NCBI GenBank assembly: GCA_038060895.1 | Contig: JBBTCT010000007.1 | Span: forward strand, 68,023-132,022 | Length of the DNA stretch: 64,000 bases | Source of the DNA: Planctomycetota bacterium | Lineage (GTDB): Bacteria; Planctomycetota; MHYJ01; WSZJ01 | Reading direction: 5' to 3' | Shown: in pieces, positions 1 to 64,000 of the stretch | Layout of the letters: each line of letters begins with the position of its first letter | Numbering within the stretch: the first letter of the stretch is position 1 | Notes under the pieces: generated by a model | What the model was told of the DNA's origin: nothing | Database searches by the model: none | What the model saw: the letters and a program-made list of their open reading frames with translations, nothing else | Made by a program: the position numbers and the translations under genes

Positions 1-450
1 AAGGTGCCAGTCACCGACGTGGCTGGTACGGAAGGGGTACGCATTGGAGGGACCGGTTCCGAGGCCGCGGCCGATGCGAATCCCGGCGGCGCGGCGCCGG
101 AGGAGCCCCTCATCGGACACGGGTTCAGCCAGGAGGCGGTGGAGGCGGCGGACCTCACGCCGTGGGATTCGCTGGAGGCGTTCCGGCAGATGGTGGAAGC
201 GTTCGAGCCGAAGCTGGACCGCGCGCCGCCGGGGGGAACCGGCGCGCCTCTTCAGAAACCCGGCTGGGGGCAGCGTTTCATCGCGCCGACCGGAGGGAAT
301 TCGGTCTCCCAGCCGGACTTGGGGATCCGGCTAACCTGGGCGCGAGGAGGATCGAAGGAAGCCGATACCTCCTCGCGCTCCAACCGGTACAAACCGTCGC
401 GGGTCGGGAACCCGGTAACCGCCGGCGACGGCCCGGTTGACTTTTATCTC

Positions 451-861
451 CTACATGGCGATGGACGGCGGTGCGTAGTGTTCGATGATCAGGCCGACGA
501 TCATCTTTTTCTGGTCGTTTTCGAGGACGTTGAAACGGCAGGTCACGGTGTAATCGAAGGCGGACCCGGTGAGCTTCTGGATTTCGGTTGCGGTGGCATC
601 GACGATGGTGGAGTAGTCGCGACCGCAGAGGGCGGCGACGAAGCGGCGTCCGATGAGGAGGCCGGCGAGGTCCGGGATGGGCTGTCCGCTGGGGGCGGAG
701 CCGTCGATGGAGGAGCTGGGGCGGTTGCGGGCGCTGAGGGCGGCCGTGAAGCCGAGCGGGGAGATGGAGCGGATGTAGCCCTCGTACTCGGTGCGGCCGT
801 TTTCGCAGAGCCAGACGGAAGCATTGCGGACGATGAGGACGGTGGAGTCGGCTGCGCTCAT
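451..861 (-). CDS. hypothetical protein (weak PilZ-like appearance)
   Basis: 136 aa ORF with GGGGGA RBS and an upstream sigma70-like promoter; motif 'GYIRSISPLGF' resembles the PilZ D/NxSxxG element. Confidence 0.6.
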   Translation of the reverse strand: MSAADSTVLIVRNASVWLCENGRTEYEGYIRSISPLGFTAALSARNRPSSSIDGSAPSGQPIPDLAGLLIGRRFVAALCGRDYSTIVDATATEIQKLTGSAFDYTVTCRFNVLENDQKKMIVGLIIEHYAPPSIAM

Positions 862-902
862 GTCGATTTCCCCCCGATTAGTTCTGCACGCCTGTGAAAG
901 GA

Positions 903-931
903 ATGTTACGACATTGGATAAGTATAGTCAA
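903..931 (-). promoter_or_regulatory. sigma70-type promoter
   Basis: Minus strand TTGACT (931-926), 17 nt spacer, TAACAT (908-903), within an AT-rich island; imperfect palindrome AAACTTTTAAAGTTT just upstream (938-953). Confidence 0.65.
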
Positions 932-1016
932 GCGCATAAAACTTTTAAAGTTTAAGCATTTAACGATATGCAAGTCCTGTTGAGCCTTCGGCTTCGGGCT
1001 GGCGGCCCGCAATCCC

Positions 1017-1322
1017 CTACGGCGTCGCCGCGTCGGGCTCCTTGCACGCGCAGGGCGTCCCGCCACACCGCGGACACCCCTTCCCGTACTTCGCCGCCGC
1101 CGCTTCCTCCAGGTCCACCCCTGCCATGCTCGCAAGCGTCGAGAGCCACGCCAGAACGTCCGCAAATTCTGCACGCTTTTCCTCCAGCGTCCCGTGCCGG
1201 AGCGCTTCCGCAAGCTCCCCTATCTCCTCGACGAACCAAAGGAACGTACCTCCCACTCCGCGGGCGGAGTCCTTCTGGAAGTACTGCGCGTGGATGGACG
1301 CCTGGAATTCGCGGATCGTCAT
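1017..1322 (-). CDS. MazG-like nucleotide pyrophosphohydrolase
   Basis: MTIREFQ...WFVEEIGELAEA...EFADVLAWL (EExGE/ExxD motifs); C-terminal CPRC..PCAC; start overlaps the murJ stop. Confidence 0.88.
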   Translation of the reverse strand: MTIREFQASIHAQYFQKDSARGVGGTFLWFVEEIGELAEALRHGTLEEKRAEFADVLAWLSTLASMAGVDLEEAAAAKYGKGCPRCGGTPCACKEPDAATP

Positions 1323-2911
1323 GGGCGGTTCCTTGAGTGGCGGCGGAAAGAGAATACCTCGCGTGCTTCGGGTACGCGCAGCAGCACGGCCGCCGCGAAA
1401 TAGACGGCCGCGCCGGCCGCGACGGGAACAAGGCCCTGGAGGTATTTCTGCGGCGGGAGGTAACTCAGCACCGCCAGCGCCGCCGCGGCCATCGCCGCCG
1501 CCGCGAGAACGGGCCTCACGCACCAGACCAGGACCGGAAGCCAGCGGACTTCGGGAACGTTGCGACGCAGAAGGACGCAGAGGACGAAGAGCTGCACCGT
1601 CGCCGTGATCGACGTCGCCAGCGCGAGCCCCGCTTCCGCCCACCAGTGGACGAACGTCAGGTTGAGGCCGAGATTCATGACGACGGCGCCGGCCCCGAGA
1701 ATCGCGGGCGTCTTTGGGTTGCGGGCGGCGAAAAAGGCCCGGGTGATGACGTGCTGCGCGCAGGCGGCCCACGTGCCGAGGCCGTAGAAGGCGAGCACCG
1801 CCCCCGAACGGCGCGTCATCTCCGGGCCAAATGTGCCGTGTTCGAAAATCATGCGGATGATCGGGGTGGCCAGGATTCCCAGGCCCACGGATGCCGGAAT
1901 CGCCAGGACCAGCACCATCCGGAACGACTTCGCAAGGGCTCCCGCCACTTCTTCGCGCCGGCCGCGCGCGAACGCGTCGGCGAATGCGGGGAACGCCGCC
2001 TGCGCGATCGCGATCCCGATGAGGGCGATGGGAAAATTGAAGAGCCGGTTGGCGAAGTACAGCGCGGAGACCGCCCCGTCGCCCGGGACCATCGCTTCTG
2101 CAACCGCGTTGTCTACGAGCACGTTGATCTGGAACACGGCGATTCCAAACGTCATGGGCGCCATCGTCGCGAGGACGCGCCCGACGCCGGGCTCCCATTT
2201 CAGAAGGGGCGCGATCGGGACCTTGTGGGCGCGGAGGGCCGGGATCTGGAGAAGGAGCTGGCCGAGGCCCGCGGCGGTGATGGACCAGGCGATGACCCGC
2301 GCCTTGCCTTCCTCCGTCGCCGCGAACCAGCCGACGGCGAAGAAGGCGGCGATTTCGAAGAGGTTCAGGACGGACGACGCGAGGGCCGGGAGGAGGAAAT
2401 GCCGGTGAACGTTGAGGATGCCGGTAACGAGGGCGACCAGGCAGATGAGCGGCATGTACGGGAGCAGGATGACGAGAAGGTCCGCGACCATGCGGCCTTT
2501 CGGATCGCCAAGCGTGCGCGTCAGCACTCCGCAGGCCCCCATGCCGCCGGCCGCAACCACGCCAAGGAACAGCGCCAGGATGGTCATGGCCGACCGGGCG
2601 AACCGGTCCGCTTCTTCGCGTGATTTGTTGGCGAGCGCGTCGGAATACGCAGGGATGAACGCTGCGGTGAGGGCGCCTTCGCCGAAAAACCGCCGGAACA
2701 GGTTGGGAACGAGCGTGGCGAGGACGAACGCATCGTTCACCCTCCCGCCGCCGAACAGGCCGGCCAGCAGGACGTCGCGGACGAGGCCCAGGACCCGGGA
2801 GAGAAGGATGCAGGCTGAGACGACCCGCGCCGCGGAGAGGATCCCCGTTGACGTCGCAGAGGGTGAAACCGGGGGCATGGGAGGCGGAGTCGCGGGCACG
2901 GTCTTCTCCAT
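1319..2911 (-). CDS. murJ: lipid II flippase MurJ (MviN)
   Basis: SRVLGLVRD, PNLFRRFFGEGALTAAFIP, ALYFANRLFNFP; about 14 TM segments. Confidence 0.95.
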   Translation of the reverse strand: MEKTVPATPPPMPPVSPSATSTGILSAARVVSACILLSRVLGLVRDVLLAGLFGGGRVNDAFVLATLVPNLFRRFFGEGALTAAFIPAYSDALANKSREEADRFARSAMTILALFLGVVAAGGMGACGVLTRTLGDPKGRMVADLLVILLPYMPLICLVALVTGILNVHRHFLLPALASSVLNLFEIAAFFAVGWFAATEEGKARVIAWSITAAGLGQLLLQIPALRAHKVPIAPLLKWEPGVGRVLATMAPMTFGIAVFQINVLVDNAVAEAMVPGDGAVSALYFANRLFNFPIALIGIAIAQAAFPAFADAFARGRREEVAGALAKSFRMVLVLAIPASVGLGILATPIIRMIFEHGTFGPEMTRRSGAVLAFYGLGTWAACAQHVITRAFFAARNPKTPAILGAGAVVMNLGLNLTFVHWWAEAGLALATSITATVQLFVLCVLLRRNVPEVRWLPVLVWCVRPVLAAAAMAAAALAVLSYLPPQKYLQGLVPVAAGAAVYFAAAVLLRVPEAREVFSFRRHSRNRP

Positions 2912-2980
2912 TACTTCGGCCTGCGGCTTAAGGCGGCTTGACCCGGGGAGGGCCGTGGGGAGTTGGCAGGAACGGCCCCC

Positions 2981-3949
2981 TCAGGGAGCAGGGTGCGCGT
3001 CCATGGGGAGTTCGAAGCGGCACCCGGCGGTGTCGCGCAGACGGAAGCCGTTCGCGAACTCGTCCGCCGTCACGGGCTTGCGACTCTCGGGCTGGAGCCT
3101 CAGGAGATCGAGCGCTCCGTCGCCCGTCCGGACGCGCACCGCGTCCTTGCGGACCTCGATGACGTCCCCGGGCTTCCCGCTGAATTCGCCAGCAACCGGA
3201 GACGCCGACAGAATTGTCACACGAAGCGGCTTCGCGCCCGGCTTGAGGAAGGCGGCCGCCGCCCCCGGCCACGGCGTCATGGCACGCACGCGCCGCGCGA
3301 GTTCGACCGCCGGCCGCGCAAAGTCGAGCGCACCGTCCGCCCGCCACAGTTTCGGCGCAAGAGTCGCCTTCGCGGGGTCCTGCTCCACGAAGCGCCCTTC
3401 CCCGCTCTCGAGGAGCCGAAGCGCCTCCAGGAGCGCCGGCGCCGCGGCAGCCGAGATCCGCGCTTCCAGCTCCCCCGCCGTGTCGCTGTCCCCGGCCGGA
3501 AACCCGGCGCGCACGAGAACGGGACCTGCGTCCATCGCCTTCACCATCCGAAAGATGCTGACTCCCGCTTCCGCGTCCCCGGCCAGGATCGCGTACGCGA
3601 CGGGCGCCGCACCGCGATGGCGCGGCAGGAGCGACGCGTGCACGTTCAGGCCGCCGTACTTCGCAAGCTGCAGCACCCGGTCGGGAACCTTCTGCCCGTA
3701 CGCCGCCGTCACCAGCACGTCCGGCGCCGCAGCCCGGATGACCTCGACCGCTTCCCCTATTTTCTCAGGCTGCACCACCTCCAGCCCCAGCGCCGCCGCC
3801 GCCGCCTTCACCGGCGTCGCTTCCAGCACACGCCCCCGCCCCTTCGGCCGGTCCGGCTGCGACAGCACCAGCGGGACTTCGTGGCGCGCCGCGACCGCCC
3901 GCAGGCTGGCTACGGCGAACTCCGGCGTCCCGGCGAAGACGACGCGCAT
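2981..3949 (-). CDS. fmt: methionyl-tRNA formyltransferase
   Basis: MRVVFAGTPEFAV, SQPDRPKGRG, NVHASLLPRHRGAAP, MDAGP. Confidence 0.96.
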   Translation of the reverse strand: MRVVFAGTPEFAVASLRAVAARHEVPLVLSQPDRPKGRGRVLEATPVKAAAAALGLEVVQPEKIGEAVEVIRAAAPDVLVTAAYGQKVPDRVLQLAKYGGLNVHASLLPRHRGAAPVAYAILAGDAEAGVSIFRMVKAMDAGPVLVRAGFPAGDSDTAGELEARISAAAAPALLEALRLLESGEGRFVEQDPAKATLAPKLWRADGALDFARPAVELARRVRAMTPWPGAAAAFLKPGAKPLRVTILSASPVAGEFSGKPGDVIEVRKDAVRVRTGDGALDLLRLQPESRKPVTADEFANGFRLRDTAGCRFELPMDAHPAP

Positions 3950-4719
3950 CAAGCCGGGTCCCTGTGCAGGATCTGCGTGTTGTCGTGAATGTGCACGGGC
4001 TGCTGTTTCCGGCGGAAGCGCATGTTGAGGAGCTCGACGAGGAGGGAGAAGGCCATTGCGGAGTAGATGTACCCCTTGTTGACGTGGGTCCCGAGCCCTT
4101 CGGCGACGAGCATGATGCCGATCAGGTTCAGGAAGGACAGCGCGAGGATCTTGACGCTCGGGTGCCGGTGGACGAAATCGCCGATGGTGCTGGCCGCGGC
4201 GATCATCACGCCAACCGCGACGAACATCGCGACCACCATGATCAGGATGCTTTGCGCCATGCCGACGGCGGTGATGACCGAATCGAGAGAGAAGACGAGG
4301 TCGAGGACGATGATCTGGGTGATGATCGAGCCCATCGAAGCGGTGCCGCCGCCCTTTTTCGATTCATGGTCCTCACCCTCCAGCTTCTCGTAGATCTCGT
4401 GCGTCGCTTTCGCTACGAGGAAGGCGCCGCCGAGGATCAGGATGAGCGACTTGCCTGAAATCGGGGTGGACATGACGGTGAAAAGCGTCGCTTTCAACTT
4501 CATCACCCAGGTGATGCTGAAAAGCAGCCCGAGCCGGCAAACCAGGGCGAGGGCCATGCCGATCTTGCGCCCCGCCGCGCGTTTCGCCTCGGGCAGTTTC
4601 CCGGTCAGGATGGCGATGAAGACGACGTTGTCGATCCCCAGGACGATTTCCATCAGCGTCAGGGTGAGCAGGGCGGTGAGACCCTGGCCCGTGAGGAGGA
4701 CGCTGAAATCGATGTTCAT
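3949..4719 (-). CDS. TerC family membrane protein
   Basis: MEIVLGIDNVVFI and DLVFSLDSVITAVGM motifs. Confidence 0.93.
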   Translation of the reverse strand: MNIDFSVLLTGQGLTALLTLTLMEIVLGIDNVVFIAILTGKLPEAKRAAGRKIGMALALVCRLGLLFSITWVMKLKATLFTVMSTPISGKSLILILGGAFLVAKATHEIYEKLEGEDHESKKGGGTASMGSIITQIIVLDLVFSLDSVITAVGMAQSILIMVVAMFVAVGVMIAAASTIGDFVHRHPSVKILALSFLNLIGIMLVAEGLGTHVNKGYIYSAMAFSLLVELLNMRFRRKQQPVHIHDNTQILHRDPA

Positions 4720-4870
4720 GGCGTGGCTCCGCGAGGTGTGAAGGAGGACCGGCGGCGGGACGACGCGTCCCGTGGCCGGGCGGCGGGGAGATTATCCGGC
4801 CCGAATGCTCTTCGCAAGAAGCGCGGTAAGTCCTATTCACCACAGGGGGGGAACCCTAAACTCTCGCGCC

Positions 4871-5416
4871 ATGCTCTCCCCGGCCGAGCGGAGTTCGCTT
4901 CTCGCCCACGCGCGGCTCGCCGTGCGCGAGGCGGCCGCCGGCCGGAAGCCCGCGGCCCCGGCTCCGCCATCGAACAGTCCCGCCCTCGCGGCCGCGGCCG
5001 GCGCCTTCGTCACGCTTCACTCCGGTGTCCGCGCGCTCCGCGGCTGCATCGGTTACGTCGAGGCGCGGCGCGCGCTCTGGGTCACCGTCTGGGACGCAGC
5101 CCGGCAGGCCGCCCTCGACGACCCGCGCTTCGAACCCGTCAAGCCCGTCGAGGTCGACTCGCTCGCCATCGAAATCTCCGTCCTCGGCACGCTCCAGTCT
5201 GCGGACGCCGCTTCCGTGCGCGTCGGCCAGCACGGCATCGTCCTCTCCCGTGGCCCCCGCCGCGGCCTTCTCCTCCCCCAGGTCGCCGTCGAGCGCGGCT
5301 GGGACACGGAACGCTTTCTCGACGCCGGTTGCGAAAAAGCCGGTCTTCCCCCGGGCGCCTGGCGCGAAGCGGGAGCCAAAATTGAAGTTTTCACAGCGGA
5401 GGTGTTCGGAACATGA
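4871..5416 (+). CDS. amrA: AMMECR1 domain / AmmeMemoRadiSam system protein A
   Basis: GAFVTL..LRGCIG, DPRFEPV, IEISVL, LLLPQVAVE, EKAGL, FTAEVF. Confidence 0.92.
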   Translation: MLSPAERSSLLAHARLAVREAAAGRKPAAPAPPSNSPALAAAAGAFVTLHSGVRALRGCIGYVEARRALWVTVWDAARQAALDDPRFEPVKPVEVDSLAIEISVLGTLQSADAASVRVGQHGIVLSRGPRRGLLLPQVAVERGWDTERFLDAGCEKAGLPPGAWREAGAKIEVFTAEVFGT

Positions 5417-5913
5417 GGAAACTGTTGATGGTCGCGGCTGTCGTGGCCCTCGCGGGATGCACAATCGGCGTGGATCCAGGTTTGCGGGAACCCTACACGA
5501 CGAAGGCGACGTGGAAGGGGACGAGGCTGAGGGTGGAATCGCTGGAAGGAACGGAGATGGCGACATCCACTCCCGGCGCTCTGACCTACGAATTCGACCC
5601 GAAGGAATGGAACCCGTTCCTCGCGAAGATCCTGGCTGAGGACTTGAAGGAGCTGGGGTCGGAGCAGGCGGAGGATGCGGTCCTGAAAGTGGGGATTTCG
5701 CGGGTGAACCTGGAAGAGCGGGCCGCGTCGCAGGGGTCGTTCGCGGAGTTCTGGATCAAGGTGTCGGGGCCGCTGGGAGAAAAAGAGTACCGGGGCGTGA
5801 ACGAGAGCCAGCTGAATTTCCGGGACGCCGCGCGGCGGGCGGCGGCGGATGCGCTGAAGGCGCTGGTGGAGGATCCGGAACTAAGGCGGGGGTTTACGGT
5901 AAATCCCAAATGA
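5413..5913 (+). CDS. hypothetical lipoprotein
   Basis: Lipobox LAGC; overlaps the upstream stop; coding-like codon usage. Confidence 0.75.
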   Translation: MRKLLMVAAVVALAGCTIGVDPGLREPYTTKATWKGTRLRVESLEGTEMATSTPGALTYEFDPKEWNPFLAKILAEDLKELGSEQAEDAVLKVGISRVNLEERAASQGSFAEFWIKVSGPLGEKEYRGVNESQLNFRDAARRAAADALKALVEDPELRRGFTVNPK

Positions 5914-5947
5914 AAAAGCCCCAGGTGGTCGCTCAACCACCCGGGGC
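5914..5947. terminator. intrinsic terminator between convergent genes
   Basis: AAAAA followed by stem GCCCCAGGTGGT / ACCACCCGGGGC. Confidence 0.65.
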
Positions 5948-5967
5948 CCCCTCTCGAATCTCGTTTG

Positions 5968-6699
5968 TTACTTCCCGTCCGCTTCCGTCACGTACGGGTC
6001 ACTCGATGTGAACCGGATCTCCACCCGGCGGTTCTTGCGCTTGTTCCCGTTCTCGGCCGGCTGGTACTCGCCCCAGCTCACCATGTGCAGCTTGCCCGGG
6101 TCGATGCCGCCTTCCTTCTGCATCAGCAACAGGACCGACAGCGCCCGCTCCGCGCCCAGCTCAAAGTTCGAGCCCGTGGGGAACTTCCCGAGGCTCCTCC
6201 GGATCGGGTCCGTGTCCGTGTGGCCGTCGATCTGAACGAAGAAGCCCTTGCTCTTCAACTCCTTCGCCACTTCAAGCAGGATCTGCTTTCCCTGCGCCTT
6301 GATCTCCGTCTTGCCGGAATCGAACAGGACCTCGCCGGAGAAGCGGATGTAATTGTCGCCGAACTCAATGTCGCCTCCCGTGCTTCCGTCCCCGCCCGCC
6401 GGCATGACGAGCGCTTCGAATTTCTTCCGGATCTCGTCCGCGATCGCCTTGGCCGCTTCAAGTTCCTTGATGGTCGAGTCCTTCATGACCAGCGCGGTTT
6501 CCTTCTGCGCGTCGGCCTTCTCCTTCTCCAGCTGCAGATTCACGATCTGCCGCCCGAGATCTTCCTTCAGTCTCTGGTTCAGCTCGGCGGTAGCCGAGTA
6601 CCGCGCCTTCAGATCGTCGTACTCCGCCATGGACACGCACCCGCTGCCCGTGACGGCGAGCGCGGCCGCGCCGCAGATCGCGATGAACGGCTTACGCAT
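5968..6699 (-). CDS. OmpA/MotB-family peptidoglycan-binding lipoprotein with coiled coil
   Basis: Lipobox-like GSGC; VLFDSGK, IDGHTDTDPI, NFELGAERA, GEYQP, NRRVEI. Confidence 0.9.
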   Translation of the reverse strand: MRKPFIAICGAAALAVTGSGCVSMAEYDDLKARYSATAELNQRLKEDLGRQIVNLQLEKEKADAQKETALVMKDSTIKELEAAKAIADEIRKKFEALVMPAGGDGSTGGDIEFGDNYIRFSGEVLFDSGKTEIKAQGKQILLEVAKELKSKGFFVQIDGHTDTDPIRRSLGKFPTGSNFELGAERALSVLLLMQKEGGIDPGKLHMVSWGEYQPAENGNKRKNRRVEIRFTSSDPYVTEADGK

Positions 6700-6997
6700 G
6701 GAAGGCTCCTTTCAAGATGTCCGGCCGCCGTTCTCCCGGGGCTACACGCCCTACGGGCCGGACCGGCCATGCCTGGGGTTGGCCCCTCTCCTGTGAAAGG
6801 GCCTGAGGGTGTATCGGCCTCGCTGGAAGCGCGGGTTGAGGCGAAAAGTGACGGATTCGGCAGAAATTCCGGGAAGAGTTGCCGGCGCTACTCGACCGGG
6901 GAATTGTCGATGCGTCGCGGGCACGAAAGAGGCGGCTTGGGGCTCGGTGGGTCGAGGACGCGCGAGGCCTGCGGGCTTCAATGCACCGGCAATCGCC

Positions 6998-7540
6998 CTA
7001 CTTTCCCTCTCGTTCGCGGAGCCGCGCTGCTTCTTCCTCGTTCAGTTTCTGCAGACGCTCGGCTTCAGCCCTTCTCCGCGCCTCAGCGGCGCGCAGCTCG
7101 TCCTGGAACGGCTTGTTTTGCCTTCTGCGTTCGGCCATCTCCACTGCCCTCTGGACGTCGGCAACGCTGATGCCCTTGCCGTTCGCGCTGAAATCGTAGG
7201 CGTGCAGGTCCCACGTCACCCGCCGCCCGGCTACGAACCGGATTCCTTCCACGGGATCGACCTCGTAGAGGGCCATGGCCTCTTCGCCCGGCACGGTGTT
7301 CAGAATGGCGATGGTGCCGTCTGCGCGGGTGGTCAGAACAAGACGGCCGGGCAGGACTACGGAGGGTGCGTCGAACGCGGTCAAGTCAGGCGTTGGCGAT
7401 TCGATACCCGGTTCAGCCAGGGGAACCCGGGGGGCGCCTGTTCTTGAGGAGACCTTCGCGGTGGATCGGATTGCCCACAAGCCCGCGATCGAAGCCGTCG
7501 CAAGGAGCGTCGCCGCCGCCATCGTTGCGACCCGGTTCAC
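6998..7540 (-). CDS. hypothetical membrane-anchored protein, paralog of 8525..8917
   Basis: GTG start (MNRVAT); shares RRxxWDLxAYDFSxNGKGxSVxD with 8525..8917. Confidence 0.7.
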   Translation of the reverse strand: MNRVATMAAATLLATASIAGLWAIRSTAKVSSRTGAPRVPLAEPGIESPTPDLTAFDAPSVVLPGRLVLTTRADGTIAILNTVPGEEAMALYEVDPVEGIRFVAGRRVTWDLHAYDFSANGKGISVADVQRAVEMAERRRQNKPFQDELRAAEARRRAEAERLQKLNEEEAARLREREGK

Positions 7541-7558
7541 GTTAGCGCCCTTCAAATG

Positions 7559-7589
7559 AAAAAGGCCGCCCGGGAACACCGGGCGGCCT
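7559..7589 (-). terminator. intrinsic terminator
   Basis: Stem AGGCCGCCCGG / CCGGGCGGCCT with a U-tract on the minus strand, after the 7610 gene. Confidence 0.7.
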
Positions 7590-7609
7590 CTGGATCGACT
7601 GGTCTAGTC

Positions 7610-8476
7610 CTACTTCGGCTCGGCCGGCTTCTCCGGCGCAGCCGCCTTGCCCGTCATCAGGTTGTTCAGGTCCGTCTCGACGTCCTTCATCCCGAACGTC
7701 CCGACGACCATCTTGGCCAGGTCGCCCGCGAAACCGCTCGGCACGTTGATGCGGTTCTTGTCGCCGTCGGTCACGATACGGATGTTGTCGAGCAGTACCG
7801 CGCCCATCATCCCGAGGAAGAGGGCCGCGAGCACAAGCACCGTCGTCAGGACCGGGTGCGACTGAATCGGCGCGACCGCCATCATCTGAGGCCCGCTGCG
7901 CGGCTGAACCTGCTCCTGCAGCCCGCTCCGCTTCGGCTTCACAGACGGCTCCTGCACCGTCGCGGCGCCCTCTGCCGCTTCGTCGAACTGAAGCGGTTCG
8001 GTCGTCATGCCGGTCTTGCCTTCGCCTTCGATGAAGGTCTCTTCGGTGGCCATGCCGCCCGACTTCGGGCCCTCGTTGGCGACGGTGAGATCGCTGTCGT
8101 CGAAGATCATTTCCTCGGTGATGCCGGTTGTGTCGCCGGAGACCGTTTCTTCCTTGGCGCTTTCCTGGGAGCCGCCGGACTCGAGCTGGGGCATGGCCGT
8201 CTCATCGACGCCGCCGCCGCCCACGTTGTCCATGTCGAGGATCGTCTCGCCCGTCTCGGCCTGGCGGCCGGCCTTCGAACCGCCGCCCGCGGGCAGGATG
8301 ATGGTCGGCTCGGTGACGCGTCCCTTCTTGAGGGACTCGACGTCGTCCTTGCGGAACTTCATCTTGTTTTCGTCGCGGAACGCGCGCAGTTCGCCTTCCG
8401 AAACCATGCGCTTGAGTTCGTCCTCGTCGAGCTGAAGCTCTCCGAGCACGTCTTCGAAACTGAAGTAGTCAGCCAT
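7610..8476 (-). CDS. excisionase/MerR-like HTH protein with acidic linker and C-terminal TM helix
   Basis: N-terminal 'YFSFEDVLGELQLDEDELKRMVSEGELRAFRD..KMKFRKDDV'; acidic low-complexity middle; TM 'VLTTVLVLAALFLGMMGAVLL'. Confidence 0.8.
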   Translation of the reverse strand: MADYFSFEDVLGELQLDEDELKRMVSEGELRAFRDENKMKFRKDDVESLKKGRVTEPTIILPAGGGSKAGRQAETGETILDMDNVGGGGVDETAMPQLESGGSQESAKEETVSGDTTGITEEMIFDDSDLTVANEGPKSGGMATEETFIEGEGKTGMTTEPLQFDEAAEGAATVQEPSVKPKRSGLQEQVQPRSGPQMMAVAPIQSHPVLTTVLVLAALFLGMMGAVLLDNIRIVTDGDKNRINVPSGFAGDLAKMVVGTFGMKDVETDLNNLMTGKAAAPEKPAEPK

Positions 8477-8524
8477 CGGGGAAGGTCTCCTATCGGCGGT
8501 TGGGGCCGGTGAGTTTGGGGGACG

Positions 8525-8917
8525 CTACTTCTTGCCTTCTTTTTCCTTGCGCTTCTTCTCGGCTTCTTCGATTTCCTTCTGCGCGTCCTGCACGGAGAGA
8601 CCCTTGCCGTTCGAGCTGAAATCGTAGGCCTTGAGGTCCCACACGATGCGACGGGCCGCGATGAAGACGAGCTGCTTGCCCTGGTCCACCTTGTACACGG
8701 CGATGGTGGCATCTTCCGGGGGCGAGGTCTTGAGCACGTAGAGCAAGGACCCCACGTCGGCCGCCGATGAGGACGGGGTCGCGAGGACCAGTCCGCCACC
8801 AGCTTCCCCGTTCGCCTCGGCGTAAGCCTTGGCGCCCGGCTGTGAAATGAGGAATCCGAGCGTGGCGACGATGGCGCCCGCAAGAATTCCCGTCAGGAAG
8901 ACGTTTACGCGGTTCAT
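8525..8917 (-). CDS. hypothetical secreted/membrane-anchored protein
   Basis: GGAGG RBS; MNRVNVFLTGILAG N-terminal hydrophobic segment; paralog of 6998..7540. Confidence 0.8.
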   Translation of the reverse strand: MNRVNVFLTGILAGAIVATLGFLISQPGAKAYAEANGEAGGGLVLATPSSSAADVGSLLYVLKTSPPEDATIAVYKVDQGKQLVFIAARRIVWDLKAYDFSSNGKGLSVQDAQKEIEEAEKKRKEKEGKK

Positions 8918-9023
8918 GCAGCCTCCGGAATGGCTGGACTCGGGGTCCCCCCCCGATAGTGGGCCTACGCACATCAAACTACCATCGGTTGCCGCTGGTG
9001 TTCAAGCTTCTTTTAGGTGAATT

Positions 9024-10304
9024 TCAGGGCATTCGCGAAAGGGGAAGAAACAGGTCCCAGAAAGAAGGGAACGACTTGGCGACGACGGAAGGATTCTCGA
9101 TGGAAACTCCCGGGATCCGAAGCCCTGCGACGGCGAACGCCATCGCCATGCGGTGGTCGCCATGGGTGGAAATCGAGGCTCCCCGGGGGGCCGAAGGACG
9201 GATCGTCCATCCATCCTCGTGCGTTTCCACGCCGGCGCCGAGGCGGCGCAGTTCCGAAGCGGTGTCAGCCAGGCGGTCGGTTTCCTTCACGCGCAGGTTC
9301 GTGGCGCCGCGCAGACGGCTTTCTCCCGAAGCGAACGCAGCGACAACCGCGAACGTCTGTGCGGAATCCGGCATGCGAGAGAAGTCCGCCTCGACGCCGC
9401 GCAGCGCCGCCGGGCCGCGCACCGAGACGCCCCCGGCGTCCTCTTCGATCGCGCACCCCATCCGCTCGAGAACGCCGAGAAACCCGAGATCCCCCTGCAG
9501 CCCGTTTCGCTTCAGTCCCGAAACCCGCACGCCCCCCGCCGTCACCGCCGCGGCCGCAAAAAAGTAATTGGCGCCGGTCGCGTCCGGCTCGACGTCGAAC
9601 TCGCCGGCGCGCGGCGGGCCGACCACGTTCCAGTCGCCGGGACTGGCATGAACGCGGACGCCGAAATGCCGAAGAGCCTCGACGGTCATGTCCACATAGG
9701 AAACGGATGCGATGGGACCCGCAGCCCTCACGCGAAGCCCCGGCGCGTCCACCGCCGCGCCCGCGATCAGAAGCGCCGAGAGAAACTGCGACGACACGCT
9801 CGCATCCACCAGCACGCTCTTCGGCGTCAACCCGAAGCTCGAAATGCGAAGCGGCGGATACCCTTCCTTTCCCAGCCACCGGATCGCGGCTCCGAGATCG
9901 CTTGCCGCGCGTGCCAGCTCGCCGATCGGCCGCTCGCGGAGCCGCGCGTCGCCGTCGAGCGTGAAGTCGCCGGGGAGGGCGAGGCACAGGCCGAGCATGA
10001 AGCGCAGTGCGGTACCTGAGCCGCCGAGATTCAACTCGGCCTTCGTTTCCTGCGCGGGGCCGGTCACCCGGATTTCGTCGATGGAGTACTCCACCCGCGC
10101 GCCGAGCGCCGACACCGCTTCCGCGCACCTGCGCACGTCGTCGTTGTCACCGCATCCGCGGATGACCGACACGCCTTCAGCGAGCGCCGCGATGCAGATC
10201 GCGCGCTGCGTCCAGGATTTCGATCCCGGCACGCGGAGGTCGGCGGCGATCGGGCCGGAAGTCGGGATCGGAAGCGGGTCCAGGAAAGTCATTTCTCGAA
10301 GCAC
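9024..10304 (-). CDS. aroA: 3-phosphoshikimate 1-carboxyvinyltransferase
   Basis: PGSKS, SGTALRF, RERPI, SSQFLSALL, LRVKETDRL, DHRMAMAF. Confidence 0.96.
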   Translation of the reverse strand: MLREMTFLDPLPIPTSGPIAADLRVPGSKSWTQRAICIAALAEGVSVIRGCGDNDDVRRCAEAVSALGARVEYSIDEIRVTGPAQETKAELNLGGSGTALRFMLGLCLALPGDFTLDGDARLRERPIGELARAASDLGAAIRWLGKEGYPPLRISSFGLTPKSVLVDASVSSQFLSALLIAGAAVDAPGLRVRAAGPIASVSYVDMTVEALRHFGVRVHASPGDWNVVGPPRAGEFDVEPDATGANYFFAAAAVTAGGVRVSGLKRNGLQGDLGFLGVLERMGCAIEEDAGGVSVRGPAALRGVEADFSRMPDSAQTFAVVAAFASGESRLRGATNLRVKETDRLADTASELRRLGAGVETHEDGWTIRPSAPRGASISTHGDHRMAMAFAVAGLRIPGVSIENPSVVAKSFPSFWDLFLPLSRMP

Positions 10305-10312
10305 CTCGGCTC

Positions 10313-10344
10313 AAAAAAAAAGACCCCGCCTCGAGGGCGGGGTC
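10313..10344 (-). terminator. intrinsic terminator
   Basis: GACCCCGCC / GGCGGGGTC stem followed by a 9-nt U-tract on the minus strand. Confidence 0.8.
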
Positions 10345-10358
10345 CTGTTGGCGGCCTG

Positions 10359-11018
10359 CTACTTTTTGACGTCGTAGAACTTGATCGACTTCAGGACAAG
10401 CTCGATTTCCTCGCCCGAGTGCTTTCCGTCCATTTTCTCCTCGCCGGGAGGGCAGTAGACGCCGAACGTGTAGGTGTTCTTCCCGTCGGCCTTGCACACC
10501 AGCAGGCGGACGAAGAAGGAGCCGCCGTACTTCTTGTGCTCTGCGTAGCAGGAAAAGGCGTACATCGACCCGCACGGGTAGGCGACCTTGTCGGTTTCCT
10601 TCACATTCTTCGGGTTCTTGTATTCGCGCTCCATCCACACGTCGTAGATCGCCTTCGCAAACCCCTTGGTGCTGGATGGCGTTCCTTCCCAATCGCCGAT
10701 CTTGTACTTCTCCTGCGTGGAATAGCGCGTGCAGTAGATCTGCACCAGCGGCGGGCTCTTGGATGAGTCGCCGTCCTTGTTGTCGGCCGCCCACTTCTGG
10801 AGAATGAATGCGCCCTTCTCCGCGAAGTCCTTGTCCCAGGCGCCCTCACCCACGATCTTCCACTGGTCCTTGCCCTTGGGCTTCCAGACCTTGATCCCGT
10901 AGGTTGTGTTGTCGAACAAGTCCATGTCGGTTTTCGGATCCTCGGCGGCGACGGGCTGCTGAAGAGCGACGGCGGCCGCGGCGGCCAGGAATGCAATGAC
11001 GGGCAGCAACTTCTTCAC
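10359..11018 (-). CDS. hypothetical secreted protein
   Basis: GAGGGAGG RBS, GTG start, Sec signal peptide, 219 aa. Confidence 0.8.
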   Translation of the reverse strand: MKKLLPVIAFLAAAAAVALQQPVAAEDPKTDMDLFDNTTYGIKVWKPKGKDQWKIVGEGAWDKDFAEKGAFILQKWAADNKDGDSSKSPPLVQIYCTRYSTQEKYKIGDWEGTPSSTKGFAKAIYDVWMEREYKNPKNVKETDKVAYPCGSMYAFSCYAEHKKYGGSFFVRLLVCKADGKNTYTFGVYCPPGEEKMDGKHSGEEIELVLKSIKFYDVKK

Positions 11019-11182
11019 GGCGTCCTCCCTCGTTATCGAAAGTTAGGGTCGGCGGGTGTGGTAACCGTCAAGTATAGGGACTGTGTTTGGACGTGCCAAG
11101 GCGAAAACGCTATGGAGAAGAACAACAGGGGGACGCGGGCGGCACGACTCCGTTACGGTTGTCCTGCGAACAAACCCGGACC

Positions 11183-13465
11183 TCATTTCCGGACTTTGTC
11201 CTCGCGCCACTTCTGCCAGTCGAGGTAATGCGCGCCGAAGTCCTCCCCGGTGGCCTTTTTGAGCCCGTCAGCCGCGGACTTGCGGATGCGGTCGGAGCCG
11301 TCCTGAAGGAGGCCGATAAGGGCGTCGAGGATGGCAGGCTCCGGGCCGAAACCGCCGAGGTACTCGACGAGGACGGGGCGAAGGCTGGTCTTCTCGATCG
11401 AGGCGGCCTGGATGAGCGCCGGAATCGCCTCCTTTACGGCCTTCTGCGAAAGTTCCCGGGCGGCGTTTCGACGCGTCATCATGTCGGCGCTCTTGAGGTC
11501 GGAGATCAGCGCTTCCGTCGCGCTGACCGCATCCGCCGGGGTGGGCTCGGCGACGGGTTGCTTCTTTCGAACGTGAAAGGTTCCCTTCACCGCATTGTCG
11601 CGGATCGCGACCCAGTCGGCGTCCGCAGTGAGCGGAGCGAGGCCGAAGTCGGCGCCGACCTCGTAAATCGGCAGGTAACGGTAGTAGACCTCGAGGTTGA
11701 TCACGCACATCGCCGTGGCGTAGACGCGGCCGCCGAACGAAGAGTCCGCCGTCACCGGGTCCCAGCTTCCCTTCTCGTGCCCATCCTTGCGCTGCGCCCC
11801 GAGCGTGACCTCGCGGATCTTCGCGTTCCACTTCTCCCAGTCTTCCCCGCCGTGATGGAACATCGCGAGCGTCGCGTAGTAGTTGTAGTAGAGCGACCAG
11901 TGTCCCGCGGCCTTGCGCGCGGCGAGCATCGACCAGTGGGCGCACGCACCCCATTCGTTGTCGAACCGCGGCGGCACCTTGCGGATGACCTGGGCGAACT
12001 GTTCCTGCGTCGGGTGGTCGTCGGCGATCCCGAGGTAGATGCGGGTCACCCACCCGGCGGCCACGATCGCGTTGCAGCCCTCCTGCTTCACCTGCCGCGC
12101 CCCCTCGAGCTCATAGGCGATAGCCCCCGTCTTCCGGTCCGTCACGCTCTCCATGTAGACCTTCGCCATCTCCCACGTCTTCTTCGGGACCGCCAGTCCC
12201 GCCGCGCGCGCGCTTCGCAGCAGCATCACCTGCCACGAAGCGACGTTCGTGTCGCCCCGTCCCGAGCGGTAGTTGCCGTAGTCCCAGCCGCCGTTGTCCT
12301 GCTGCACCATGCAGGTGTGATTCACCGCCAGCTGCGCGTGCGGCCGCAACCGCGGATCGTGCGTCAGCGAGTACGCCTCGATCAGCGCAATCCCCGCCAT
12401 CCCGTGCGATACCGTCGAACGCTCGCTCTCGCGGTCGCCCGAAATCAGGCAGCCGTCCGGGCGCTGCGCCTTGCACAGGTACTGAAGCGCCCTGTCCACG
12501 ACGTCGCAGAACGGGTGCCGGGGAGGCTTCTCCTGCCCCGAGACCTCCGTCCGCTGGTCGTCCATCTGCGTGTACCCCGCGCCCAGGAACGCCAGCGCCG
12601 CGAGCCCCGTCGCCGCGCACTTGTACGCGTCGTACTGGTGCGACCAGTACTCCTCCCGCTCGTCCGCGCACTTCTGCCCCGCAGGACACCGGCGCGTGTA
12701 CGAAGCAAGATCCCAGCTCCCGTCCGCACTCTGGTGGTCCGCCAGCCACGCCAGCCCGTCGCTCACGGCCTGCTCGGAAACTCCGTCGCCCCCGTACCGC
12801 CTGAGCGCGTTTCCGCGCCCCGCGCCGCCACGCCCCGCATAGATCCCGCTGAAACCCGCTTCCCCCGTCGGCTCGCCCGTGACGCCGATCGGAAGCGGCG
12901 AAGGCCCGGCGGTCGATGTCACCGGAGGCAGCCGCAAGGGGCCCGTCTCCGGTTGGCCGGTGTCCGCGATTTCCTTCGGCGGCGAGTCCTCCGAGTCCTT
13001 CCCCTTGACTCCGTTGTCCTGCGGCCCTTCCTCCAACCCACCCGGCGACCCGATCCGGAGCGCCACGCGGAAGATCTGGCCCAGGCGCTGGTGGGGCTTG
13101 AAGTAGACAACGTTCATCAGGATGACGGCGGCGAGCAGATGAAGCGCGAGCGAAAACGCCCAGGCCGGGCTTCGCCGAACCCAGGACACCGGGTCGTGGA
13201 TCTCCTTCGCGACTCGCTTCTCGGCGCGCTCCTTCCTCGCCGCGATGTCGCGTGAAACTCCGCGCATGTTGGGCGGCACTTTTCCGCGCGGGCCGCTCCG
13301 GTTTGCTCCCTTGGGCCGGGCCCACAGGCGTTTCTTCGGTGAAGCGGCCGCCGGCTTCTCAGCCGCGGGGCTGACACGCTTCAGGAATGCCGCGGCCGCT
13401 GCGGAAAGAGCGCCCTTTGAAGGGACGCTCGTGGGGACGCCGTTGGCGGATGCGTTCGTGTCCAT
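11183..13465 (-). CDS. TM-anchored prenyltransferase/squalene-oxidase-repeat protein with C-terminal HEAT repeats (paralog 1)
   Basis: QW-type repeats WLADHQSADGSW, QQDNGGWDY, GSWDP; TM WAFSLALHLL; C-terminal RRNAAREL..AIPALI. Confidence 0.88.
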   Translation of the reverse strand: MDTNASANGVPTSVPSKGALSAAAAAFLKRVSPAAEKPAAASPKKRLWARPKGANRSGPRGKVPPNMRGVSRDIAARKERAEKRVAKEIHDPVSWVRRSPAWAFSLALHLLAAVILMNVVYFKPHQRLGQIFRVALRIGSPGGLEEGPQDNGVKGKDSEDSPPKEIADTGQPETGPLRLPPVTSTAGPSPLPIGVTGEPTGEAGFSGIYAGRGGAGRGNALRRYGGDGVSEQAVSDGLAWLADHQSADGSWDLASYTRRCPAGQKCADEREEYWSHQYDAYKCAATGLAALAFLGAGYTQMDDQRTEVSGQEKPPRHPFCDVVDRALQYLCKAQRPDGCLISGDRESERSTVSHGMAGIALIEAYSLTHDPRLRPHAQLAVNHTCMVQQDNGGWDYGNYRSGRGDTNVASWQVMLLRSARAAGLAVPKKTWEMAKVYMESVTDRKTGAIAYELEGARQVKQEGCNAIVAAGWVTRIYLGIADDHPTQEQFAQVIRKVPPRFDNEWGACAHWSMLAARKAAGHWSLYYNYYATLAMFHHGGEDWEKWNAKIREVTLGAQRKDGHEKGSWDPVTADSSFGGRVYATAMCVINLEVYYRYLPIYEVGADFGLAPLTADADWVAIRDNAVKGTFHVRKKQPVAEPTPADAVSATEALISDLKSADMMTRRNAARELSQKAVKEAIPALIQAASIEKTSLRPVLVEYLGGFGPEPAILDALIGLLQDGSDRIRKSAADGLKKATGEDFGAHYLDWQKWREDKVRK

Positions 13466-13508
13466 GTTTTCCCAGGCGCTGCTTCCCCCGAAGCCGAGCG
13501 CCGCGGCG

Positions 13509-15746
13509 TCACTTCTTCGACTTCTCGTCCCGCTGCTTGGCGAGCCACGTCCGCCAGCCGCGAGCGTCCTTGCCGATCGATGTTTCGCCGGTGGCCTTGC
13601 GAAGCGCTGTGAGTGCCGCGGTCTGGATGCGGTCCTCGGCGTTGTCCAGGGTCTCGACGAGGTAGTCGAGGATGAGGTCGGAGTCGCCGAAGGCGCCGAG
13701 GTATTCGATGAGGACGGGGCGCAGGCTCGTCTTTTCCACCCTGGAGGCCTGGATGAGCTCCTTCACGGCGGAGATTTCGTGCCGGTTCGACAGGTCCTTT
13801 GCCGCGTTGCGGCGCGTCATCATGTCCTCGCTCTGCAGGTCCTTCACGAGGTCTTCGGTCGGCCGGTCAACTCGCGGGGCCACCGGCTTGTCGGGATCCG
13901 TGCGCTTCCCGGGCCGGTCCAACGGCGACTCCTCCGCCGTTCCCTGGACGTCGCCGAACTTCCCTTTGCGCGCGTCGCCGAGGACCTTGTCCCATTCGTC
14001 GTCGGTGACGAGTTTCTGGAGGCCGAATTCCGCGCCGACCTGGTAGCAGGGCAGGTAGCGGTAGTAAACCTCGAGATTCATGACGTTGAACGCGGTCGTG
14101 TAAACGCGGCCGCCCCACGCGCCGTCCCACACCACGGGGTCCCAGGAGCCCTTCGCATGTCCGTCCTTGCGCTGGGCCGGAAGAGTGCACGCGCGCATCT
14201 TCTGGTTCCATTCTTCCCAGGGCTTGCCGCCGTGGTGAAAGAGGGCCAGGGTGGCGTAGTAGGTGTAGTAGAGGGACCAGTGCGATCCGCCTTTGCGGTT
14301 CTGGAGGCCGCCCCAGTTCGGGCAGGCGCCCGGCGTGTCGTCGTACCGCGGCGGGGCCTTGAGGATGCAGTCGACGAACTTGTCGGAGATCTGCTGGTCG
14401 TCCGGCATGGCGAGGTACGCGCGCGTGGCCATCCCGATCGCGACCATGCAGTTGCAGCCGCGAGTCACGCGCCCGGGCGAGCCCGTGACGCAGTACCCGA
14501 CGTTCCCGGTCGTGTAATCGGTGAGTTTGCTCATGCAGAAGCGCGCGCGGTCCCAGGTCCGCTTCGGCACCGCCAGCCCTGCGGCGCGCGCCGAGCGCAG
14601 GCTCATGACCATCCAGCTGGTGATGGAAGTGTCGCTGCGGCTCATGTTTTCCGGCGTGTAGTTCCATCCGCCCGAGTCCTGCTGCGAATCGACCATGTGC
14701 ATGACGGCGCGTTGCGCGTGCGGCTTGAGCGCGGGGTCCTTCGTCACCGAGTACGCCTCGATCACCGCGAGGCTCGCGATGCCGTGGACGTACATGCTGC
14801 GTTCGCCTTCGGGATCCAGCTCCCCGGATTTTTCGTTCTGCTCGCGGCAGAGCCAGTTCAGGGCCTTCTTGATTGTCGCCGTGTACTGGTGCGTCACCGG
14901 CCCGCCCTGGTCCTGCGGCCGGAGGTGGTCGTCGAGGTGCGAATACCCCGCGCCAAGATAAGCGAGGATCGCCAGCGCCGTCGTCGCCCCCGCGTACATC
15001 TGCTCGCCCTTCTCGTCGCCGCCGCATTTGTCGGTGCGCGGGCAGTTGTCGTCGAACCGGCCCGGATCCCAGGCGCCGCTCTTTGACTGGTGCTTCGCAA
15101 GCCATGCCAGCCCGTCGATCACGGCCTGCTCGCTCTGCCCGTCGCCGCCGAACTGCCGCAGCATCTCGCCGCGCCCCGCGCCGCCGCGACCCGCGTAAAT
15201 CCCGCCCGGGCCGTCCTTTCCTGAAACTTCACCCGACAGGACCTTGAGCGGGAAGGGCGTCGCGGTCGCGCCGACTTCAGGAAGCGCCGGCTTGATGCTC
15301 GCCGGAGTCGGTTCCGCCGCGACCTCGGGGTCCTTGTCCTTCTCCTCACCCGCGGGCTTCGAGTCCTCGTTGTCCTTCCCGTTCACGCCGTTGTCCTGGT
15401 CCCCCTGGTGCGCTCCGCCCGCCTGCGCCTGGCGAAGCGTCATCCGGAACACCTGGCCCAGCTTCCCGTGCTGCGTGAAGTACACGACATTCATCAGGAT
15501 CACGCCGGCGACGATATGAAGCGCCGCCGAAATCGCCCACGCAGGGCTCCGGCTCACCCAGCTCGCGACGTTGCGTGATTCTTCGGCGTCCCACTTCTGC
15601 GCGCGCTCGCTCGCCAGCTCCCCGCCGATCGCCTTCGTCAGCCCCTTCACGCCCGCAGGAACTTTCCCCTGCGGCTTCAGCGCTTTCCTGTTTTTGCCGA
15701 AGCGCCAGACTTTCCGGGCCGGTGTGCTCGCGTTGTTGTCGCCCAT
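13509..15746 (-). CDS. TM-anchored prenyltransferase/squalene-oxidase-repeat protein with C-terminal HEAT repeats (paralog 2)
   Basis: WLAKHQSKSGAW, QQDSGGWNY, GGRVYTTA..LEVYYRYLP; same architecture as paralog 1. Confidence 0.88.
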   Translation of the reverse strand: MGDNNASTPARKVWRFGKNRKALKPQGKVPAGVKGLTKAIGGELASERAQKWDAEESRNVASWVSRSPAWAISAALHIVAGVILMNVVYFTQHGKLGQVFRMTLRQAQAGGAHQGDQDNGVNGKDNEDSKPAGEEKDKDPEVAAEPTPASIKPALPEVGATATPFPLKVLSGEVSGKDGPGGIYAGRGGAGRGEMLRQFGGDGQSEQAVIDGLAWLAKHQSKSGAWDPGRFDDNCPRTDKCGGDEKGEQMYAGATTALAILAYLGAGYSHLDDHLRPQDQGGPVTHQYTATIKKALNWLCREQNEKSGELDPEGERSMYVHGIASLAVIEAYSVTKDPALKPHAQRAVMHMVDSQQDSGGWNYTPENMSRSDTSITSWMVMSLRSARAAGLAVPKRTWDRARFCMSKLTDYTTGNVGYCVTGSPGRVTRGCNCMVAIGMATRAYLAMPDDQQISDKFVDCILKAPPRYDDTPGACPNWGGLQNRKGGSHWSLYYTYYATLALFHHGGKPWEEWNQKMRACTLPAQRKDGHAKGSWDPVVWDGAWGGRVYTTAFNVMNLEVYYRYLPCYQVGAEFGLQKLVTDDEWDKVLGDARKGKFGDVQGTAEESPLDRPGKRTDPDKPVAPRVDRPTEDLVKDLQSEDMMTRRNAAKDLSNRHEISAVKELIQASRVEKTSLRPVLIEYLGAFGDSDLILDYLVETLDNAEDRIQTAALTALRKATGETSIGKDARGWRTWLAKQRDEKSKK

Positions 15747-15767
15747 GGTTGTCCCTATTCTACCGGT

Positions 15768-18314
15768 TTACTTCTTCCGTCCGGCCCACCAGTCGCGCCA
15801 CGCCTCCGGCGTGTCGCCTGTGAGCCCCGTCGCCTTCTTGAGCGCCCGCATGGCGGCGCCGCGCGCGGAGTCCTCGTCCAGCCACTCCACGAGCGCCTTG
15901 AGCACTTTTTCGTTTTCGCCGAACACCGAGAGGTCTTCGATCAGCAGCACCTTCAGGCTCGACGACTCTTTCTTTGCAACTTCGATCATCGCGTCCAGCG
16001 CCCCGGCTTCCTTGCGACGGCACAGCTCGCGCGACGCCGCGCGCTTGAGCGACGTGTCGCCGTTCTGCAGGAAATCGATGAGGTCCGCAGACGGCGTGTC
16101 CGCCTGGACGCGCGAGGACGCCGTCTTCGGTTTCCCGTCGTCGAGCGGCGCGAGCAGGTCGACCTCGGCCTTGTAGCTGGGCAGGTAACGGTAATAAACC
16201 TCGAGGTTCAGCACGGCCATCGCCGTCGCGTAAGCGCGGCCGCCGTATCCCGTGTCGAGCCCTTTCGTCGGCCATGAGCCCAGTTCGTGCCCCGACTTGA
16301 GCTGCATCGGGAGCACTTCGCGCTTCATCGCCCGGTTCCATGCCGTCCATTCCTCGCCGCCGTTGTAGAACATCACGAGCGTCGCGTAGTAAACGTAGTA
16401 GAAGCTGTGGTGCCACTCCGATTCCTCGCCCTTGGGAGGGTTCGCGATCGAGGGCGGCGTCTTTGCAAGAAGCGCGACCGTGCGCGATTCGAGCGTGCCT
16501 CCGCGCGGGAGGCCGAGGTAGTTGCGCGCGAGGACTCCGGAGGCCTGCACCGCCGGCGTGCCGCCGTGGCGCGTCTGGTCGAGCAGGAAGTAGGCGACCC
16601 ACGGCCGCTGCTCGTCCGTCGCCAGCGTGTAGAACGTGCGCGCGCGCGTCCAGGTCGCCGTCGGCACCGTCAGCCCTGCGGCGCGCGCGGCGCGAAGTGC
16701 CATGATCATCCAGCCCGAGATCGAAGTGTCGCCGCGCCCGGAACGCTGCGCGTCGTAATCCCAGCCGCCGTTTTCCTGCTGGGTCGAACAGATGTACCCC
16801 AGCGCCCGGTCACAGACCGGCCGCAGCCGCGGGTCCTGCGTCATCGCGAGCAGTTCGCACATCGCGTACGTCGCGATCGCGTGCGTGTAGTTGTAGACCG
16901 TCTCCGCTTCCTCGATGCGCCCATCCTTCGTCTGCCGGGACGTCAGGAACTCCGCGGCGTTTTTCACGTTGGCCGCGTAGGGGCCTTCGGGACCGTCGAG
17001 ATGCGTGTGGCCAGCGCCGAGGAAGGCGAGAAGCGCGACGGCGGTCGTGCCGACCGGGAAACGGCAGGCCATTCCGCCGCAGGGAGGTTCGATCTGGCAG
17101 ATGTCGCGTGCCCAGTCGACTCCCCAGGCTCCCGTTTTCCCCTGGTGCGCCGCGAGCCATTTCAGCCCGCGTTCCACGGCGGCTTCTGTTTCTTCGTCGC
17201 CGCCATTCTTGATCAGCGCCTCTTTCTTCGCCCGCCCTCCGCGACCGGCGAACATGCCGCCGAGGCCGTCATGCCCGCTCGTCCCGGTTCCCGGCGCATC
17301 CGGGATGTTTCCAAGCGAAATGGAGGGGACGCGCACGTCGGTGGGGATTTCCGGCAGCTTCACTCCTGCGGGCTGGGGGTCGAGCGGGTCGGGGCGACCC
17401 GCGGGCCCGCTGTCCTCGTTGTCGCGGCCCATCAGTCCCTTCTCCTGGTCTCCTCCGGGAACGACGGGGAGCTTGGTCGAGGGGGCCTGAAGCGGCGGCG
17501 CGGCAGACAGACGCAGGCGGAAGATCTCGGTTGAGCGGTGGATCGTGGAGAAGTACACGATGTTCATGAGGACAATCGCGACAACCATGTGGACGGCCGC
17601 GGCGACGAGCCACGCGGGCGCGCTCTTCGCCGCTTCTTCAGCGGACAGCACCTCACCCGGAGACTCCGGCCGGGCGCCGCGCTTGGCGAATTTCGGCCCG
17701 CGCCGCTCGCGGGTCCGGCGGGGACTCTCCGGCTCCGTCGGAACGCCGGGCCCCGAGTACATCACGGTGGCGGCGCGCGGGGTGGAGGGCGGAAGCGGAG
17801 ACGGCGCGACGTGGGGTCCCGGGGTGAGCAGTGCCGCGAGGTCTACGGATGGGCCCGCCGCCTTCAGGTCGTCGGTTTCCTCGTCGCGGTCGGGAGGCGG
17901 CGCGGCGGCAGGCGTGGGAGGAGGCGCCGCGACCCATTCGCGCATTTCCTTCCGGCGCGGAGAGTCCTTCGGCTCGTCCCGCAGGCCGCCGAGGAGGCCT
18001 TTGAGCCAGAGCCCGGTTGACTTCTGGTTCACGTCCACGTCGCGCGGCTTCGCGAGGAATTCCGTCCGCGGAACAGGGTCCTCGAGGATCGAGTCCACGA
18101 GATCGGTCAAGTCCTGCGCATCCGGAGGACGCAGCGCCGGATCTTCCTTCGGGGGGAGCAGAGGATTGGGCTCGCGCTTCACGTCGCCGGGCTTCTGCCC
18201 GGTCGCGATTTCCCACACCAGCTTGTAGACCATCTGGACCACCTGAGGGTCGTCGGGCGGCTTCCCGACTTCCTTGGCGATCTTCTCCAGGATTTCGCGC
18301 GTCAGTCTGTCCAC
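15768..18314 (-). CDS. TM-anchored prenyltransferase/squalene-oxidase-repeat protein with C-terminal HEAT repeats (paralog 3)
   Basis: WLAAHQGKTGAW, QQENGGWDY, GGRAYATA..LEVYYRYLP; longer Pro-rich N-terminus. Confidence 0.88.
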   Translation of the reverse strand: MDRLTREILEKIAKEVGKPPDDPQVVQMVYKLVWEIATGQKPGDVKREPNPLLPPKEDPALRPPDAQDLTDLVDSILEDPVPRTEFLAKPRDVDVNQKSTGLWLKGLLGGLRDEPKDSPRRKEMREWVAAPPPTPAAAPPPDRDEETDDLKAAGPSVDLAALLTPGPHVAPSPLPPSTPRAATVMYSGPGVPTEPESPRRTRERRGPKFAKRGARPESPGEVLSAEEAAKSAPAWLVAAAVHMVVAIVLMNIVYFSTIHRSTEIFRLRLSAAPPLQAPSTKLPVVPGGDQEKGLMGRDNEDSGPAGRPDPLDPQPAGVKLPEIPTDVRVPSISLGNIPDAPGTGTSGHDGLGGMFAGRGGRAKKEALIKNGGDEETEAAVERGLKWLAAHQGKTGAWGVDWARDICQIEPPCGGMACRFPVGTTAVALLAFLGAGHTHLDGPEGPYAANVKNAAEFLTSRQTKDGRIEEAETVYNYTHAIATYAMCELLAMTQDPRLRPVCDRALGYICSTQQENGGWDYDAQRSGRGDTSISGWMIMALRAARAAGLTVPTATWTRARTFYTLATDEQRPWVAYFLLDQTRHGGTPAVQASGVLARNYLGLPRGGTLESRTVALLAKTPPSIANPPKGEESEWHHSFYYVYYATLVMFYNGGEEWTAWNRAMKREVLPMQLKSGHELGSWPTKGLDTGYGGRAYATAMAVLNLEVYYRYLPSYKAEVDLLAPLDDGKPKTASSRVQADTPSADLIDFLQNGDTSLKRAASRELCRRKEAGALDAMIEVAKKESSSLKVLLIEDLSVFGENEKVLKALVEWLDEDSARGAAMRALKKATGLTGDTPEAWRDWWAGRKK

Positions 18315-18485
18315 GGAGTTCCCCCTTGAGTGCTGCCCTTTCCTTCCAACTCGCGTGCCGGGAAGAAGCCTGATTTCAGACTAACCAAAGCCGAACATCC
18401 GAGGTTTTGGAGCCGCGTTTGTAAAATGTCTTGCGAGCGCACCGGAAGCGTGTAATTTCGCGGCACGCAACCGGAGATTGTACCC

Positions 18486-18812
18486 ATGGCGACCGCCGAT
18501 CCGTCCGACATTTTCGAAGCCTCCCCCACCGAGCTTGGGATCACGTGGAAAGACGGCCACCGCTCCGTCTACTCGCTCCACCATCTCCGCATCAGTTGCC
18601 CGTGCGCGACCTGCAACGATCTCCGCGGAAAGTACGGTCCGCTGGTGATCAATCGCGACACGATCCGCCTGAAAGGCATCGAGCCCACCGGGCGGTACGC
18701 GCTTCAGATGCTCTGGAACGACGGACATCAGACGGGAATCTATGCCTGGGAGTTCCTTAGAGAAATCTGCTCGTGTGCGGAATGCGCGAAGAAGGCCTCC
18801 GCGAAGAGCTGA
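18486..18812 (+). CDS. DUF971 / gamma-butyrobetaine hydroxylase N-terminal-like protein
   Basis: ITWKDGH.S.Y, LRISCPCATC, GRYALQ..WNDGHQTGIYAWEFL. Confidence 0.9.
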   Translation: MATADPSDIFEASPTELGITWKDGHRSVYSLHHLRISCPCATCNDLRGKYGPLVINRDTIRLKGIEPTGRYALQMLWNDGHQTGIYAWEFLREICSCAECAKKASAKS

Positions 18813-18830
18813 CGCAGGCGCGCGTGGGCG

Positions 18831-19301
18831 CTACTTGTGGTCGTGATCGTCATGGTCGTGATCATGCTCCTCCTTCGGCAGGTCAATGTTGTACTTCTTC
18901 CCGTCGATCGTCACCGCGATCCTCCCGTCGAGGGCGTGGGCCTTCAGCGCTTCGTCCGTCGCCTCGAACCGGGACGCAAGCCCCTCCTTGTCCGGCTCGA
19001 CGGCATTCGTGACCAGTTGCCTGGCCCCATCCTTCGTGGTCAGGTTGAACTTCGGCGCATCCTTGATCGCGACGCCCTTCTCGGCCTTCGCGTCGAGAAC
19101 GTAGATCGTCGCTTTGCCTTCTTTCTCGTCGCGCACAAGTTCGAGATGCGCGACTTCCTCCCCGACCTCGAGAAGCACGCCGCCGTGGGGCGCCTTGTGC
19201 TCCTCCTCCTTCTTCTCCTCCTTCTTGTCGTCACCCGCTCGAATTCCCGAAGCGAAGCAGGCGAAGACGACGACGGCCATTCCCAGGCGAGAACTAAGCA
19301 T
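18831..19301 (-). CDS. secreted His-rich metal-binding protein
   Basis: Signal peptide, HKAPHGG..HLEL motif, C-terminal HDHDHDDHDHK; last gene of the RND operon. Confidence 0.8.
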   Translation of the reverse strand: MLSSRLGMAVVVFACFASGIRAGDDKKEEKKEEEHKAPHGGVLLEVGEEVAHLELVRDEKEGKATIYVLDAKAEKGVAIKDAPKFNLTTKDGARQLVTNAVEPDKEGLASRFEATDEALKAHALDGRIAVTIDGKKYNIDLPKEEHDHDHDDHDHK

Positions 19302-22300
19302 GACTCGGACCCTCCGAAGCGGTCGCGGGCGGGATCTCCTCCTCCGCTGACCTGGATTCTGAAAATTCCTGCCGAAGCTCTTCTACTTCCGCCCCGCCGT
19401 GCTCCTTCTGGGCAGCGAGCCGCGCGGCGGCTTTTCGCGAGAAGGCGAAGAAGAGGCCGGGACGGATGAGGAATTCGAAGATCGTGCCTGTGAAGAGGCC
19501 GCCGATGATGACGGTGGCGACCGGGTAGAGAAGTTCGCGGCCGGGCCGGTCCGCGGCGAGCGCGAGGGGGACAAGGGCAATCCCGCTGCAAAGGGCCGTC
19601 ATGAGCACGGGGACCATGCGCTCCTGGCCTGCCCGGACGATCATTTCGGGAGTGAAGCCTTCGCCTTCCTCGCGCATCAGGTGGATGTAGTGGTCGGTGA
19701 GAAGGATGGCGTTGCGCGCCGCGATGCCGCCGAGCGAGATCAGGCCGACGAGCGTCGCGACGGACATCGTCTGGCCGCTGAGCACGATGTACGCCACGGC
19801 GCCGACGAACGCCATCGGCATCGACGTCAGGACCTGGAGTGTGAGATTGAGGGAGCGAAAGTGCATCGCGAGAATCAGGATCATCGCGGCGAGCGAAATA
19901 AAGCTGAGGACCGAAATGAGCCTCGTTGCCTCGGCCTGCGCTTCGAACTGCCCGCTGATGCGGATGGAATAGCCGGGAAGCGCGGAGAGTCGTTTTCTGA
20001 GGGGCTCGAGAGCGCGATCGACGTCGGTGACGACCTCGCCGAGCGACCGGCCTCCTACGTTGTGCTGCACGACGATGCGACGCGAGGCGTTTTCGCGATT
20101 GATGTTGTTCGGGGTCTTGCCGACTTCGACGAGCGCGACGTCCCCGAGACGGATGGGTACTCCGCTTTCAGAACGGATGGCCAGGTTCCGGATCGAGGCA
20201 ATGTCCGCGCGGTCCTTTGGCTCGAGCCGGACAATGATCGGGAAACTCGTCTGGCCCTGGGTCATCCGCGAGATTTCTTCCCCTGCCAGCGCAAGCTCGA
20301 CCGTTTCTGCGACATGCTCCACGGTGAGACCGGCGCGGCCGAAGCGTTCGCGGTCGGGCTTGACCGTGATCTGGTCAACAAGGACCTGAGGTTCCACGAT
20401 GAGATCCCGCACACCGTCGATCCGCTGGATCGCATCTTTGGCTTCCGATGCCGCGCTGCGCAGGACTTCGAGATCCGGTCCGCTGATTTTGATCGCGACC
20501 TGCGCGTTCACGCCGGAGAGCAGGTGGCTGAGCAGGTGAGCGAGCGGCTGCTCGACTTCCGTTCCCACGCCGGGAAAATCGTCCGCGAGCCGGCCACGGA
20601 TGTCCTCCACGATTTCCTCGCGAGACCGCTTCGATTCGGGGTCAAACGTCACGATCGCTTCCGTGACGTTCACCCCTTCGGCATGCTCGTCCCCTTCGGC
20701 GCGCCCCGTGCGGCGGGCGACGTGGCGCACCCCGGCCACCTGCATGAGGGTGGCTTCCAGGCGCCGGCCGTACTGGTCGGACACCTTGAGGCTCGCGTCC
20801 GGCGGCAGGGTGAGGTTCACCTGGGCGGCGCCTTCGTTGAAGGCGGGCAGGAACTGGGAACCGCGCGTCATGAGAATGACGACGCCCAGCAGGACCAGCA
20901 CCGCGATCGAGCCGGCGAGCGGGCCGGGCCAGGCGATGCTGAAGCGGATCATGCGAGCGGCGCCGGCCTTGAGAACGCGGACGAGCCATCCGTCGCTGGC
21001 GTGTTTGGATACGAATTTTCCGTAGAGGAAGTAGTGGCAGAGGACCGGTGTCAGGGTGAGCGAGACGACCAGGCTGGCGAGCGTGCTGATGATGTAGGCG
21101 AGGCCGATGGGAGTGAACAGGCGGCCTTCCATGCCGCTCAGGAAGAAGAGCGGGAGGTACACGACGACGACGAGGAGGGTGCCGATGAGAATCGGGTTCC
21201 GGACTTCGCTGGAAGCCCGGAAAATCACCCACAGCGTGGCCTCGGGAGTTTTCGATTGTGAGTTCTCGCGGAGGCGGCGGAAGACGTTTTCGACGCCGAC
21301 GATCGCGTCGTCCACGAGAGCCCCGATGGCCACCGCCAGGCCTCCCAGCGTCATCGTGTTGATCGAAAGCCCGAACGCCTGGAACACGATGGCGGTCATC
21401 GCGACGGACAGCGGGATTGCCGTGAGCGTGATGAAGGTCGTGCGGAAGTTCAGCAGGAACAGAAACAGAATGACGACGACGAGAATCGCGCCGTCGCGCA
21501 CGGCTTCCTGCACGTTGTCGATGGCGCGGTGAATGAACGCAGCCTGCTGAAAGAGGTCCGGAACGAGAATCACGTCGCCGGGCATCGTCTTCTGCAGGTC
21601 CTTCAACTCGGCGACGACCAGTTCGGTCAACCTGACCGTGTCGACGGACGGCTGCTTGAAGACGACCATCACGACGCCCGGTTGGTTGTCCACACCCGCC
21701 TGCCCGGACAGAACCGCGGAAGGGCCGAAGTCCACGCGGGCCACGTCCTTGATCCGCACCGGCCGCACGGGATCGGGTCTCACGACGGCCTCCGCCAGTT
21801 CCTCGGGGTTTTCAAGCCGTCCTGAGTAAGCGACCAGCGGGCCCTTCCAGCCGACTTCCATCATGCCGCCTGCGGCGTTGACGTTGGCCGCCTTCACGGC
21901 CATCGACACCTCCTCGACCGTCACGTCGAACGTCCGCAGCTTGTCCGCCGACACGATCACCTGCATCTCCTGGGGCGCTCCGCCGCTTCCAACGACCTGC
22001 GCGACGCCGGGGACGCCGCGGAGACGCGGCTTGACGATGCGGTCGGCAATGGCCCGCAGCGCCGTGGCGTCCGTTTTTCCGGAGCGGCTCTGGACGCCGA
22101 CGATCTGCACCTGCCCCATGATGCTGGAAATGGGAGCCATCTGGGGCAGCACGCCTGGGGGAAGCAGCGACTGGGCCAGCTGCAGCTTTTCCTGCACGAT
22201 CTGCCGGTTGCGGAAAATCTCGGTTCCCCAGTCGAACTCGACGAACACCACGCCAAGCTCGCGACCCGCCGAGGATCGGACGCGCGTCACTCCGGTGGAT

Positions 22301-22524
22301 CCATTGAGCAGCTGTTCCAGCGGCCGGTTGATGAGCCGCTCCACGTCTTCCGGCGCCATGCCGTGCGCTTCGGACATGATGGTGACCGTCGGCCGATTGA
22401 GGTCCGGCAGAACGTCCACCGGCATTCTCAACGCGACCCAGCTGCCGTAAAACGCGACCATGATCGACCCGATCACGACGAGCACGCGGGCCCGGAGGCT
22501 CCAGGCGAGGATTCTGTTCAGCAT
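19294..22524 (-). CDS. heavy-metal efflux RND permease (CusA/CzcA family)
   Basis: MLNRILAWSL start; PVDVLPDL, TM4 AVAIGALVDDAIVGVEN, ERMVPVLMTAL. Confidence 0.93.
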   Translation of the reverse strand: MLNRILAWSLRARVLVVIGSIMVAFYGSWVALRMPVDVLPDLNRPTVTIMSEAHGMAPEDVERLINRPLEQLLNGSTGVTRVRSSAGRELGVVFVEFDWGTEIFRNRQIVQEKLQLAQSLLPPGVLPQMAPISSIMGQVQIVGVQSRSGKTDATALRAIADRIVKPRLRGVPGVAQVVGSGGAPQEMQVIVSADKLRTFDVTVEEVSMAVKAANVNAAGGMMEVGWKGPLVAYSGRLENPEELAEAVVRPDPVRPVRIKDVARVDFGPSAVLSGQAGVDNQPGVVMVVFKQPSVDTVRLTELVVAELKDLQKTMPGDVILVPDLFQQAAFIHRAIDNVQEAVRDGAILVVVILFLFLLNFRTTFITLTAIPLSVAMTAIVFQAFGLSINTMTLGGLAVAIGALVDDAIVGVENVFRRLRENSQSKTPEATLWVIFRASSEVRNPILIGTLLVVVVYLPLFFLSGMEGRLFTPIGLAYIISTLASLVVSLTLTPVLCHYFLYGKFVSKHASDGWLVRVLKAGAARMIRFSIAWPGPLAGSIAVLVLLGVVILMTRGSQFLPAFNEGAAQVNLTLPPDASLKVSDQYGRRLEATLMQVAGVRHVARRTGRAEGDEHAEGVNVTEAIVTFDPESKRSREEIVEDIRGRLADDFPGVGTEVEQPLAHLLSHLLSGVNAQVAIKISGPDLEVLRSAASEAKDAIQRIDGVRDLIVEPQVLVDQITVKPDRERFGRAGLTVEHVAETVELALAGEEISRMTQGQTSFPIIVRLEPKDRADIASIRNLAIRSESGVPIRLGDVALVEVGKTPNNINRENASRRIVVQHNVGGRSLGEVVTDVDRALEPLRKRLSALPGYSIRISGQFEAQAEATRLISVLSFISLAAMILILAMHFRSLNLTLQVLTSMPMAFVGAVAYIVLSGQTMSVATLVGLISLGGIAARNAILLTDHYIHLMREEGEGFTPEMIVRAGQERMVPVLMTALCSGIALVPLALAADRPGRELLYPVATVIIGGLFTGTIFEFLIRPGLFFAFSRKAAARLAAQKEHGGAEVEELRQEFSESRSAEEEIPPATASEGPSHA

Positions 22525-24185
22525 CAGTGGTTGTGCCCCGCATGCGCGCCCGCTGCTTCGCCCGCGCCGGCCCGAAGCGCCAGCCGGAGCGCGAACGCGC
22601 CGTGCTGGGCAATCTCGTCGTCGGGGAAAAGTTTCGAGGACTTTCCGTCCAGCACGGCCACCTCCTGGTCCTGCCAGACGACGACCACCTGCACGGGCTT
22701 CACCCCGTCGCCGTCCTTCAGGAACACGATCCGCTCCAGCCCGTCCTCGACGACCGCGTCGGAAGGCACGACGTACACGCCCTTCCATGTCTGCACCGGC
22801 ACTTGGAGCATGTAGCGAAGCCCGGGGCGGAGCTTCCAGGTGCGGAAGCGCGCCTTGTCCAGCTCGCGGGCGACGAGGGCTTCGTTCGGGATGCGCAGGG
22901 TCGCGACGGTGCCGCTGTCGGCCTCATCGTTTCTGGCGAAGAGGATGGACAGACCTTTCAAAGCCGGGCCGGTCCCTTCGACGAGCGGGCGGGCCTCGAG
23001 GGTTGCTCCTTCGGTGAGCGCCGCGATGAGCCGCGCCGCGTCGCCGCCGGCGGCCTCTGCGCTCAGGTGGAGAATGCGGGAGTCGTCGAGCACGGCCAGG
23101 CGTGTCCCGGCGTCGACGTGGTCCCCCGGTTTCACGAGAAGCTCCCGCACGTCGAAATCAGGAGCGCCATCGTGCGGCGCGCGCACTTCGACGACGGGCG
23201 ACAGCCCGCCTGCCTGCTGGAGAAACTGGACTTCGCGAAGCGTAGATCCTCGCTGCAGGAGGGCTGCGACGTGAAGGAAGTCGCGCCCGGCGTCGGCGTT
23301 GTCTTTGAACCAGGCGACGAGCGCGGGAGTGGCAAGACCGGTGCCCGCCAGTTCGCCGATCGTGGCGATGACGCGCGGTGCTTCGCGGAGATCCTCGGGA
23401 AGCGCGAGGCTCAGCGACTCCGCCTCGGGCGGCCAGAGGCCGTTCTGCTCCAGGGCCTTTTTCCAGAGCCGCTGGCCGAGAAAGGGCGCCGGGTGCCCGG
23501 ACTCGATGTGGGCGATCTGCTCCTCGGACAGGCCGTGCCGGTGCATTTCGGAGTGCGCGTTGGCCAGTTCCTTCTCGCCGCGCGAGATTTCGTATTTCAG
23601 GTCGATCAGGTTCTTGCGGGGAACGATCGGGTATCCGCCCTCCGTTCCCGTCTCCGCGAATTTCTGGAGCCGCTCGAGTTCCATGTTCAACAGCTCCAGG
23701 TTCCGCTTCGCCCTGCGGAGATCGCCGACGGCCTGGTGAAGCTGTTCGCCCGCAGGCTGAAAAATCTCCGCGGTGACCAGGAGTTCGGGCGGCGCGATGG
23801 GATCCCTGAGCAGCGTCGCAACGACGGCGCCCGCCGCCACCACGCTTCCGGCCGGAACGCGGATCTCGAGCACGCGCCCGGAGACAGGCGCGTTGACGGG
23901 GGTGACCGAGATTGCCGGGGCGACGACGGCGGCCGGAATCCCGATGTTCCGGCTGAAGTCCACTGGCGCCGCTTCGACGAAGGTCACGCCCAGGTTTTTG
24001 AGCGCCTGCTCCGAGATGTCGAGGTGGTCGCCGGCCTCATGGTCGTGTCCCTCGTGCTTGTCCTCCTCGTGCCCCCCGTCCTTTTCGGCGCCGGAGGAGG
24101 TCTGCCGCGCCGCGAACCAGCCGCCGGCGAGGCCCACCCCCGCGAAAACGAGCCCCATCACGATCGCCGCCACGATTTGCTTCAT
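22524..24185 (-). CDS. RND periplasmic adaptor (MFP), enlarged
   Basis: GGGAGG RBS, MKQIV start; N-terminal TM and His-rich tract; APVSGRV..GSVV..G lipoyl-like half; VVPSDAVV; 553 aa. Confidence 0.85.
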   Translation of the reverse strand: MKQIVAAIVMGLVFAGVGLAGGWFAARQTSSGAEKDGGHEEDKHEGHDHEAGDHLDISEQALKNLGVTFVEAAPVDFSRNIGIPAAVVAPAISVTPVNAPVSGRVLEIRVPAGSVVAAGAVVATLLRDPIAPPELLVTAEIFQPAGEQLHQAVGDLRRAKRNLELLNMELERLQKFAETGTEGGYPIVPRKNLIDLKYEISRGEKELANAHSEMHRHGLSEEQIAHIESGHPAPFLGQRLWKKALEQNGLWPPEAESLSLALPEDLREAPRVIATIGELAGTGLATPALVAWFKDNADAGRDFLHVAALLQRGSTLREVQFLQQAGGLSPVVEVRAPHDGAPDFDVRELLVKPGDHVDAGTRLAVLDDSRILHLSAEAAGGDAARLIAALTEGATLEARPLVEGTGPALKGLSILFARNDEADSGTVATLRIPNEALVARELDKARFRTWKLRPGLRYMLQVPVQTWKGVYVVPSDAVVEDGLERIVFLKDGDGVKPVQVVVVWQDQEVAVLDGKSSKLFPDDEIAQHGAFALRLALRAGAGEAAGAHAGHNH

Positions 24186-24186
24186 C

Positions 24187-25620
24187 TCACGCCTCCCTCG
24201 TCGCGCCGGGTGCGTCGTCCAACCGCCCCGACTCGTTGTTTTTATTTTCCTTCGCGGGCTCCGCGGGCCTGTCCGCCGGGTCCTCCCCGGGAAGTTCGTA
24301 AAGAGGCCGGCCAACCGCTTCCTCCAGGTCGGTCCACGACTCGCGTACCGCCTGCTCCGCTTCCAGCGACTCCAGCGCCGCCTCGCGATAGGACCGCTCG
24401 GCCACCAGCGCCTGCACCGCGTCGATTGCTCCCGCCTCCAGTCCCTTCTTCGCAAGATCGAGCTGGCTCCGCGCGAGCGTGAGGACCTTCCCTTTCCGCA
24501 GTTCCCAGCTCCCCATCAGGATCTCCAGGCGCGCCCGCGCCAACTCGACACGGGCCAGAGCCTCCCCGCACGCCGCTTCATACTTCGTGCGCAGCTCCTC
24601 CCGCCTCTCGAGCGCGAGCGCCACCCCCTGCTGATTCCGGTCGAAAATCGGTATGTCAATTCCCAGCGTCAGCCCGACAACGTACTTGGCTTCCCCGACC
24701 TCGCTGTCGCCCGAAAGCCCGAAGCGCAGGTCGGGATATTGCTTCGAGATCTCCAGCCGAAGCTGGGTCTCGGCTTCGTCGTAGCGGGATCGAAGCCTGG
24801 CCAGCGTGGGATGATTGGCGACCAGAAACGCCGCAAGGTCGTCCGTGGCAGGGAGCGGCGAGACCGAATCCGGAAGCGCACCTTCGGCGATGCCGCCAAG
24901 CACGACGCCGGAGACGCCGGTCAGCCGCGCGAGGTCGCCGGTCGCTTCCGCCTGCGCAAGGCGGGCGTCGAATCCGGCTCCTTCCGCCCTCGCGGCCTCC
25001 AGCTCGAGCTGGGCGACGTCAAGCGCCGTCCCAAGCCCCGCGTCCACCAGGCGCTTTCCAAGTTCGGCCCCGTCGCGCGCCAGCTTTCCCGCTTCCTCAG
25101 CCACGACCAGCCTCCGAACCGCCAGGGCCTGCCGGATGAAGGCGCGGCGCAGGGCGAGGTACGCTTCGCGGTGCCGCACCGCCAGCTCCACGCGCGCGAC
25201 CTCCGCCGCAAGCCGGTTCACGTCGTCCTGCCGTGACAGGCGCGCGCTCAATGGAATGGCGAAGCTGAGCGAGCCGTACGGCTGCACGTGGCGGGTCAGG
25301 ACCTCGGGGCCGAAACCGAATGCCGGCCCGATTTCAATGCCGGGGTTGGAGAGCGGCGTATCGACACCGGCGAGGGCCAGCGCCGTGAGGTACTCCGCCC
25401 GGGCCTCGGCCAGAGCCGGGCCGTGCTCCCGCAGAAGAAGCGCCGCCCGCGCGAACGTCAGGGTTCCCCGCGGATCCGGTCCGGGCGACTCTTCAAGCAG
25501 GCGCGCCCGCCGGACGTGTTCCATCACGTCGTCCACGCGGAGCGGCTTTTCCTCGTACGAAGTGCATCCCCAGAGCGACAGGCTGAACAGGGCAATGGGG
25601 ATGCCACAGGAACGGAGCAT
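24187..25620 (-). CDS. TolC/CzcC-family outer membrane factor
   Basis: Lipobox LWGC; KQYPDL, IDIPIFDRNQQG; position upstream of the MFP. Confidence 0.9.
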   Translation of the reverse strand: MLRSCGIPIALFSLSLWGCTSYEEKPLRVDDVMEHVRRARLLEESPGPDPRGTLTFARAALLLREHGPALAEARAEYLTALALAGVDTPLSNPGIEIGPAFGFGPEVLTRHVQPYGSLSFAIPLSARLSRQDDVNRLAAEVARVELAVRHREAYLALRRAFIRQALAVRRLVVAEEAGKLARDGAELGKRLVDAGLGTALDVAQLELEAARAEGAGFDARLAQAEATGDLARLTGVSGVVLGGIAEGALPDSVSPLPATDDLAAFLVANHPTLARLRSRYDEAETQLRLEISKQYPDLRFGLSGDSEVGEAKYVVGLTLGIDIPIFDRNQQGVALALERREELRTKYEAACGEALARVELARARLEILMGSWELRKGKVLTLARSQLDLAKKGLEAGAIDAVQALVAERSYREAALESLEAEQAVRESWTDLEEAVGRPLYELPGEDPADRPAEPAKENKNNESGRLDDAPGATREA

Positions 25621-25723
25621 GTCTCACCTCGCGAGCGGAATCGTTGGGGCCGTGGACGCTCCGCGCGCAATGCGGGCGGAGTCCGGGCGCCGCGATCAGG
25701 TCAGCGACAGGCGCGAGGCGCGG

Positions 25724-26113
25724 CTAGCAGCGCAGGACGTGGTGGCGGGAACCCGCCGCGACTACTCGAACGGCCGTTTCGACGGACCGGGCCGCTTCGG
25801 CACACGAAGCGCCGATGGAGAGAAGTTGCGCAGGAGGCGAAGCGACCGCCGCGTGGGCCTTGTGAATCCCGCTGGAAACCGGCGAGAGGATGTCGGTGCA
25901 GTCGCCGCAATCGGGCCCGGCAGCGAGGTGCGGCCCGCCGTCCTCGTCGCATCCGCCTTCTTCGTCGCAACAGGCGTCGTCGGAATCGCAGCACGCAAGC
26001 GCCTCGACCTCGTAGGCGAGGTGGCCGTTGTCCCCGATGCAGAGGATGGTGCCGCTCGTCGCAACGAGGGCGATCGTGTGGAAGAGACAGAGGAGGAGGG
26101 CGACCGTGCGCAT
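25724..26113 (-). CDS. small exported Cys-rich leader protein (LRC type, copy A)
   Basis: MRTVALLLCLFH..SG..LCIGDNGH..YE..CC..CC..PDCGDC.D..VLRC; aligns from the first Met with 31162..31563; alternative start at 26131. Confidence 0.75.
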   Translation of the reverse strand: MRTVALLLCLFHTIALVATSGTILCIGDNGHLAYEVEALACCDSDDACCDEEGGCDEDGGPHLAAGPDCGDCTDILSPVSSGIHKAHAAVASPPAQLLSIGASCAEAARSVETAVRVVAAGSRHHVLRC

Positions 26114-26127
26114 GAGGGGGCACTTTA

Positions 26128-29100
26128 TCATGGGGCGGCCGTCTCGATGCGGGGTTTTCTCTCGAGGCCACGGCTCCGAAGAGCCACGAACAGGGTGGGA
26201 AGCACGAACAGCGTGAGCACCGTGGCCGTCGCGAGCCCGCCGATGACCACGGTCGCGAGCGGCCGCTGGACTTCCGCGCCGATCCCGGTCGAGATCGCCA
26301 TGGGCACGAAGCCGAGGCAGGCCACCAGGGAGGTCATGAGCACGGGACGCAGTCGCTGTTCCGCGGCGGAGAGCACGGCCTCGCGCACGGGAGTTCCCGA
26401 ATCGATGAACTGGCGGATCGTGGAGACCATGACCATGTCGGCCAGCACGGATACGCCGGAGAGCGCGATGAAGCCGACGCCGGCGCTTACCGAGAAGGGC
26501 ATCCCGCGCAGGTGGAGCGCCAGCACGCCGCCCGCGACCGCGAACGGGACTCCGGTGAACACGCGCAGCGAGTCCGGGATGTTTCCGTACGTCGCGTAAA
26601 CGAGAAACAGGATCAGGACGAGCGCGAGCGGCACGACCCACGCGAGCGTCTTCATCGCGCGCACCAGGTTCTCGTACTGCCCGCCGAATTCCACGCGGCA
26701 GTTCGCGGCCCTGAGCTCGGCTCCGAGCTGCGCGTCGATCGCCGACCTCGCTTCCGAGACAAACCCGCCCAGGTCGCGCCCTTCGACGTTCACGCTCACC
26801 GTTGCCAGGCGCTTCCCCCATTCCCGCGTCACGACCATCGGCCCCGTCTCGCGCGTGACCCTGGCGACCTGCGAGAGGGTGAGCCGGCCGCCGCCGGGCG
26901 TGGGGAGCAGCAGCGATCTCAGCCCCTCCTCCCCCGTCGTAAGCCTCTCGGGGAGGCGGATGGCGAGCGGGAAGCGCCGCGAGCCGGCGCGGATCTCTCC
27001 GGCGTCGAGCCCGCCGGCAGCCTCGACCCAGTCAAGCACGTCGGCGGCGCGCAGGCCGTGGCGCGAAAGCTGGGCAGGGTCGAGTTTCACCTGCAGGACC
27101 GGCTGGCCCACGAGGCGTTCGGCGGACGGATTTGACGCGCCCGGAATGCCGCGCAGGACCTGCTCGACCCGCGCCGACATCGTCTTCAGCGCCTCGTAGT
27201 CGTCCCCGATCACCTTCACGCCGACATCCGTCCGGACCCCGGCGATCATCTCGTTGAAGCGCATCTCTATCGGCTGCGTGAACGAGAAGTTCATGCCGGG
27301 AAGCGGCTTGAGCGCGCGGTCGATGGCGGCGCGAAGCTCTTCCTTGGTGCGCGCTTTCTTCCACTTTTCCCGCGGGTGCAGGATGACGAAGACGTCGCTG
27401 ACCTCGATTCCCATCGGATCGGTCGCGACCTCCGGCGTCCCCGTCCGGGTCCAGACGGTCGCGATCTCGTCGCGGAATTCGTCGAGGAGAAGCCGCTCGA
27501 TTTCGGTCGAGAAGCGGGCCGACTCTTCGATCGAGACGCCGGGGAACCGCACCGTGTTGATGACGATCGATCCCTCGTCGAGCTTGGGGACGAAGATCGC
27601 GCCCAGTTTTCGCGCGAGCGGGATCGTGCCTAAAACCACGATGAGGGCGCTTCCCAGCACGAGCACGCGATGATCGACCGCGAACCGCACCGCCGGACGG
27701 TAGAGGCGCTTGAGCCCTCGGATGATCCAGGGTTCGTGATGGCCGCCGCCGCCGCGGCGCAGGAGAAGGCTCGCGAGGACGGGCATGAGCGTCAGGGAAA
27801 GGACCATCGAGCCCATGAGCGCGAAGATCACGGTCAGCGCCATCGGCCGGAACATTTTCCCTTCGACCCCGGCGAGCGCGAGGATCGGAAGGTAGACGAT
27901 CATGATGATGAGTTCGCCGAACATGGTGGGCTTGCGGACTTCGCTTGCGGCCTCCGCGACGATCTCCGTCACGGGGCGGCCGGTCGTGTCTTCCTGGAGA
28001 TGGCGCACCGAGTTCTCGACCATGATCACGCTCGAATCGACGATGAGGCCGAAGTCGATCGCCCCGAGCGACATGAGCGTGCCGGCGATGCCGAGCGCCC
28101 ACATGGCGGGGAACGCGAAGAGGAGTGACAGCGGGATGGCGGCGGCGACGATGAGCGAGGCCCGGAAGTGCCCCAGGAAGAGGAAGAGGATGGCGATGAC
28201 GAGGAGAGCGCCTTCGACGAGATTGCGTCGGACGGTGTCGAGGACGTGGTCCACCAGTTCGGTGCGGTCGTAGACGACGCGAACGCGCGCGCCGTTCAAC
28301 TCCGGGGACTTTCGGATCTCTTCCATTTTTTTGCGCAGGCGCCCCGCGACCACGTGACTGTTTTCGCCCATGAGCATGAAACCGAGGCCTAGAACTGTTT
28401 CGCCGCGCCCGTCCGCCGTGACGACGCCGCGCCGCGGCACGGTCCCGATGAGGACGTCGGCCACGTCCTTCACGCGTACGGGGCGGCCGTCGTGAGAACG
28501 CAGCGTGATGCCGCCGATTTCTTCCGGAGTCGACGTGAGCCCGATCCCGTGGACGAGCAGGATTTCGCCCGATCCCGCGGAAGCGCCGCCGCCCACGTTG
28601 AGGTTCGAGCGTTCGAGCGCTTCACGAAGGTCCTGAAGCGTCGCGCCGTGCTTGATGAGGCGCGCCGGGTCGGCGACGACCTGGAACTGCTTTTCGAATC
28701 CGCCCCACGCGTTGACTTCCGCGACTCCCGGCACCGACAGGAGTTGGGGCTTGATGACCCAGTCGTGCGTCGTGCGGGCGTCGGTGACGTCCCCGTTCGG
28801 GGCCGTGACGATGTAATGGTAGATCTCGCCGAGCCCGGTTGCGACCGGGCCCATTTCGGGGGCGTCGATACCCGGGGGAAGTTCGATCGACTGCATCCGC
28901 TCGAGGATCTGCGAACGCGCGGACCAGACGCTGGTGCCGTCCTCGAACACCAGGGTCACTTGTGACAGCCCGTACTTCGACATCGAGCGCACCAACCTCA
29001 ACCCCGGCATGCCGCTCATCACGGCCTCGACGCGCGCGCTGATCTGCTGCTCGACCTCGACAGGCCCGAGCCCGGGCGCCACGGTATTCACCTGCACCAT

Positions 29101-29235
29101 GACGTCCGTCACGTCCGGAAACGCGTCCAGCGGCAGCCGCTGGAACGCGGCCGCCCCCAGGAGCGCCAGTGAAGCGCAAAGCACCACCACCAGCGCCCGG
29201 TGGCGAAGCGAGAAGTTGATGACGGCATTCAGCAT
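26128..29235 (-). CDS. czcA: CzcA-type heavy-metal efflux RND permease
   Basis: PLDAFPDVT, GPVATGLGEIY, TM4 SLGAIDFGLIVDSSVIMVEN, RLRPVLMT, GAEVQRPLATVVIGGL. Confidence 0.93.
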   Translation of the reverse strand: MLNAVINFSLRHRALVVVLCASLALLGAAAFQRLPLDAFPDVTDVMVQVNTVAPGLGPVEVEQQISARVEAVMSGMPGLRLVRSMSKYGLSQVTLVFEDGTSVWSARSQILERMQSIELPPGIDAPEMGPVATGLGEIYHYIVTAPNGDVTDARTTHDWVIKPQLLSVPGVAEVNAWGGFEKQFQVVADPARLIKHGATLQDLREALERSNLNVGGGASAGSGEILLVHGIGLTSTPEEIGGITLRSHDGRPVRVKDVADVLIGTVPRRGVVTADGRGETVLGLGFMLMGENSHVVAGRLRKKMEEIRKSPELNGARVRVVYDRTELVDHVLDTVRRNLVEGALLVIAILFLFLGHFRASLIVAAAIPLSLLFAFPAMWALGIAGTLMSLGAIDFGLIVDSSVIMVENSVRHLQEDTTGRPVTEIVAEAASEVRKPTMFGELIIMIVYLPILALAGVEGKMFRPMALTVIFALMGSMVLSLTLMPVLASLLLRRGGGGHHEPWIIRGLKRLYRPAVRFAVDHRVLVLGSALIVVLGTIPLARKLGAIFVPKLDEGSIVINTVRFPGVSIEESARFSTEIERLLLDEFRDEIATVWTRTGTPEVATDPMGIEVSDVFVILHPREKWKKARTKEELRAAIDRALKPLPGMNFSFTQPIEMRFNEMIAGVRTDVGVKVIGDDYEALKTMSARVEQVLRGIPGASNPSAERLVGQPVLQVKLDPAQLSRHGLRAADVLDWVEAAGGLDAGEIRAGSRRFPLAIRLPERLTTGEEGLRSLLLPTPGGGRLTLSQVARVTRETGPMVVTREWGKRLATVSVNVEGRDLGGFVSEARSAIDAQLGAELRAANCRVEFGGQYENLVRAMKTLAWVVPLALVLILFLVYATYGNIPDSLRVFTGVPFAVAGGVLALHLRGMPFSVSAGVGFIALSGVSVLADMVMVSTIRQFIDSGTPVREAVLSAAEQRLRPVLMTSLVACLGFVPMAISTGIGAEVQRPLATVVIGGLATATVLTLFVLPTLFVALRSRGLERKPRIETAAP

Positions 29236-29270
29236 GACGCTGTGCTCACGCCCTCAGTTGAGAATTGTGA

Positions 29271-29301
29271 TTTTGAGTTGGGGTTGGAGTTGGGATTTGT
29301 C
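29271..29301. repeat. G-rich hexamer repeat element (copy 1)
   Basis: GAGTTG GGGTTG GAGTTG GGATTTGTC; a 19-mer (29283-29301) is identical to 43778-43796. Confidence 0.6.
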
Positions 29302-29345
29302 CTGGCCGTTAAGTCGCGCCCACGGCGCAACTACTCCTCCGGGCA

Positions 29346-30635
29346 TCAGCCCGCCCCCATCTGCCCCTTCATCGCCTCCGTCTTCAGCAGGAAACTCCCC
29401 GTAGTCGCCACTTTTTCCCCCGCGACCAATCCTCCTTTCACCTCGAACCCTCCCTCGAACTCCGCGCCCGTTTCGATCTTCCGCGCCTGGAACACCCGCG
29501 CGGTCGTCTCCACGAACACCAGCAGGCAGTCCCCGTCGTTCTGCACCGCCTCGCGCGGAACCAGCAGCTTCGCCTCCGCCGACTTCACCGTGATCTCCGC
29601 CCGCCCGAACATGTGAGCGCGCAGAAGCCCGTCGGCGTTCTTCACCTCCGCATACGCCTTCACCGTGCGCGTCTCGTCGTCCACCGATCCTCCGAGGGAC
29701 ACCACTTTTCCGACGAACTTCTTCCCGGGGAACGACTCGAGCAGGAAAACCGCCCGCTGCCCCGCGACCACACGCGTCAGGTCGCTCTCCGGCAGGTCGA
29801 TCACGACCCACATCCTCTCGACGGAAGCGATTTCAAAGAGCGGGCGCTCCGGGGAGGCGGCCTCTCCCACGACCGCCGACGCCGCGACCACCGTCCCGGC
29901 AAATGGCGCCGAGACCGTGAGCGAGGCCGAGACGTCCTTGCCCTTTTCCACCTCCGAAACCTGCTCCTCGGAAAGCCCGAGCCCGCGCAGCCGAAGGGCC
30001 GCGGCCTGCACCATCAGCCGGGCTTCCTCCAGCACCGTGCGCGCTTCCAGTTCGTCCTTCCCCGCGACCAGGCGCTTCTCGAACAGCTCCCTGGTCTTCG
30101 TGTACAGCTCCTGGCGCAGTTCGCGTGCCGCCACGGCCTGCAGGTGTGCGGCCTTGGCCTGCGACAGCTCGGCCGAGTCGACGATGGCGAGCGGCGTCCC
30201 GGCCTCGACCTGCTGCCCGAGCGCCGCGGACACCGAGCGCACGACGCCGCCCAGCCGCGGCCCGACTCGCGCCCAGGCCGACGGTACGAACTCCGTCTCG
30301 GCATTGCCGCGCGCGGTTTCCGCGATGGCACGGGACTCGACGGCGGCCGTGCGGACCCCTGCACGTTCGGCGGCGCCTGGGCCAAGCTCGATTTTCACGA
30401 GGGTGTTCGGACACTCCCCCTCTTTCGGCTCTCGCATGCGGGTCACCACCGTTCCGCCCCGCGCCAGCTTCGGGTTGCAGGATTCACACTTCGACAACTC
30501 GACCTGGTGCGGCTCGCACCAGTCCGTCCCATGCGCGGGAGGCCCCTCCCAGGGCAGCCGCCCGTGACCCGCGGTCCATGCGAACGCGGAAATCAGCGCA
30601 AGGAACACCACTCCGGTCAGGATCGACGATTTCAT
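29346..30635 (-). CDS. czcB: CzcB-type RND periplasmic adaptor with N-terminal Cys/His motif
   Basis: DWCEPHQVELSKCESCNP; SAPFAGTVV, VDDETRTVK, VPREAVQ, GEKVATTGSFLLK. Confidence 0.9.
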   Translation of the reverse strand: MKSSILTGVVFLALISAFAWTAGHGRLPWEGPPAHGTDWCEPHQVELSKCESCNPKLARGGTVVTRMREPKEGECPNTLVKIELGPGAAERAGVRTAAVESRAIAETARGNAETEFVPSAWARVGPRLGGVVRSVSAALGQQVEAGTPLAIVDSAELSQAKAAHLQAVAARELRQELYTKTRELFEKRLVAGKDELEARTVLEEARLMVQAAALRLRGLGLSEEQVSEVEKGKDVSASLTVSAPFAGTVVAASAVVGEAASPERPLFEIASVERMWVVIDLPESDLTRVVAGQRAVFLLESFPGKKFVGKVVSLGGSVDDETRTVKAYAEVKNADGLLRAHMFGRAEITVKSAEAKLLVPREAVQNDGDCLLVFVETTARVFQARKIETGAEFEGGFEVKGGLVAGEKVATTGSFLLKTEAMKGQMGAG

Positions 30636-30644
30636 GGCCCCCTC

Positions 30645-31085
30645 CTATTTCCCCTGGCAGTCGTCGCAGAGTTCGGATTCGCCGTTGTCACCCTTTTCCC
30701 AGCCGCAGTCGGTGCAGTACGCGTACGACACCCACTTGTCCCCGTCCTTGACCTCGTACTTCCAGACCCCGATGTACTGCGCCTTCGCAAAGGTCCAGCC
30801 GTGGATCCGGACTTCCTTTCCGCGAAGCTTCTCATTCGTGATCACGCCGTGTCCGTGCACGTTGTCGACAAGGGTCCACATCTTTCCCTCGGCGTCCTTG
30901 AGGCCCTGGGCGTGCTTGCTGTGAAGCGTGCACTGCGCGTCGGCGCCTTCCTTGTCCAGTTCGCAACCGACGCAGACGATGGTTCCGGCGGTCTGGGTGA
31001 GTTTCTTGAAGTCGGGCTTCTTTGCTTCGTCGCCCGCGAGGACGGCGAGCGGAACGGCGAGAAGGGCAATGCAGAGGGTCTTCAC
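30645..31085 (-). CDS. secreted Cys/His-rich hypothetical protein
   Basis: AAGGAG RBS, GTG start, signal peptide; CVGC, CTLHSKH, YCTDC, CDDC. Confidence 0.8.
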   Translation of the reverse strand: MKTLCIALLAVPLAVLAGDEAKKPDFKKLTQTAGTIVCVGCELDKEGADAQCTLHSKHAQGLKDAEGKMWTLVDNVHGHGVITNEKLRGKEVRIHGWTFAKAQYIGVWKYEVKDGDKWVSYAYCTDCGWEKGDNGESELCDDCQGK

Positions 31086-31161
31086 GGGAGTTCTCCTTGG
31101 AAGGATGTTGGAAGAGAGTTTTAGCGTAAAAGCTGTATTTACGTAGTGCCAGCGGCGGCGC

Positions 31162-31563
31162 TTAGCAGCGCAGCGGCAGAGGCACGGGCGGTCCGCACGT
31201 CAGGGGCCCGCCCGCCGCGAAGTTCGACCCCGCGGCGTTCCCGTTCACGACCTCGGCGACCCGGATCTCCTCGGGCGCCGCTCCGATCGGATGCAGATCC
31301 ACCGCCACTCCGCTCATCATGGGCGCAAGCCCGTCCACGCAGCCGCCACAGTCCGGCGCCGCCTTCAGGATGTCGCCCTGCTCCTCTTCAGCCTCGCACT
31401 GCTCGCAGCAGGGCTCCGCCTCAGCAACCGGCTCGCCGCAGCACTCGTCCCCCGTCCACTCGTACTCCGCGTGCCCGTCGTTCCCGACGCACAGGGCCAC
31501 GCCCGACGTCATGAGGACCGCGGTGAAGTGAAGGACGCAGGCGATGGTGGCGATGATCCTCAA
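31162..31563 (-). CDS. small exported Cys-rich leader protein (LRC type, copy B)
   Basis: TTG start; H..SG..LCVGNDGH..YE..CC..CC..PDCGGC.D..PLRC; paralog of 25724..26113. Confidence 0.75.
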   Translation of the reverse strand: MRIIATIACVLHFTAVLMTSGVALCVGNDGHAEYEWTGDECCGEPVAEAEPCCEQCEAEEEQGDILKAAPDCGGCVDGLAPMMSGVAVDLHPIGAAPEEIRVAEVVNGNAAGSNFAAGGPLTCGPPVPLPLRC

Positions 31564-31601
31564 GCCCGTTCATCCTAGCAGAAACCGAAAACGCCGGGCG
31601 G

Positions 31602-32363
31602 TCATTCCGGCACGGTTCCCATGAACCCGCTCACCGCGTCGTTGAACGGGCCCGGCGCTTCGACATTCGACAGATGCCCGGCGTCGGGGATCTCGACGTA
31701 CTTCGCCCCGGCGATCTTCTCCCCCATCGCACGCATCTCCGCCGGCGGCGAAATTTCGTCAAGCGCGCCGCAGACGACCAGCGCCGGCACGTCGATCGTC
31801 GCCAGGAGCGAAGTCGAGTCGGCGCGCGATCCGAGCCCCAGAAGCGCCGCAGCCAGTCCCTCGGGTTTGTTCGCGGCGATGATGTCGCGCACGAACACTC
31901 GCGCGGCTTCCGGGGCCTTCGCCGACAGCAGCTTCGGCATCATCTTCTCCCCCGCCACCGCCGACCCGCCCTTCACGACCTCCGCCGCAAACGTCGCGCG
32001 ACCCGCCCGCTGCTCTTCCGTGTCCGCCGCCGCGCGCGTGTCCGCCAGCACCAGTGCGCTCACCCGCGCACGATGACGCTTCCACAGTTCAAACGCCACG
32101 TACCCGCCCATCGACAGCCCGCAGAACGCCGCACGCCGGATCCCCAGCGCGTCCAGCGTCTCCACCACGTCGTCCGCCATCTCCGCCATCGAAGCCGAAG
32201 CGGCCACCGATGAGCCGCCAAATCCGCGCAGGCTCACCGCCACCAGGAGATTCCGCTCCCGCAGCCGCGCGAAATTCGGATACCACATCGAAGACGAAAG
32301 CGGAAATCCGTGAAGCAGCACCAGCACGGGTCCTTCACCGGCGGCCTTGAACAGCAGCTTCAT
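31602..32363 (-). CDS. alpha/beta hydrolase (3-oxoadipate enol-lactonase-like)
   Basis: LLHGFP, GLSMGGY nucleophile elbow, DEISP, GHLSNVE. Confidence 0.92.
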   Translation of the reverse strand: MKLLFKAAGEGPVLVLLHGFPLSSSMWYPNFARLRERNLLVAVSLRGFGGSSVAASASMAEMADDVVETLDALGIRRAAFCGLSMGGYVAFELWKRHRARVSALVLADTRAAADTEEQRAGRATFAAEVVKGGSAVAGEKMMPKLLSAKAPEAARVFVRDIIAANKPEGLAAALLGLGSRADSTSLLATIDVPALVVCGALDEISPPAEMRAMGEKIAGAKYVEIPDAGHLSNVEAPGPFNDAVSGFMGTVPE

Positions 32364-32402
32364 TCGTGACCCCTCTCATCAGGCCGGAACATGGGCCGTC
32401 CC

Positions 32403-32557
32403 ATCGCCGGGCGTGGCGGGTCGGGAAGCGCCGCGTCGGGCGGCGCGCAAAGTTCACGCGACCCTCGATCGACGTGCTGCGGCCGCGCTTGCGCCGCAAC
32501 CCCGCCAAATCACGGCGCCGCCCGACGCGCGCTTCCCGACCCGCCACGCCCGGCGAT
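32403..32557. repeat. long inverted repeat (MITE/REP-like)
   Basis: Arms 32403-32446 and 32515-32557; 43 bp reverse-complement match with one extra base. Confidence 0.8.
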
Positions 32558-32640
32558 AGCGGAGGAGGGAATTGAACCCTCATGAGTGTGACCTCGACGG
32601 ATTTTGAATCCGTTGCGTCTGCCAGTTCCGCCACTCCGCC
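32557..32640 (-). tRNA. tRNA-Leu (CAA)
   Basis: GGCGGAG acceptor stem, D-arm TGGCGGAACTGGCAGACGC, ACGGA-TTCAAAA-TCCGT anticodon arm, long variable arm, GAGGGTTCAATTCCCTC; no encoded CCA. Confidence 0.96.
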
Positions 32641-32740
32641 TCGCGGACGGGAGCGGAAGGGGCGTCCTGAACCCCGGGGCGGCGCACCTGGCGCGCCGCA
32701 CCCGGGATTCAGGACGCCCCTTCCGCTCCCGTCCGCGAGG
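32639..32740. repeat. long hairpin in the tRNA 5' leader
   Basis: Arms 32639-32678 and 32701-32740; 40 bp with one mismatch, plus additional inner pairing. Confidence 0.85.
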
Positions 32741-32759
32741 AGAATAGCGCGAAAGAGAC

Positions 32760-32768
32760 ATTGTACCA
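32760..32768 (-). promoter_or_regulatory. extended -10 promoter for tRNA-Leu
   Basis: TGG-TACAAT on the minus strand upstream of the leader hairpin. Confidence 0.55.
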
Positions 32769-32827
32769 AGCTCGAGGGGCGGGAACCGGGGGGTGGGCGT
32801 TGCGTCGTGCGACCGCCACCGCGCCAC

Positions 32828-33646
32828 CTAACGGTTCGGCCGGCTGGCGCCGATAGTTCCTACTGAGCGCTCACACTTTGGAGGCGAAGCGGGATTTCCT
32901 GAGCTCCTCCCTTGCCCGAAGCCGGGGACGGAACTCCGGGGCGCGGGACGACACGTGCCGCGGTTTGGGGCCCTGACTTCGCAGCCGTAGTTTCGACCGT
33001 AACCGCAGCCACGCTCGTACCTGATGGAAAATCGTCGCGTGGTCGCCCGCGGCATCTGCCGGCTCCTCAGACCCCAGGTAACGGACTCGACCCCGCGCGC
33101 CGCTTGCGACGCCCGGGCCCTTCCTTCGGCCTCGCGCCGCGCCGCCTGCAGCTGGTCCCGGTCGGCGGCCAGCTCCTGCGCCTCGGACGCCGTTACCCAC
33201 CTGCCCTCGAACTTGATCATTCCGCGGGCGATCAGCAGATCCTCCCCGCGCAGCCACCGGTCCCCGACTTTTTCGTATCCGAGTCGCTCGCGCGCCTCGG
33301 GGTGATTCGAGTCCACAGCGATCACCGCTTCCAGCTCAATGCGTTCGCACCTTGAAAGCCCCGCTTCGGCGCACCAGTCGGCCAGCGCCAGGTGCCCGTT
33401 CACGTCACGCCTGGCGAGCGTAGCGGCCCTCGAAGCGTATTCGTCGGCTGGAGACACGGCGGATTCCACCTTCTCCACGTCCGCGAGAGGAATCTTCACC
33501 GTTCCGTTCTCAAGGCGAATCACAAGCCGGTCTCCCGACACGCTCGTGACTCCTTCCAGGCGCCCTCCGCTCTTCAGGATGACGACGTCTGCGAAGGCCG
33601 AAGCGCCGGCCAGGCAGAAGAGGCACGCGGCGATGGCGGGTTTCAT
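32828..33646 (-). CDS. secreted hypothetical protein (planctomycete-type N-terminal domain)
   Basis: Signal peptide, ADVVILKSGGRLEG, LADWC..GL, ARERLGY, RGMIKFEGRW; paralog of 36935..38014. Confidence 0.75.
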   Translation of the reverse strand: MKPAIAACLFCLAGASAFADVVILKSGGRLEGVTSVSGDRLVIRLENGTVKIPLADVEKVESAVSPADEYASRAATLARRDVNGHLALADWCAEAGLSRCERIELEAVIAVDSNHPEARERLGYEKVGDRWLRGEDLLIARGMIKFEGRWVTASEAQELAADRDQLQAARREAEGRARASQAARGVESVTWGLRSRQMPRATTRRFSIRYERGCGYGRNYGCEVRAPNRGTCRPAPRSSVPGFGQGRSSGNPASPPKCERSVGTIGASRPNR

Positions 33647-33912
33647 GGAACTGGCTCCAATACCGGGATGGGGACCGGGCTCTCGCGGGATCGTAACTGC
33701 AACGATCGGAGCGGGCAGGGATTTCTGCGCGTGCCGCGGCCGGGGCAGCGGGCCGGTGCGATGGTAAAACGCCTAAAGTCAAGCAAGATCTGAAGCTGCC
33801 CGGCGCATTCAGGAATATCTCTGACGCACCGCGGCAATTCCCAACTTCCCTCTCCCGGCAGTCGCCGGATTCAGCTACAATGGCCCTCCCGCGTATAGAG
33901 GGAGTGAGAGGC

Positions 33913-34554
33913 ATGAAAGCTCTGAAAGCCAAGCCCGCGAAGTCCACTTCGAAGTCTTCGAAGGAACCCGAATTCAAGGCGGTCCTCAAGGACCCTGCGG
34001 TTCGCGAAGTATTCCTGCCCGGCAACGGCGTGGGCATTTTCGCGCCGCACGGGGGCGGGATCGAGCCCGGGACCGAGGAAATCGCACGGGCGGTGGCCCA
34101 GGCGACCGGCGCGACGTTGTACGTGCTGTCGGCGAAGAGGCCGACAGGAAACACGGCGCTTCATGTGACCGTGACACGCATGCTCACCGGCATCTCCCCG
34201 AAACTCGACCAGGCCATCGCGGCGACGCGGGTGGCGATCTCGATTCACGGGCACGGCCGCACGAAGGACGGCGGACCGGTCTACGTGAGCGGCCTCGCCG
34301 TGGAGGCCGTGGAACTCTGCGCCGGGGCGATGCGGCACGCGCTGCGGGGCGCGTACGAGGTCGTGGACGAGCACGACCGGATCCCCGACGACCTCGCCGG
34401 GCTGGACAAGGACAACATCATCAACCGCGTGCCGAAGAAGGGCGTGCAGATCGAGCTTCCTCGCGCGCTGCGCGACGAAGCGGTTCCGGCCATCCGGGGT
34501 GCGGCGGCGCAGCTGGTTACGGCACTGATCGAAGTGGTGCGCGAACTCGGATAG
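33913..34554 (+). CDS. poly-gamma-glutamate hydrolase family (DUF867/PghP-like)
   Basis: APHGGGIEPGTEEIA, LHVT, ISIHG, NIINR, GVQIEL motifs. Confidence 0.88.
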   Translation: MKALKAKPAKSTSKSSKEPEFKAVLKDPAVREVFLPGNGVGIFAPHGGGIEPGTEEIARAVAQATGATLYVLSAKRPTGNTALHVTVTRMLTGISPKLDQAIAATRVAISIHGHGRTKDGGPVYVSGLAVEAVELCAGAMRHALRGAYEVVDEHDRIPDDLAGLDKDNIINRVPKKGVQIELPRALRDEAVPAIRGAAAQLVTALIEVVRELG

Positions 34555-34577
34555 CTGCGGACTCAAGCTTGATCTCA

Positions 34578-34608
34578 CCGGCGGGGTGAAAACCCCGCCG
34601 TTTTTTTT
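34578..34608 (+). terminator. intrinsic terminator
   Basis: CGGCGGGGT / ACCCCGCCG stem followed by T8. Confidence 0.85.
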
Positions 34609-34617
34609 GGAAGTGCA

Positions 34618-36927
34618 CTAACCGACGAGCTTCTTGAGCGCCGCTTCCGCCGCCTCGCGAACCAGGGCTTCCGGATCGTTCAGCAGCTCACGAAGCTGGG
34701 GAAGGGTGGGCGCGGCGAGGTCGCGACGGCAATTGCCGATTCCGGCGCACGCCGCGGCCCTCACGCCCGCGTCGGGATCCTTGAGAAGCACGGAGAGCGG
34801 TTCCAGCGGGTCGGGGTCTCGCGAGCCGACCTTCCCCAGCGCGGCCGCCGCGTGGATGCGGGTTGCCGCCTCCGGGTGCTTCGAAGCCTCGGCGAGTGCG
34901 GGGATGGCGACTTCGCGGAAGAGCGGGCCGATGGTCGACATCATGGTCGTGATGTTGCTGGTGAGCGCGCGGAGTGCTGCGGCGATGACGCGGCCGTCCT
35001 TGTCTTTCACGAGGGCGGCGATTTTCGCGACGGCGGCGCTCTGGTCGGCGCAGCCGTCGAGGTACGGCATCACGCAGGTGGCCCGGACTTCGCCGTCGGT
35101 GTCCGCGAGCGCGGCCTCGCAGGCCCTGGAAGTGTCGGAGTCGTGCGCCCCGATCCCGGAGAGGGCGGCGGCGGCGGCTCGCCGCAACGGAACGTCCGGG
35201 TCGCGAAGCAACAGGCAGAGTGCGGGAATGGCCGCGGCGCCCACCTGGCCCGTGGCGCCGAGTTTTTCGGCGCCCAGAAGGCGCATCGCGGTGTCGGTGC
35301 CCTCCACCAGCGCGACCAGCGCAGGCACCCCGGCGGCGCCCATGCCGCTCAACGCGTCGGCGGCCGCCAGGCGGACGTCCTTGTCCCCGTCGGCGAGAAG
35401 CGCAGCGACCGCTGCGGCCGCGGGCGCGCCAATCGCCTTCAGCGCTTCGGTCGCCGCGAGGCGGTGGCCTGGAGATGGCGGATTGCGGAAGACTTCCAGG
35501 ACCGCAGGGACGACCGCGACGCCCGAGGCGCCCAGGGCGCGGATGGCGGCGGCCCGCGTGAACGGATCCGGCGATCCCAGCGCCTCGACCGCCTGCGGCG
35601 ACGCGCCTGCCCCGAGTCGTCCGAAGGCGTCGGCCGCGGCAGCCCTCACTTCGGCGTCCTCGTCCTTGAACGCACGGACGAGAGAAGCGGCGGCCGGGGC
35701 GGCGGCGGCGCCCGCTTCGCCCAGCGCGGCGCATGCGCGGCGTCGCGCGGCGGGGGAAGGGAGAGCGAGGGCGCCCTCGATGAAATCGATGGCGGGGGTG
35801 CCTATGCGGCCGAGAGCCCACACGGCCTTGCCCGCCACGAATTCGTCCTCTTCTCCGAGGATTTCCGCGAGGGCGGACGAGGCGGCTGCCGCGGCGGGGC
35901 CGATGACGCCCAGTGCGGTGGCGGCGGCGGCGCGGGATTTCGGATCGGCGTCGGCGAGCCCTTCGGTCAAGGCAGGGACGGCCGCTTCACCAAATCCCCC
36001 CATCGCCTTGTAAGCGCGGGCGCGGATCGCGGGGCGCGCGCCCTTGAGGTTTTTGCGGACGGGCTCGAGAGCCGAGGGGCCTACTTTTGCGAGGGACTCA
36101 GCCGCGACTTCGGCGACGGCCTCGTTCGAGTCCGACAGAAGCACGGCGAGCGCTTCGGCGGCCGGCGCCGCGCCGGCGCCCATGCGCCAGAGGCCCCGGA
36201 CGCCGGCAAGCCGGAGCGCCAGGTCGGGATCGCCGATGGCTTCAATGAACGGTTCGAGGGGAGGCTGGACGGCGGGAAGCATGGCCGCCAGAGCCACGAG
36301 CGCGCGCACCCGGATCGGGCGACCGGTTTCCCGGCAGGCCGCGACGATGTCCGGCACCGCCGGCTGGCCGATCGCGCCGAGAGCCTGCACCGCCATTTCA
36401 CGGACACGGCTCGAATCGTCGGCCAGAGACAGGACGAGAGCGGCGGAAGCGGGAGCGGCGTACGCGGCGAGGGCCCGGAGCGCGTCGGCGGCGGCGACGC
36501 GGACGACGGGGTCTTCGTCGGCGAGGGCCAGCGCCAGCGCCGGGACGCCCGCGGCCCCTTGCGCCCCCATCACGGCGAAGGATGTCGCCGCGGCGGCGCG
36601 CACGTCGGCGTGCTTATGGTGAAGCAATTCGAGCAAGGTAGGGATGGCGCCCGGTCCGATGCGGCCGAGGGCCACGATGGCCGCGCCCTGCTCCTGTCTG
36701 TTCGGGGACTCAAGGACAACGGCCCACTGGGCGATGTCCTTGCCCTGGTAGGAATTCAGCGCCGGGAACTTCGTTTCGTTCGGGGACCGTTCTCCCCCGG
36801 CCGGAACCGCGGCGGCGCCCTGCCCCGGGGGCGGAAGCGGCGCGGGTGCCGGAGTTTTTTTTTCGCAGCCGGTCGCGAGGAGCGTGAGCCCGGCAACCGC
36901 CGCAGCAAGCCTCTTCATCAACCGCAT
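34618..36927 (-). CDS. HEAT/PBS-lyase repeat lipoprotein
   Basis: Lipobox-like ATGC; many L.D.D..VR..AA.AL repeats across about 700 aa. Confidence 0.88.
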   Translation of the reverse strand: MRLMKRLAAAVAGLTLLATGCEKKTPAPAPLPPPGQGAAAVPAGGERSPNETKFPALNSYQGKDIAQWAVVLESPNRQEQGAAIVALGRIGPGAIPTLLELLHHKHADVRAAAATSFAVMGAQGAAGVPALALALADEDPVVRVAAADALRALAAYAAPASAALVLSLADDSSRVREMAVQALGAIGQPAVPDIVAACRETGRPIRVRALVALAAMLPAVQPPLEPFIEAIGDPDLALRLAGVRGLWRMGAGAAPAAEALAVLLSDSNEAVAEVAAESLAKVGPSALEPVRKNLKGARPAIRARAYKAMGGFGEAAVPALTEGLADADPKSRAAAATALGVIGPAAAAASSALAEILGEEDEFVAGKAVWALGRIGTPAIDFIEGALALPSPAARRRACAALGEAGAAAAPAAASLVRAFKDEDAEVRAAAADAFGRLGAGASPQAVEALGSPDPFTRAAAIRALGASGVAVVPAVLEVFRNPPSPGHRLAATEALKAIGAPAAAAVAALLADGDKDVRLAAADALSGMGAAGVPALVALVEGTDTAMRLLGAEKLGATGQVGAAAIPALCLLLRDPDVPLRRAAAAALSGIGAHDSDTSRACEAALADTDGEVRATCVMPYLDGCADQSAAVAKIAALVKDKDGRVIAAALRALTSNITTMMSTIGPLFREVAIPALAEASKHPEAATRIHAAAALGKVGSRDPDPLEPLSVLLKDPDAGVRAAACAGIGNCRRDLAAPTLPQLRELLNDPEALVREAAEAALKKLVG

Positions 36928-36934
36928 TGTAGAC

Positions 36935-38014
36935 TCACCGGACCGGCTTCGCCTTCTCCCACGCACCCTTCGCCTTCTCTTCCTCGCTCTTCGCCGCGGC
37001 AGCCAGCTGCTCCAGCTCCTGCAGCCCCGCCAACGCCTCCGCTTCCGCCGCCGCCGCCGCCTTCGCGTCCTTCTCCGCCTTCGCTTCCCCGGCCTCGGCA
37101 GCGCTGATGGCCGCTCCGAGCGACGCCGCGAGCTTCTCCAGGTCCGCCACTCGCCGTTCGGCCTGCGACAGGTCGAACTCCGCCATCGCGAACGCCTTCT
37201 TCGCCCGGCGCAGGTCCAGGTCCGCCTGCCCCGCCACGTTCGGCTCCTCGCGCTGCGCCCGCAGCCGCTCCTGGTCGTAGAACCACTGCGCCCGCTCGAC
37301 CGCCCGCTCCGCGCTGTCCCGCGAACGGTCCGCCGCCTTCACGTCCGCTTCCGCACCCGGGATCGCCGCTTCCGTGTCCGCATGTTCGCGCGTCCGCGCG
37401 ACGATCGCCCGCGCAGCCGCATCCCGCGACGCTTCCGCCCGCTCCCTGGCATGGCGCTCGCGCAAAGCAGCCGCGCGCCCCGCCGCAAGGCGCTCGTCCA
37501 TCTTCTTGCGGATCTGCTGCGAAAGCCGCCAGGAATACTCCAGCGGATGCGTCCAGCGGCCCTCGAAGCGCACCCACCCGCGCCCCTGGTAGTACGTGTC
37601 CGGGTCCTGCCACTCCCCAGCAACCAGGTGCCAATCGCGCGAGGCCAGCTCGTCCGAGGCGGCCTTGAAGTCCGGGTCGAGCGTGGCCGCCGCGATGAAA
37701 TGCCGGATCGCGTCCTTCTCGAGTTTCACCGACTCCAGCCACTCCGCGAGCTCGAACTGCGACTTCGCGTCCTTCTCGTCGAGATCCTTCATCCGCTCCG
37801 CGTATTCCTGCTCCGGCGTGAGCTTCTCTTCGATCGACGCAATCTTGTCTTTCTCCAGCGTGATCGCCCCCATGCGGAGCTTCACCTTCACGACGTTCCC
37901 GTCGTCCGAAATCACGTCGCCCTCGATGACGCGGCCATCCTTCAGCGTGATCAGGTCGGCCCGCGCCCTTCCAGCGGCGAGGACAAGTGCGGCCAGAACG
38001 AGTGCCCGTTTCAT
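36935..38014 (-). CDS. secreted hypothetical protein with coiled-coil C-terminus
   Basis: MKRALV signal peptide, ADLITLKDGRVIEG, RGWVRFEGRW, Ala/Glu-rich tail. Confidence 0.8.
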   Translation of the reverse strand: MKRALVLAALVLAAGRARADLITLKDGRVIEGDVISDDGNVVKVKLRMGAITLEKDKIASIEEKLTPEQEYAERMKDLDEKDAKSQFELAEWLESVKLEKDAIRHFIAAATLDPDFKAASDELASRDWHLVAGEWQDPDTYYQGRGWVRFEGRWTHPLEYSWRLSQQIRKKMDERLAAGRAAALRERHARERAEASRDAAARAIVARTREHADTEAAIPGAEADVKAADRSRDSAERAVERAQWFYDQERLRAQREEPNVAGQADLDLRRAKKAFAMAEFDLSQAERRVADLEKLAASLGAAISAAEAGEAKAEKDAKAAAAAEAEALAGLQELEQLAAAAKSEEEKAKGAWEKAKPVR

Positions 38015-38112
38015 GGCGAATGTCCCGAAAAGTGGACGCGACAGCGGTCCCCCGCAGTATAAAGCAATCGCCGTGCCCCGAATCCGGCTTACGCCTCTTC
38101 CAGGAGCCCGCC

Positions 38113-41100
38113 ATGCGCCCGATCGCAACGCTCGCCCTCCTCACTCTCGCTCTTCAAGCGACGGCCCAGACCCAGGGCCTGTTCCGCTTCCCTTCCACTC
38201 ACGGCGATCGCGTCGTCTTCTCGTGCGAGGGGGATCTCTGGGAAGCGCCCCTTGCCGGGGGCGAAGCGCGGAGGCTGACGAGCGCGCCGGGGAAGGAGCA
38301 GCACGCGACGTACTCCGCGGACGGAAAGTGGATCGCATTCACGGCGGACTACGACGGGAGCTCCGACGTCTACGTGATGCCGGCGCGCGGCGGCGAGCCT
38401 CGCCGGCTGACGTGGAGCCCGGACGCGGAGCGCGTCATAGGGTGGGATCACGAAGGTCGCGTCCTGTTCCGCTCGCGCGGCGAGCTGCCGTTCGGGATGT
38501 GGACCGCGTGGCGGGTCGCCCCCGCCGGCGGGGATCCCGTGAAAATCCCGCTTGGCGAGGCCATCCAGGTTTCGTTCGCGGCGGACGGGCGGTGCGCGTT
38601 CGTGATGTGGATGTGGGAGAATCAGCACTGGAAGCGCTACTCCGGCGGGCTCGCTTCGGACATCTGGGTCGGCGACCTCGAAAATAAAACATACACGCGT
38701 CTGACCGACTGGAAGGGGAACGACGCCTACCCAATGTGGCAGGGTGACCGCATCTACTACCTGACGGACCGCGACGGCGTGCAGAACATCTGGTCCTCGA
38801 AGCCGGACGGCGCCGACCGGAAGCCGCACACGAAACATGCAGGCTACGACGTCCGGTTTCCGACCCTTGGCGACGGGAAAATCGCCTACCAGCTCGGCGG
38901 AGACATCCGTGTCTTCGACTGCGCCTCCGGCGAAGACCGCGCCGTGGACGTCAGGCTTCCTTCCGACCGCCTCCAGGCGCGCGCCCGGCTCGCGGAGCCT
39001 GCCTCGAACATCGGGCGCATCGGCCTCTCGCCCGACGGAACGCGGCTCGTCGCCGCGGCGCGCGGCGAGATCTTCTCGATCCCCTTCAAGGAGGGACGAC
39101 TCGTCAACCTCACCGGCACGCCGGGCATCCGCGAGCGCGCCGCCACCTGGTCGCCGGACGGCAAGCGCGTCGCGTGCCTGTCCGACGCGACGGGGGAATA
39201 CGAAATCTGGCTGCTGGACCCGACACAGGAAAAGCCCGCGGCGCAGCTCACGAAAAACGGAAAGGGCTGGAAGCTGCCGCCCGTGTGGTCGCCGGACTCC
39301 ACGCAGCTGGCCTGGGCGGACATGGAAGGGCGGCTCTGGCGCGTGGACGTTGCAACGGGCGCGTCGAAACAGATCGACGCGTGCGGAACCTGGGAGATCT
39401 CTGCTTACTCCTGGTCCCCCGATTCGCGCTTCCTCGCCTACGACTTCCCTTCCGATACGTGGAATTCGGTGATCAAGATTCACGACACGAAGGAGGGCCG
39501 CACGGAAGCCGTGACCGACGCGCGCTGGAACTCGACCAGTCCTTCCTGGGACCCGGAGGGAAAGTTCCTCGCGTTCCTTTCCGCGCGCACCATCAATCCG
39601 AAATCCGGGGACTACACCTTTGAGTACAACTTCGGGATCGACGAAACCGTGAAGCCGTACCTGCTGCGCCTCACGGCCGGCGCGCGCGCGCCGTTCGAGC
39701 CCAGGGAACGCGGCCTGGTGACCGAAACGAAGGAGGAGAATGACGACGACGAAGACGACGGCAAGAAGAAGAAAAAGAAGAAGAGCGACGACAAACCCGA
39801 GCCGCCCGCGGCCGTCGTCATGGAGTGGGACGGACTCCTGGAGCGCTGCGTCGTAGCCCCGGTCCCCGCGGGAATCTGCCGCGACCTCGTTTTCGCGAAG
39901 GGCCGGCTCTTCTGGATCGCGTCGCGCAACAAGGGATGGGCCTCGGGCGACGAAGAAGAAGCCACTTCGCTGGTCGTTCTCGAACTCGAGTCAAAGAAGA
40001 AAATCGTCCTCGCGAAGGGCGCGACGGAATTTTCGCTCTCCGGCAACGGCGAGCGGGCCGTCGTCCGGGTCGCCGACGCTTTCACGCGCATCGACCGCGG
40101 CGCCGATTCGCTGCCGGCCGGTCCCGACACGACGTTCCGCACGGCGGGCTGGACGGTGCCGATTGACCCGGCGCAGGAATGGCGCCAGATCTGGAACGAA
40201 GTCTGGCGGCTGGAAAGGGATTTCTTCTACGACCCGCAGCATCACCGGGTGGACTGGGAAGCCGCGCGGAAGAAGTACGAACCGCTGCTCCCGCGCGTGT
40301 CGAGTCGCGAGGAACTGAACGACCTCGTCGGCGAAATGCTCGCGGAACTTTCAAATTCCCACGCCTACATTTCAGGCGGGGACGATCGCTCGGTCAAGCC
40401 GGTGCGCGTCGGCTCACTGGGCGCGAAGTTCGCGCCGGACGCGGCGGCAGGTCGCTACCGCGTGACCCGGATTTTCCGTGGCGACGTCTTCGACCCGAAG
40501 CGCACTTCGCCGCTCCTCGCAGCGGGGGTGAAAGAAGGCGAGTACCTGTTTGCCATCGACGGCACACCGGTGAAGGCGGGCGAAGGCTGGCAGCGCCTGC
40601 TCGTCGACAAACCCGAGAAGCCCGTGCTGCTGCGCTTCGGAACGAAGCCCGACGGATCGGACGCGCGGGACGTCTATGTCGTCGCGCTCGGCGGCGACGG
40701 TGCGCTCGTGTACGCGGACTGGGTCGAAGGAAACCGGCGCTACGTCGAAGAGAAGTCCGGCGGCAAGGTCGGCTACCTCCACGTTCCGGACATGGGAGGC
40801 CGCGGGCTCGTCGAGTTCGGGCGGCAGTTCCCGTGGCAGTCGCAGAAGGACGCGCTGGTCGTGGATGTCCGGTGGAATTCCGGCGGCAACACCCACGGCA
40901 TGATCCTCGAGCGTCTCCGCCGTTCCACGACGCACTTTGACAAACCGCGGCACTTCCGTCCCGAGCCGGTCTACTGGAGATCGGTGCGCGGCCACCTCGT
41001 CGCGCTCATGAACCACAACACTGCTTCCGACGGGGAGAATTTCATCCACGCCTGGCAGCACGACAACCTCGGCCCCGTGATCGGGACGCGCTCGTGGGGA

Positions 41101-41367
41101 GGCCTGGTCGGATACCGCGGCGACAAGGACCTCGTGGACGGTGGATTCAACGCGCAGCCCGAGTTCGCGCACTTCGGGTGGGACGGGAAATGGGTCGTGG
41201 AAGGCGACGGCGCGATCCCGGGAATTGACGTGACCAATGATCCCGGGGCACTGGCGGCGGGGCGCGACCCGCAACTCGACCGGGGAATCGAGGAAGCCCT
41301 GTCCCGGATCGCAAAGGAACCCAGGACGCCGCCGATCGCCCCTGAACCGCCCGACCGGTCGAAATAA
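38113..41367 (+). CDS. tricorn-type S41 protease
   Basis: CAGGAG RBS, signal peptide, PD40 beta-propeller repeats, FFYDP, SHAY, GYLHVPDM, DVRWNSGG, TASDGE, IGTRSWGG. Confidence 0.95.
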   Translation: MRPIATLALLTLALQATAQTQGLFRFPSTHGDRVVFSCEGDLWEAPLAGGEARRLTSAPGKEQHATYSADGKWIAFTADYDGSSDVYVMPARGGEPRRLTWSPDAERVIGWDHEGRVLFRSRGELPFGMWTAWRVAPAGGDPVKIPLGEAIQVSFAADGRCAFVMWMWENQHWKRYSGGLASDIWVGDLENKTYTRLTDWKGNDAYPMWQGDRIYYLTDRDGVQNIWSSKPDGADRKPHTKHAGYDVRFPTLGDGKIAYQLGGDIRVFDCASGEDRAVDVRLPSDRLQARARLAEPASNIGRIGLSPDGTRLVAAARGEIFSIPFKEGRLVNLTGTPGIRERAATWSPDGKRVACLSDATGEYEIWLLDPTQEKPAAQLTKNGKGWKLPPVWSPDSTQLAWADMEGRLWRVDVATGASKQIDACGTWEISAYSWSPDSRFLAYDFPSDTWNSVIKIHDTKEGRTEAVTDARWNSTSPSWDPEGKFLAFLSARTINPKSGDYTFEYNFGIDETVKPYLLRLTAGARAPFEPRERGLVTETKEENDDDEDDGKKKKKKKSDDKPEPPAAVVMEWDGLLERCVVAPVPAGICRDLVFAKGRLFWIASRNKGWASGDEEEATSLVVLELESKKKIVLAKGATEFSLSGNGERAVVRVADAFTRIDRGADSLPAGPDTTFRTAGWTVPIDPAQEWRQIWNEVWRLERDFFYDPQHHRVDWEAARKKYEPLLPRVSSREELNDLVGEMLAELSNSHAYISGGDDRSVKPVRVGSLGAKFAPDAAAGRYRVTRIFRGDVFDPKRTSPLLAAGVKEGEYLFAIDGTPVKAGEGWQRLLVDKPEKPVLLRFGTKPDGSDARDVYVVALGGDGALVYADWVEGNRRYVEEKSGGKVGYLHVPDMGGRGLVEFGRQFPWQSQKDALVVDVRWNSGGNTHGMILERLRRSTTHFDKPRHFRPEPVYWRSVRGHLVALMNHNTASDGENFIHAWQHDNLGPVIGTRSWGGLVGYRGDKDLVDGGFNAQPEFAHFGWDGKWVVEGDGAIPGIDVTNDPGALAAGRDPQLDRGIEEALSRIAKEPRTPPIAPEPPDRSK

Positions 41368-41398
41368 AAACGGGGCCGGGAAAATTTCCCGGCCCCGT
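41365..41398. terminator. terminator between convergent genes
   Basis: ACGGGGCCGGGAAA / TTTCCCGGCCCCGT stem with a preceding A-tract. Confidence 0.75.
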
Positions 41399-41415
41399 GA
41401 AGTAAGTCCTGGGGA

Positions 41416-42432
41416 CTACTTCGGCTCTTCCGGCGGCGCTTCCGGCGGCTTCTCGCCCGGTGTGAATTTCTGCTTCGTGATGAAGTCGTACCCGATGTCG
41501 ATCACGTCCTCGTCGATCTTCCAGCCGTACGTCGTGCGGATGAATTTCTCCCGGATGATCAGCGCGATTTTCGAGGCTTCGTCCATGTCGCCCTGCAGGT
41601 AGTAGGACCACGCCTGGAGGTACATGCAGGTCCCGCGCGGCTCCAGGGCGAACTCCGGCAGGTTGTCGAACAACTTCTGCGCGCCCTCGATCGTCTCCTT
41701 GTACTTCTTGTCCTTGAAATCGCACCAGACGAGCCCGAGCTCGGAGTTCATCCGGCACTTCATTTCCCTCGAGGTCTGGCCGATCGTGTAGGCCTTCCGA
41801 GCGTCCGCGATGTCGCCGGTGCGCAAGCACGCTTCGCCGTAGATGTACTGCAGCTGCGTGTCAGCCTTGCCCCCATCCTCTGCGAGCTTCTTCTCAAGAC
41901 CCTTGCGGTGATTACCGTCCATGACCGCCTGGAGGACCGGCAGCAATTCCAGATAGGTGCAACGCCCCACGTAGGAATCCACCAGGTCGCCGTTGTCGGG
42001 GTCCACGAAAAGAACCGCCGGCGCCTGCTTGACCCCCGCATCCGCGAGGTGCTTTGCGCCCGCCACCTGCGCTTCCGCCATGGTTCCCTTCCAGCACCCG
42101 AACTGCTCGTTCAGGATGCGGAACGTATCCGCCTGCTCGAAGAACTTGCTCAGGAGTCTTGAAGTGTGAGGAGCATCGACGCCGTTCTTGCCGGTCTCCA
42201 TCACGAACATGATTGCGTAGCCGCTCTTCTTGGCTGCGATGTCGCGGGCGCCCTGCCAGGTCTTCGACCACTCGGTCGAAGAGACGATTGGAGGCGGGCC
42301 GGGCGGCTCCGCGGGATCTTTGGGATCCCCTTCCTTAGGCGGATCAGCCGGCGGGTCCGCCGGAGGCGTTCCCTGGGCGAAAACTGCGCCGGCCAGGAGG
42401 CCGGAAAGCACGAACGAGGCGATGGATTTCAC
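41416..42432 (-). CDS. secreted thioredoxin-like fold + TPR protein
   Basis: GTG start, signal peptide, Pro-rich linker, W..A...A..K and GVKQAPAVLFVDP (no CxxC), TPR-like helices. Confidence 0.7.
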   Translation of the reverse strand: MKSIASFVLSGLLAGAVFAQGTPPADPPADPPKEGDPKDPAEPPGPPPIVSSTEWSKTWQGARDIAAKKSGYAIMFVMETGKNGVDAPHTSRLLSKFFEQADTFRILNEQFGCWKGTMAEAQVAGAKHLADAGVKQAPAVLFVDPDNGDLVDSYVGRCTYLELLPVLQAVMDGNHRKGLEKKLAEDGGKADTQLQYIYGEACLRTGDIADARKAYTIGQTSREMKCRMNSELGLVWCDFKDKKYKETIEGAQKLFDNLPEFALEPRGTCMYLQAWSYYLQGDMDEASKIALIIREKFIRTTYGWKIDEDVIDIGYDFITKQKFTPGEKPPEAPPEEPK

Positions 42433-42659
42433 GGCTTTCAGCTCCGAAAAGTGGGGTCCCCTGCGCGACAGCGATGGGTAGTCTAGCAAGTGATACGGGC
42501 CGCTTCGACAAACATTAAGAAAATTTACTTTGGCACGCAACAGCTGCAATCCGACCTTCGGCAACGGTCCGGCCCCCGCGGATTCTTGTTTCCCGCCGGC
42601 GCGGCAAGCCGAAATTTCTTCGAAGTGCCCCCACTCCACCCTATCCTACCCCTCCCCCC

Positions 42660-43106
42660 ATGCCCCCCTCACGCGCCCCCAACGGGGTCTACCGGAAGAA
42701 CATCCCCATCCGCTTCGCCGACGTCGACTTCGCCCGCATCCTCTACTTCCCCCGCCAGTTCCATTTCCTTCACATCACCATGGAAGACTTCTTCCGCGAA
42801 GTCCTCGACATCCCGTACGCCGTCATGCTGAAAATCGACCGCATCGGCTTCCCGACCGTCCACCTCGACGCCGACTTCCTGGCTCCGCAGGAATTCGGCG
42901 ACGAGGTCGAAGTCGCCATGCGCGTTGTTGAAATCGGGAAGAGCAAAGTTGTGTTTGGCTACGAGGTCCTGAATAAGGGCGCCGTCGCCGCACGCTGCAC
43001 CCAGACGACCGTGGCGGTCGATCCCGAAAAGTGGAAGAGCATCGAGCTGCCGGCAAAGTACCGGGCGGCTCTTGAACAAGTGAAAGCCCTCGCGGGCGGA
43101 GGCTAA
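42660..43106 (+). CDS. acyl-CoA thioesterase (4-hydroxybenzoyl-CoA thioesterase family)
   Basis: IRFADVDFARILYFP, PTVHLDADFLAP..FGD, IGKS. Confidence 0.9.
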   Translation: MPPSRAPNGVYRKNIPIRFADVDFARILYFPRQFHFLHITMEDFFREVLDIPYAVMLKIDRIGFPTVHLDADFLAPQEFGDEVEVAMRVVEIGKSKVVFGYEVLNKGAVAARCTQTTVAVDPEKWKSIELPAKYRAALEQVKALAGGG

Positions 43107-43108
43107 AC

Positions 43109-43711
43109 GTGGCACGACAGGTGGTTGAGATCCGGGAAGAAGTCCTGACGTTCGACACGGCGGACCAGGAGAAGTGGGTCGGCGGCGACAAGTGGCTCGT
43201 GCCCGAGGAATTCCGGGACGACCCGAAATTCGCGAAGTCGTCGAGGTCGTACTTCCTCGAGATGACGGCGGTGCACCACTACAGATGCGGCGGGTGGCAG
43301 AGCCTCTCGGCCCTGTGGTTCGAGCTGTGGACGAAGTCGGCGAACCGCAAGCCGTGGGTCGAGCGGGGATCCGCCGCGATGGAAGCGTTCATCGGTCCGG
43401 AGCTGGAAGGGTTCCGCAAGAGCATGGGCCCCAACGTGGAGAAGTTCGCGAAGGCGCCGGACCTGGTGATCTGGAAGGAAACACCGAGGAAACTGCTTTT
43501 CCTTTCAATCAAACAGAAGAACGAGACGGTGTCTCCGAACGAGTTCGCGGGCCTGGCGCTGATCAAGGCGCACCTGGGAGCGGACGCGAGGATCATCCGG
43601 TTCTGCGAGCTCGGGGATTTCCGGGATCCGCGGAAGTGGAGGATCGTGTGTCCGTCGCTGCCGGTGAATGCGGGGTTTGACCGGCATGACGTACAGAAGG
43701 TCGAGGAGTAG
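43109..43711 (+). CDS. hypothetical protein, degenerate VRR-NUC/PD-(D/E)xK-like
   Basis: APDLVIW...LLFLSIKQKNETVSPNE resembles PDL...FVEVK..D.LS..Q. Confidence 0.6.
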   Translation: MARQVVEIREEVLTFDTADQEKWVGGDKWLVPEEFRDDPKFAKSSRSYFLEMTAVHHYRCGGWQSLSALWFELWTKSANRKPWVERGSAAMEAFIGPELEGFRKSMGPNVEKFAKAPDLVIWKETPRKLLFLSIKQKNETVSPNEFAGLALIKAHLGADARIIRFCELGDFRDPRKWRIVCPSLPVNAGFDRHDVQKVEE

Positions 43712-43727
43712 AAGACAAGGGCGAAGG

Positions 43728-43796
43728 ATAAATCCCAACCCCAACCCCGACTCCAAATCCCGAGATGACTTTTGGGAGTTGGAGTTGGGATTTGTC
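43728..43796. repeat. palindromic hexamer-repeat element (copy 2)
   Basis: (CCCAAC)n left arm and (GTTGGR)n right arm form an imperfect hairpin. Confidence 0.65.
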
Positions 43797-43838
43797 GTGG
43801 ACGTTTTCCACCGCAGGAGGAACGGGAGCCCCTTTCAA

Positions 43839-45383
43839 ATGCTCGATCCCATCCCGGACCAGTTCAACCTCGCCGATTACTTCCTCGACCACAACATCCG
43901 CGACGGACGTGGAGACAAGGTCGCGGTGTATTACCGCGACGAGAAGTGGACCTACGCGCAGATCCAGGAGGGGGCCTGCCGCGCCGCTGGGGCGTTCCGC
44001 TCGCTCGGGGTGAGGCAGGAAGACCGCGTCCTGCTGATCCTCCCGGACTGCCCGGCGTTCGTCACGGCGCTGTTCGGCGTCCACAAGGCGGGCGCCGTCC
44101 TCGCGATGGTCAACCCACTCCTTCCCATCGAGGACTTCGTCTACTACTTCAACTACACGCGCGCCGTCACCGCGGTCGTCCACCACTCGCTGGTCGAAGG
44201 GCTCACGAAGCTTCGCCCCCAGTTGAAGTACGTGAAGAACCTCCTCGTCGCGGGCGGCGACCCCGGGCCCTTCCTCTCCTACGAACAGACCTGCGTCCTG
44301 CAGCCGGCCCGGTGCGAGAACGCGCCGACCCACAAGGACGACCCCGCGGTGTGGCTCTTCACGAGCGGCTCCACCGGGAAGCCGAAGGCATGCGTCCACC
44401 TCCAGCACGATTTCGCGTGGAACACGGAACGCTACGCGAAGCAGATCCTCGGGATGCGCGAGACCGACCGGACCCTCGGCGTGCCGAAGCTGTTCTTCGG
44501 CTACGCGACCGGGACGAATCTCTGGTTTCCGTTCTCGGTCGGCGGATCGACGGTGCTCTTCGAGGAACGCGCTTCGCCCGAGGTTTTGTTTTCGCTCATC
44601 GCGAAACACCGCCCCACCGTCCTTACCAACGTCCCCACCACGATCAACAAGATGCTCGAGGATCCCGCCGGCAAGGACGCCGACCTCTCCTGCCTGCGCA
44701 TCACTGTTTCGGCGGGCGAGGCCCTCCCGCCTGAGCTCTACGACCGCTGGCTGAAACGCTTCAAGGTGGACATCCTCGACGGCATCGGCAGCGCGGAGAT
44801 GTTCCACATCTACATCTCGGGCCGGATCGGCGGCGTCCGGCCCGGAAGCCTCGGCCAGCTCGTCCCCGGCTACGACGCCAAGGTCTGCGGCCCCGGCGGC
44901 AGCGCCCTCCCCGACGGCGAAATCGGCACTCTCTGGATCCATGGCGACAGCGCGATGACCGGCTTTTTCCAGGACGACGAAAAGTCCCGCGCGCTCCTTC
45001 ACGGCAACTGGTACTGCACCGGCGACCAGTTCCGCCGCGACAAGGACGGCTACTTCTGGTACGAGGGCCGGGCCGACGACATGCTGAAAATCGGCGGCAT
45101 CTGGGTGAGCCCGCTCGAGGTCGAAAACTGCCTGCTCGCGCACCCGGCGGTGAAGGAGTGCTGCGTGGTCGGGTGCAAGGACGAAGCGGGGCTCGTGCTG
45201 CCGAAGGCGTTCGTGGTGCCGAAGGAGGGGCAGAAGAAGGACGAGCCCCTGAAGACGGCGCTCATCGAGCACGTGAAGGCGAAGCTGGCGAGATACAAAG
45301 CGCCGCGGTTCGTGGAGTGGATGGACTCGCTGCCGCGGAACGACCGCGGGAAGGTCGAGAGGAAGAAGCTGGCGGGCGGATGA
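43839..45383 (+). CDS. benzoate-CoA ligase family protein
   Basis: FTSGSTGKPK, PKLFFGYATG, SAGEALP, DGIGSAEMFHIYIS, TGD, GRADDMLK. Confidence 0.93.
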   Translation: MLDPIPDQFNLADYFLDHNIRDGRGDKVAVYYRDEKWTYAQIQEGACRAAGAFRSLGVRQEDRVLLILPDCPAFVTALFGVHKAGAVLAMVNPLLPIEDFVYYFNYTRAVTAVVHHSLVEGLTKLRPQLKYVKNLLVAGGDPGPFLSYEQTCVLQPARCENAPTHKDDPAVWLFTSGSTGKPKACVHLQHDFAWNTERYAKQILGMRETDRTLGVPKLFFGYATGTNLWFPFSVGGSTVLFEERASPEVLFSLIAKHRPTVLTNVPTTINKMLEDPAGKDADLSCLRITVSAGEALPPELYDRWLKRFKVDILDGIGSAEMFHIYISGRIGGVRPGSLGQLVPGYDAKVCGPGGSALPDGEIGTLWIHGDSAMTGFFQDDEKSRALLHGNWYCTGDQFRRDKDGYFWYEGRADDMLKIGGIWVSPLEVENCLLAHPAVKECCVVGCKDEAGLVLPKAFVVPKEGQKKDEPLKTALIEHVKAKLARYKAPRFVEWMDSLPRNDRGKVERKKLAGG

Positions 45384-45384
45384 G

Positions 45385-45620
45385 TTAAGCGGGGTCCGAA
45401 GCGAATCGAAGGACTTCCAGGACCTGCGCGGGATCACATCCGTAGATTCCTGAACCCCAGGCGGCGTTGACTTCAGTGGCCGCCCAGCCTCGACCGCGGA
45501 TGACGCCGACGTCCAGGGCGACCGCGCGTGGCAAATCGACGCGAGAGTCCGCGAGGATGCTTGAGACGAACGAGCGGACTTCGGCCGCTTCCGGATCCGG
45601 GCATCGACCGTAAATCTTGG
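45385..45620 (-). pseudogene. C-terminal remnant of an ATP-grasp (DUF4343-like) gene
   Basis: LPRAVALDVGVIRGRGWAATEVNAAWGSGIYGCDP with no plausible N-terminus. Confidence 0.6.
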
Positions 45621-45643
45621 AGTGAGAATGAGCGTGGGCGTGG

Positions 45644-45892
45644 ATGAAGACTATCGGTTCCTGGGCCGATTGGTTCCCCGAATTCGTGGTTACAATTACC
45701 CGGGTGAAGCGCCCCAACTCCACCCGGACAATCCAGACATCCGAGAGAATCGCTCTCTCCGACCTGGAACCGGGCTGGGAAAAGTGGGTCGCTCTTTCTC
45801 CCGGCGAGCGTCTCAAGCGGTCACGGCTCATGCGACGTCGGCTGATAAATCCACGAGCGGCCCACGATGACAGATCTCTTCCGAAGCTTTGA
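45644..45892 (+). CDS. small hypothetical protein
   Basis: 82 aa; W..LSPGERL motif; overlaps a nucleotidyltransferase-like fragment. Confidence 0.4.
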   Translation: MKTIGSWADWFPEFVVTITRVKRPNSTRTIQTSERIALSDLEPGWEKWVALSPGERLKRSRLMRRRLINPRAAHDDRSLPKL

Positions 45893-45960
45893 CCGCGAGC
45901 GGGTCTCGTATCTGCTGATCGGTGGACAGGCATCGGTGGCCTACGGAGCGGCATACTCCC
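45867..45960 (+). pseudogene. N-terminal fragment of a nucleotidyltransferase-like gene
   Basis: MTDLFRSFDRERVSYLLIGGQASVAYG; similarity ends abruptly where the GNAT gene begins. Confidence 0.5.
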
Positions 45961-46473
45961 TTGACGATCCTCGAAACGTCGCGTCTCGCGCTTCGAGCCC
46001 TCACCCTCGACGACACGGATGCGCTGCACGCGGTCCTCGGCGACCCGGTCGCGATGGCGCACTACCCGAAGCCCTTCACGCGCCAGATGACGATCGAGTG
46101 GATTGAATGGAGCCTGCGCAACTACGCGAAACACGGGTTCGGCCTGTGGGCGGTGACGCTGAAGGACAGCGAGAGGCTGATCGGGGACTGCGGGATCACG
46201 ATGCAGCAGGTCGATGGGGTGCCGCGGGAGGAAATCGGGTATCACATCCTGAGGGAATTGTGGGGGCAGGGGTACGCGACGGAAGCGGCGGCCGGAGTGA
46301 GAGACTACGGCTTCGGTCGACTTAAACTGACGCAACTCATTTCGTGGATGACAGTTGCGAACACGGCTTCCCGTCGCGTCGCGGAGAAGATCGGGATGAA
46401 ACTGGAGAAACAGACCGTCAACAAGTACGGCAACGCCCAGGTCGTCTACAGCCTCGGGGCACCCTCCGCCTAA
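45961..46473 (+). CDS. GNAT acetyltransferase (RimJ/RimL family)
   Basis: ILETSRLALR, GFGLWAV, LIGDCGI, EIGY..WGQGYATEAA, NTASRRVAEKIGM; start uncertain. Confidence 0.9.
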   Translation: MTILETSRLALRALTLDDTDALHAVLGDPVAMAHYPKPFTRQMTIEWIEWSLRNYAKHGFGLWAVTLKDSERLIGDCGITMQQVDGVPREEIGYHILRELWGQGYATEAAAGVRDYGFGRLKLTQLISWMTVANTASRRVAEKIGMKLEKQTVNKYGNAQVVYSLGAPSA

Positions 46474-46517
46474 GCAAAACTATTGCATTCAGCCACCCTC
46501 CCGTACAATTTCACCTA

Positions 46518-47258
46518 ATGTCCCTTTCGCTGACTGACCTGACGTGGCGGGAAGCCGACGACCTCTTCCATAAGAAGCCCCTCGCCCTCCTCCCCATCGG
46601 GGCGGTGGAAGCGCACGGGCCGCATCTTCCGCTCTACACAGACGTGCTCCTTTCGATGGAGCTGTGCGACAGGCTGGCGAAAGCGATATCCCCGAAGCCG
46701 GTTGTGATCCTGCCGCCGGTCAATTACGCCGTGACGAACTACGCGGCGGAATTCGCGGGAACGATTTCGCTGTCGCCGAACACGGCCAAGGAACTGCTCT
46801 CCGACATCTTCCGGTCGCTCGGGCGGCATGGGATCGAGTTCGTCGCTTTGATCAACTCACACCTCGAGCCGGCCCACATCAACGTCCTGGAAGAAGTCGC
46901 GCAGGACTTCCTCGAGCGCCCGCACGTCATCTTCACCAACCATTGCCGCAAGCCGCTCGCCCAGAGGCTGAGCCCCGAATTCCAGAGCGGAGACTGCCAC
47001 GCCGGGAGTTACGAAACGTCGCTGCTGCTGGCCAGCAAGTCGCGCGACCTCGTCAAGAAGGACAAGATGAAGACGCTTCCCCCCATCAAGCTCGGGCTCG
47101 TGAAGCAGATGAAGCAGGGCGTCGCGACCTTCGGGGCGATGGGCGCGAACGACGCGTATTTCGGCGAGCCTGCCGTGTCGTCCCCGGAACACGGCGAGAT
47201 CCTCTGGCAGACGCTCGTAGAGATCTGGCAGGAAGCGATCAAGTCGGAAATGGGTTAG
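46518..47258 (+). CDS. creatininase family amidohydrolase
   Basis: PIGAVEAHGPHLPLYTD, GTISL, NSH, HAGSYETS. Confidence 0.92.
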   Translation: MSLSLTDLTWREADDLFHKKPLALLPIGAVEAHGPHLPLYTDVLLSMELCDRLAKAISPKPVVILPPVNYAVTNYAAEFAGTISLSPNTAKELLSDIFRSLGRHGIEFVALINSHLEPAHINVLEEVAQDFLERPHVIFTNHCRKPLAQRLSPEFQSGDCHAGSYETSLLLASKSRDLVKKDKMKTLPPIKLGLVKQMKQGVATFGAMGANDAYFGEPAVSSPEHGEILWQTLVEIWQEAIKSEMG

Positions 47259-47277
47259 CGACCGCTCCGGCGCTTCT

Positions 47278-48063
47278 ATGGCTGCCACCACGCTCAACGG
47301 CGAAGTTGCCCTGGTGACAGGAGCCGGCCGCGGCATCGGTCGCGCGGTCGCACTGCGGCTCGCGGCAGCGGGAGCCAAGGTCGGACTCATGGCTCGCTCG
47401 ACCTCGGAAATCGGCGAGGTCGCGGCGGAGGTCCGGGCGGCCGGAGGTGAAGCGTTCGAAGTTCCCGGAGACGTACTCGTCGCCGAGGACGTGGCGCGCG
47501 TGGTCGCCGAGATCGCTTCGCATGCCGGCGGCCTCACGATCGTCGTGAACAATGCCGGAACCGGAAAGAGCGCGCCTTTTGCGAAGACGTCGCGGGCGCT
47601 GTGGGACGAGATGATCGCTCTGGACCTCACCAGCGCGTTTACCGTCACCCAGACCGCCCTCCCCCACCTCCTCGCGGCAGGCCACGGGAGGATCGTCAAC
47701 GTCGCTTCCGCCGCAGGCCTCAAGGGCTACCCGTACATCGTCGCGTATTGCGCGGCGAAGCACGGTCTCGTCGGATTCACGCGCTCGCTCGCCGTCGAGC
47801 TCGCCGGCAAACGGATCACGGTGAACGCCGTCTGCCCCGGCTACGTGGACAGCGCGATGACCAGCATCAACATCGAGATCATGAGCCAGAAGACGAAGCG
47901 GCCCGCGGACAAGATCCGGAGCGAAATCGAGGCCATGTCGCCGCAGCACAGGCTTTTCTCCCCCGAAGAAGTCGCGGAGACCGTGGCGCACCTGTGCTCG
48001 CCGGGAGCGAAAGGAATCACGGGGCAGGCCATCGCCATCTGCGGCGGCGAGCTCGCATGCTGA
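47278..48063 (+). CDS. SDR family oxidoreductase (3-hydroxyacyl-CoA dehydrogenase-like)
   Basis: TGAGRGIG, NNAG, YCAAKHG, NAVCPG. Confidence 0.93.
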   Translation: MAATTLNGEVALVTGAGRGIGRAVALRLAAAGAKVGLMARSTSEIGEVAAEVRAAGGEAFEVPGDVLVAEDVARVVAEIASHAGGLTIVVNNAGTGKSAPFAKTSRALWDEMIALDLTSAFTVTQTALPHLLAAGHGRIVNVASAAGLKGYPYIVAYCAAKHGLVGFTRSLAVELAGKRITVNAVCPGYVDSAMTSINIEIMSQKTKRPADKIRSEIEAMSPQHRLFSPEEVAETVAHLCSPGAKGITGQAIAICGGELAC

Positions 48064-48106
48064 GCTGGCGCTAGCCGCAGCGGCGCGCCAGGGCTACGCT
48101 TTGCGC

Positions 48107-48745
48107 ATGTCCTCACACCCGGTCCGCGACGATCAGCTTCCAAAAGGTGCAGGCACCGCCGGCGCGGTCCCGGTCACGCCGTCCGCCAGCGTCATCGTGC
48201 TTCGCGGCGAGCCGATCGAAGTCCTGCTCATGCGCCGCTCGCGAGGATCGAGTTTTGTTCCGGACAACTGGGTCTTCCCCGGCGGAATCGTGGAAACGGC
48301 GGACCGGGGCGCCGACGACCTGGCGACGGCGAAGACGTGCGCGGCCCGGGAGTTGCACGAAGAAGCGGGCGTCCGGGTTCTGCCGGAGGAGCTGGTCTTG
48401 ACCGCGCGCTGGATCACGCCGGAAGGGGTGCCGAAGCGGTTCGATACCTGGTTCTTTCTCGCAACGATGCCCGGCGGCCAGGAGCCCCGTCCCGACGCGG
48501 TCGAAGGAATTGAACTGCGCTGGCTCGCGCCGGCGGCCGCGCTGGACGCCAATCTCCGTGGCGAACTGGCGATGGTGTTCCCGACGATGAAGAACCTGGA
48601 AGCGCTTCTCCCCTGGAAATCGATCCCCGGGCTCCTCGTGGAGCGCCGCGGCGCTTCGATTGCAACGACACGCCCTGTGATCGTGGTCGAGAACGGGCAG
48701 AAGAAAGTCGTGCTGCCGAACGAGTGCGCAGAAGGTAGTAAGTAG
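48107..48745 (+). CDS. NUDIX hydrolase
   Basis: VFPGG..E..D...AARELHEEAG, WITP..PKRFDTWFF. Confidence 0.9.
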   Translation: MSSHPVRDDQLPKGAGTAGAVPVTPSASVIVLRGEPIEVLLMRRSRGSSFVPDNWVFPGGIVETADRGADDLATAKTCAARELHEEAGVRVLPEELVLTARWITPEGVPKRFDTWFFLATMPGGQEPRPDAVEGIELRWLAPAAALDANLRGELAMVFPTMKNLEALLPWKSIPGLLVERRGASIATTRPVIVVENGQKKVVLPNECAEGSK

Positions 48746-48795
48746 GGAAAGCCTTTCCATCGCGAGCTGTTCCTACCCACTACCCCCTGCCCCCC

Positions 48796-49734
48796 TCACC
48801 CCTTCCGCCCGACCATCGTCAGGTTGTTCCCGAGATTCGTGAGGTCGAGAGCCGCGTTGACCAGGGGAACGGCGACGCGCGACGCGAGCCACTGGATCGG
48901 GCCGTTGGTCCCGGTGCCCTCTGTGCCGGCGTTCGTCTGCTGCTGGAAGCGGTCGAGGGGCGTGCGTTCGTCGCGGCCGCGGCCGAGAAGGGACGAGAAG
49001 AAGCCGGTGCCGACGCCTGTGGTGCGGGTGCGCAGCACCTTCAGCCCGTGGGAGCGGAACAGCCTGGCGAGGGAATGGCGCGAGAAAAAGTGCAGGTGAT
49101 TGGGAGGCTCGAGGTCCCACCAGCGCTCCCCGGTGACAAGCCAGGGCAGGCCGCGCGAGTGCGGGATCGAAAGGACCGCCAGGATTCCGCCCGGTTTGAG
49201 CAGCCGGACCAGGCGCCCCGTGATCCCGACCGGATCCTCGAGGTGTTCGAAGCAGACGATCGAGACGATGGCGTCGAAACTCTCCTGGGGGTACCCCGCG
49301 GTTTCGAGGGGGCCTACATGAAGCGGGAGGCGCCAGTGCGTGGCGGCGTCGGCGACCCAGCCTGCGAGGTCGAGCCCGACGGCGTCGTACCCGGCCGCAA
49401 GCGCTTCCATGACGAAAAGCCCCGACCCGCAGCCGAAGTCGAGGATTCGCGCGCCTGGAGGGAGCCACTTCTGGAGGAACGCGAGGTTCTTGCGCATGAG
49501 AGCGCGGTGGATGAATTCCTCGTGCTTGAACCTGTCCAGGAGCGACGGTTCGTTCAGGTAGTCCGCCGCGCCTCCGCCGTCCGCCCAGAGATGGTCGCAC
49601 CGGCGGCAACGACGGACGTCGAACCCCTTGTGAACAAGGAGGGAGCGCGTGTCATCCGAGTGGCAGATCGGACAGCCCACGCCGGTAATCTGCAAAAGAG
49701 CGGGGCCTGACGTCAACGGTGAAACGCGGGTCAA
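48796..49734 (-). CDS. class I SAM methyltransferase with N-terminal Zn ribbon
   Basis: CPIC..CRRC, ILDFGCGSG, FEHLEDP, LKPGG, PPNHLHFFS. Confidence 0.88.
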   Translation of the reverse strand: MTRVSPLTSGPALLQITGVGCPICHSDDTRSLLVHKGFDVRRCRRCDHLWADGGGAADYLNEPSLLDRFKHEEFIHRALMRKNLAFLQKWLPPGARILDFGCGSGLFVMEALAAGYDAVGLDLAGWVADAATHWRLPLHVGPLETAGYPQESFDAIVSIVCFEHLEDPVGITGRLVRLLKPGGILAVLSIPHSRGLPWLVTGERWWDLEPPNHLHFFSRHSLARLFRSHGLKVLRTRTTGVGTGFFSSLLGRGRDERTPLDRFQQQTNAGTEGTGTNGPIQWLASRVAVPLVNAALDLTNLGNNLTMVGRKG

Positions 49735-49773
49735 AAGCTGCCTCCCCGCCCGGGGCCGTCATACAATCCCGCC

Positions 49774-50193
49774 ATGAGCTTTCTCTTCCCCGTCAACCCC
49801 GCCACTCTCGGGAAGCCGTCGGGTTACAACAACGGGATGATGGCGCCGGCCGGGGCCAGCGCGCTTGAAATCGCGGGGCAGGTCGCGTGGGACAATGCGC
49901 ACCGGATCGTAACGAAGGACTTCGTCGGCCAGTGGGACCAGACGCTCCGGAATTTTCTCGACGTCGTGAAGCACGCGGGCGGCGGGCCGGAGCACGTGGC
50001 CGAGATGACGATCTTCATCATCGACAAGCAGTCCTACCTCGACAACACGAAGAAACTCGGCGAGGTCTGGCGCGCCCTCATGGGGAAAAATTACCCCGCC
50101 ATGGCCTGCGTTGTTGTCGCAGGGCTCGTCGAGGAAGGCGCGCAGGTCGAAATCAAAGGGACGGCGTACCTCCCCGGGAAAGGACGCTCGTGA
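49774..50193 (+). CDS. RidA/YjgF family protein
   Basis: PSGYNNG, IAGQVAW, YPAMA, VEIKGTA. Confidence 0.9.
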   Translation: MSFLFPVNPATLGKPSGYNNGMMAPAGASALEIAGQVAWDNAHRIVTKDFVGQWDQTLRNFLDVVKHAGGGPEHVAEMTIFIIDKQSYLDNTKKLGEVWRALMGKNYPAMACVVVAGLVEEGAQVEIKGTAYLPGKGRS

Positions 50194-50978
50194 AACCAAA
50201 GTCCTTCAAGTGGTCGGTCGCCGAAGGCGTCGGGCGGATCTTGCTCGACCGGCCCGCGACGCTGAATTCGCTGACTTTCGAAGTGTACGGCGAGCTGCGC
50301 GACCTCTTCCGGCACGTCGCGACGCAGCGGGAAGTGCGCGTCGTGACGATCACGGGAAGCGGCAAGGGCTTCTGCAGCGGCGGGGACCGCGAGGAGATCA
50401 TCGCGCAGCTCTTCGGGAAGACGTCGGAAGAGGTCTACAAATTCGCTCGGATGACCTGCGACCTCGTCGAGGCGATGCGCGGATGCCCGAAGCCGGTGAT
50501 AGCGTCGATCAACGGCGCCTGCGTCGGTGCAGGGGCGATCATCGCTATGGCGAGCGATTTCCGGTACGCGGTCCCGGAGGCGAAGTTCGGGTTCGTGTTC
50601 ACGAAGGTCGGGATCAGCGGCGCGGACATGGGGGCGACGTTCCTGCTGCCGCGGATCGTCGGCTGGACGAAGGCGACGGAACTGCTGATGACGGGCGACG
50701 TGTTTCCGGCCGAGGAAGCACTTCGCATCGGCTTCCTCAACGCGATCGTCCCCGCCGCCGATCTCGAAAAGAAGACATCGGAGGTCGCGGCGAAGCTCGC
50801 TGCCGGACCTGCGTTCGGCCTGGCCACGACAAAGACCCTCCTCAACAACCAGCTGGGCGCTTCCCTCGCCGACGCCCTCGAGGCCGAGGCGCAGGCCCAG
50901 GCCCTCTGCATGCTGCACCCCGATTTCAAGACCGCGTACGAGGCGGCCCGGGCGAAGAAGGAGCCGCGCTTCCAATGA
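50190..50978 (+). CDS. enoyl-CoA hydratase family protein
   Basis: GTG start overlapping the RidA stop; LNSLTFEVY, FCSGGD, GAGA, GADMGA. Confidence 0.93.
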   Translation: MKPKSFKWSVAEGVGRILLDRPATLNSLTFEVYGELRDLFRHVATQREVRVVTITGSGKGFCSGGDREEIIAQLFGKTSEEVYKFARMTCDLVEAMRGCPKPVIASINGACVGAGAIIAMASDFRYAVPEAKFGFVFTKVGISGADMGATFLLPRIVGWTKATELLMTGDVFPAEEALRIGFLNAIVPAADLEKKTSEVAAKLAAGPAFGLATTKTLLNNQLGASLADALEAEAQAQALCMLHPDFKTAYEAARAKKEPRFQ

Positions 50979-52180
50979 GCGGCGACCGCAAGAGCCAGCC
51001 CTACCGCACGCAGTCCTTCAAGCCGCCGCCGGACCCGATCCCGACCTACGCTCCCGCGGGCGGCCCCTGGGACGCTCTTCCGTTCTTCGATTCCGGGCAC
51101 CGGCAGCTGGCGGACGGGATCGAAGAGTTCGTGAAGCGGGAGATTGCGCCGTTGTCGCCGATGGACGAGGCGGCGACGGAGGACAACGCGCGGGAGTACG
51201 TGCTGCGGCTGGCGAACGGGCGATGGCTGCAGCATGCGGTGCGCGGCGAGATCCGGGCGTGCGCGCTGATCCGTTACCACCTGGCGCGGGCATCGGCGCT
51301 GGCGGACGCGATGTTTGCGATGCAGGGTCTGGGGGCGATCCCGATCCTGGTCGGGGGAAGCGAGGAGCAGAAGAAAACGTGGCTGCCGCGGATTGCGGAA
51401 GGGTCGATTGCGGCGTTCGCGCTGACGGAGGAAGGTGCCGGAAGCGACCCGGCGGGGATGCAGCTCAAGGCGGCGCGGGTGGACGACTTTTACCGGCTGG
51501 ACGGCGAGAAGACGTTCATTTCGAACGCGGGGATCGCGGACGTCACGGTCGTTTTCGCGCGCACGGCGCCCGGCGACAAGGACGCGTTCAGCGCGTTCAT
51601 CGTGAAGGGTGGGACGAAGCGGATGAAGTCGAAGCCGATCGAGGTGATCTCGCCGCACCCGATCGGGAGGCTGATCTTCGACAGCGTGGACGTGAAGGAA
51701 GCGGACCGGCTGGGGGCCGAGGGGGACGGCCTGCGGATCGCGTTTGCGACGCTCGATCGCTTTCGCCCGACGGTGGGGGCGGCAGCGTGCGGGATGGCGC
51801 GAAGGGCGCTTGAAGAATCGGTCGCGCGAGCGAAGGCGCGCCAGCAGTTCGGCAAGGCGCTTGCGGCGTTCCAGGGGATCCAGTTCATGCTCGCCGACAT
51901 GGCAACCGATCTCTCGGCCGCGGAACTTCTCGTCGCGCGCGCCGCCTGGGAAGCGGACCGCGGCGCGCCCGGCCTCAAGCTTGCGGCGGCGATGTCAAAA
52001 CTCTTCGCCGCCGACCACGCCCACGGCGTCATCGACCGCGCCGTGCAGATCCACGGGGGGCTCGGGGTGACGAAGGGCAGCGTCGTCGAGCGGCTGTACC
52101 GCGACGTTCGAGCGCTTCGAATCTACGAGGGAACCAGCGAGATTCAGCGCCTCGTCATTGCGCGCGAACTCACGCGGTAG
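50975..52180 (+). CDS. acyl-CoA dehydrogenase
   Basis: FAMQGLG, AFALTE..AGSD, GEKTFISN, RQQFG, AVQIHGG, IYEGTSEIQ. Confidence 0.94.
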   Translation: MSGDRKSQPYRTQSFKPPPDPIPTYAPAGGPWDALPFFDSGHRQLADGIEEFVKREIAPLSPMDEAATEDNAREYVLRLANGRWLQHAVRGEIRACALIRYHLARASALADAMFAMQGLGAIPILVGGSEEQKKTWLPRIAEGSIAAFALTEEGAGSDPAGMQLKAARVDDFYRLDGEKTFISNAGIADVTVVFARTAPGDKDAFSAFIVKGGTKRMKSKPIEVISPHPIGRLIFDSVDVKEADRLGAEGDGLRIAFATLDRFRPTVGAAACGMARRALEESVARAKARQQFGKALAAFQGIQFMLADMATDLSAAELLVARAAWEADRGAPGLKLAAAMSKLFAADHAHGVIDRAVQIHGGLGVTKGSVVERLYRDVRALRIYEGTSEIQRLVIARELTR

Positions 52181-52199
52181 GCCGCCCGCAACAGCCTCA

Positions 52200-52811
52200 T
52201 CAGGCGCCGCGCAGTGCGATCAGCTCGAACCTGGATTCGGTGTGCTTCGGATCCAGCTTCAGGGCGTTCTCAAAGTCGCGAATGGCGCCTTCAAGGTCGC
52301 CGAGATGGCACAGGGCAATGCCGCGGTTGTGCCGTGCGCTGACATAGGCCGCGTCCGTCGCGATGGCCCGGCTGAAGTCCCGGATCGCGCCCGCGTAGTC
52401 CGCTTCCTTGAAGCGGATCAGCCCGCGGTTGTTCCAGGCCAGGGCCAGCCTGGAGTCGGCGGTCAGGGCGGCCTCGTAGTCCCTGGCGGCGCCCTCGAGG
52501 TCACCCAGTTCCTCCCGGGCCACGCCGCGATTGTTCATCGCGAGGGCGAAATCTGGGTCCAACCGGATCGCTTCGGTGAAGTCCGTGATGCACCCGGGGA
52601 GGTCCCCGCGCCGGAGACGGTCGATGCCGGCGTTATAGAAGGCGCCGGCGAGGCCTGCGGTGATGACCGCGGTATCGTTCATGTCGGGAAGGGGCTCTCC
52701 GGGAACACGGAGCGCGGGGGCCGGGTGAATGGCGCGGGAAGGCGCATGTGGCTCGGCCTGGGTGCCGGGGACGAGTCCTGAGATGTCGTAGTGGTTCATA
52801 GCAGGTTCCAT
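52200..52811 (-). CDS. TPR repeat protein
   Basis: Repeated A.NNRG..GD..GA..D..A segments. Confidence 0.85.
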   Translation of the reverse strand: MEPAMNHYDISGLVPGTQAEPHAPSRAIHPAPALRVPGEPLPDMNDTAVITAGLAGAFYNAGIDRLRRGDLPGCITDFTEAIRLDPDFALAMNNRGVAREELGDLEGAARDYEAALTADSRLALAWNNRGLIRFKEADYAGAIRDFSRAIATDAAYVSARHNRGIALCHLGDLEGAIRDFENALKLDPKHTESRFELIALRGA

Positions 52812-53096
52812 GCCTCAACGGGGCCTCGGAAATAGCGCTCGTTTCAAACGATACGACCGCAATCCTCATGCCGTCGGCGCCCGGGGGCCTCTCGGGGCGA
52901 TTTGGAGGCCGGGCCGCGTGTCGCGCCGGTGGCTTGCGCGAAATACCCCCGGCAGGCACGGGATTTCCCGATAATCCAGAATTCACGCGGCGGGGACATT
53001 TGCGCCGCAACGGTGGAAATCGCGGACGGCGACCGCCGGGGGTAATGTCACTCCCCGGTTGTCCGGCTTCTGCGCCTCTGGCAGACTTGCCGGCTC

Positions 53097-53771
53097 ATGG
53101 ACCCCATGTCACACCCCGCGATCATGATCGGGACCGGCGCCGTTCTCGGACTGGCGCACGCGTTCGACCCGGATCACATCGCCGCAATGACGGCGTTCGT
53201 GGGAAGCGCGCCCTCGGTGCGAAACGCGATTGGATACGCGGGACGGTGGGCGGCAGGGCACGGGCTGATGGTGCTCGCGGTCGGCGTGATCGCGATGAAC
53301 CTCAAGATCGGCGAAGGGTTCATGGGACCGTGGGGAGAGCGCATCGTCGGCGCGACGCTGATCCTGATTGCGCTCTGGTCCTTCCGCCGCGCCTTCAGGC
53401 TGCACATGCACGTCCACGAGCACGCCGACGGAACCATGCACGCCCACGCCCACTCGCACGCCGGCGGACCGGCCCACGTCCACCGCCATGCGCCGACCTT
53501 CATGGGCCTGCTTCACGGCCTCGCCGGATCGGGCGCCGTCGTAGTGGCCATCCCCACGGCCTTCGCGGGCTCAGAAGCGATGGCCTTCTTGTTCCTTGCC
53601 GCCTTCGGCGTTGGCGTGACGGTCTCGATGCTCTGCTACGCGATCAGTGTCGCGGCAATGGTCCGGCGGAGAAGCGCGCCGAGCCTGGGATTCCAGAAGA
53701 CGATCAGCATCGTCGCCGGCTCGTTCAACCTGGTTGTGGGCATCCTGTGGATTGCCGGCGTGACCGGGTAA
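53097..53771 (+). CDS. Ni/Co permease-like membrane protein (UreH/NiCoT-like)
   Basis: GLAHAFDPDH, His-rich loop HMHVHEH..HAHAHSH, GLLHGLAGSG. Confidence 0.85.
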   Translation: MDPMSHPAIMIGTGAVLGLAHAFDPDHIAAMTAFVGSAPSVRNAIGYAGRWAAGHGLMVLAVGVIAMNLKIGEGFMGPWGERIVGATLILIALWSFRRAFRLHMHVHEHADGTMHAHAHSHAGGPAHVHRHAPTFMGLLHGLAGSGAVVVAIPTAFAGSEAMAFLFLAAFGVGVTVSMLCYAISVAAMVRRRSAPSLGFQKTISIVAGSFNLVVGILWIAGVTG

Positions 53772-53811
53772 ATTGTCCGGCGTTCTTATGTCGTCGCGTA
53801 GCATGCCCGTC

Positions 53812-55239
53812 ATGGCCTCCTACCCGTCGCTGTTTGCGCCCTTCCCCATCAACGGCGTCACGCTCCCGAACCGGATCGTGCTCCCCGCGATGGTGACGCG
53901 CCTTTCCGGCGAGGACGGGGTCATCAACGCCGACATCATGGACCGGTACGTGAGGTTCGCGAAGGGCGAGCCCGGGCTGATCGTGGTGGAAGCAATGGCG
54001 GTGCACACGGCGAAGAGCGGGCCGCTTCTGCGCATCGGCACGGACGAGTTCAAGCCGGGGCTGACGGAGCTGGCGAAGCGCGTTCACGGCGCCGGGCCCG
54101 CGAAGGTTGTTCCGCAAATCATCCACTTCCTCAAGATTGCCCGCAGCGGCTGGCGGCAGCTCGTCAGCGACCTGACGAAGGACGACATCCGGGAGATTGT
54201 GGTCGCGTACGGCGCGGCGGCGCGACGGGCGCGCGAATGCGGTTACGACGGCGTCGAGCTGCACATGGCGCACGCGTACACGCTCTCGAGCTTCCTCTCG
54301 GCGAAGAATCTGCGGCGCGACGAGTACGGCGGATCGCTTGCGAACCGGATGCGGCTCGCGGGAGAGGTGATCCAGGAAGTCCGTCGCACGGTCGGTCGCG
54401 ACTTTCTTCTCGGCGTGCGCTTCGACGGCGAAGAGTGCATCAAGGGCGGGTACAGCGTGCCGGATTCGCAGGCGATCGCGCTTCGGTTGGCGCAGCTCAC
54501 GGTTGATTACGTGTCGATCAGCGCGGGCGGGAAGTTCGAGGATGCGATCCACAAGCCGGGGGCGCCGCTGTATCCGTACACGGGGTACTCGGGCGACCGG
54601 TGCATGCCGGGCGCGGACTACCCCGACGGCCTGAACGTGTACATCGCCGCGGGAATCCGCGAGTGGCTGCGGCAGCACGGATTCCAGACTCCGGTGGTCG
54701 CTACCGGAAAGATTTCGAGCCCCGCGTTTGCGGAGCGGATCCTGAAGGAAGGCAAGGCCGACCTCATCGGCATGGCGCGCCCGCTTCTCGCCGACCCCGA
54801 CTGGCCGAAAAAGGTGCGCGAAGGGCGCGAGAGCACTGTGATCCGTTGCGTCTACGGCAACATCTGCAAGAACCTCGACGAGAACTTCAAGAAGGTGGTC
54901 TGCGTCCTCTGGCCGCAGGGCAGCCTGCAGGCGCCGGAGAGCTCCGACCGACAGCCGCCGACCTGGCCGGCGGACGCGACCCTGACCGCGCAGTACAAGG
55001 ACGGGCGCGTCTTCCTGAAGTGGCCCGCGGCGACGGACAACCAGGCGGTGCAGGGGTACTCGATCTACAGGCGGGCGAAGGACGAGCCTGAGCGACACAT
55101 CGGGTCGAACAAGGCGCACGGGTTCACGGATCCTGACGTCTCGCCCGGAACGACCTACCACTACCGCGTGCAGCCTTACGACCTCGGCGGAAACCGGGGC
55201 GAATTCACGGGCGAGGCGGCGGTTGAAGTTCCCGGGTAG
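53812..55239 (+). CDS. NADH:flavin oxidoreductase (OYE family) with C-terminal fibronectin-III-like domain
   Basis: LPNRIVLPAMVT, GYDGVELHMAHAY, RRDEYGGSLANR, ARPLLADPDW; tail D..PPT.P..L..W....DN..V.GY.IYR..YHYRV..YD..GN. Confidence 0.9.
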   Translation: MASYPSLFAPFPINGVTLPNRIVLPAMVTRLSGEDGVINADIMDRYVRFAKGEPGLIVVEAMAVHTAKSGPLLRIGTDEFKPGLTELAKRVHGAGPAKVVPQIIHFLKIARSGWRQLVSDLTKDDIREIVVAYGAAARRARECGYDGVELHMAHAYTLSSFLSAKNLRRDEYGGSLANRMRLAGEVIQEVRRTVGRDFLLGVRFDGEECIKGGYSVPDSQAIALRLAQLTVDYVSISAGGKFEDAIHKPGAPLYPYTGYSGDRCMPGADYPDGLNVYIAAGIREWLRQHGFQTPVVATGKISSPAFAERILKEGKADLIGMARPLLADPDWPKKVREGRESTVIRCVYGNICKNLDENFKKVVCVLWPQGSLQAPESSDRQPPTWPADATLTAQYKDGRVFLKWPAATDNQAVQGYSIYRRAKDEPERHIGSNKAHGFTDPDVSPGTTYHYRVQPYDLGGNRGEFTGEAAVEVPG

Positions 55240-55250
55240 CGGCGGACCGC

Positions 55251-56528
55251 TTACTTCAACCGGTCGAGCATGCTGCCTGCCCGGTCGCGCACGACGTTGG
55301 TCGAACCTTCGCGCTCCGCTGCGTACAGGGCATCCCGGAATTCGGCAACCGCCTGGGCGGCGACCACAATCTCAATCGCCTTGTGAGCCACCGCGGGACT
55401 GTCGAGCATCGCCTGCGACAGCCAGGCGCGGTCGGAAGCGCTGAAGGGACGCGTCAACAGCCTCCCTTCGAGCATTCTCAGAAAGGCCCTCGTCAGCGAT
55501 CTTTCAACAGCTGAGCGCAGGCCGGTCTTCTCGGCGGCCCGCAGATCGGTTTTTTCAGCCTCCATACGGACGCGCCGCGCAATCGCCCACCGTCGACACT
55601 CCGCTGAACCGGTTTCGATTTTGTGATCGAGAAATGCTCCCTCCTTTTCCCCGGGGTGCCATTCGACGCCTCTATAAATGGCGTCCGCGACGCCCCGCTG
55701 GCCTTCGGTCGAAAGAAGAGCCTCGAGCATTGGGAGTTTCTTTTCCGAGCCGATGTGAAGAAGGGCATCGACCGCCTGGATCCGGCGATCCTCCGTTTCT
55801 GACGGGTCGTTCACAACGGCGGTGGCCATCGCGAGAAAGTCAGCTGCGGTCAGGTCTGCGCGACAAAGCCGGAAGATCGCGGAGGAGCGAACACGCAGCA
55901 GAGCCGAACGGATCTGATCCCACTCCGCCGTGCGGGTCGGCGATTCGTATTCCGCGGCGATCCAGATTTCAATCGGTTCCTGCCAAATCATGCGTATTCC
56001 TCCCCAACAACGGTAGTCGACGAGCGGATCGCGGTCGGAAGTGGAATGCGTCCACATTCCGCAGTCTTCGAATAGCCCGACCCAGGCCGAAGCTCGCCGC
56101 CTGCGGCTCGTGGGCTCCGGAAGCAGGTTGAGGTCAAGAAACTCGGGAGGGGTCGTCATCGCAAGGGCCGCTGCCGTGACCACGTCCGGATCCGGATCAC
56201 TCAAAAACGGGCTCAATTGCCCGCGACTGGCTCCCATGGATCTCGCGAGAAACAGCAGCCCGGCGGCCACTGAACGGTTCGCTTCAGTGCGCGCCCGGAG
56301 AAGGACCTGCTCCGGGTGCGACATGCCCTCTTCCTGAAATTTTGAAACCTCTTCAAGCCAGGAGTACAGCGACAACTCTCGAACGCGCGGAGCCGCGATG
56401 AACTCCCCAAGGGCGCGGTGGCCGTCCAGTTCCCGCGCGGCGGCGATGTCGCTGCGACGCGGCACGGGCCGGAGGGCTCCCGACACCAGAAGTCCACCGA
56501 TCCCGATCAGGAGGAGAAGGCGCACCAT
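55251..56528 (-). CDS. hypothetical secreted/membrane protein, HEAT-like
   Basis: N-terminal hydrophobic segment; FLSDPDPDVVTAAALA; atypical codon usage. Confidence 0.55.
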   Translation of the reverse strand: MVRLLLLIGIGGLLVSGALRPVPRRSDIAAARELDGHRALGEFIAAPRVRELSLYSWLEEVSKFQEEGMSHPEQVLLRARTEANRSVAAGLLFLARSMGASRGQLSPFLSDPDPDVVTAAALAMTTPPEFLDLNLLPEPTSRRRRASAWVGLFEDCGMWTHSTSDRDPLVDYRCWGGIRMIWQEPIEIWIAAEYESPTRTAEWDQIRSALLRVRSSAIFRLCRADLTAADFLAMATAVVNDPSETEDRRIQAVDALLHIGSEKKLPMLEALLSTEGQRGVADAIYRGVEWHPGEKEGAFLDHKIETGSAECRRWAIARRVRMEAEKTDLRAAEKTGLRSAVERSLTRAFLRMLEGRLLTRPFSASDRAWLSQAMLDSPAVAHKAIEIVVAAQAVAEFRDALYAAEREGSTNVVRDRAGSMLDRLK

Positions 56529-56578
56529 GCGAGGATTGTATCGCGCTGAGACGACCCAATTGCGCTGCGACTGCGACG

Positions 56579-57157
56579 CTACTTCTTTGCCGCCTCTTCC
56601 ATTTCCGCCATCCTCCCGCGCAGCTTCACGGCAACTTCCCAGCGTTTCGCTCTCGGGTTGTGCAGCGTCACGAGGGTGCGGATCTTGAGGCGCCCGACGC
56701 GCTTGCGGACGCCCTCGAGCAGATCCTCGCTGTCGGGGATCTGCATGGTGATGCGCGGGCCCTGCTCGGCGAGGCCCATCATGGCGGCGAAGGCGCGGAA
56801 GACGTCGGACTCGGTGAGCATGCCGACGACGGTGTCGTTTTTCACGACGGGAAGACCGGAGATCTTCTGCTTGAGCATGAGCAGCGCGGCGCTTTCGAAC
56901 GTGTCGTCGGGCGACACGGTGTAGGGCCCGGGCGTCATCACGTCCTCGATGATTTTCTTCGACGTCGAACGGTCTCCCTTGTGCCGGCCGAGTTCACTCT
57001 CCAGATCGCTCTTCGTGATGATCCCGACGAGCGTCCCGCTCTCGACGACAGGCAGGCGGCGGATGTGGTGCTTCTGCATGAATTCGAGCGCGACCGGGGC
57101 CGGCATGCGGGCCTGAATCGTGACGGCGGGGGAAGACATCCATTCGCGGACGAACAT
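56579..57157 (-). CDS. CBS-domain pair protein (AcuB-like)
   Basis: GAGGAG RBS; MFVREWMS, IRRLPVV..LVGIIT..D, ISGLPVV..VGMLTESD. Confidence 0.92.
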   Translation of the reverse strand: MFVREWMSSPAVTIQARMPAPVALEFMQKHHIRRLPVVESGTLVGIITKSDLESELGRHKGDRSTSKKIIEDVMTPGPYTVSPDDTFESAALLMLKQKISGLPVVKNDTVVGMLTESDVFRAFAAMMGLAEQGPRITMQIPDSEDLLEGVRKRVGRLKIRTLVTLHNPRAKRWEVAVKLRGRMAEMEEAAKK

Positions 57158-57206
57158 GGGAACTCCTCGGGGTGGGTGGAAGAGAGGGCATTGAAGGCAA
57201 AGGCGG

Positions 57207-57243
57207 CGAAACGAAAAACAAAAAACGAAAAGCGAAAACAAAA
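57207..57243. repeat. A-rich short tandem repeat
   Basis: About 5 degenerate C(G/A)AAA(A) units in the divergent promoter region. Confidence 0.55.
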
Positions 57244-57367
57244 CTCGGGCGTTTCCGGACCGTAGCAATGCTGCGGGAAGTAACGGTTCTCGTACAGCCT
57301 CTCACTCGCAGAGAGTGCGGCCCGGAACTTGCGCCATCGGGGAGCAGGCATTAACTCCGCCTTAACC

Positions 57368-57820
57368 ATGAGACGCCTCCTGACTCTTCGCTCCCCCGCT
57401 CTTTCGCGAGCCGTCGCCGCGACTTTTGTGGCGATGTACGCGCTGTTCGCGTCAGGGGCGGCGTTCGGGGCGCTGGACCTGGCTTGCCTGGAACTGGCAG
57501 CACCCCCGTGCAGCCCGGCTCCGGAGGCAGGAAAGAGCGGCTGCGGCTGCGGCCACGCAACCGACGACGGAGCAGGATGCTGCTGCTGTTCCAGGAAGGA
57601 AGCGTCCGCTCCGGAGACCGGCTTTTCATTCACGGCCGCGGCGCAGTGCTCCAATCCCGATTCCGGTTCGGCCGGCAGCATGACGCGCGTGTCGCCTCAC
57701 GTCGCCGCTGAAGCGGCCGAGGCTCCTTCCGTTCAACTCGCCCCGGCCTTCACGCCGCGGGTCCTTTCGCTTCAGTCCCATAAGTCCGCTCCGCCCGACA
57801 AGGTTCCGCTGGCGCACTGA
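57368..57820 (+). CDS. small exported Cys-rich leader protein (PPDKVP type)
   Basis: Hydrophobic N-terminus, CGCGH..CCCC cluster, Ala/Pro linker, ends SAPPDKVPLAH. Confidence 0.7.
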   Translation: MRRLLTLRSPALSRAVAATFVAMYALFASGAAFGALDLACLELAAPPCSPAPEAGKSGCGCGHATDDGAGCCCCSRKEASAPETGFSFTAAAQCSNPDSGSAGSMTRVSPHVAAEAAEAPSVQLAPAFTPRVLSLQSHKSAPPDKVPLAH

Positions 57821-57927
57821 TTTGTCGCGCCGGGCAAGGGCCGCGTGGCCCCTGCTCCCCCATCTACGGAACTTCGCGGCGCCGCCGCTCGACGGCGCGT
57901 CCGCGTCCCCTTCAGCGGAGCACCTCC

Positions 57928-58881
57928 ATGAAATCGTCGTGCCTGCTCGTGCTCGCACTCGCCTCGTTGCCGGCCGCGGCCGACCATGCCGCCGGATCCA
58001 CATCCAGCGACGGCGGACAGATGACGATGTCTCCGGACACGCTCGCTTCCGGGAAGCTGTTTGTCGCGCTTCGCCTGGACGCAGCCGACTTCGAACACGT
58101 TTCCGATGAAGAATTGCACGAAGCCGGCGAAGCGGGTCACAGCCGGCACGGGCTCGACTGGGCCGGCACGGCGGCGCTCGAAGGCGGGTTCGGGATTCTC
58201 GACCGCCTGATGGTCGGCGTCACCATTCCTGTCCGGAGGACGGACGACTTTCGTGAAGCCCCGCACCATGAGGAAGAAGTGGAGGAAGGAGAAGGGTCCA
58301 TTCGCAGCGTCGATCCGGACGGGCTCGGCGACGTCCAGATCTGGGCGCAGCTGAAGATCCTCGACGGGTCGTTCAAGCTCGGCGTACGGCTAGGCCTGGA
58401 GCTTCCGACCGGAGACACGAACGATCGCGGACCCCATGGGGACTATCTCGAGCCGAGTCATCAGGCGGGAAGCGGCTCCCTGGACTTCCTGGGCGGGATC
58501 GCGGCAGGCTATTCCCTCGAGTCCGTCGGAATCCAGGCGGCGCTCACGGGGAAGGTCAACACGCGCGGCGTCCGTGATTTCGAGATGGGCGACACCGTGA
58601 TGCTGTCCGTCGGGGGAAGCTGGCGCTTCTATGGAGAACCCCGAACATTCAGCCTCTCCGTGACCGCGGACGCCTGGGGCCAGTGGTACGGTCGCAACCG
58701 CCACCACGGCCGGGGCGACCCGGACTCGGGTGGATTCCAGTGGTATGCCGCACCGGGCCTCCGGCTCAACGCGGGCCCGTTCTTCGCCCAGCTCGCGGTC
58801 CCGATCCAGATCTACAATGGCGTCAACGAAGAACCCGACCAGCGGCTCCGCGGGGTCCTGACCGCCGGGCTGAACTTCTGA
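57928..58881 (+). CDS. His-rich outer membrane beta-barrel (MetA-pathway/transporter-like)
   Basis: Signal peptide; GLGDV, ELPTG, QAGSGSLD; alternating beta pattern; terminal Phe. Confidence 0.8.
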   Translation: MKSSCLLVLALASLPAAADHAAGSTSSDGGQMTMSPDTLASGKLFVALRLDAADFEHVSDEELHEAGEAGHSRHGLDWAGTAALEGGFGILDRLMVGVTIPVRRTDDFREAPHHEEEVEEGEGSIRSVDPDGLGDVQIWAQLKILDGSFKLGVRLGLELPTGDTNDRGPHGDYLEPSHQAGSGSLDFLGGIAAGYSLESVGIQAALTGKVNTRGVRDFEMGDTVMLSVGGSWRFYGEPRTFSLSVTADAWGQWYGRNRHHGRGDPDSGGFQWYAAPGLRLNAGPFFAQLAVPIQIYNGVNEEPDQRLRGVLTAGLNF

Positions 58882-58897
58882 GGTCAAAAGGAAAACC

Positions 58898-59713
58898 ATG
58901 AATCACTTCAAGGCAGCAGTCATTGCAGCATTCATCCTGCCGCTCGTGGCGCGCGCCGAAGAGGCGCCCGTCGCGGGCGAGCCGGTGACGGTGTTCGTGA
59001 CGGACAAGGACGGCAAGCAGGTGGACACGGAGGGGATGACGGCGACGCTCACGGTGACGATCAAGGGCGCCGGGACGCGGACGGCGGCGCTGACGGCTCG
59101 CAACGCAACGGACCCCGCGGCGAAATCGCCGCCGGCCGAGCATGGCGGGCAGGTCGTTACGACCGCCGACGGATGGCGTGTCGAGTTCGTCCCGGCGTGG
59201 TCGCCCGGCAAGGCGCCGGACGCGCCGTGCTTCGAGGGAACGATCGCGCTCAAGGCGTGGGCATGCCCGATGGCCTGCGTCGATCCCTCGGACAAGGCCG
59301 GCAAGTGCTCGAAGTGCGGGATGGACTTCGAGCTCCTGTCTGTCGACTTCACCGCCAGCGTGTCGATCCGGGGAAAGGACTTCGCGCACGTCGCAAAGGG
59401 CTATGCTGTGCCGACTCCCCTTCCGGCCACCTATGCTGAGGCTGCGACCGAAGCGAAAGACCAGTCCGGATGGGCGTTGAAGAAGAGTTCGGCCGCGCTC
59501 CCACGAGTACGCCGCATACGACGGCTGTTGGAGGGCCTCGTGGAGCTCGCTTCGGCCGGCCAGAAGGACGCTGTGCGTGCGAAAGCGAAAGTGATCTGGA
59601 AGGCGTGCGACGAGGCGGAGAAGGCTCTCGTCGCCGGGCAGGATGCTTCGGAATCTCTCGAGCTCATCAACAAGAAAGTTTCCTCGCTGCCCGCGGAGGG
59701 CGGCGCAAAGTAG
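58898..59713 (+). CDS. secreted protein with heavy-metal-binding domain
   Basis: Signal peptide; EHGG; WACPM..SDKAGKCSKCGMD. Confidence 0.8.
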   Translation: MNHFKAAVIAAFILPLVARAEEAPVAGEPVTVFVTDKDGKQVDTEGMTATLTVTIKGAGTRTAALTARNATDPAAKSPPAEHGGQVVTTADGWRVEFVPAWSPGKAPDAPCFEGTIALKAWACPMACVDPSDKAGKCSKCGMDFELLSVDFTASVSIRGKDFAHVAKGYAVPTPLPATYAEAATEAKDQSGWALKKSSAALPRVRRIRRLLEGLVELASAGQKDAVRAKAKVIWKACDEAEKALVAGQDASESLELINKKVSSLPAEGGAK

Positions 59714-59739
59714 ACCGGTTCCCCTTCGGAGAATTCCCG

Positions 59740-59856
59740 ATGGCCCTGAAGAAATCGTCCTCATGCTGCTGCGGCAGCTCCAGCTGCGGAAGCAGCCCGA
59801 TGAAATCCACGGCCCGCAAGCCGGTGAAGAAGTCGAAGGCCAAGGCGAAGAAGTAG
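59740..59856 (+). CDS. 38 aa Cys/Lys-rich peptide
   Basis: GGAG RBS; MALKKSSSCCCGSSSCGSSPMKSTARKPVKKSKAKAKK. Confidence 0.55.
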   Translation: MALKKSSSCCCGSSSCGSSPMKSTARKPVKKSKAKAKK

Positions 59857-59968
59857 GTTCATTCCTCCCGCCCTCCGCGACCAGCGGAGTGCGGTTTTCC
59901 TGTGCCGAGCCCAGCGAATTGAGAATTGCTTCCCGGACCGGTGCGGTTTTCAGGTACAAGTGGGCCCG

Positions 59969-60310
59969 ATGCGATTCCGTTCGACTCTCAACGCTGCTGT
60001 CTTCGCACTGCTGGCCGTCGCGACCTTCGTCGCCGGCACGGCCGGCCCGCTTCACGAGATCGAGGCGCTTCACGGCCACGAGCATTGCGAAAGCGAAGAC
60101 GGCCAGCCGACAGTCGGACACGTCTGCCACGACGAAGACGATTGCACGGTCTGCGGCCTGCTCTCGCTTCCCTCCTCTGCTGAACCATGTTCTTCACCGG
60201 CGATTGCATCCGAAGCGCCGGCCACTGCTGGTTTCGTACTTTTGGAACGCGCCGTCGCCGCAACGCTCGACCTCAACTCTCCAGCGCGCGCGCCCCCTCC
60301 CCGGGCGTAG
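59969..60310 (+). CDS. DUF2946-like leader protein with C-terminal RAPP motif
   Basis: Signal-like N-terminus, H..H.H.HC..H.CH...CTVC, ends PARAPPPRA. Confidence 0.8.
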   Translation: MRFRSTLNAAVFALLAVATFVAGTAGPLHEIEALHGHEHCESEDGQPTVGHVCHDEDDCTVCGLLSLPSSAEPCSSPAIASEAPATAGFVLLERAVAATLDLNSPARAPPPRA

Positions 60311-60391
60311 GTCCGATTCGCGCCGTCTTACGCCGCAGCATCATGGGATGCCTCCGCGGCCATTCTTCAATCGCACACGGGGAGAGACTCC

Positions 60392-61717
60392 ATGCGCATC
60401 GTGCTTGTCATGACGGCGCTTCTGGCGCCGCTGGCAGCCTGGGGACAGTCGGAAGAGTTGCAGAAGATCAGGGAAGAGCTGGAGATTTCGAAGAAGAGGA
60501 TCGATGAGCTGGAGAAGAAGGAAGCAGGGAAACCCGCAGACAAGTCTGTGACGCGGTCGAACGAGCCTTGGGCTGTGTCGCTAGGGAGCGGCGCGACGGC
60601 GCGGCTGATCGACGTGTCGCTGGACATCCTGGCGCTTGGAGGGACATCGACGGCCAGGGATGCGGAGCTGGACCTCCTGAACCCGGGGCATCACGACCCT
60701 GCCGGCCGGGGATTCACGCTTCAGAACGTCGAACTCACGCTTTCCGGCGCGGTTGACCCGTACTTCAACGCGGAAGCGCACATCACTTATGTGGTGAGCG
60801 ATTCTGGCGAGTCCGAGATCGAGCTGGAAGAAGCGTTTTTCACGACCACTTCCCTGCCCGGGGGCTTTCAGATCCGGGGCGGGCACAGTTTCCTGGAATT
60901 CGGACGCCAGAATCGGCAACACCCGCATGCGTGGCATTTCGTGGACCAGCCGGTCGTGTTCAGCCGGTTTTTCGGGGCTGACGGCCTGCGGTCGACGGGA
61001 GCCCAAGCGTCCTGGCTCGCGCCGACGCCCTTCTATCTCGAAGCGATTGCGGGCATCTACAACTCCTTCGGGGAGACGATGTTCTCGTTCAACCAGGATG
61101 AGGCGGAGGTCGTTCCGTCGTTCCTCGGGAGGCGGGATGTGCGCACCTGGCGGGACCTGGCGTATCTCGGCCGCTTGACGTCGACGCTCGACATCGGGGA
61201 GTCGATCGCGACCTCGTTCGGGGTTTCGTACATCCACGGGCCGAACGCCACGGGTAAGCACGCGGACACGGAAATCTACGGAGCCGACTTCTATATCCGT
61301 TGGAAACCGGTCCAGAACGAGCGCGGCTGGCCTTTCGTGCAGTTCCAGGCGGAATTCCTGATGCGCCGGTACGAACGGGGCAGCTTCGACGACGGAGCCG
61401 GATCGGAATTCGCCCATGAGTGGTTCCAGGACTGGGGGTACTACGCGCAGGCGGTCGTGGGGTTCGCTCCGGGCTGGACGGCCGGGCTTCGTTTCGACCG
61501 CGCCGACGGGGAACTCAACGCGCTCAATCCGCTCCACGACTCCCGCTACCGCATTTCGCCGGCGCTTACGTGGTACCCGACCGAGTTCAGCAAGATCCGG
61601 CTTCAGTACAACTACGACCACGCAAGGCACATCCGGACCGGGCACGGCAACGACGAACACTCGATCTGGCTCCAGGTCGAAGTCCTGATCGGCAAACACG
61701 GAGCCCACAAGTTCTGA
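60392..61717 (+). CDS. outer membrane beta-barrel associated with Zn/Mn uptake
   Basis: Signal peptide, short coiled coil, GHHDP, GAVDPYF, EEAF, FGRQNRQHPHAW, SKIRLQY, C-terminal GKHGAHKF. Confidence 0.85.
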   Translation: MRIVLVMTALLAPLAAWGQSEELQKIREELEISKKRIDELEKKEAGKPADKSVTRSNEPWAVSLGSGATARLIDVSLDILALGGTSTARDAELDLLNPGHHDPAGRGFTLQNVELTLSGAVDPYFNAEAHITYVVSDSGESEIELEEAFFTTTSLPGGFQIRGGHSFLEFGRQNRQHPHAWHFVDQPVVFSRFFGADGLRSTGAQASWLAPTPFYLEAIAGIYNSFGETMFSFNQDEAEVVPSFLGRRDVRTWRDLAYLGRLTSTLDIGESIATSFGVSYIHGPNATGKHADTEIYGADFYIRWKPVQNERGWPFVQFQAEFLMRRYERGSFDDGAGSEFAHEWFQDWGYYAQAVVGFAPGWTAGLRFDRADGELNALNPLHDSRYRISPALTWYPTEFSKIRLQYNYDHARHIRTGHGNDEHSIWLQVEVLIGKHGAHKF

Positions 61718-61785
61718 ACCCCTTCACCTCCTCGAGAAAGGAAACGCGCGAAGGCCCGGCCCTCCGCGGGCCTTCGCGCTCCTTC

Positions 61786-62772
61786 ATGAAAACACTTCTG
61801 CTCGCCTTGATGGCCGTGTCCGTCGCCGCGGCCGACGACAAGCTCGATGTCGTCACCACAATCCCGTCACTCGGCTCCGTTGCCCGTGAAGTCGGTGGCG
61901 ACCGCGTGTCCGTCAGCTCGCTCGCCCGTCCCGGCGAAGATCCCCACTTCGTGGACGCGAAACAGTCCTTGATGGTCAAAATGCGTGGAGCCGATCTCTT
62001 CATCGTCAACGGACTCGAACTCGAAATCGGCTGGGTCCCCCTCCTCCTCGAAGGATGCCGGAACGGGAAAATTCAGCCCGGAAGCGCCGGGTATCTCGAC
62101 GCGTCGGCTTTCGTGCGGGTCATCGACGTGCCGAAAGGCCCCGTTGACCGGTCCATGGGGGATGTCCACCCCATGGGAAATCCGCACTTCAGCCTCGACC
62201 CGCTCGCGCTCCGCGGCATCGCCGGCGGGCTCGCAGTGAAGCTGTCCGCGCTGGACCCCGGAGGAAAGGAGGTCTACGAAAGAAACCGTAAGGCCTACGA
62301 GCGGAAGATCGATGAAGCGCTTTTCGGCGCCGAACTGGTGGACGAGGCCGGAGGCTCGAAGCTGGCCCAGGTTGCCGCGGACGGCAAACTCGACGAGTTC
62401 CTGGCGGAACAGAAGCTGGCGGACCAGGTGGGCGGCTGGCTGAAGGTCATGGCCGACGCGAAGGGGAAGGAAGTGATCGCCTACCACGCGAGCATGAACT
62501 ACTTCTGGAACCGGTTCGGCCTGAAGCTCGCAGGCACCATCGAAGAGAAACCGGGCATTTCTCCCTCGAGCAGCCAGGTGAATTCCATCATCGAACTCGC
62601 CCGCGCACGGAAGATCCGGGCCGTCGTGACCCAGCCGTTCTTCAGCGACAGCGCCCCGAACCTGATCGCGGAGAAATCGGGCGCGAAGGTCGTCAAGGTC
62701 GACATCGAAGGCGATGACGCCATCGCCATCATCGACCACGTGGTGACGGAGGTCGCGGGCGCACTCAAATGA
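61786..62772 (+). CDS. metal ABC transporter substrate-binding protein (ZnuA/MntC family)
   Basis: EDPHFV, NGLELEIGW, GDVHPMGNPHF.LDP, YH, IEEKPGISPS. Confidence 0.92.
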   Translation: MKTLLLALMAVSVAAADDKLDVVTTIPSLGSVAREVGGDRVSVSSLARPGEDPHFVDAKQSLMVKMRGADLFIVNGLELEIGWVPLLLEGCRNGKIQPGSAGYLDASAFVRVIDVPKGPVDRSMGDVHPMGNPHFSLDPLALRGIAGGLAVKLSALDPGGKEVYERNRKAYERKIDEALFGAELVDEAGGSKLAQVAADGKLDEFLAEQKLADQVGGWLKVMADAKGKEVIAYHASMNYFWNRFGLKLAGTIEEKPGISPSSSQVNSIIELARARKIRAVVTQPFFSDSAPNLIAEKSGAKVVKVDIEGDDAIAIIDHVVTEVAGALK

Positions 62773-64000
62773 TCGAACTCAGCAAGATCGACGTGCTCCT
62801 CTGGCCATTCCTCGCGTGCCTCGTGCTCGTGGGAATCCACGGCTACCTGGGCATCCACGTCCTGGCGCGCAAGGTCATCTTCGTGGACCTCGCCATGGCC
62901 CAGATCGCCGCGCTGGGCGGCACCGTCGCATTCCTTTACGGGCACGAGATCGGCACGCCGACGGGGTACTTCCTCTCGCTCGGCTTCACCCTCGCGGGCG
63001 CGGGAGTGTTCGCGCTCACCCGGACGCGACACGAAAGCGTGCCGCAGGAAGCGGTCATTGGCCTCGTGTACGCGATCGCGACCGCGGTCGCCGTCCTCCT
63101 CGCAGACCGGGCGGCGCACGGCGGTGAACATCTGAAGGCTCTTCTCTCCGGCAGCATCGTCTGGGTCACGTGGAAGCAGGTCGCCAAAACGGCTGCTATC
63201 TACGCTGCGGTCGGGGCATTCCACTACGCTTACCGCGCTAAATTCCTGAAGATTTCCTTCGATCCCGAAGGCGCCGCAGCCGAAGGCATCAACGTCCGCC
63301 TCTGGGACTTCCTCTTTTACCTCTCGTTCGGCTTCGTCATCACCTCCTCGGTCTCCATCGCAGGAGTCCTTCTGGTCTTCTGCTACCTCATCGCGCCCGC
63401 CGTCGTCGCGACCCTTTTCGCTCAGTCCGTACGCGGCCGCCTCCTCATGGGCTGGTGTGTCGGCACGCTCGTCTCCGCCCTCGGGCTTCTCTTTTCCTGG
63501 GACCGCCCCAGCGGGCCCACCATCATCGGCTTCTTCGCTGCCTTCCTTGCCCTCGCGGCCGTCGGCAAGGCCGTGTTCCTGGCGCAAAGCCGCGCCCGCG
63601 CGCTGGCCATCGCCGGATGCGGAGCCGCACTTCTCACTCTCGCCGGCTTCTTCGTCGTCCACTTCCTCAAGTCCACCGGCAACGATCCCGAGCACACCCA
63701 TCTCCCGCCCCGCCACGCCGCCGGCGACACTCCCGAGGAGCTTCACCTGAGCCTCAACGACGTTCACTCCGACGTCCGCGCGGCGGCGGCACGGACGCTG
63801 GGAGAGAAGGGACGGCGGGAAGCGGTGCCGATGCTTCGCAATCTTCTCCGTGATCCGGACGCGCACGTGCGCGAAGAGGCCGCGAAGGCGCTCGGAGTTC
63901 TGCAGGCGAAGGAAGCCATTCCGGATCTGAAGCGCCTCGCGGAGACGCCGGATGAACACGAGTACGTTCCGCTGGAGGCGGCACGGGCGCTGGCGGAGAT
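62769..64000 (+). CDS. metal ABC transporter permease (ZnuB-like) fused to HEAT repeats, truncated by the window edge
   Basis: Translated by hand; absent from the ORF track because no stop falls in the window. GIHVLARKVIFVDLAMAQIAALG, AGVLLVFCYLIAP, then in-frame DVRAAAARTLG, LLRDPDAHVREEAAKALG. Confidence 0.88.
   Translation, partial: MIELSKIDVLLWPFLACLVLVGIHGYLGIHVLARKVIFVDLAMAQIAALGGTVAFLYGHEIGTPTGYFLSLGFTLAGAGVFALTRTRHESVPQEAVIGLVYAIATAVAVLLADRAAHGGEHLKALLSGSIVWVTWKQVAKTAAIYAAVGAFHYAYRAKFLKISFDPEGAAAEGINVRLWDFLFYLSFGFVITSSVSIAGVLLVFCYLIAPAVVATLFAQSVRGRLLMGWCVGTLVSALGLLFSWDRPSGPTIIGFFAAFLALAAVGKAVFLAQSRARALAIAGCGAALLTLAGFFVVHFLKSTGNDPEHTHLPPRHAAGDTPEELHLSLNDVHSDVRAAAARTLGEKGRREAVPMLRNLLRDPDAHVREEAAKALGVLQAKEAIPDLKRLAETPDEHEYVPLEAARALAE

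Follow-up and report, generated by a model that had tools for sequence, protein, structure and literature searches.

CruR (Bp2923) of Bordetella pertussis is the prototype of the Pfam family DUF2946, and its published account describes a CXXC motif, 45 residues and a RAPP motif whose spacing is functionally important and kept in more than 2000 DUF2946 proteins; CruR exerts its effect through Rho-dependent termination over an intergenic region of 162 nt (PMC9426467). In Rhodobacter capsulatus, CutF has a 45-residue spacing and undergoes Sec-dependent, Cu-induced stalling that opens a Shine-Dalgarno (SD) site (PMC9973294; bioRxiv 10.1101/2025.02.05.636593). The commonest neighbours reported for CutF-like proteins are OEP, ACR_tran and HlyD_D23, and the same survey names CzcI upstream of czcCBA, its action in cis or in trans being unsettled there (Ozturk et al. 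2023, PMC9973294). A DUF2946 gene is described ahead of czrCBA in Caulobacter (PMC4176598), small secreted proteins with RAPP close to the C-terminus are reported upstream of metal genes (PMC12992588), and arrest motifs can directly abut the stop codon, as in NSP-stop and DGMK-stop (PMC10987492).

Four conserved reading frames in three families

The window analysed here, a 64,000-nt stretch of a planctomycete genome, contains four short open reading frames (ORFs), A and B on the minus strand and C and D on the plus strand, all of them found where a preliminary description had placed them. The common layout proposed there also holds: in each of three families (A/B, C and D, between which homology is not detectable, A and B being paralogues with E 2.5e-14) an N-terminal hydrophobic anchor is followed by a Cys/His cluster, a fast-evolving, indel-free spacer and an invariant C-terminal motif, which is LRC-stop in A and B, [DE]KVP[LI] in C and RAPP in D. 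The gaps to the next gene, given beforehand as about 75-110 nt, are 103, 76, 107 and 81 nt for A to D. Many long spurious frames occur in this GC-rich DNA and GC3 is just 0.73 in C and 0.68 in D (0.81 in A, 0.90 in B), as might be expected if the ORFs were chance open frames; however, protein homologues with invariant residues come from metagenomes and from as many as 7 further genomes of the genus, and this protein-level conservation refutes that reading and leaves it next to no probability. All four are genuine conserved genes of an uncultured Planctomycetota genus, and the whole 5.4-Mb assembly holds no convincing leader ORFs of this kind beyond A-D.

In relatives each family keeps its terminal motif, its within-genus spacer length and its own class of downstream partner, and the leaders always stand 70-140 nt upstream of that same partner. 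Flanking regulators had been described as absent, and there is indeed no MerR, Fur or two-component gene among the flanking genes scanned, a set that covers the ORFs from 32.4 to 50 kb in part. Rho is present in the genome, and C exceeds G in 23/23 intergenic regions.

The spacers are set apart by their evolution. Their dN/dS ratios are 0.58 (A), 0.54 (B) and 0.79 (D), against 0.07, 0.08 and 0.16 for the RND, MFP and OMF pump genes, and between the two closest genomes the leaders share 54-66% identity where the pump genes share 81-93%. In the C family, 9 sequences that are 23-71% identical align gap-free from R..PH to KVP. By these comparisons the spacers are nearly neutral in sequence yet fixed in length within the genus.

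Leaders C and D and pairing with the next Shine-Dalgarno site

Leader D (113 aa; 59969..60310, plus strand) is the closest to a known system. It consists of a hydrophobic N-terminus, LHE.EAL.GHEHC, H.CHDED.CTVCGLL, a 44-residue spacer and the ending ARAPPPRA-stop, and its family is found in 5/7 other genomes of the genus. Like CruR, it is a small exported protein heading an operon whose first gene is of the outer-membrane importer type; it has CxxC, 44 intervening residues (45 in CruR) and RAPP, the latter 1-3 residues from the stop codon in 6/7 loci (3 in CruR); its spacer codons include a region with C in excess of G, and the predicted protein is poorly structured. RAPP is present in 8/8 D-family sequences, and the second Cys of CxxC lies 48 residues from the second Pro of RAPP in 7/7, even where 8 residues follow RAPP. 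Unlike CruR, leader D falls below the DUF2946 cut-off (17.4 against 23.7 bits), its motif is His-rich (GHEHC, H.CHDED.C), its host is a planctomycete, and the unit downstream is of Zn type (ZnuA, ABC-3) rather than a TonB-dependent copper importer. That unit comprises a 441-aa porin-like outer-membrane protein with a signal peptide, a C-terminal Phe and no family match (60392..61717, plus strand), a ZnuA-type periplasmic metal-binding protein (61720..62772, plus strand, start approximate) and an ABC-3 (ZnuB-type) permease fused to HEAT repeats (62769..64000, plus strand), which continues past the end of the window. The leader precedes the porin-like gene in 6/7 loci and ZnuB directly in the remaining one. 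A further difference from CruR, which uses Rho-dependent termination, is that the RAPP-region codons of D (CCTCCCCGGGCG; 60296..60307, plus strand) are predicted to pair with 60373-60385, containing CGGGGAG, the SD of the porin-like gene; this suggests translational control. A true ribosome pause at the RAPP motif of D is likely.

Leader C (150 aa; 57368..57820, plus strand) has a basic and hydrophobic N-terminus, a CGCG..CCCC cluster, C.NPDSG, RVSPH, a 34-residue variable spacer and the ending SAPPDKVPLAH-stop, with relatives in 4/7 other genomes of the genus. Its motif had been given as PPDKVP, which proved too long at its N-terminal end: PP is missing in 4/9 sequences, and the invariant core is [DE]KVP[LI], present in 9/9. 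None of the nine gives even a weak match to DUF2946. In 4/4 genomes C precedes the gene for a 317-aa outer-membrane protein without a Pfam match (57928..58881, plus strand), a 12-strand beta-barrel with His/Glu-rich loops whose model resembles FapF and COG4313 channels; next comes a 271-aa secreted protein with a match to the heavy-metal-binding domain (HMBD) below threshold (58898..59713, plus strand). With this barrel and sub-threshold match downstream, the uptake that the earlier division into two efflux and two uptake units implied for C is not established. A CBS-pair protein is encoded divergently from C (56579..57268, minus strand), and such a gene is also a neighbour of this locus in 5 further genomes of the genus. 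The final codons of C (GGTTCCGCTGGC; 57802..57813, plus strand) could act as an anti-SD by pairing with the segment 57911-57922, which surrounds the SD of the following gene; the SAPP codons offer GCTCCGC as an alternative. The odds of a true pause at the C motif seem to us slightly better than even.

Complementarity between the leader's 3' end and the next SD had been claimed for three of the four leaders. It stands for C and D, whose perfect runs are 7-10 bp long; in A the pairing stretch lies past the stop codon and is non-conserved, and B has none. In the window alone, the fraction of shuffles reaching the observed tail:SD energy is 0.43, 0.33, 0.16 and 0.05 for A, B, C and D, and so the duplexes are not clearly better than shuffles. 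Across genomes, the cognate energy for C is -15.4 against -12.0 kcal/mol for non-cognate pairs (n=4, including locus L025, whose downstream start is doubtful), the best of 24 permutations (fraction 0.042). For D the corresponding values are -17.6 and -14.8 kcal/mol (permutation fraction 0.0175, n=7), with paired sequences that differ between genomes and one locus of the seven, L035, that has no pairing; for B they are -10.1 and -10.9 kcal/mol (fraction 0.86). The predicted anti-SD/SD pairs of C and D thus covary. When a ribosome footprint was masked in silico at the leader end, the SD was freed in some loci only.

Leaders A and B and their superfamily

Leader B (133 aa, TTG start; 31162..31563, minus strand) shows a hydrophobic N-terminus, LC.G.DGH..YE, CC, CC..C, CGGC.D, a variable spacer and GPPVPLPLRC-stop. 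It precedes u146, a secreted protein of 146 aa that is rich in Cys and matches no family (30645..31085), MFP1, an HlyD_D23 adaptor resembling CusB/CzcB (29346..30635), and the CusA/CzcA-type pump RND1 (ACR_tran; 26128..29235), all on the minus strand, the last 47% identical to Cupriavidus metallidurans copies. Its paralogue A (129 aa, ATG, ending HHVLRC-stop; 25724..26113, minus strand) starts 14 nt past the RND1 stop codon and is followed, after an intergenic region of 103 nt (25621..25723), by OMF, an OEP-family outer-membrane factor (24187..25620), MFP2, an HlyD-type adaptor with a His-rich N-terminus whose start (MKQIVAA) was set by eye (22524..24185), and RND2 (ACR_tran; 19294..22524, start approximate), again all on the minus strand. 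In this genome the stretch just past the A stop codon pairs with the OMF SD (GCCUCGCG/CGCGAGGU), a pairing not kept in the closest relative. B-type leaders precede u146-MFP(-RND) in 8/8 loci and A-type leaders precede OMF in 3/3.

The A/B family is found in 7/7 other genomes of the genus and in 0/4 genomes from other genera of the order. An extended -10-like element, TGnTAnnnT, ends 8 nt before the B start codon (31572..31580, minus strand), and leader A has its own, TGaTAAAGT (26122-26130, minus strand); TAnnnT is found in 12/12 copies, ending 7-9 nt ahead of the start, and the longer form occurs in 9/12, against a genome background of 4e-5 per position. Given this element and no SD site for leader B, the B mRNA is probably leaderless. 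TTG and GTG starts, which are unusual for leaderless mRNAs, occur in 5/12 copies.

All 12 genus copies end in [LP]RC-stop (11 LRC, 1 PRC), with codons that vary synonymously (CTG/TTG/CTC, CGC/CGT, TGC/TGT), and CxxC lies 56-59 residues from the C-terminus in 12/12, the CxxC position itself ranging from 62 to 81. Beyond the genus, A and B fall into a superfamily without annotation that is present in 82/401 sampled Planctomycetota genomes and whose leaders precede OMF in 20/26 phylum-wide loci and typically end L-R-T-V-V-L-R-C-stop. The LRC first put forward as the motif is thus the tail of a longer one, L-R-[TS]-V-V-L-[RL]-[CILV]-stop, with a terminal Cys in 54/130 representatives only. CxxC-to-end distances are 55-76 residues in 106/108 measured (extremes 30 and 90), a spread (sd 6.4) at least as wide as that of the other inter-motif interval (sd 5.7), and no universal stop-codon preference extends outside the genus (TAG 15, TGA 9, TAA 3). 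A and B have no sequence relation to DUF2946 (weak matches 2/60).

The 76-nt region between B and u146 (31086..31161, minus strand; 73-80 nt in 8/8 loci) is G-poor and C/U-rich and contains the conserved AAACTCTCTTC, and in B-type leaders the stop codon lies within a hairpin, although the RNA consensus structure is weak (-3.2 kcal/mol, RNAalifold). Together with the C-rich, G-poor intergenic regions in general and the anti-SD pairing of C and D, these features would suit an element that works as RNA only, through hairpins, a rut site or an attenuator, with translation incidental or serving to load ribosomes and the peptide sequence irrelevant. This we consider very improbable: the amino-acid motifs are kept through synonymous changes, the Cys/His positions are invariant, and a profile of the peptide recovers 134 relatives that share the protein layout and differ considerably in base composition.

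A weightier alternative, chiefly for A/B and their superfamily, is that the ORF products are stable metal-binding accessory proteins, either anchored in the membrane or periplasmic, or else pump sensors working in trans (CzcI-like or chaperone-like), in which L-[RL]-[CILV]-COOH would be a free hydrophobic ligand for docking or a degron rather than a ribosome-pausing signal. The superfamily C-terminal logo is hydrophobic, strand-like and anchored to the free C-terminus (L at -3 and C/I/L/V at -1, each in 115/130 representatives). PDZ domains and C-terminal (PDZ) proteases recognise hydrophobic C-termini. The A/B motif is unlike the published arrest motifs compared, B has no anti-SD, and the AF2 model of B places a small sheet around the Cys motifs behind a confident N-terminal helix. 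CzcI, which has no proline motif, has been considered as a regulator that senses metal, and CutF is reported to be degraded rapidly once exported, for which a degron would be useful (PMC9973294). For LRC itself, docking or degradation fits about as well as pausing, and a true pause at the motif in A/B has a little under an even chance. However, the accessory-protein reading as a whole seems rather unlikely: the spacers keep their length while nearly neutral, no structure is predicted for the C-terminal third (the final ~50 residues of the B model have no secondary structure, pLDDT 40-67), the leaders evolve far faster than the pump genes and their position upstream of the partner is constant, and a degron leaves the fixed CxxC distance within the genus unexplained.

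Proposed co-translational metal sensing

We regard it as fairly probable that the four ORFs are metal-sensing leader peptides of the CutF/CruR kind, exported co-translationally and acting in cis, a reading that fits the invariant C-termini, constant-length near-neutral spacers, strict linkage, C/D covariation and the hallmarks of D. Each leader would be the first cistron of its own transcript, probably leaderless in A/B, where the -10 element ends 8 nt before the start codon. The hydrophobic N-terminal segment would bring the nascent chain to the Sec translocon and, with the ribosome at the C-terminal motif, the Cys/His cluster would lie a fixed distance behind the peptidyl-transferase centre (44 residues in D, 56-59 in A/B), at or just past the periplasmic mouth of the translocon. 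Metal bound there may alter the force that pulling or folding exerts on the chain and so lengthen or relieve a pause, by elongation arrest at RAPP in D, at [DE]KVP[LI] in C and at LRC directly on the stop codon in A/B. Ribosome occupancy of the leader 3' end would then set transporter expression: in C and D the ribosome would cover an anti-SD otherwise paired with the next gene's SD, and in B, possibly in all four, it might block Rho on the C-rich, G-poor intergenic region, as in CruR.

This scheme shares with CutF the signal sequence, Cys motif, spacer of ~45 residues, Pro-rich C-terminus and short intergenic region with structure hiding the next SD, and A and B have the OEP, ACR_tran and HlyD_D23 neighbours described for CutF-like proteins (PMC9973294). 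It differs in that A/B and C have no sequence relation to DUF2946, that their invariant residues are not prolines but LRC-stop and [DE]KVP[LI], that PP is missing from the last 15 residues of A, that A/B spacing is 56-59 residues and that C, at 150 aa, exceeds the rule of under 150. CzcI of Cupriavidus metallidurans, compared by description only, is likewise a small Cys/His protein whose gene stands, as that of leader A does, immediately ahead of a heavy-metal RND operon in C-B-A order; it has no strict proline motif (PMC9973294). ApdA, ApdP, uA_NSP-stop and uDF_DGMK-stop, as published, share the N-terminal localisation signal, the upstream-ORF position and low conservation apart from a short C-terminal motif, which in some abuts the stop codon as LRC does; however, they serve as monitors of the secretion machinery and lie upstream of secA, secDF or yidC, whereas A-D carry Cys/His clusters and precede metal transporters (PMC7897499; PMC10987492; PMC10951233).

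Extension of such sensing to efflux operons, proposed earlier, had already been published, in the RND/OMF neighbours of CutF-like proteins and in CzcI (PMC9973294). LRC/LRTVVLRC and [DE]KVP[LI] have no counterpart among the published arrest motifs compared, a judgement that for the 29 clusters of the CutF-like survey draws on its text rather than its cluster logos (PMC9973294). The sensing principle is thus known already, and what these planctomycetes add is a pair of candidate C-terminal motifs, LRC-stop and [DE]KVP[LI].

Three families of small exported leaders

All four Cys/His-rich leader ORFs claimed in the preliminary description were found: A (25724-26113, minus strand, 129 aa), B (31162-31563, minus strand, 133 aa), C (57368-57820, plus strand, 150 aa) and D (59969-60310, plus strand, 113 aa). 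The window has a G+C content of 66%, and GC3 is 0.81 in A, 0.90 in B, 0.73 in C and 0.68 in D, against 0.80-0.87 in the adjoining genes. Close homologues are few; a collection of 5.8 billion proteins holds six clusters for B, three for D and five for C, the leader's own protein counted, and a search of the ESM Atlas with C returned unnamed look-alike clusters only. A panel of 12 genomes from the order, one of them that of the window, served to assess conservation. The A/B family occurs in all seven further genomes from the genus and in 0/4 from other genera of the order, and the C and D families were found in 4/7 and 5/7 of the other genus genomes respectively, where a miss does not equate to absence because these MAGs are 81-94% complete. 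This conservation rules out that the leaders are chance ORFs. A whole-genome screen for further leaders gave three extra candidates, all of poor coding quality.

A and B are paralogues (37% identity, E 2.5e-14). Profile-profile comparison found no homology among the A/B, C and D families (hhalign probabilities 0.4%, 4.6% and 9.3%). What they have in common is a design: each begins with a hydrophobic segment and continues through a Cys/His cluster and a spacer of variable sequence to an invariant end. The N-terminal hydrophobic segment is present in all four leaders and may be a cleavable signal or an anchor; in an AF2 model of B built on a 60-sequence alignment, residues 2-19 form a confident helix, accompanied by a small sheet, and the last ~50 residues are without structure.

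The collected homologues bear out the expectation that the C-termini would be conserved. Among the A/B copies of the genus, [LP]RC abuts the stop codon in 12/12 (11 LRC, one PRC), and the LRC codons differ synonymously. The C family ends in [DE]KVP[LI] in 9/9, followed by 2-5 more residues, so that the signature PPDKVP originally put forward for C survives in its [DE]KVP core and loses its PP, which is missing in 4/9. In the D family both RAPP and C[TQA][VT]C are invariant (8/8), with 1-3 residues after RAPP in 6/7 loci and eight in one. Spacer length is likewise constant within the genus despite sequence change. In D, the distance between the second Cys of CxxC and the second Pro in RAPP is 48 residues in 7/7 loci, with 44 residues intervening between the two motifs; the A/B copies have 56-59 residues from CxxC to the C-terminal end in 12/12, the stretch before CxxC varying by 19; and in the C family the interval from R..PH to KVP is gap-free in alignment. 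In a comparison of the two closest genomes, spacers have a dN/dS of 0.54-0.79 and pump genes one of 0.07-0.16. The genus copies also avoid TGA as stop codon, with TGA in 0/12 for A/B and TAG in 7/7 for D, but the idea that this preference reflects stalling specific to one release factor was rejected, since the preference is absent in the wider superfamily and kinship confounds the genus count.

Metal-transport neighbourhoods and a wider superfamily

The minus-strand order is an alpha/beta hydrolase, B, u146 (a Cys-rich protein), MFP1, RND1, A, OMF, MFP2 and RND2. A heads the second, C-B-A ordered RND unit and is therefore not merely a gene between a pump and an outer-membrane factor. The pumps of both units are CusA/CzcA-type, 47% identical to Cupriavidus copies, and the combination of OEP, HlyD-type adaptor and ACR_tran places the units downstream of A and B among HME-RND systems of the CzcCBA/CusCBA type. 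On the plus strand, the gene next after C encodes a protein of 317 aa, modelled from only five sequences (pLDDT 61, pTM 0.64) as a 12-strand outer-membrane barrel whose closest structures are FapF and a COG4313 channel (TM 0.52-0.64); the product of the gene after that matches HMBD below threshold. Behind D come genes for a porin-like protein of 441 aa, for ZnuA and for an ABC-3 (ZnuB-type) permease (62769-64000, plus strand) with HEAT repeats fused C-terminally, a unit that can reasonably be assigned to uptake. The proposed division into two efflux and two uptake units thus holds as efflux for A and B and plausibly as uptake for D; for C, uptake is a candidate function. As had been reported, no MerR, Fur or two-component gene occurs among the flanking genes scanned. 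Further HEAT-repeat proteins lie close by (34618-36966 and 55251-56528), and a 224-aa protein with a weak sub-threshold match to NicO, a nickel transporter, is encoded at 53097-53771 (plus strand), 285 nt from a divergent TPR gene.

The linkage to metal-transport genes recurs in relatives, as the preliminary description had anticipated. B-type leaders precede u146 and an MFP gene in 8/8 loci, at gaps of 73-80 nt; A-type leaders precede OMF in 3/3, a fourth copy lying on a short contig where the next ORF is without assignment; C precedes the barrel gene in 4/4 genomes; and D precedes the porin-like gene in 6/7 loci and ZnuB directly in one. Gaps from leader to next gene are 76-107 nt in the window. 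One relative (G009, L040 1489-1926) has a C-to-barrel gap of ~436 nt, compared with ~110 elsewhere, apparently accommodating one more small ORF whose start looks like that of a signal peptide. Genes downstream of three distant C-like copies are without assignment.

Two neighbours deserve mention in their own right. The u146 gene (30645-31085, minus strand) encodes a secreted protein of 146 aa that has three pairs of the CxxC type and matches neither Pfam nor NCBIfam. In 8/8 loci the gene separates the B-type leader from the adaptor gene, and its product may be a periplasmic metal chaperone. A 229-aa CBS-pair protein (56579-57268, minus strand), divergent from the C/D locus, is its constant neighbour in the window and five other genus genomes; at 81-95% identity it is conserved far better than the leaders, and its possible roles at that locus are regulation or metabolite sensing. 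In the closest relative (G005, L032/L038), C and ~265 barrel codons are gone and the last ~50 barrel codons adjoin the CBS gene; D with its operon is intact.

The A/B leaders belong to a wider superfamily. A profile search of 1.84 billion representatives at E<=0.001 matched 134 proteins, and the set analysed comprises 130 proteins shorter than 185 aa, with one of 1875 aa and two of at least 185 aa dropped; the window's own A is not in that set. Common motifs are LC.G.DGH..E, CC and C..C.D. Their entries, which come from Planctomycetota and Kiritimatiellia, are named 'hypothetical protein', and for 10 members tested no Pfam or NCBIfam family was found at E<0.001, the best Pfam match (E 0.001) falling below that family's cut-off. 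The profile matches 82/401 sampled Planctomycetota genomes, representing 67/288 genera. Of 26 loci beyond the genus, 20 have an OMF gene next; tblastn turned up none at five, and the remaining one is cut. Two of the 26 (L052 and L064, from other Planctomycetota) have two tandem leaders before one OMF gene, with ends RC-stop or a near variant. The interval from CxxC to the end is 55-76 residues in 106 of 108 measured (extremes 30 and 90), and its standard deviation of 6.4 is no tighter than another inter-motif interval; a strict ruler is therefore confined to the genus. Plasmids of two cultured planctomycetes carry small Cys-rich exported ORFs of the same layout, annotated hypothetical, 167-180 nt upstream of a czcB-type adaptor gene (L076 3723-4136 on pK2D_1 and L077 3887-4258 on pPL62-1), which end in ASLLL-stop and QNFRC-stop. 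They were not accepted as superfamily members, being not significantly similar to its profile (hhalign 3% and 7%), but they could provide experimental handles.

Known sensing leaders and candidate pausing signals

Metal sensing outside the cytoplasm by a nascent chain has, to our knowledge, been demonstrated only for CruR and CutF. Both are DUF2946 proteins and their motifs are proline-based. Against Pfam PF11162, D scores 17.4 bits (E 0.008), below the gathering score of 23.7 bits, and 5/8 members of its family have sub-threshold matches (best E 2e-4); a PF11162 search of its own genome returned one weak match only, with a stop inside. The DUF2946 hallmarks, as set out in PMC9426467, are CXXC and RAPP 45 residues apart, within 1-2, a spacing both conserved and functional, and copper is described there as relieving the arrest of CruR, after which Rho terminates before the importer gene. 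D resembles CruR in its CXXC and C-terminal RAPP (8/8) and in a spacing of 44 residues compared with 45. Since it has the motifs and the spacing but misses the Pfam cut-off, D appears to be CruR-like rather than a certified DUF2946 member. Alone of the four, D also resembles the ApdA/ApdP class, small proteins with a localisation signal that carry RAPP close to the C-terminus; that class lies upstream of secA, secDF or yidC, whereas D lies before a porin-like gene, ZnuA and ZnuB. According to Fujiwara et al., small secreted proteins encoded upstream of metal genes show an enrichment of RAPP and RGPP at their C-termini (PMC12992588).

CutF is exported co-translationally, and copper prolongs stalling at its Pro-rich end, 45 residues after CxxxC, which opens the SD of cutO, according to the accounts in PMC9973294 and a preprint (bioRxiv 10.1101/2025.02.05.636593). 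In PMC9973294, the genes found most often beside 5,334 CutF-like proteins are OEP, ACR_tran, HlyD_D23 and TonB-type genes, and CzcI, credited there with no proline motif, is described as preceding czcCBA. The extension of the mechanism to efflux operons, offered at first as new, is thus already in print in these neighbours and in CzcI, whose position ahead of a C-B-A ordered RND unit is that of A. By size and gap, A, B and D fall within the CutF-like rule and C, at exactly 150 aa, lies outside it by one residue; PP within the last 15 residues, also part of that rule, is present in B, C and D and absent from A. DUF2946 membership of A/B and C is unsupported, with matches in 2/60 of the A/B superfamily and 0/9 of the C family: these leaders have the same design as CruR and CutF, with another sequence and another motif.

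The original observation is largely correct, and its reading of the leaders as metal-sensing arrest peptides is the best available interpretation, with the LRC and [DE]KVP[LI] endings as candidate arrest motifs. Literature searches, with the supplementary cluster logos of PMC9973294 outside their scope, returned no description of either ending. Across the superfamily the C-terminal logo is L-R-[TS]-V-V-L-[RL]-[CILV]-stop, with L at position -3 in 115/130; 54 of the 130 end in C, 28 in I, 19 in L and 14 in V, and PP occurs within the last 15 residues in 48/130 and the last 30 in 75/130. The main rival takes LRC for a free hydrophobic C-terminus, acting as a docking or degradation signal on the released protein. 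Our own proposal, tentative and held at somewhat worse than even chances, is that LRTVVLRC-type and [DE]KVP[LI] endings may be two new ribosome-pausing signals that arose independently of RAPP, and that L-R-[TS]-V-V-L-R-C-stop would act at termination, as the sensor of a phylum-wide family switching heavy-metal RND/OMF operons on leaderless mRNAs.

Transcripts, read-outs and significance

The leaderless mRNAs invoked in this proposal are suggested by the starts of the A/B genes. In 12/12 copies a TAnnnT hexamer ends 7-9 nt upstream of the start codon, extended to TGnTAnnnT in 9/12 (by pattern count of -10-only elements, against genome backgrounds of 1e-3 and 4e-5 per position), and none of the 12 starts, TTG or GTG in 5/12, is preceded by an SD; so close an element with no SD leads us to infer leaderless messages. 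In the window the -10-like elements lie at 26122-26130 (A) and 31572-31580 (B), minus strand, with counterparts in the related loci L011 and L016-L022. That of A overlaps the RND1 stop, and the A unit probably has an independent promoter. In the D family, words resembling TACAAGT/TAGAACT occur 7-8 nt ahead of the leader. A canonical sigma-70 scan gave no promoter-like sites, and terminator-like sites were no more numerous than in shuffles. Contigs of an aquifer metatranscriptome (three runs, one sample) align at 99-100% to parts of the efflux region, one of 470 nt spanning most of A and 88 nt of intergenic region; at a depth of ~2 they may be DNA carry-over, and uncovered parts, including B, are uninformative.

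How a pause might be read out may differ between families. The complementarity between leader tail and the next gene's SD claimed in the preliminary description extends to C and D and fails for B. The last codons of C (for example GGUUCCGCUGGC/UUCAGCGGAGCA and CUCUCCCGAGGA/CUCUCGGGAGAU) and of D (CCCGCAAGGGC/ACCCUUGCGGA and CCUCCCCGGGCG/GCACACGGGGAGA) pair with that SD, the paired sequences varying among genomes. Cognate duplexes are better than non-cognate ones for C (permutation fraction 0.042, n=4, the lowest attainable) and D (0.0175, n=7), in a comparison of related sequences that includes one C locus with a doubtful start and one D locus without pairing, and in which Pro/Ala codons are inherently complementary to GGAG. 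B tails do not pair (fraction 0.86). A ribosome stalled at the C or D motif would cover the anti-SD. The B intergenic region, 76 nt long, is G-poor (0.16-0.26 in eight loci) with a conserved AAACTCTCTTC; RNAalifold on eight B-type tails with their intergenic regions gave a weak consensus only, and thermodynamic folds masking the footprint of a stalled ribosome were inconsistent across loci. C exceeds G in all 23 intergenic regions and in a stretch inside the D spacer codons, and the genome encodes Rho, which together point to Rho-dependent attenuation, by analogy with CruR, as a live alternative read-out.

Three unrelated families stand side by side with equal geometry, one bearing the known RAPP and two bearing undescribed invariant endings. 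If our proposal for these endings is true, one 35-kb stretch would show three ways, reached by convergence, for the translating ribosome to sense periplasmic metal. The A/B superfamily, for which there is no Pfam or NCBIfam model, reaches about one fifth of the sampled Planctomycetota genomes, mostly (20/26 loci) before an outer-membrane efflux factor, and annotation pipelines at present label such leader genes hypothetical or overlook them. Should the new endings pause ribosomes, they would represent new arrest chemistries and the sensing principle would have arisen several times; should they not, the superfamily would still count as a widespread accessory of heavy-metal RND pumps that has no name.

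Follow-up and report, generated by a model that had tools for sequence, protein, structure and literature searches.

A small Cys/His-rich protein gene ahead of a TolC-like efflux gene in Planctomycetota, and a recurrent predicted helix linking its stop codon to the next Shine-Dalgarno sequence

Control of heavy-metal RND pumps is generally placed at the level of transcription. In a single copper oxidase operon, CutF-cutO, a small exported protein has been shown to act post-transcriptionally; for efflux systems such control has only been suggested. The protein in question, CutF, comes from Rhodobacter capsulatus, belongs to the DUF2946 family, binds Cu, and leaves the cytoplasm by the Sec route, and a stem-loop that shields the Shine-Dalgarno (SD) sequence of cutO becomes melted; according to the parts of the two reports drawn on here, both the metal-dependent stalling and the melting were demonstrated experimentally (PMC9973294; bioRxiv 10.1101/2025.02.05.636593). 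The survey of CutF-like genes in the first of these names the CutF-like/DUF2946 group together with CopL, CruR, and CzcI, finds that the genes most often lying downstream of CutF-like genes encode outer-membrane efflux proteins of RND systems, and examines spacer lengths, pairing not being among the analyses in the portion of the survey used (PMC9973294). CzcI from Cupriavidus metallidurans, a small protein encoded upstream of czcCBA, appears in the same portion as a suggested metal-sensing regulator (PMC9973294).

A second relevant body of work concerns translational coupling by RNA unfolding, for which a model has been reviewed that includes the rpmI-rplT pair at a spacing of +52 nt; in the sections of that review relied on here, coupling of this kind works best when the spacing lets a second ribosome bind while the first holds the structure open (PMC12548453). 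Outside subscription journals and the supplements of PMC9973294, searches of the literature on CzcI/czcC, CutF, DUF2946, CruR, CopL, and translational coupling with efflux found no description of a small-gene family or of stop-to-SD hairpins before efflux outer-membrane genes of the kind reported below.

The stretch of Planctomycetota DNA analysed here (the window, 64,000 nucleotides) contains a feature of 489 bases on the minus strand, made up of a small-protein gene and the 103-nt spacer that precedes a TolC-like gene on the same strand. The TolC-like outer-membrane efflux protein (24187..25620, 477 aa) belongs to the Pfam family OEP (PF02321, E 2.6e-25), and its N-terminus (...LSLWGC) resembles a lipoprotein signal. 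Directly upstream of the small open reading frame (ORF) lies a heavy-metal RND pump of the CusA/CzcA family (26128..29235, 1035 aa; ACR_tran; 1101 bits against the TIGR00914 cut-off of 701), preceded by the membrane-fusion protein of this first pump (29346..30635, 429 aa; HlyD_D23, E 1.1e-43), by a gene for a Cys-rich protein of periplasmic type (30645-31085), and by P0005, a paralog of the small ORF about 5 kb upstream (31162..31563, 133 aa, ending PLPLRC). Read along the minus strand, the order is thus paralog, Cys-rich protein, membrane-fusion protein, pump, small gene, TolC-like protein, second membrane-fusion protein, second pump, and a His-rich protein. The second membrane-fusion gene and the second RND pump occupy 19294..24455, the pump itself 19294-22788; the start of the membrane-fusion gene is not fixed, and its listed ORF overlaps the TolC-like gene. 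The small gene has this type of downstream neighbour elsewhere too: in 27 of 30 homologous loci scanned, the downstream neighbour is an outer-membrane efflux protein (PF02321), one of the others being a membrane-fusion protein and two being truncated.

The small ORF, P0001 (25724..26113), encodes 129 amino acids followed by TAG, with a hydrophobic N-terminus and the C-terminal residues ...HHVLRC; the closing codons Leu-Arg-Cys and TAG occupy 25724..25735. An in-frame ATG at 26131 would give an alternative length of 135 aa. This ATG (26131-26129) overlaps the TGA stop codon of the pump gene (26130-26128) in an ATGA sequence (26128..26131, minus strand) that can be read directly, and the same overlap is found at the homologous locus L006 (ATG 3983, TGA 3984-3986); given this conservation, the protein may be 135 aa long, with a start coupled to termination of the pump gene. 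Conserved positions of P0001 are C25, G30, H31, E35, C41-C42, and C69-x-x-C72. An AlphaFold2 model of low confidence (pLDDT 66.5) places a helix at residues 2-20 and a three-stranded sheet at 23-26, 32-35, and 73-76, the modelled strands lying at or beside the conserved Cys, His, and Glu residues. The hydrophobic N-terminus, modelled as this helix, is found throughout the family and may be a cleaved signal or a membrane anchor.

The paralog P0005 is 38% identical to P0001 (E 6e-15), and a word-indexed homolog search found a single relative, an ortholog of 66% identity in another Planctomycetota genome; a scan of genome contigs with the alignment of these three sequences yielded one true locus and one weak one. 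When a profile of the same three sequences was searched against 1.84 billion proteins, 95 representative clusters (at 50% identity) were obtained at E ≤ 0.001. Of these, 93 have lengths of 111-183 aa, 88 of the 93 falling between 111 and 160 aa, and two are long multi-stretch proteins. A family alignment of 89 rows was assembled from 87 of the 95 clusters, the paralog, and the ortholog, with the two long hits and six members with long N-termini dropped. The common design consists of the hydrophobic N-terminus, the motif [VL]LC[IV]GxDGHxxxE, then CC, then CGxCxD, a variable Pro/Ala-rich linker, and a C-terminal motif, ...L-R-[TS]-V-V-L-[RL]-[CI], which always ends exactly at the stop codon. Counted from the C-terminus over the 89 rows, Leu is found at −3 in 80, Arg at −2 in 48, Cys at −1 in 47 and Ile at −1 in 19, Thr or Ser at −6 in 63, and Pro is enriched from −12 to −17. 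Carriers make up 29 of 401 sampled genomes of the phylum and, in one further taxonomic family, 8 of 11 genomes. Judged by this conservation, the small ORF is a real protein gene and not a leader peptide.

Pfam and NCBIfam assigned no family to the small proteins, returning only a spurious sub-threshold match to RCC1_2; across the 89 members no Pfam family matches more than one, and NCBIfam matches nothing. Neither P0001 nor P0005 matches DUF2946 (PF11162), and the single match among the 89 members (E 0.02) is not significant. The clusters are annotated only as "hypothetical protein" from Planctomycetota, and the protein atlas holds them as unnamed clusters with weak pointers to DUF8199, DUF6769, DUF2946, and DUF6660. 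A profile-profile comparison by hhalign of the family with four DUF2946 proteins of the same phylum gave a probability of 22% (E 9e-4); a remote kinship may exist. In this phylum, DUF2946 proteins carry R-[AG]-P-P at the C-terminus in place of L-R-C.

The RNA feature at the junction can be described from the letters themselves. On the minus strand, CTG CGC TGC TAG (25735-25724) is followed by CCG and then by CGCCTCGCG (25720-25712), while CGCGAGGTG (25633-25625) is followed by AGAC and the ATG of the TolC-like gene at 25620. The two nonamers pair antiparallel over 9 bp, eight Watson-Crick and one G-U, just as the first-pass annotation had described. The 5′ arm (25712..25720), an anti-SD, starts 4 nt past the stop codon of the small ORF, and the 3′ arm (25625..25633) contains GAGG (25630-25627), 6 nt 5′ of the TolC-like ATG. 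This GAGG is a plausible SD of the TolC-like gene because the 16S rRNA of the same genome ends in ...GGATCACCTCCTTTCT, also given as ...CACCTCCTTTCT. In the predicted fold the helix forms the base of a hairpin that occupies the whole 103-nt spacer and buries the SD, the remainder of the spacer (25621..25705, minus strand) comprising inner imperfect hairpins and the SD arm.

How firmly the helix is predicted varies with the stretch folded. In the fold of 25600-25740 it is missing from the minimum-energy structure and present in the centroid, and this stretch has no folding advantage over its shuffles, 186 of 200 of which equal or surpass it (z +1.34). In the fold from stop −12 to start +15, the minimum-energy structure includes the helix, each of the nine pairs having a probability of 0.84-0.99. 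Of 25 folds on a grid of flank lengths, 16 pair the SD region with the first 22 nt past the stop codon at a mean probability of at least 0.5. The locus has a predicted stem-loop shielding the downstream SD. The duplex energy is −18.6 kcal/mol, with z from −0.99 to −1.07 against dinucleotide shuffles; it was matched by 43 of 300 shuffles in one set, by 14.5% of 200 in another, and by 14% of other nearby 22-nt windows. In a genome of 66% G+C this helix, though real, does not reach significance by itself.

Thirty-one family junctions (21 and 10 from two genome samples) were compared, the duplex being computed between two 22-nt segments, one following the stop codon and one preceding the next start codon, with downstream starts chosen by eye from a lipoprotein-type signal peptide and an SD. 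The controls were 209 co-directional junctions, all from the genome of the window, with an SD and spacers of 40-170 nt, called by a crude GC3-based method; z was obtained from 200 dinucleotide shuffles per junction. One junction, L055, whose downstream gene is broken up by withheld bases, entered the RNA test only and lies outside the 30 downstream proteins scanned. The mean duplex energy is −17.5 kcal/mol in the family against −10.25 kcal/mol in the controls, and the mean z is −1.86 against +0.06. Values of z ≤ −2 occur in 18 of 31 family junctions and 5.7% of controls, and z ≤ −3 in 8 of 31 and 1.4%, respectively. A Mann-Whitney test on z gives p 2e-9; 14 of the 31 junctions come from one taxonomic family, and kin are not independent. 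The 18 positive junctions span 10 of the 13 taxonomic families sampled, each with a different sequence: the helix keeps pairing across relatives while its sequence changes.

Thirteen of the 31 junctions have z > −2, and five of these z > 0. L017, initially omitted, is negative (z −0.57), which makes the count 18 of 32. The downstream start is ambiguous in L012, L014, L026, L027, and L036, and L018 and L060 end at contig edges; with the five ambiguous loci counted as negative the proportion is 18 of 37. Perfect pairings comprise, for example, 12 bp in L032, 11 in L055, 10 in L028, 9 each in L033 and L034, and 8 in L010, and in the first five of these the helix sets in 1-3 nt past the stop codon and closes 3-12 nt short of the next start codon. 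Spacers in the family measure 46-239 nt.

Pairing with the SD region also emerged when the partner site was left free. The minimum duplex energy over the whole downstream region proved insensitive against shuffles in G+C-rich DNA, and the position of the best partner was used instead: searched between +30 and +260, the best partner of the post-stop 22-mer ends at −11 to +2 from the start codon in 17 of 31 family junctions and in 5 of 209 controls (Fisher p ~1e-13). Over 21 loci, cognate pairs of arms have a mean energy of −15.6 kcal/mol and non-cognate pairs one of −10.3 kcal/mol, none of 100,000 permutations reaching the observed mean; the stop-to-SD pairing is locus-specific. When the 5′ window was slid over the 240 nt upstream and the spacer, the best window overlapped the stop codon (offset −9 to +2) in 9 of 21 loci. 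Other junctions of the same genes have no such helix: it was found in none of four junctions between a paralog and the Cys-rich gene (E −4.8 to −9.9, z −1.3 to +1.6), among them that between the P0005 stop codon and the SD of the next gene in the window (E −4.8, z −1.3), and in neither of two tandem junctions between small genes.

The conservation picture differs with evolutionary distance. The closest homolog (L006/L009) is 84% identical in DNA over 8.4 kb. Its 5′ arm differs at four of nine positions, the SD arm is unchanged, and the difference is not compensated; the duplex is worse than its shuffles (z +1.9). A shifted pairing of 7 bp with one bulge, at post-stop positions +11 to +17, is available as an alternative, with pair probabilities of ~0.67-0.9 in one context; its mean probability is at least 0.5 in only 4 of 25 flank contexts. 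In the more distant locus L010 of the same genus, a perfect 8-bp helix, GUUCCUCG/CGAGGAAC, starts 3 nt past the stop codon and is predicted in all 25 flank contexts; compared with the window, the two pairs flanking a common CCUCG/CGAGG core differ on both sides and are still paired. RNAalifold on the three same-genus spacers was uninformative, MAFFT having misaligned the third sequence (covariation term +0.79). The first-pass annotation had named non-conservation of the pairing in homologs as a refuting outcome; that outcome is partly realised, the nearest homolog counting against the helix.

The explanation favoured for these observations, to which a probability of roughly 0.55 is given as a whole, is translational coupling by RNA unfolding, in which translation of the small gene, whose product would be a small exported or membrane-anchored Cys/His-rich protein, opens the hairpin so that the TolC-like gene can be translated. 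On what would be one shared transcript, the spacer would fold into a long imperfect hairpin whose closing helix ties the bases after the stop codon to the TolC-like SD, so that in the default state the ribosome-binding site would be closed and initiation repressed. The 5′ arm lies outside the upstream ORF, and only a ribosome that has got as far as the final codons of the small ORF or its stop codon could reach it. Such a ribosome, finishing the small ORF, would cover and unwind the 5′ arm, and upstream translation would thereby relieve the repression, the freed SD allowing a new ribosome to load on the TolC-like gene. Together with the ATGA overlap upstream, a chain of coupling could run from the pump gene through the small gene to the outer-membrane factor. 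The earlier proposal that a ribosome at LRC/stop covers the anti-SD and switches on the efflux operon keeps its core, given the recurrence of the helix in 18 of 31 junctions against 5.7% of controls and the CutF-cutO precedent, and must be narrowed in reach: gating could extend no further than the TolC-like gene and whatever follows it, the genes of the first pump being placed ahead of the small ORF.

For the family, the freeing of the TolC SD by a ribosome at the stop codon is the best-supported mechanism; at this particular locus it is plausible and weakly evidenced. Against coupling stand the chance level of the locus helix taken alone (z about −1) and the changed 5′ arm, with its unchanged SD arm, in the closest homolog. 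A ribosome at a stop codon should unwind only the first few bases beyond it, the helicase site lying near +11 from the P site. The helix of the window begins at +4 after the stop codon, to be set against this expected short unwinding reach. In a library screen cited in the part of the review drawn on, coupling was weaker when structure lay immediately past the stop codon of the upstream gene (PMC12548453).

A more specific version of coupling, possible though not probable, is a metal-regulated arrest of the CutF type, by which the outer-membrane channel would be made in response to periplasmic metal. The small protein would be exported co-translationally, its Cys/His motifs would bind periplasmic metal, the C-terminal motif would be held in the tunnel, the ribosome would linger near the stop codon, and the hairpin would melt. 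The build is parallel in that P0001 stays below the 150-aa limit of CutF-like proteins at either length (129 or 135 aa), has a hydrophobic N-terminus modelled as a helix, and shares nearly invariant Cys, His, and Glu residues with its family; the neighbourhood, a 103-nt spacer and then an OEP-family gene, is also that of CutF-like genes, whose commonest neighbours are of this kind, and the predicted hairpin shields the next SD. The strong conservation of a C-terminal motif that directly abuts the stop codon (80 of 89 members have Leu at −3, and positions −12 to −17 are rich in Pro) would fit an arrest sequence, and the experimentally demonstrated stalling and melting in CutF-cutO provide a precedent.

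Several features speak against the CutF-type version. P0001 ends in VRVVAAGSRHHVLRC, without the PP that CutF-like proteins carry among their last 15 residues; PP occurs there in P0005 and in 37 of the 89 family members, and at least one Pro in 77 of 89. DUF2946 is not matched, the profile-profile comparison reaching only 22%. Paralogs without a helix at their junctions conserve the C-terminal motif just as well, so motif and helix are separable, which suggests that the C-terminus serves also, or instead, a role in the mature protein. By analogy the small-gene family would work like CutF, but it is not filed as a member, the DUF2946 match and, in P0001, the PP being absent. One may speculate, with the same reserve, that it represents a second family, independent of DUF2946, whose members sense periplasmic metal as nascent chains, and in which L-R-[TS]-V-V-L-R-C is held in the tunnel with the stop codon in the A site, and a termination-stage arrest melts the hairpin so that the channel is translated only under metal stress.

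It is unlikely that the hairpin has no translational role. On that view the helix in the window would have arisen by chance in G+C-rich DNA, or the structure would serve the stability or processing of the polycistronic mRNA, the SD being included only by position. The chance-level statistics of the locus and the altered helix of the nearest homolog speak for such a view, and in the CutF system removal of the stem-loop region also affected mRNA stability, as stated in the part of the report drawn on (PMC9973294). Against it, 17 of the 31 junctions of the family place the 3′ arm on the SD region, compared with 5 of 209 controls, and the pairing is locus-specific and missing from other types of junction of the same genes.

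The spacer could also be read as DNA, its conserved 85 nt serving as promoter and operator of a separate unit of the TolC-like gene and the second pump, which is considered very improbable. A 60-nt window (25690-25631) is 98% identical to L006, against 55-88% in the flanking coding sequence, which argues that the whole spacer is under strong constraint, and an imperfect inverted repeat lies in this stretch; inverted repeats fit an RNA hairpin equally well. A scan of 25400-26300 found no sigma-70-like promoter, although promoters of this phylum may differ, and no terminator-like site on the minus strand. The spacer stretch is not a repeat, occurring once in the genome, and the covariance models of Rfam 15 gave no match at E ≤ 10 on either strand of 25500-25800. 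A DNA element would, moreover, leave the covarying stop-to-SD helix of other taxonomic families unexplained.

The idea of the first-pass annotation, a leader peptide that gauges the cysteine pool by its terminal Cys codon and stalls the ribosome at LRC-stop, is hardly tenable and is favoured only by the position of the helix beside the stop codon: the ORF does not have the form of a classical leader sensor and is a protein of 129 aa with a paralog (E 6e-15) and about 95 related clusters, its 11 Cys codons are spread along the ORF, ten of them upstream of the last, so that a shortage of cysteine would stall ribosomes long before the final codon, and LRC is the end of a protein-level motif shared by 33 of 89 members, 47 of 89 ending in Cys and the other 42 in I, V, or L, with helices also where the protein ends LLL, ILS, LII, LIL, or LLV.

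The analysis adds two things: a protein family lacking a Pfam or NCBIfam model that stands before an outer-membrane-factor gene in many Planctomycetota, and the tie of its stop codon to the next ribosome-binding site by a helix whose pairing is kept despite sequence change in 10 of 13 taxonomic families. The family offers natural variants for the question of how one gene's translation controls that of its neighbour over ~100 nt of spacer, and for that of nascent-chain metal sensing beyond DUF2946. For annotation it carries the warning that such ORFs are genes and should not be dismissed as leaders.

The closest described system remains CutF-cutO, as far as its published account is drawn on here. 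In both, a gene placed in cis just ahead of a metal-homeostasis gene encodes a small protein with Cys/His metal motifs, a conserved motif at the C-terminus, and an export signal at the N-terminus, putative in the present family, and a spacer stem-loop, here a predicted one, lies over the downstream SD. Unlike CutF, none of the 89 members matches DUF2946 significantly (best E 0.02; hhalign 22%), the motif L-R-[TS]-V-V-L-[RL]-[CI] stands at the very end in place of the proline repeat, and the 5′ arm lies past the stop codon. Among the cases of RNA unfolding treated in the sections of the review relied on, rpmI-rplT of E. coli, the MS2 coat-lysis pair, and f1 genes VII-IX likewise have a closed downstream site whose other arm is within reach of upstream ribosomes, and the spacing is likewise large enough for a new ribosome while the first holds the structure open (PMC12548453); the differences are a longer spacer, of 103 nt at this locus and 46-239 nt across the family, and a 5′ arm that is outside the upstream ORF. 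With CzcI, compared here by its published description, the locus shares a small-protein gene that immediately precedes the one for the outer-membrane factor in a heavy-metal RND system, the difference being that the small gene here lies between the pump gene and the outer-membrane-factor gene (PMC9973294). SecM-secA, MifM-yidC2, and VemP-secDF2, finally, as portrayed in the part of that report used, combine an exported nascent chain bearing a C-terminal motif with a stem-loop over the next SD, opened there by a paused ribosome; those three systems monitor the protein-export machinery and not metals (PMC9973294).

The spacer between the small gene, which encodes the Cys-rich exported or membrane-anchored protein, and the TolC-like gene (25621-25705, minus strand) is 98% identical to that of the closest homologous locus, L006, across the 60-nt segment 25690-25631, and the adjoining coding sequence of the two loci shares 55-88% identity. 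The exception to this conservation is the first 20 nt after the stop codon, 7 of which are changed in L006. In the spacers of two other homologous loci, L051 and L062, a 9-bp inner hairpin lies within the closing helix, that is, the pairing of the bases just after the small-gene stop codon with the SD region of the next gene; between these loci one pair of the hairpin has both bases altered (C-G to U-A) and another has just one (G-C to G-U).

At the other end of the small gene, an in-frame ATG overlaps the TGA of the pump gene as ATGA (26128-26131, minus strand), and the same overlap is found in L006 (3983-3986), a homolog with 84% DNA identity. Because it is present in both genomes, the overlap suggests that the small ORF may start six codons further upstream (MIKCPL...) and that its own initiation may be coupled to the translational stop of the pump gene.

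Tandem pairs of the small gene stand ahead of the outer-membrane gene in one taxonomic family (L058/L049, G230:C4; L063/L057, G291:C234). The SD is tied to the stop codon of the second copy only, and the first-to-second spacers of these pairs contain neither a stop-to-SD helix nor an obvious SD. In the window and in loci L011, L037 and L038, the next gene after the small gene's paralog invariably encodes a Cys-rich secreted-type protein of 146 aa (30645-31085 on the minus strand of the window), featuring the motifs CxGC and CTLHSKHAQ and a C-terminal CxxC, with no match in Pfam or NCBIfam. Directly before its start codon stands a pyrimidine run followed by an SD. This element reads CCTTCCAAGGAG in the window and similarly in L037 (CCCTTTCAAGGAG) and L011 (CCCTTTCTGGAG).

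Further down the efflux cluster, on the same minus strand, a second membrane-fusion ORF (22524-24455), whose HlyD matches are all weak, has a listed start that overlaps the TolC-like gene. The product of the second pump gene (19294-22788) is extended at its N-terminus by about 90 residues ahead of the ACR_tran domain, and it scores 663 bits against the CusA/CzcA model, just under the cut-off of 701 bits. This pump gene is followed by a gene for a secreted-type protein of 156 aa (18831-19301) with a Lys/Glu-rich start, a C-terminal HDHDHDDHDHK tail and no family match, probably a periplasmic metal binder. Downstream of the cluster lies the gene for an 848-aa protein (15768-18314, minus strand) with weak squalene-hopene-cyclase-like repeats and HEAT repeats.

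The junctions of Planctomycetota genes for DUF2946 proteins (L065-L070), the family of the copper-sensing nascent-chain regulator CutF, revealed no clear stop-to-SD helix when inspected by eye. These proteins end in R-[AG]-P-P followed by 2-5 residues, a C-terminus which we take to resemble the RAPP-type arrest motifs.

Follow-up and report, generated by a model that had tools for sequence, protein, structure and literature searches.

Leader B, a 133-aa open reading frame at 31162-31563 (minus strand) of the window (the whole 64,000-nucleotide stretch of DNA that was analysed), is probably a cis-acting upstream ORF whose nascent chain serves as a metal sensor. It belongs to an unnamed planctomycete family of leaders, and this family is real and not a product of chance. 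The ORF begins with a TTG codon, has a coding-like codon bias (GC3 0.90), encodes 11 cysteines and ends in PLPLRC-TAA. Its layout runs from a hydrophobic helix through LC-x-G-x-DGH-x2-YE, two CC pairs and a CxxC motif to a 58-aa spacer and a terminal LRC touching the stop. The helix, residues 2-19 (31507-31560, minus strand), is a putative signal peptide or anchor, with hydropathy reaching 1.99 per 19 residues. The CxxC motif (C72-G-G-C75; 31339-31350, minus strand) is the anchor of the fixed spacing, and the terminal L-R-C codons with the TAA stop (31162-31173, minus strand), kept through synonymous changes, form a putative pause site. An LRC-stop closes only 1 of the 3210 crudely called genes of the genome. 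AlphaFold2, run on a 9-row alignment, returns a mean pLDDT of 46, with values of 79-90 in the helix block and below 50 elsewhere; the chain past residue 22 is thus predicted to be unfolded, as far as low pLDDT from so few rows can indicate. Reading Cys25 as a lipoprotein cysteine was rejected by eye, as no lipobox precedes it. Neither leader B nor its paralog, leader A, matches a Pfam or NCBIfam family; the one weak Pfam match of leader A, RCC1_2, lies under the cut-off and was rejected. An Rfam scan found only a tRNA nearby. Two RNA runs from one sample yielded sparse contigs at a depth of 2-3, none of them over the B gene or gap, and are uninformative either way.

Leader A (25724-26113, minus strand; 129 aa, ending VLRC-TAG) offers the closest comparison. 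The first-pass annotation had listed H12, TSG..LC.G..GH..YE, two CC pairs, PDCG.C.D and LRC-stop as common to the two leaders, and all of these are present. A and B share 35% identity over residues 1-86 (BLASTP E 1e-16) and are the sole strong matches within the 5.4-Mb, 87% complete genome. Their CC pairs lie at residues 41/48 in A and 41/52 in B. The spacer, measured from the second Cys of CxxC as far as the C-terminus, is of nearly equal length, as had been claimed: 57 aa in A and 58 aa in B. Its complete divergence, however, holds for the core only, which aligns no better than shuffles (p 0.60), whereas the 10 residues after CxxC are conserved; for these residues and for the N-terminal part, none of 2000 shuffles is as good. 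Likewise, length and LRC are conserved, but they and the metal ligands are not the only conserved features, as G, Y, E, P and D positions and an L-x-P-x-x-G motif are also kept. H12 is found in 9/11 loci of the clade of leader B vs 7/80 outside it, and its position inside the hydrophobic helix together with this clade specificity leaves the ligand label unsupported. As both occur at one locus, A and B make a natural pair, alike in the putative sensor but apparently unlike in output.

The named relatives of leader B are Planctomycetota, and nine close proteins all end in LRC. When 1.84 billion representatives were searched with a profile, 61 matched, the distant ones with a longer tail, and a 57-row profile found matches in 93/401 genomes of the phylum. 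Loci were fetched for most of the listed matches, yielding 118 distinct leaders, or 116 after two cut by contig ends were dropped. The phylum-wide tail reads L-R-[TS]-V-[VI]-L-[RL]-[CIVL]-stop, with LRC as a local form. Anchored at the stop, its successive positions across the 116 loci hold L (53%), R (53%), T or S (45% and 27%), V or T (49% and 19%), V or I (51% and 16%), L (84%), R or L (47% and 29%) and finally C, I, V or L (45%, 20%, 16% and 11%). The shorter pattern [LIFM]-x-[CILV]-stop is present in 104/116 loci vs 51/3210 crudely called genes of the genome. Since the 57-row profile itself contains the tail, which could make such counts circular, the profile was rebuilt from N-terminal halves only; it matched 86/401 genomes. 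Among 40 held-out loci, 35 carry the strict tail, 4 near forms and 1 is a likely false match (L232, left in the count), while an OEP- or adaptor-like neighbour accompanies 32 of the 40.

No Pfam or NCBIfam family covers these proteins. NCBIfam, including HYC_CC_PP NF047658, yielded no family for 52 leaders at E 0.01 and for 6 more at E 0.05, and 50 homologs had no Pfam match at E 0.01. By language-model features, the nearest named clusters in the ESM Atlas are DUF8199, DUF6769 and one with 23% DUF2946 (scores 0.94-0.95), but its three best matches have no Pfam family, and the named clusters, which have no HMM match, are leads only. Pattern-based locus scans returned 1 and 3 loci, nothing new among them.

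The distance between the cysteines and the stop is constrained more tightly than the rest of the chain. In 24 clade sequences the spacer from the last Cys to the stop measures 55-59 residues (SD 0.9), vs 40-63 residues (SD 6.5) for the linker from the first to the last Cys; 23 of these sequences end in LRC and 1 in PRC. LRC is retained despite synonymous codon changes in two loci, L012 and L013. Outside the clade the spacer spans 58-77 aa (SD 3.5, 149 sequences; held-out values above 79 come from envelopes ending early and are excluded). Such a fixed Cys-to-stop length with free sequence, joined to a stop-anchored tail, lends good support to the positional constraint on the nascent chain proposed by the first-pass annotation. 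The profile-based check of C-terminal conservation that it suggested points the same way: the ends of homologs and the lengths within the clade are not variable, so that the observation which would have spoken against the proposal did not appear, yet LRC proves to be the form of one clade and the ruler is longer elsewhere. According to the account in PMC7513700, about 50 residues in extended form bridge the peptidyl-transferase centre and the periplasmic SecYEG exit, so that a spacer of 57 would leave the last Cys barely outside once the ribosome arrives at the stop. In the sensor reading, the hydrophobic N-terminus would bring the ribosome to the Sec translocon, and the 58-residue spacer of leader B would act as a ruler, holding the last codons at the peptidyl-transferase centre while the Cys cluster is just periplasmic. 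The metal or disulfide state of the cluster would then set the dwell time at L-R-C-stop, probably by slowing termination. A fixed spacing that is likewise needed is described for the copper leader CruR (PMC9426467).

Several features of the tail are awkward for a sensor of this kind. Its last residue varies widely and its stops include those read by RF1 and those read by RF2, which is unusual for a tightly fitted arrest motif, and the spacer has a spread of about 15 residues among sequences outside the clade. A family-wide stop-codon bias was rejected, the 116 loci having TAG in 58, TGA in 42 and TAA in 16, like the genome. The 11 clade loci (L001-L007 and L010-L013) use TAG in 8, TAA in 3 and TGA in none, while the wider family often uses TGA; this skew could reflect a release-factor preference or mere kinship. 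A hydrophobic tail also fits the signal of a tail-specific protease (PMC7481392). The leader might then be a released periplasmic metal-binding protein—a buffer, chaperone or trans sensor—with the tail as a degron or PDZ ligand setting its turnover; this is the main rival to the sensor reading, but one that we consider improbable. Prc/Tsp is described as binding nonpolar C-termini via its PDZ domain (PMC7481392), degradation of this type is raised in the CruR paper (PMC9426467), and a free C-terminus would account for both the anchoring of the motif at the stop and the tolerance at its last position. It leaves unexplained, however, a spacer fixed within 2 residues despite its free sequence, and also the three features set out below: RNA pairing confined to the ribosome footprint, the first place behind a promoter with a long gap, and alternation with ArsR genes. 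The tail may nevertheless serve as a degron in a second role besides stalling.

The genomic context of the leaders is that of metal efflux. From leader B, the gene order is B, an exported 146-aa protein, an HlyD_D23 adaptor, an RND transporter, leader A, an outer-membrane factor, a second adaptor and a second RND gene. The adaptor (29346-30635, minus strand) is a CusB/CzcB-like RND periplasmic adaptor, and the transporter (26128-29235, minus strand) belongs to the CusA/CzcA heavy-metal RND family, scoring 1101 bits against TIGR00914 (cut-off 701); the second RND gene remains under that cut-off with 664 bits. Leader A is followed by the outer membrane efflux protein (24187-25620, minus strand) and then by the second adaptor and RND gene. 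The first gene after B (30645-31085, minus strand), the first that the leader would regulate, encodes the exported Cys/His protein, for which no Pfam or NCBIfam family was found; it has a CxxC, a C-x-x-H-x-x-x-H and a C-terminal Cys cluster, and 88 homologs. These homologs adjoin metal RND genes in most loci examined, and in several relatives of the class a TGA cuts the C-terminal part. Across the family, 115 downstream ORFs were picked and 114 scanned, one with an N-run being left out. The next gene is OEP in 83, HlyD_D23 in 11, a rotamase in 1 and without a family in 19, and by hand count 9 of these 19 are of the same type as the exported neighbour of B and 2 are second leaders in tandem. 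The gap between leader and next gene has a median of 94 nt. The tandem leaders, in L027 (G232:C4, about 65080-65950) and L039 (G275:C234, about 1460-2310), are separated by 72 and 68 nt, and their second members have no SD by the scoring used.

With the neighbour gene of B as bait, 14 operons outside the genus were extended, 4-6 kb being fetched for each. Within that range, an ArsR/SmtB gene heads 8 of them and a Cys-rich small leader 6, while none has both. All eight ArsR/SmtB heads exceed the Pfam HTH_5 cut-off (8/8), and NF033788 matched both of those tested (2/2). As ArsR heads and leader heads alternate, the leader occupies the position of a metal-responsive repressor. The six Cys-rich heads end in NFRI, VLRF, PLRI, TLLI, PLRC and PLRC, and judged from their sequences, leaders with unlike N-terminal halves have the tail type in common. 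L130/L170, L150, L163 and L168 are Cys-rich with an N-terminal half unlike A/B, end in TLLI, ALLI, NFRI and PLRI, and probably represent additional families that share this kind of tail. In L150, L163 and L166 the stop region or the post-stop arm folds onto the next SD.

A candidate promoter immediately precedes the leader. An extended -10-like element, TG-n-TAGGAT (31572-31580, minus strand), matches the consensus and ends 8 nt before the TTG start, and leader A has a comparable element at 26122-26130 (minus strand). A TAnnnT box ends 5-10 nt before an in-frame start in 44/91 leaders, including 11/11 clade loci with A and B among them, and 35 of the 44 boxed leaders also have a TTG -35 or an extended TG. 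The same placement of a -10 occurs at 6/337 and 0/115 control starts; the count covers leaders with a locatable Cys motif, and the contrast is somewhat inflated since leaders had several candidate starts vs one per control. A strict promoter and terminator scan of the minus strand reported neither. The consensus match suggests nearly leaderless transcripts for the leaders, with A and B each at the head of a separate unit; in the proposed mechanism, leader B would accordingly be translated from a nearly leaderless mRNA started at its own promoter.

In the wider family, predicted folding of the RNA links the stop codon to the next gene. We modelled a ribosome at the stop by blocking positions -18..+10, which makes the downstream RBS cheaper to open, the median saving being 2.7 kcal/mol in 91 loci vs 0.0 at 200 control junctions (91 of the 116 loci remained once those with doubtful starts or with gaps outside 45-170 nt had been dropped). 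Across the 80 non-clade loci, the SD region pairs at 0.2-0.4 with positions -15..+11 relative to the stop, and pairing falls to background at +12. This boundary (+11/+12) coincides with the edge of a ribosome that holds the stop codon in its A site. The pairing is specific to the locus: native partners reach -17.3 vs -12.7 kcal/mol for swapped ones in the 80 loci, and 24/80 loci vs 3/120 controls fall in the top 5% of the swap test. Native beats swapped in 42/51 loci after thinning of kin and in 26/28 held-out loci. These comparisons have limits: a single genome with crude gene calls supplied the folding controls, a script chose the downstream starts, and related loci are not independent. Outside the B clade, a ribosome dwelling at the stop is thus predicted to unmask the next SD, in the manner of a CutF-like switch. 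A stall would then mean ON, and as the same efflux pumps stand elsewhere under ArsR, metal should lengthen the stall.

The pairing could also arise from plain translational coupling, in which any terminating ribosome melts the helix, RNA pairing shapes the tail and metal control is transcriptional. We hold this to be improbable. RNA selection does act on the tail: C is favoured at the third position in its final 8 codons (0.65 vs 0.54 expected), and native codons outpair synonymous recodings in 50/80 loci. In the B clade, however, LRC persists although the pairing is absent and codons have changed synonymously, and coupling leaves the Cys cluster and the fixed spacer unexplained. There is no space for a leader behind the -10 box, and no regulator gene was seen adjoining the operon of leader B.

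The unmasking predicted for the wider family has little or no counterpart in A and B themselves, which speaks against a cis-acting sensor. In leader A, a post-stop arm (25712-25718) and the SD region in front of the outer-membrane-factor gene (25625-25633) are paired (25625-25718 overall, minus strand), and the three A-type loci have a post-stop pairing of about 0.5, but they fail the partner-swap test, and the computed stall effect for leader A, -2.7 kcal/mol, has the wrong sign. Leader A points weakly to Shine-Dalgarno unmasking. The eight B-type loci give native pairing of -7.8 vs -11.1 for swapped partners, and SD access in leader B and its seven B-type relatives is unaffected by the ribosome. 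The first-pass annotation had found no strong anti-SD in the gap, and folding and the swap test agree that a stop-proximal anti-SD is absent in B. An inverted switch, in which the stall frees an anti-SD, had no support from constrained folding.

The gap after leader B comprises 76 nt, with C27 and G12. The quoted C/U-rich, G-poor stretch corresponds to 31099-31118 (minus strand), a G-free single-stranded stretch of C, U and A that is a candidate rut or RNase site. The low G content stands, but C is not enriched (p 0.38) and a strong Shine-Dalgarno, AAGGAG (31093-31098, minus strand), precedes the next gene; its predicted access is the same with and without a ribosome on the stop codon of the leader. 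A AAACTCTCTTC-like core is found in most B-type gaps. In L013 (1854-1998) and L007 (1827-1973) the CTCTTC core is closed in a hairpin with a compensatory change, while in B it is open. A further predicted hairpin, whose loop contains the stop codon, spans 31146-31185 (minus strand; -23.7 kcal/mol, z -1.98, 8/200 shuffles as good); it is seen in the clade, without compensatory changes. Consensus folding of 8 B-type gaps reaches -3.8 kcal/mol. Compared with 259 controls, B-type gaps (n=10) have less G (0.17 vs 0.29) and more of their C unpaired, and other leaders do not share this. As the strict scan reported no terminator on the minus strand, we rejected an intrinsic one in the gap.

Control through Rho, the output suggested by the first-pass annotation, would combine the sensing described above with a stalled ribosome that shields rut; on its leaving, Rho would terminate in or just after the 76-nt gap. 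We regard this output as unlikely for leader B, if still to be reckoned with. The composition of the B-type gaps and the lack of an anti-SD agree with it, as do a bubble of C over G at about 31200-31000 next to a G-rich leader body and precedents described for TnaC, SpeFL (PMC12360218) and CruR. The genome also encodes two rho paralogs (G000:C9:40381-41613 and C29:21055-22143), both over the TIGR00767 cut-off. Against it, the skew is due to loss of G; the bubble ranks only at the 86th-92nd percentile of control junctions, is near the median in L007 and L013, and peaks from +37 onward, beyond the footprint and into signal-peptide codons. No synonymous C bias, which would mark a rut, was found in the spacer codons, and protection should come from a ribosome recruited to the strong SD that lies 63 nt beyond the stop. 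Moreover, 8/10 of the gaps come from one genus, and the wider family relies on SD masking. Since the B clade combines an open, G-poor gap with no SD pairing, Rho is possible for B, but it is not the rule of the family.

Alternatively, coupling may have decayed in the genus of B, with the gene persisting for another reason. No B-type gap contains a predicted switch and the tail is reduced to LRC, but decay is hard to reconcile with the clade of B having the tightest spacer and tail conservation of the family, or with gap lengths of 73-80 nt and a common core kept in 8/8 B-type gaps, and we consider it very improbable. For the output of the B clade, our own estimate assigns somewhat over a third of the weight to Rho attenuation, about a quarter to kinetic or re-initiation effects on translation, about a fifth to mRNA cleavage or stability and roughly a seventh to lost coupling.

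The sensor reading thus draws on the spacer, on a tail recovered in held-out loci when the model had none, on locus-specific SD pairing at -15..+11, on ArsR alternation and OEP or adaptor neighbours, and on a chain predicted to be unfolded. A bolder scenario, which we advance tentatively and at somewhat less than even confidence, holds that a periplasmic metal signal relayed through the translocon blocks termination at a proline-free hydrophobic tail, L-x-[CILV]-stop, a kind of arrest that the literature searches did not turn up, that leaders with unlike N-terminal halves ending in VLRC, PLRC, TLLI, NFRI and PLRI replace ArsR on heavy-metal pumps, and that the B clade has been rewired from SD unmasking to transcription termination or decay.

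Among known systems, CutF, upstream of cutO in Rhodobacter capsulatus, is described as stalling on PPP under EF-P control (PMC9973294; bioRxiv 10.1101/2025.02.05.636593), and copper is proposed to block disulfide folding, whose pull would otherwise release the chain (bioRxiv 10.1101/2025.02.05.636593). As described there, CutF resembles the leaders in being a small exported upstream ORF with a Cys motif whose neighbours are often OEP, CusB or CusA; at the level of the family, its C-terminal stall, which opens a stem over the next SD, has a predicted counterpart. Leader B agrees with the size, neighbour and Cys/His rules given for CutF-like proteins in PMC9973294, being 133 aa long (<150), with a same-strand neighbour at 76 nt (<1000 nt) and 11 Cys; as to their Sec signal, B has the hydrophobic helix 2-19. 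It has PP at residues 125-126, which leader A lacks, and would pass the filter for PP in the last 15 residues; some members may therefore be in the list of PMC9973294. The conserved element here differs in being a proline-free tail touching the stop, and there is no profile match. PP is not conserved (6/11 clade and 25/105 other loci), and the SD-masking stem is absent from B and its clade and is found computationally in the wider family.

CruR (Bp2923; DUF2946/PF11162) of Bordetella pertussis is described as controlling import, copper switching expression off via Rho with rut inside the ORF (PMC9426467), and arrest at its RAPP motif is shown in PMC12992588. From these accounts it shares with our leaders a constant distance between CxxC and a motif at the C-terminus, the first place in the operon, a long gap and a poorly structured product. 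It differs in combining RAPP with a 45-residue spacing, vs L-x-hydrophobic-stop with 57 (clade) or about 67 here, and in having rut within the ORF, the B ORF being G-rich. PF11162 matched neither B nor A at E 0.1. No RAPP/RGPP C-terminal motif was found in the 11 clade loci, rejecting a hidden copy there, or within the last 10 residues of the 116 loci. R[AG]PP does occur 12-28 residues before the end in 14/172 wider members (2.6 expected), a sequence excess hinting at a link to RAPP leaders.

TnaC, SpeFL (PMC12360218) and PepNL (PMC11890864) are described as short cytoplasmic peptides that arrest at stop codons. Conserved residues abut the stop in them as in our leaders, and a stop-held ribosome controls the next gene, putatively so here. 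These peptides, however, are described as sensing a tunnel ligand or read-through, without an export signal or an external metal site, and leader B, at 133 aa with a hydrophobic N-terminus, is set apart by description. CzcI of Cupriavidus metallidurans, a small gene before a czcCBA-type RND operon, is listed as CutF-like without a C-terminal proline motif and suggested to be a metal-sensing regulator (PMC9973294); its likeness to our leaders is one of description. Literature searches, most subscription journals lying outside their scope, found no paper describing an L-x-hydrophobic-stop tail or this family.

The metal-sensing leaders CruR and CutF stall on proline motifs, by the accounts in PMC9426467 and PMC9973294, and the survey of CutF-like proteins in the latter was filtered for PP, so that a proline-free class falls largely outside it. 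By their sequence features, the leaders are probably a metal-sensing, stop-pausing family, a proline-free version of the known copper switch. If true, a stop tail controlled across the membrane would join the termination arrest of TnaC, SpeFL and PepNL to the transmembrane sensing of CutF; it would explain the regulation of many Planctomycetota metal pumps that have no transcription factor nearby, and may bear on proline-less leaders such as CzcI.

The surroundings of the operon offer a few further observations. A 1126-aa ORF at 37987-41367 (plus strand) appears tricorn/S41 protease-like, by eye only, with no link to the leaders shown. At 18831-19301 (minus strand), directly after the second RND gene and probably within the operon, lies an exported 156-aa His/Glu-rich protein with an HGG motif. 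A tRNA gene (32557-32640, minus strand), with GC-rich inverted repeats visible on both sides in the region 32420-32760, lies upstream of an alpha/beta hydrolase gene (31602-32363, minus strand), which in turn is directly upstream of leader B. The same hydrolase precedes leader B in genome G002 and an A-type leader in genome G006, a placement that suggests that the two leader units have been rearranged.

Follow-up and report, generated by a model that had tools for sequence, protein, structure and literature searches.

A putative metal-sensing arrest leader in Planctomycetota that shares its design, and not its sequence, with CruR and CutF

An open reading frame at 57368..57820 on the plus strand of the window, the stretch of 64,000 nucleotides of a Planctomycetota contig that was analyzed here, may encode a cis-acting, metal-sensing arrest leader that works like CruR and CutF while being unrelated to them in sequence. 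We estimate the probability of this reading at about 45%. The original prediction for this ORF stated that a ribosome stalling under metal limitation on a proline-rich motif at the end of the leader would open the downstream beta-barrel gene's Shine–Dalgarno (SD) sequence, which the last codons of the leader would otherwise pair with. Comparison of related sequences suggests, at the same level of probability, that this idea holds in outline and that the locus carries a planctomycete form of the already published CruR/CutF-type switch; the particular helix named there is not the predicted one. The putative leader would have the anatomy of a sensor, with an N-terminal anchor in the membrane, cysteines clustered as CxC...CCC...C, and a proline motif close to the C-terminus.

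The ORF encodes a protein of 150 aa, and according to the ORF list and homologue searches it belongs to a Pfam-less family of Planctomycetota; it had no matches in Pfam (E<=0.01) and none in NCBIfam. A word-indexed search of 5.8 billion proteins returned five matches including the protein itself, and a HMMER search of 1.84 billion representatives returned 11 family representatives at E<=1e-3. Family members were found in 8 of 61 related genomes, and a broader profile matched 38 of 401 genomes sampled from the phylum. Scans of metagenomes and genome collections added just two loci, and contigs from three DNA sequencing runs were identical to the window, while a fourth run yielded none, so that no additional variants were obtained. 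The closest clusters in the ESM Atlas were unnamed hypothetical proteins, and all ESM Atlas structure matches of the leader protein had TM < 0.3.

An alignment of 19 family sequences (24–73% identity to the window protein) has a conserved N-terminal anchor or signal segment, which is composed of an Arg-rich start followed by a hydrophobic helix at residues 10–40 (57395..57487, plus strand). AlphaFold2, supplied with this alignment, was confident only at helices 10–29 and 31–40 (block pLDDT 88–93). Elsewhere pLDDT was about 46–70, with a mean of 61.6 over the protein, and no fold is predicted beyond the membrane helix. The clusters CGCGH and CCCC that the original prediction mentioned are present as C59-G-C61-G-H63 and C71-C72-C73-C74 (57542..57589, plus strand), and another cysteine, Cys94, is encoded at 57647..57649 (plus strand). 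C61, C71–73, C94, K145 and P147 are invariant among the 19 sequences and Y24, C59 and H111 nearly so. In a phylum-wide alignment of 26 sequences the only invariant columns are C59, C61, C71–73 and P147, and Cys94 is at least 90% conserved. The conserved cysteines of the family are, in both alignments, CxC, CCC and Cys94, and CXXC is absent. The distance from CCC to the lysine of the C-terminal motif is 68–73 residues in 16 of the 19 sequences and 75–79 in the other three.

A protein of 150 aa with five invariant cysteines could also be an ordinary one: a membrane-anchored periplasmic metal-binding protein or chaperone, with a proline tail that binds a partner such as the barrel, and with plain translational coupling to the next gene and no arrest, the helix being opened by any ribosome that translates the final codons. 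Folding only in the presence of metal would explain the low pLDDT too. Against this reading, conservation outside anchor and cysteines is confined to the proline motif at the extreme C-terminus, as it is in CruR and CutF, and in many relatives this motif is a classical polyproline, EKPPR or PPPR. Moreover, the leader lies directly ahead of the next gene in the 27 loci with an identified downstream gene, with spacers of 31–456 nt. We consider the ordinary protein unlikely on these grounds and on the geometry of the RNA described below.

The C-terminal motif of the window protein is P142-P-D-K-V-P-L148 (57791..57811, plus strand, from the alignments), with the core D-K-V-P-L positioned two residues before the stop and the whole ORF ending in SAPPDKVPLAH. 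The form [DE]K[VI]P[LI] is found in all 19 sequences, 0–7 residues ahead of the stop. The two prolines that precede D are absent from five of them (L006, P0006, L011, L008 and L012), which have PE, GI or EL instead. Of the PPDKVP motif proposed originally, it is thus the core [DE]K[VI]P[LI], with K145 and P147 invariant in 19/19, that is conserved, and the leading PP that is not. The motif codons differ among loci (GTT, GTC, GTG or GTA for Val; CCG, CCC or CCT for Pro; AAG or AAA for Lys), and therefore selection acts on the peptide. The proposal of a non-RAPP proline motif towards the end of a leader-like ORF rich in cysteines is supported by this comparison.

Twenty-five further loci all encode a proline motif within the last 17 residues. 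Their tails are PPEKPPR (13 loci), PP[AED]PPPR (six), DKVP[IL] (three) and PPIEKPPR, SPLERPPE and PPVKVPR (one each). The motif can be written as PP[DE][KP][PV]P[RLI] for the whole family and as [DE]K[VI]P[LI] for the window clade. Since the tails of the wider family are polyproline (PPEKPPR, PP[AED]PPPR), the window motif appears to be a derived form of a polyproline tail. APP and PPD are strong polyproline stall contexts. The window motif stands in the context A-P-P-D, the wider relatives have KPPR or PPPR, and PP is missing in the five sequences named above; the window genome encodes EF-P. The tail motifs PPDKVP, DKVPLA, PPEKPPR, EKVPLA and DKVPIA were not found in the literature searched.

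The family is distinct from the known RAPP leaders. An arrest motif of the RAPP type (R/H/Q-A/G-P-P) is absent, as the window protein has S-A-P-P and its relatives LSPP, ASPE, GGID or RELD. SAPP was rejected as an equivalent of RAPP because the position is not conserved. PF11162 (DUF2946) matched none of the 19 clade members at E<=10 and none of 12 wider members at E<=1. Homology to the neighboring RAPP leader was rejected as well, with a BLASTP E-value of 0.12 over nine residues only. Homology to DUF2946-like RAPP leaders in general was likewise rejected, since hhalign of the 19-sequence family alignment against five RAPP leaders, which served as a local stand-in for the Pfam seed, gave a probability of 1.7% and aligned only the hydrophobic N-terminus.

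Two DUF2946 proteins are the closest systems in design. According to the respective reports, this design is experimentally supported for both CruR (PMC9426467) and CutF (bioRxiv 10.1101/2025.02.05.636593), their responses to copper are opposite, and the mechanisms are called largely unknown. CutF of Rhodobacter capsulatus belongs to the cutFOG operon (PMC9973294; bioRxiv 10.1101/2025.02.05.636593). It is a small exported protein whose cysteines form a metal motif and which ends in a proline motif; it comes first in its operon, and the next gene has its SD shielded by an RNA structure that a stalled ribosome has been proposed to melt. The window leader resembles CutF in its C-terminal proline motif and, as predicted or putative features, in export, metal-binding cysteines, first position and a shielded SD. 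The two differ in their cysteines (CxxxC in CutF, CxC and CCC in the window family) and in the proline motif, which is PPP in CutF and DKVP[LI], or family-wide PP[DE][KP][PV]P[RLI], here. CutF has a separate intergenic stem-loop, whereas the predicted anti-SD of the window locus lies inside the last codons of the leader itself. Downstream of CutF follows a multicopper oxidase and downstream of the window leader an outer-membrane barrel. CutF has been tested in experiments, whereas the window leader is known from sequence comparison.

With CruR (Bp2923) of Bordetella pertussis, the arrest is lifted by copper, and Rho then terminates transcription (PMC9426467). CruR resembles the window leader in size (its upstream ORF has about 145 aa), in its export signal and in heading an outer-membrane gene, one for uptake in the case of CruR, across a long spacer. 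It has a Cys motif at a set distance from an arrest motif close to the stop; in the window family the corresponding distance to the proline motif is fairly constant. CruR differs in that its CXXC and RAPP are 45 residues apart and that it acts through Rho, whereas CCC and DKVP are 68–79 residues apart in the window family, which lacks both RAPP and a Pfam match. At the window locus the true DUF2946-like RAPP leader is another ORF, at 59960–60310. This second leader is located 2.1 kb downstream in the same gene row, matches DUF2946 weakly (E 0.0085) and has CTVC and RAPP 44 residues apart. SecM-secA and the RAPP/RQH arrest peptides also follow the principle that an exported leader exposes a downstream SD by means of an arrest motif at its C-terminus; in the part of PMC10987492 considered here, they are described as monitoring the Sec/YidC machinery and not metals. 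The arrest motifs named in that part are RAPP-like, KYxIW, LPPP, NSP-stop, NAP-stop and DGMK-stop, and they include neither DKVP[LI] nor PPEKPPR.

The RNA between the last codons of the leader and the barrel gene is predicted to hide the SD of that gene. The SD strand GCGGAGC (57915..57921, plus strand; GGAG at 57917–20, 7 nt before the ATG at 57928) pairs in the ensemble fold with the anti-SD GCUCCGC (57788..57794, plus strand), formed by the codons of Ala141 (GCT) and Pro142 (CCG) and the first base of Pro143. The probability of this helix was 0.97–0.98 in three sequence contexts, and the GGAG bases were unpaired with a probability of <= 0.012. In the predicted resting RNA the SD of the barrel gene is therefore base-paired. 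A second helix has the K-V-P codons, AGGUUCCG (57801..57808, plus strand), as its 5' strand and the intergenic CGGAACUU (57867..57874, plus strand) as its 3' strand, with a probability of 0.93. The 181-nt fold had a z-score of -2.6 relative to dinucleotide shuffles. The pairing makes use of rare codons (Ala GCT 9%, Val GTT 14%, Ser TCT 6%), as estimated from a rough six-frame proxy of the genome.

The original prediction had placed the anti-SD slightly further downstream, pairing GTTCCGCTGG (57803–57812), which spans the codons of V146-P147-L148 plus one base, with TCAGCGGAGC (57912–57921). This complementarity of 10 bp with two G-U pairs is real, and TCAGCGGAGC does include the GGAG SD of the gene that starts at 57928. 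Taken as an isolated duplex, it is the strongest that the last 16 codons can form with the SD segment (-17.8 to -18.1 kcal/mol). It was equalled by 4.3% of 2000 synonymous recodings, and the complementarity of the isolated duplex in the window is weakly above chance. Within the full RNA, however, the helix had an ensemble probability of 0.001–0.003 and was 7.7–8.6 kcal/mol worse than the minimum free energy (MFE) structure, and the consensus fold with its compensatory changes favors 57788–94 as the partner. Weaker equivalents of 6–9 bp can be drawn in L002, L004 and L006, and the helix might form transiently when 57867–74 is unavailable. We rejected it as the operative structure: that the V-P-L codons are the anti-SD is highly improbable, and GUUCCGCUGG (57803..57812, plus strand) is at most a possible alternative partner that is complementary to 57912–21. 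What stands of the earlier claim is that the last codons of the leader pair with the SD of the barrel gene, as indicated by the sequestered SD and by the compensatory changes and locus-specific complementarity that follow.

Four related loci (the window, L002, L004 and L006) were aligned as RNA from about codon 130 to the start of the barrel gene, with a mean column identity of 75%. The RNAalifold consensus has 39 pairs in five helices and is closed by the helix between the SD and its partner at 57788–94. In this structure 91% of cells were paired and five pairs had changed on both sides, and slid controls gave 40–50% paired and zero to two such pairs. The observed values were reached by 3 to 26 of 500 shuffles. 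In the SD helix three of seven pairs have changes on both sides: it reads GCUCC/GGAGC in the window and L002 and UCUCC/GGAGA in L004 and L006, and in L006 it extends to 9 bp, UCUCCCGAG:CUCGGGAGA. Helix 2 is retained in three of the four loci and disrupted in L006. The covariation comes from four related sequences and probably reflects one or two events.

The search for SD partners was extended to 11 loci with spacers of up to 147 nt. These 11 do not include L011, L008, L012 and L037, which have another downstream gene or a contig end and were left out of this search and of the swap test, or L001, which duplicates L004. The SD segment had its best partner between -20 and +22 nt from the invariant Pro codon in nine of them, in a search space of 132–248 nt; in L004 and L036 that partner was away from the motif. 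The best partner is upstream of the motif in the window clade and L007 and at or after the motif in L009, L010 and L033. When SDs were swapped between loci, motif regions paired with their own SD at a mean of -14.7 kcal/mol and with the SDs of other loci at -10.6 kcal/mol (permutation p 5e-5 for 11 loci, and 1e-4 for nine loci with the two nearest kin removed). The complementarity between motif region and SD is locus-specific. Proline codons are inherently complementary to GGAG. The synonymous-recoding test is weak when taken alone: in eight loci, with G000 codon usage for all, the fractions of recodings at or below the native energy were 0.043, 0.30, 0.088, 0.012, 0.225, 0.044, 0.96 and 0.38. 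In the low-GC and f18 clades the spacers are 167–456 nt long, and direct masking of the SD by the last codons is therefore unlikely there.

Between codon 141 and the barrel gene's start the RNA is predicted to fold into the five-helix structure closed by anti-SD and SD, with the K-V-P codons engaged in helix 2. If the ORF is an arrest leader, a ribosome pausing on the motif, with K145, V146 or P147 in the P site, would cover the 5' strands of both helices, given an mRNA channel of about -15 to +16. The paused ribosome would hold the structure open, and a second ribosome could then initiate at 57928. A ribosome that runs on to the stop would uncover 57788–94, and the SD helix would re-form. The pause would depend on binding of metal by the emerged Cys cluster, 68–79 residues upstream of the motif. 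We infer that the ribosome pauses and that metal is sensed, and likewise which metal it is (copper being the foremost candidate) and in which direction the response goes.

When V146 is in the P site, a modelled footprint of -15 to +16 starts at 57788 and covers the anti-SD as well as helix 2. In constrained MFE folds the SD helix is lost in this position and re-forms when the last sense codon is in the P site. In the window clade the modelled geometry thus tells a motif pause apart from normal termination: the anti-SD lies 12–18 nt upstream of the Pro codon and is left free by a terminating ribosome, which argues against an ordinary protein with plain translational coupling. Footprint-constrained partition functions did not show the SD of the window being freed, as the opening energy was 8.7 kcal/mol in the free RNA, 7.7–8.1 with a stalled ribosome and 8.6 with the ribosome at the stop. 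It was likewise unchanged in L002, L004 and L006, and in the footprint folds the SD was taken by other C-rich segments or by the start of the barrel gene. In L007, L009 and L010 the opening energy fell, but by the same amount when the ribosome was placed at the stop codon. The ordinary protein gains from this small difference in SD opening between a stalled and a terminating ribosome, and also from L009, L010 and L033, where an anti-SD at or after the motif would be covered by a terminating ribosome too.

A paused ribosome may, in addition, keep Rho off the spacer. The intergenic region (57821..57927, plus strand, 107 nt) is C-rich and G-poor, with 47 C and 33 G and three inner hairpins, whereas in the window overall C is about equal to G. 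The C/G ratio of the spacer is 1.25–1.84 in the five loci of the window clade. No intrinsic terminator was found in 57100–58000, and Rfam had no family in this region (two sub-threshold matches on the minus strand scored 22 and 16 bits against cut-offs of 50). The window genome contains two Rho gene copies. Given the C-rich spacer, the ratio in the clade and the presence of Rho and EF-P, a route as in CruR is possible, in which the arrested ribosome shields the spacer, metal releases it and transcription ends before the barrel, with SD masking being secondary. CruR itself acts in this way with a spacer of 162 nt (PMC9426467, PMC9973294). The spacer of the window is predicted to be almost wholly base-paired, which is ill-suited to the loading of Rho, and just 11 of 24 spacers in the family, none of them a long low-GC one, have a C/G ratio above 1.2. 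We regard Rho as the main route as improbable, somewhat more so than the ordinary protein. The Rho route could coexist with SD masking.

Returning to the arrest leader with a masked SD, a more far-reaching version would hold that [DE]K[VI]P[LI] is a new arrest motif that does not need consecutive prolines and evolved from a PP[DE][KP]PPR polyproline staller, that CxC/CCC in the nascent chain senses metal about 70 residues away, that the codons of the arrest site double as the anti-SD of the channel gene, and that all of this is an independent invention of the CruR/CutF principle by Planctomycetota. Taken together this is doubtful, although less so than either the ordinary protein or the Rho route. 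Two DUF2946 proteins, both of Proteobacteria, are the only cases in which a nascent chain has been shown to sense metal and to respond by arresting translation. The same anatomy in an unrelated family of another phylum would, if true, make this design a recurrent solution, and the natural variants of the motif (PPPR, KPPR and KVP without PP) would then help to work out what the ribosome reads.

The genes that follow form a metal-type row, and the leader is probably the first gene of a metal-related operon. The barrel gene (57928..58881, plus strand) encodes 317 aa. Its AlphaFold2 model (pTM 0.72) has the same fold as the COG4313/FapF channels (PDB 4rl8, 5o65; PF13557), with Foldseek E-values of about 6e-11 to 1e-10 for FapF (5o67/5o65) and 9e-10 for the COG4313 channel 4rl8 and TM of 0.57–0.70. 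It differs from these channels in the absence of a Pfam match, PF13557 included, in its His/Gly-rich N-terminus (DH..GS...GGGQ) and in its metal-type gene row. The equivalent downstream genes of L036 and L054 do match PF13557 (E 8e-10 and 2e-8). If the leader senses metal, it would mark this FapF/COG4313-type barrel with its His/Gly-rich N-terminus as a candidate metal channel. The third gene (58898..59713, plus strand) encodes 271 aa with a signal peptide and a weak match to the heavy-metal-binding domain PF19335 (HMBD; E 2.6e-4; its 21.3 bits fall short of the cut-off, 23.6). In the window the row after the barrel consists of this weak HMBD protein, the RAPP leader, a family-less protein of 441 aa and ZnuA-like and ZnuB-HEAT genes.

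The leader is directly upstream of a barrel gene of about 320 aa in eight loci (the window, L002, L004, L006, L007, L009, L010 and L033), with spacers of 31–147 nt. The downstream genes of other clades, with spacers of 167–456 nt, are DUF1559 or weakly DUF1775/YcnI-like (E 0.0012, below the cut-off). L005 has a short ORF between the leader and the downstream gene, and in G005 both leaders are encoded on one contig.

The window carries a second leader ORF (59960-60310, forward strand), which encodes a product of 116 aa, or of 113 aa if translation starts at 59969. The protein is rich in His and Cys and gives a weak match to DUF2946 (E 0.0085), the family of the copper-sensing leaders CruR and CutF. 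A CTVC motif is located at residues 62-65 and the motif RAPP at residues 110-113; 44 residues separate them and 3 remain past RAPP. In relatives the C-terminus has the form ...ARAPPxx. The minimum free energy (MFE) fold pairs CUCCCCG (60297-60303), in the P-P-P-R codons of the second leader, with CGGGGAG (60378-60384). The latter strand is the SD for the gene at 60392, which encodes 441 aa; the fold does not, however, outperform shuffles (z 0.40). Further downstream on the forward strand (62769-63998), the window encodes an ABC-3/ZnuB-type permease (PF00950, E 1.6e-26) with fused C-terminal HEAT repeats (HEAT_2, E 3.2e-17), and this ORF continues beyond the window end.

Small leader-like ORFs of other kinds were also observed in related genomes (loci L013, L021, L015, L020 and L014). 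His-rich ORFs with HCCC in this set have the tails HVPIA, FHVPKA or FHPPRA, and one small ORF of the set ends in DRGPPSA. A ZnuB-like gene lies directly 3' of the ORF with the tail SRAPPGFRSLPGD. Several proline-tailed metal leader families seem to be present in the window's lineage.

The Cys-rich family of the leader that precedes the barrel gene has paralogues or clade members at five loci in relatives (L011, L008, L012, L045 and L053), among which the tails GGIDKVPL, RELDKVPL and PP[AE]PPPR occur. At L012, L045 and L053 the leader-family gene precedes a DUF1559/prepilin-type gene (Pfam-confirmed in L045 and L053) and no barrel, and at L011 and L008 no gene was identified 3' of it. Two related genomes, G003 and G001, contain two copies each. 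The PPEKPPR leaders of the low-GC clade (L035-L055) are separated from the next gene by spacers of 200-456 nt, a length that is sufficient for further elements.

At the start of the barrel gene, GGAG-NNN-CUCC-AUG (57917-57930) is constant in all four loci of the window's clade, and its 3-nt loop differs among them (CAC, CAC, AUU and AUA). The stretch may form a short local hairpin, which could then hide the barrel gene's SD again; the ensemble probability of this hairpin in the window is only 0.001-0.016.

A sigma-70-like promoter was not found in the divergent region between the leader and the CBS-domain gene (reverse strand, start 57160). This region holds an A-rich tract, aaaggcggcgaaacgaaaaacaaaaaacgaaaagcgaaaacaaaac (57196-57255), and a like tract is visible in the clade members L002 and L006 as the read-through translations KRKTKNEKQ and KRKTKREKQ.
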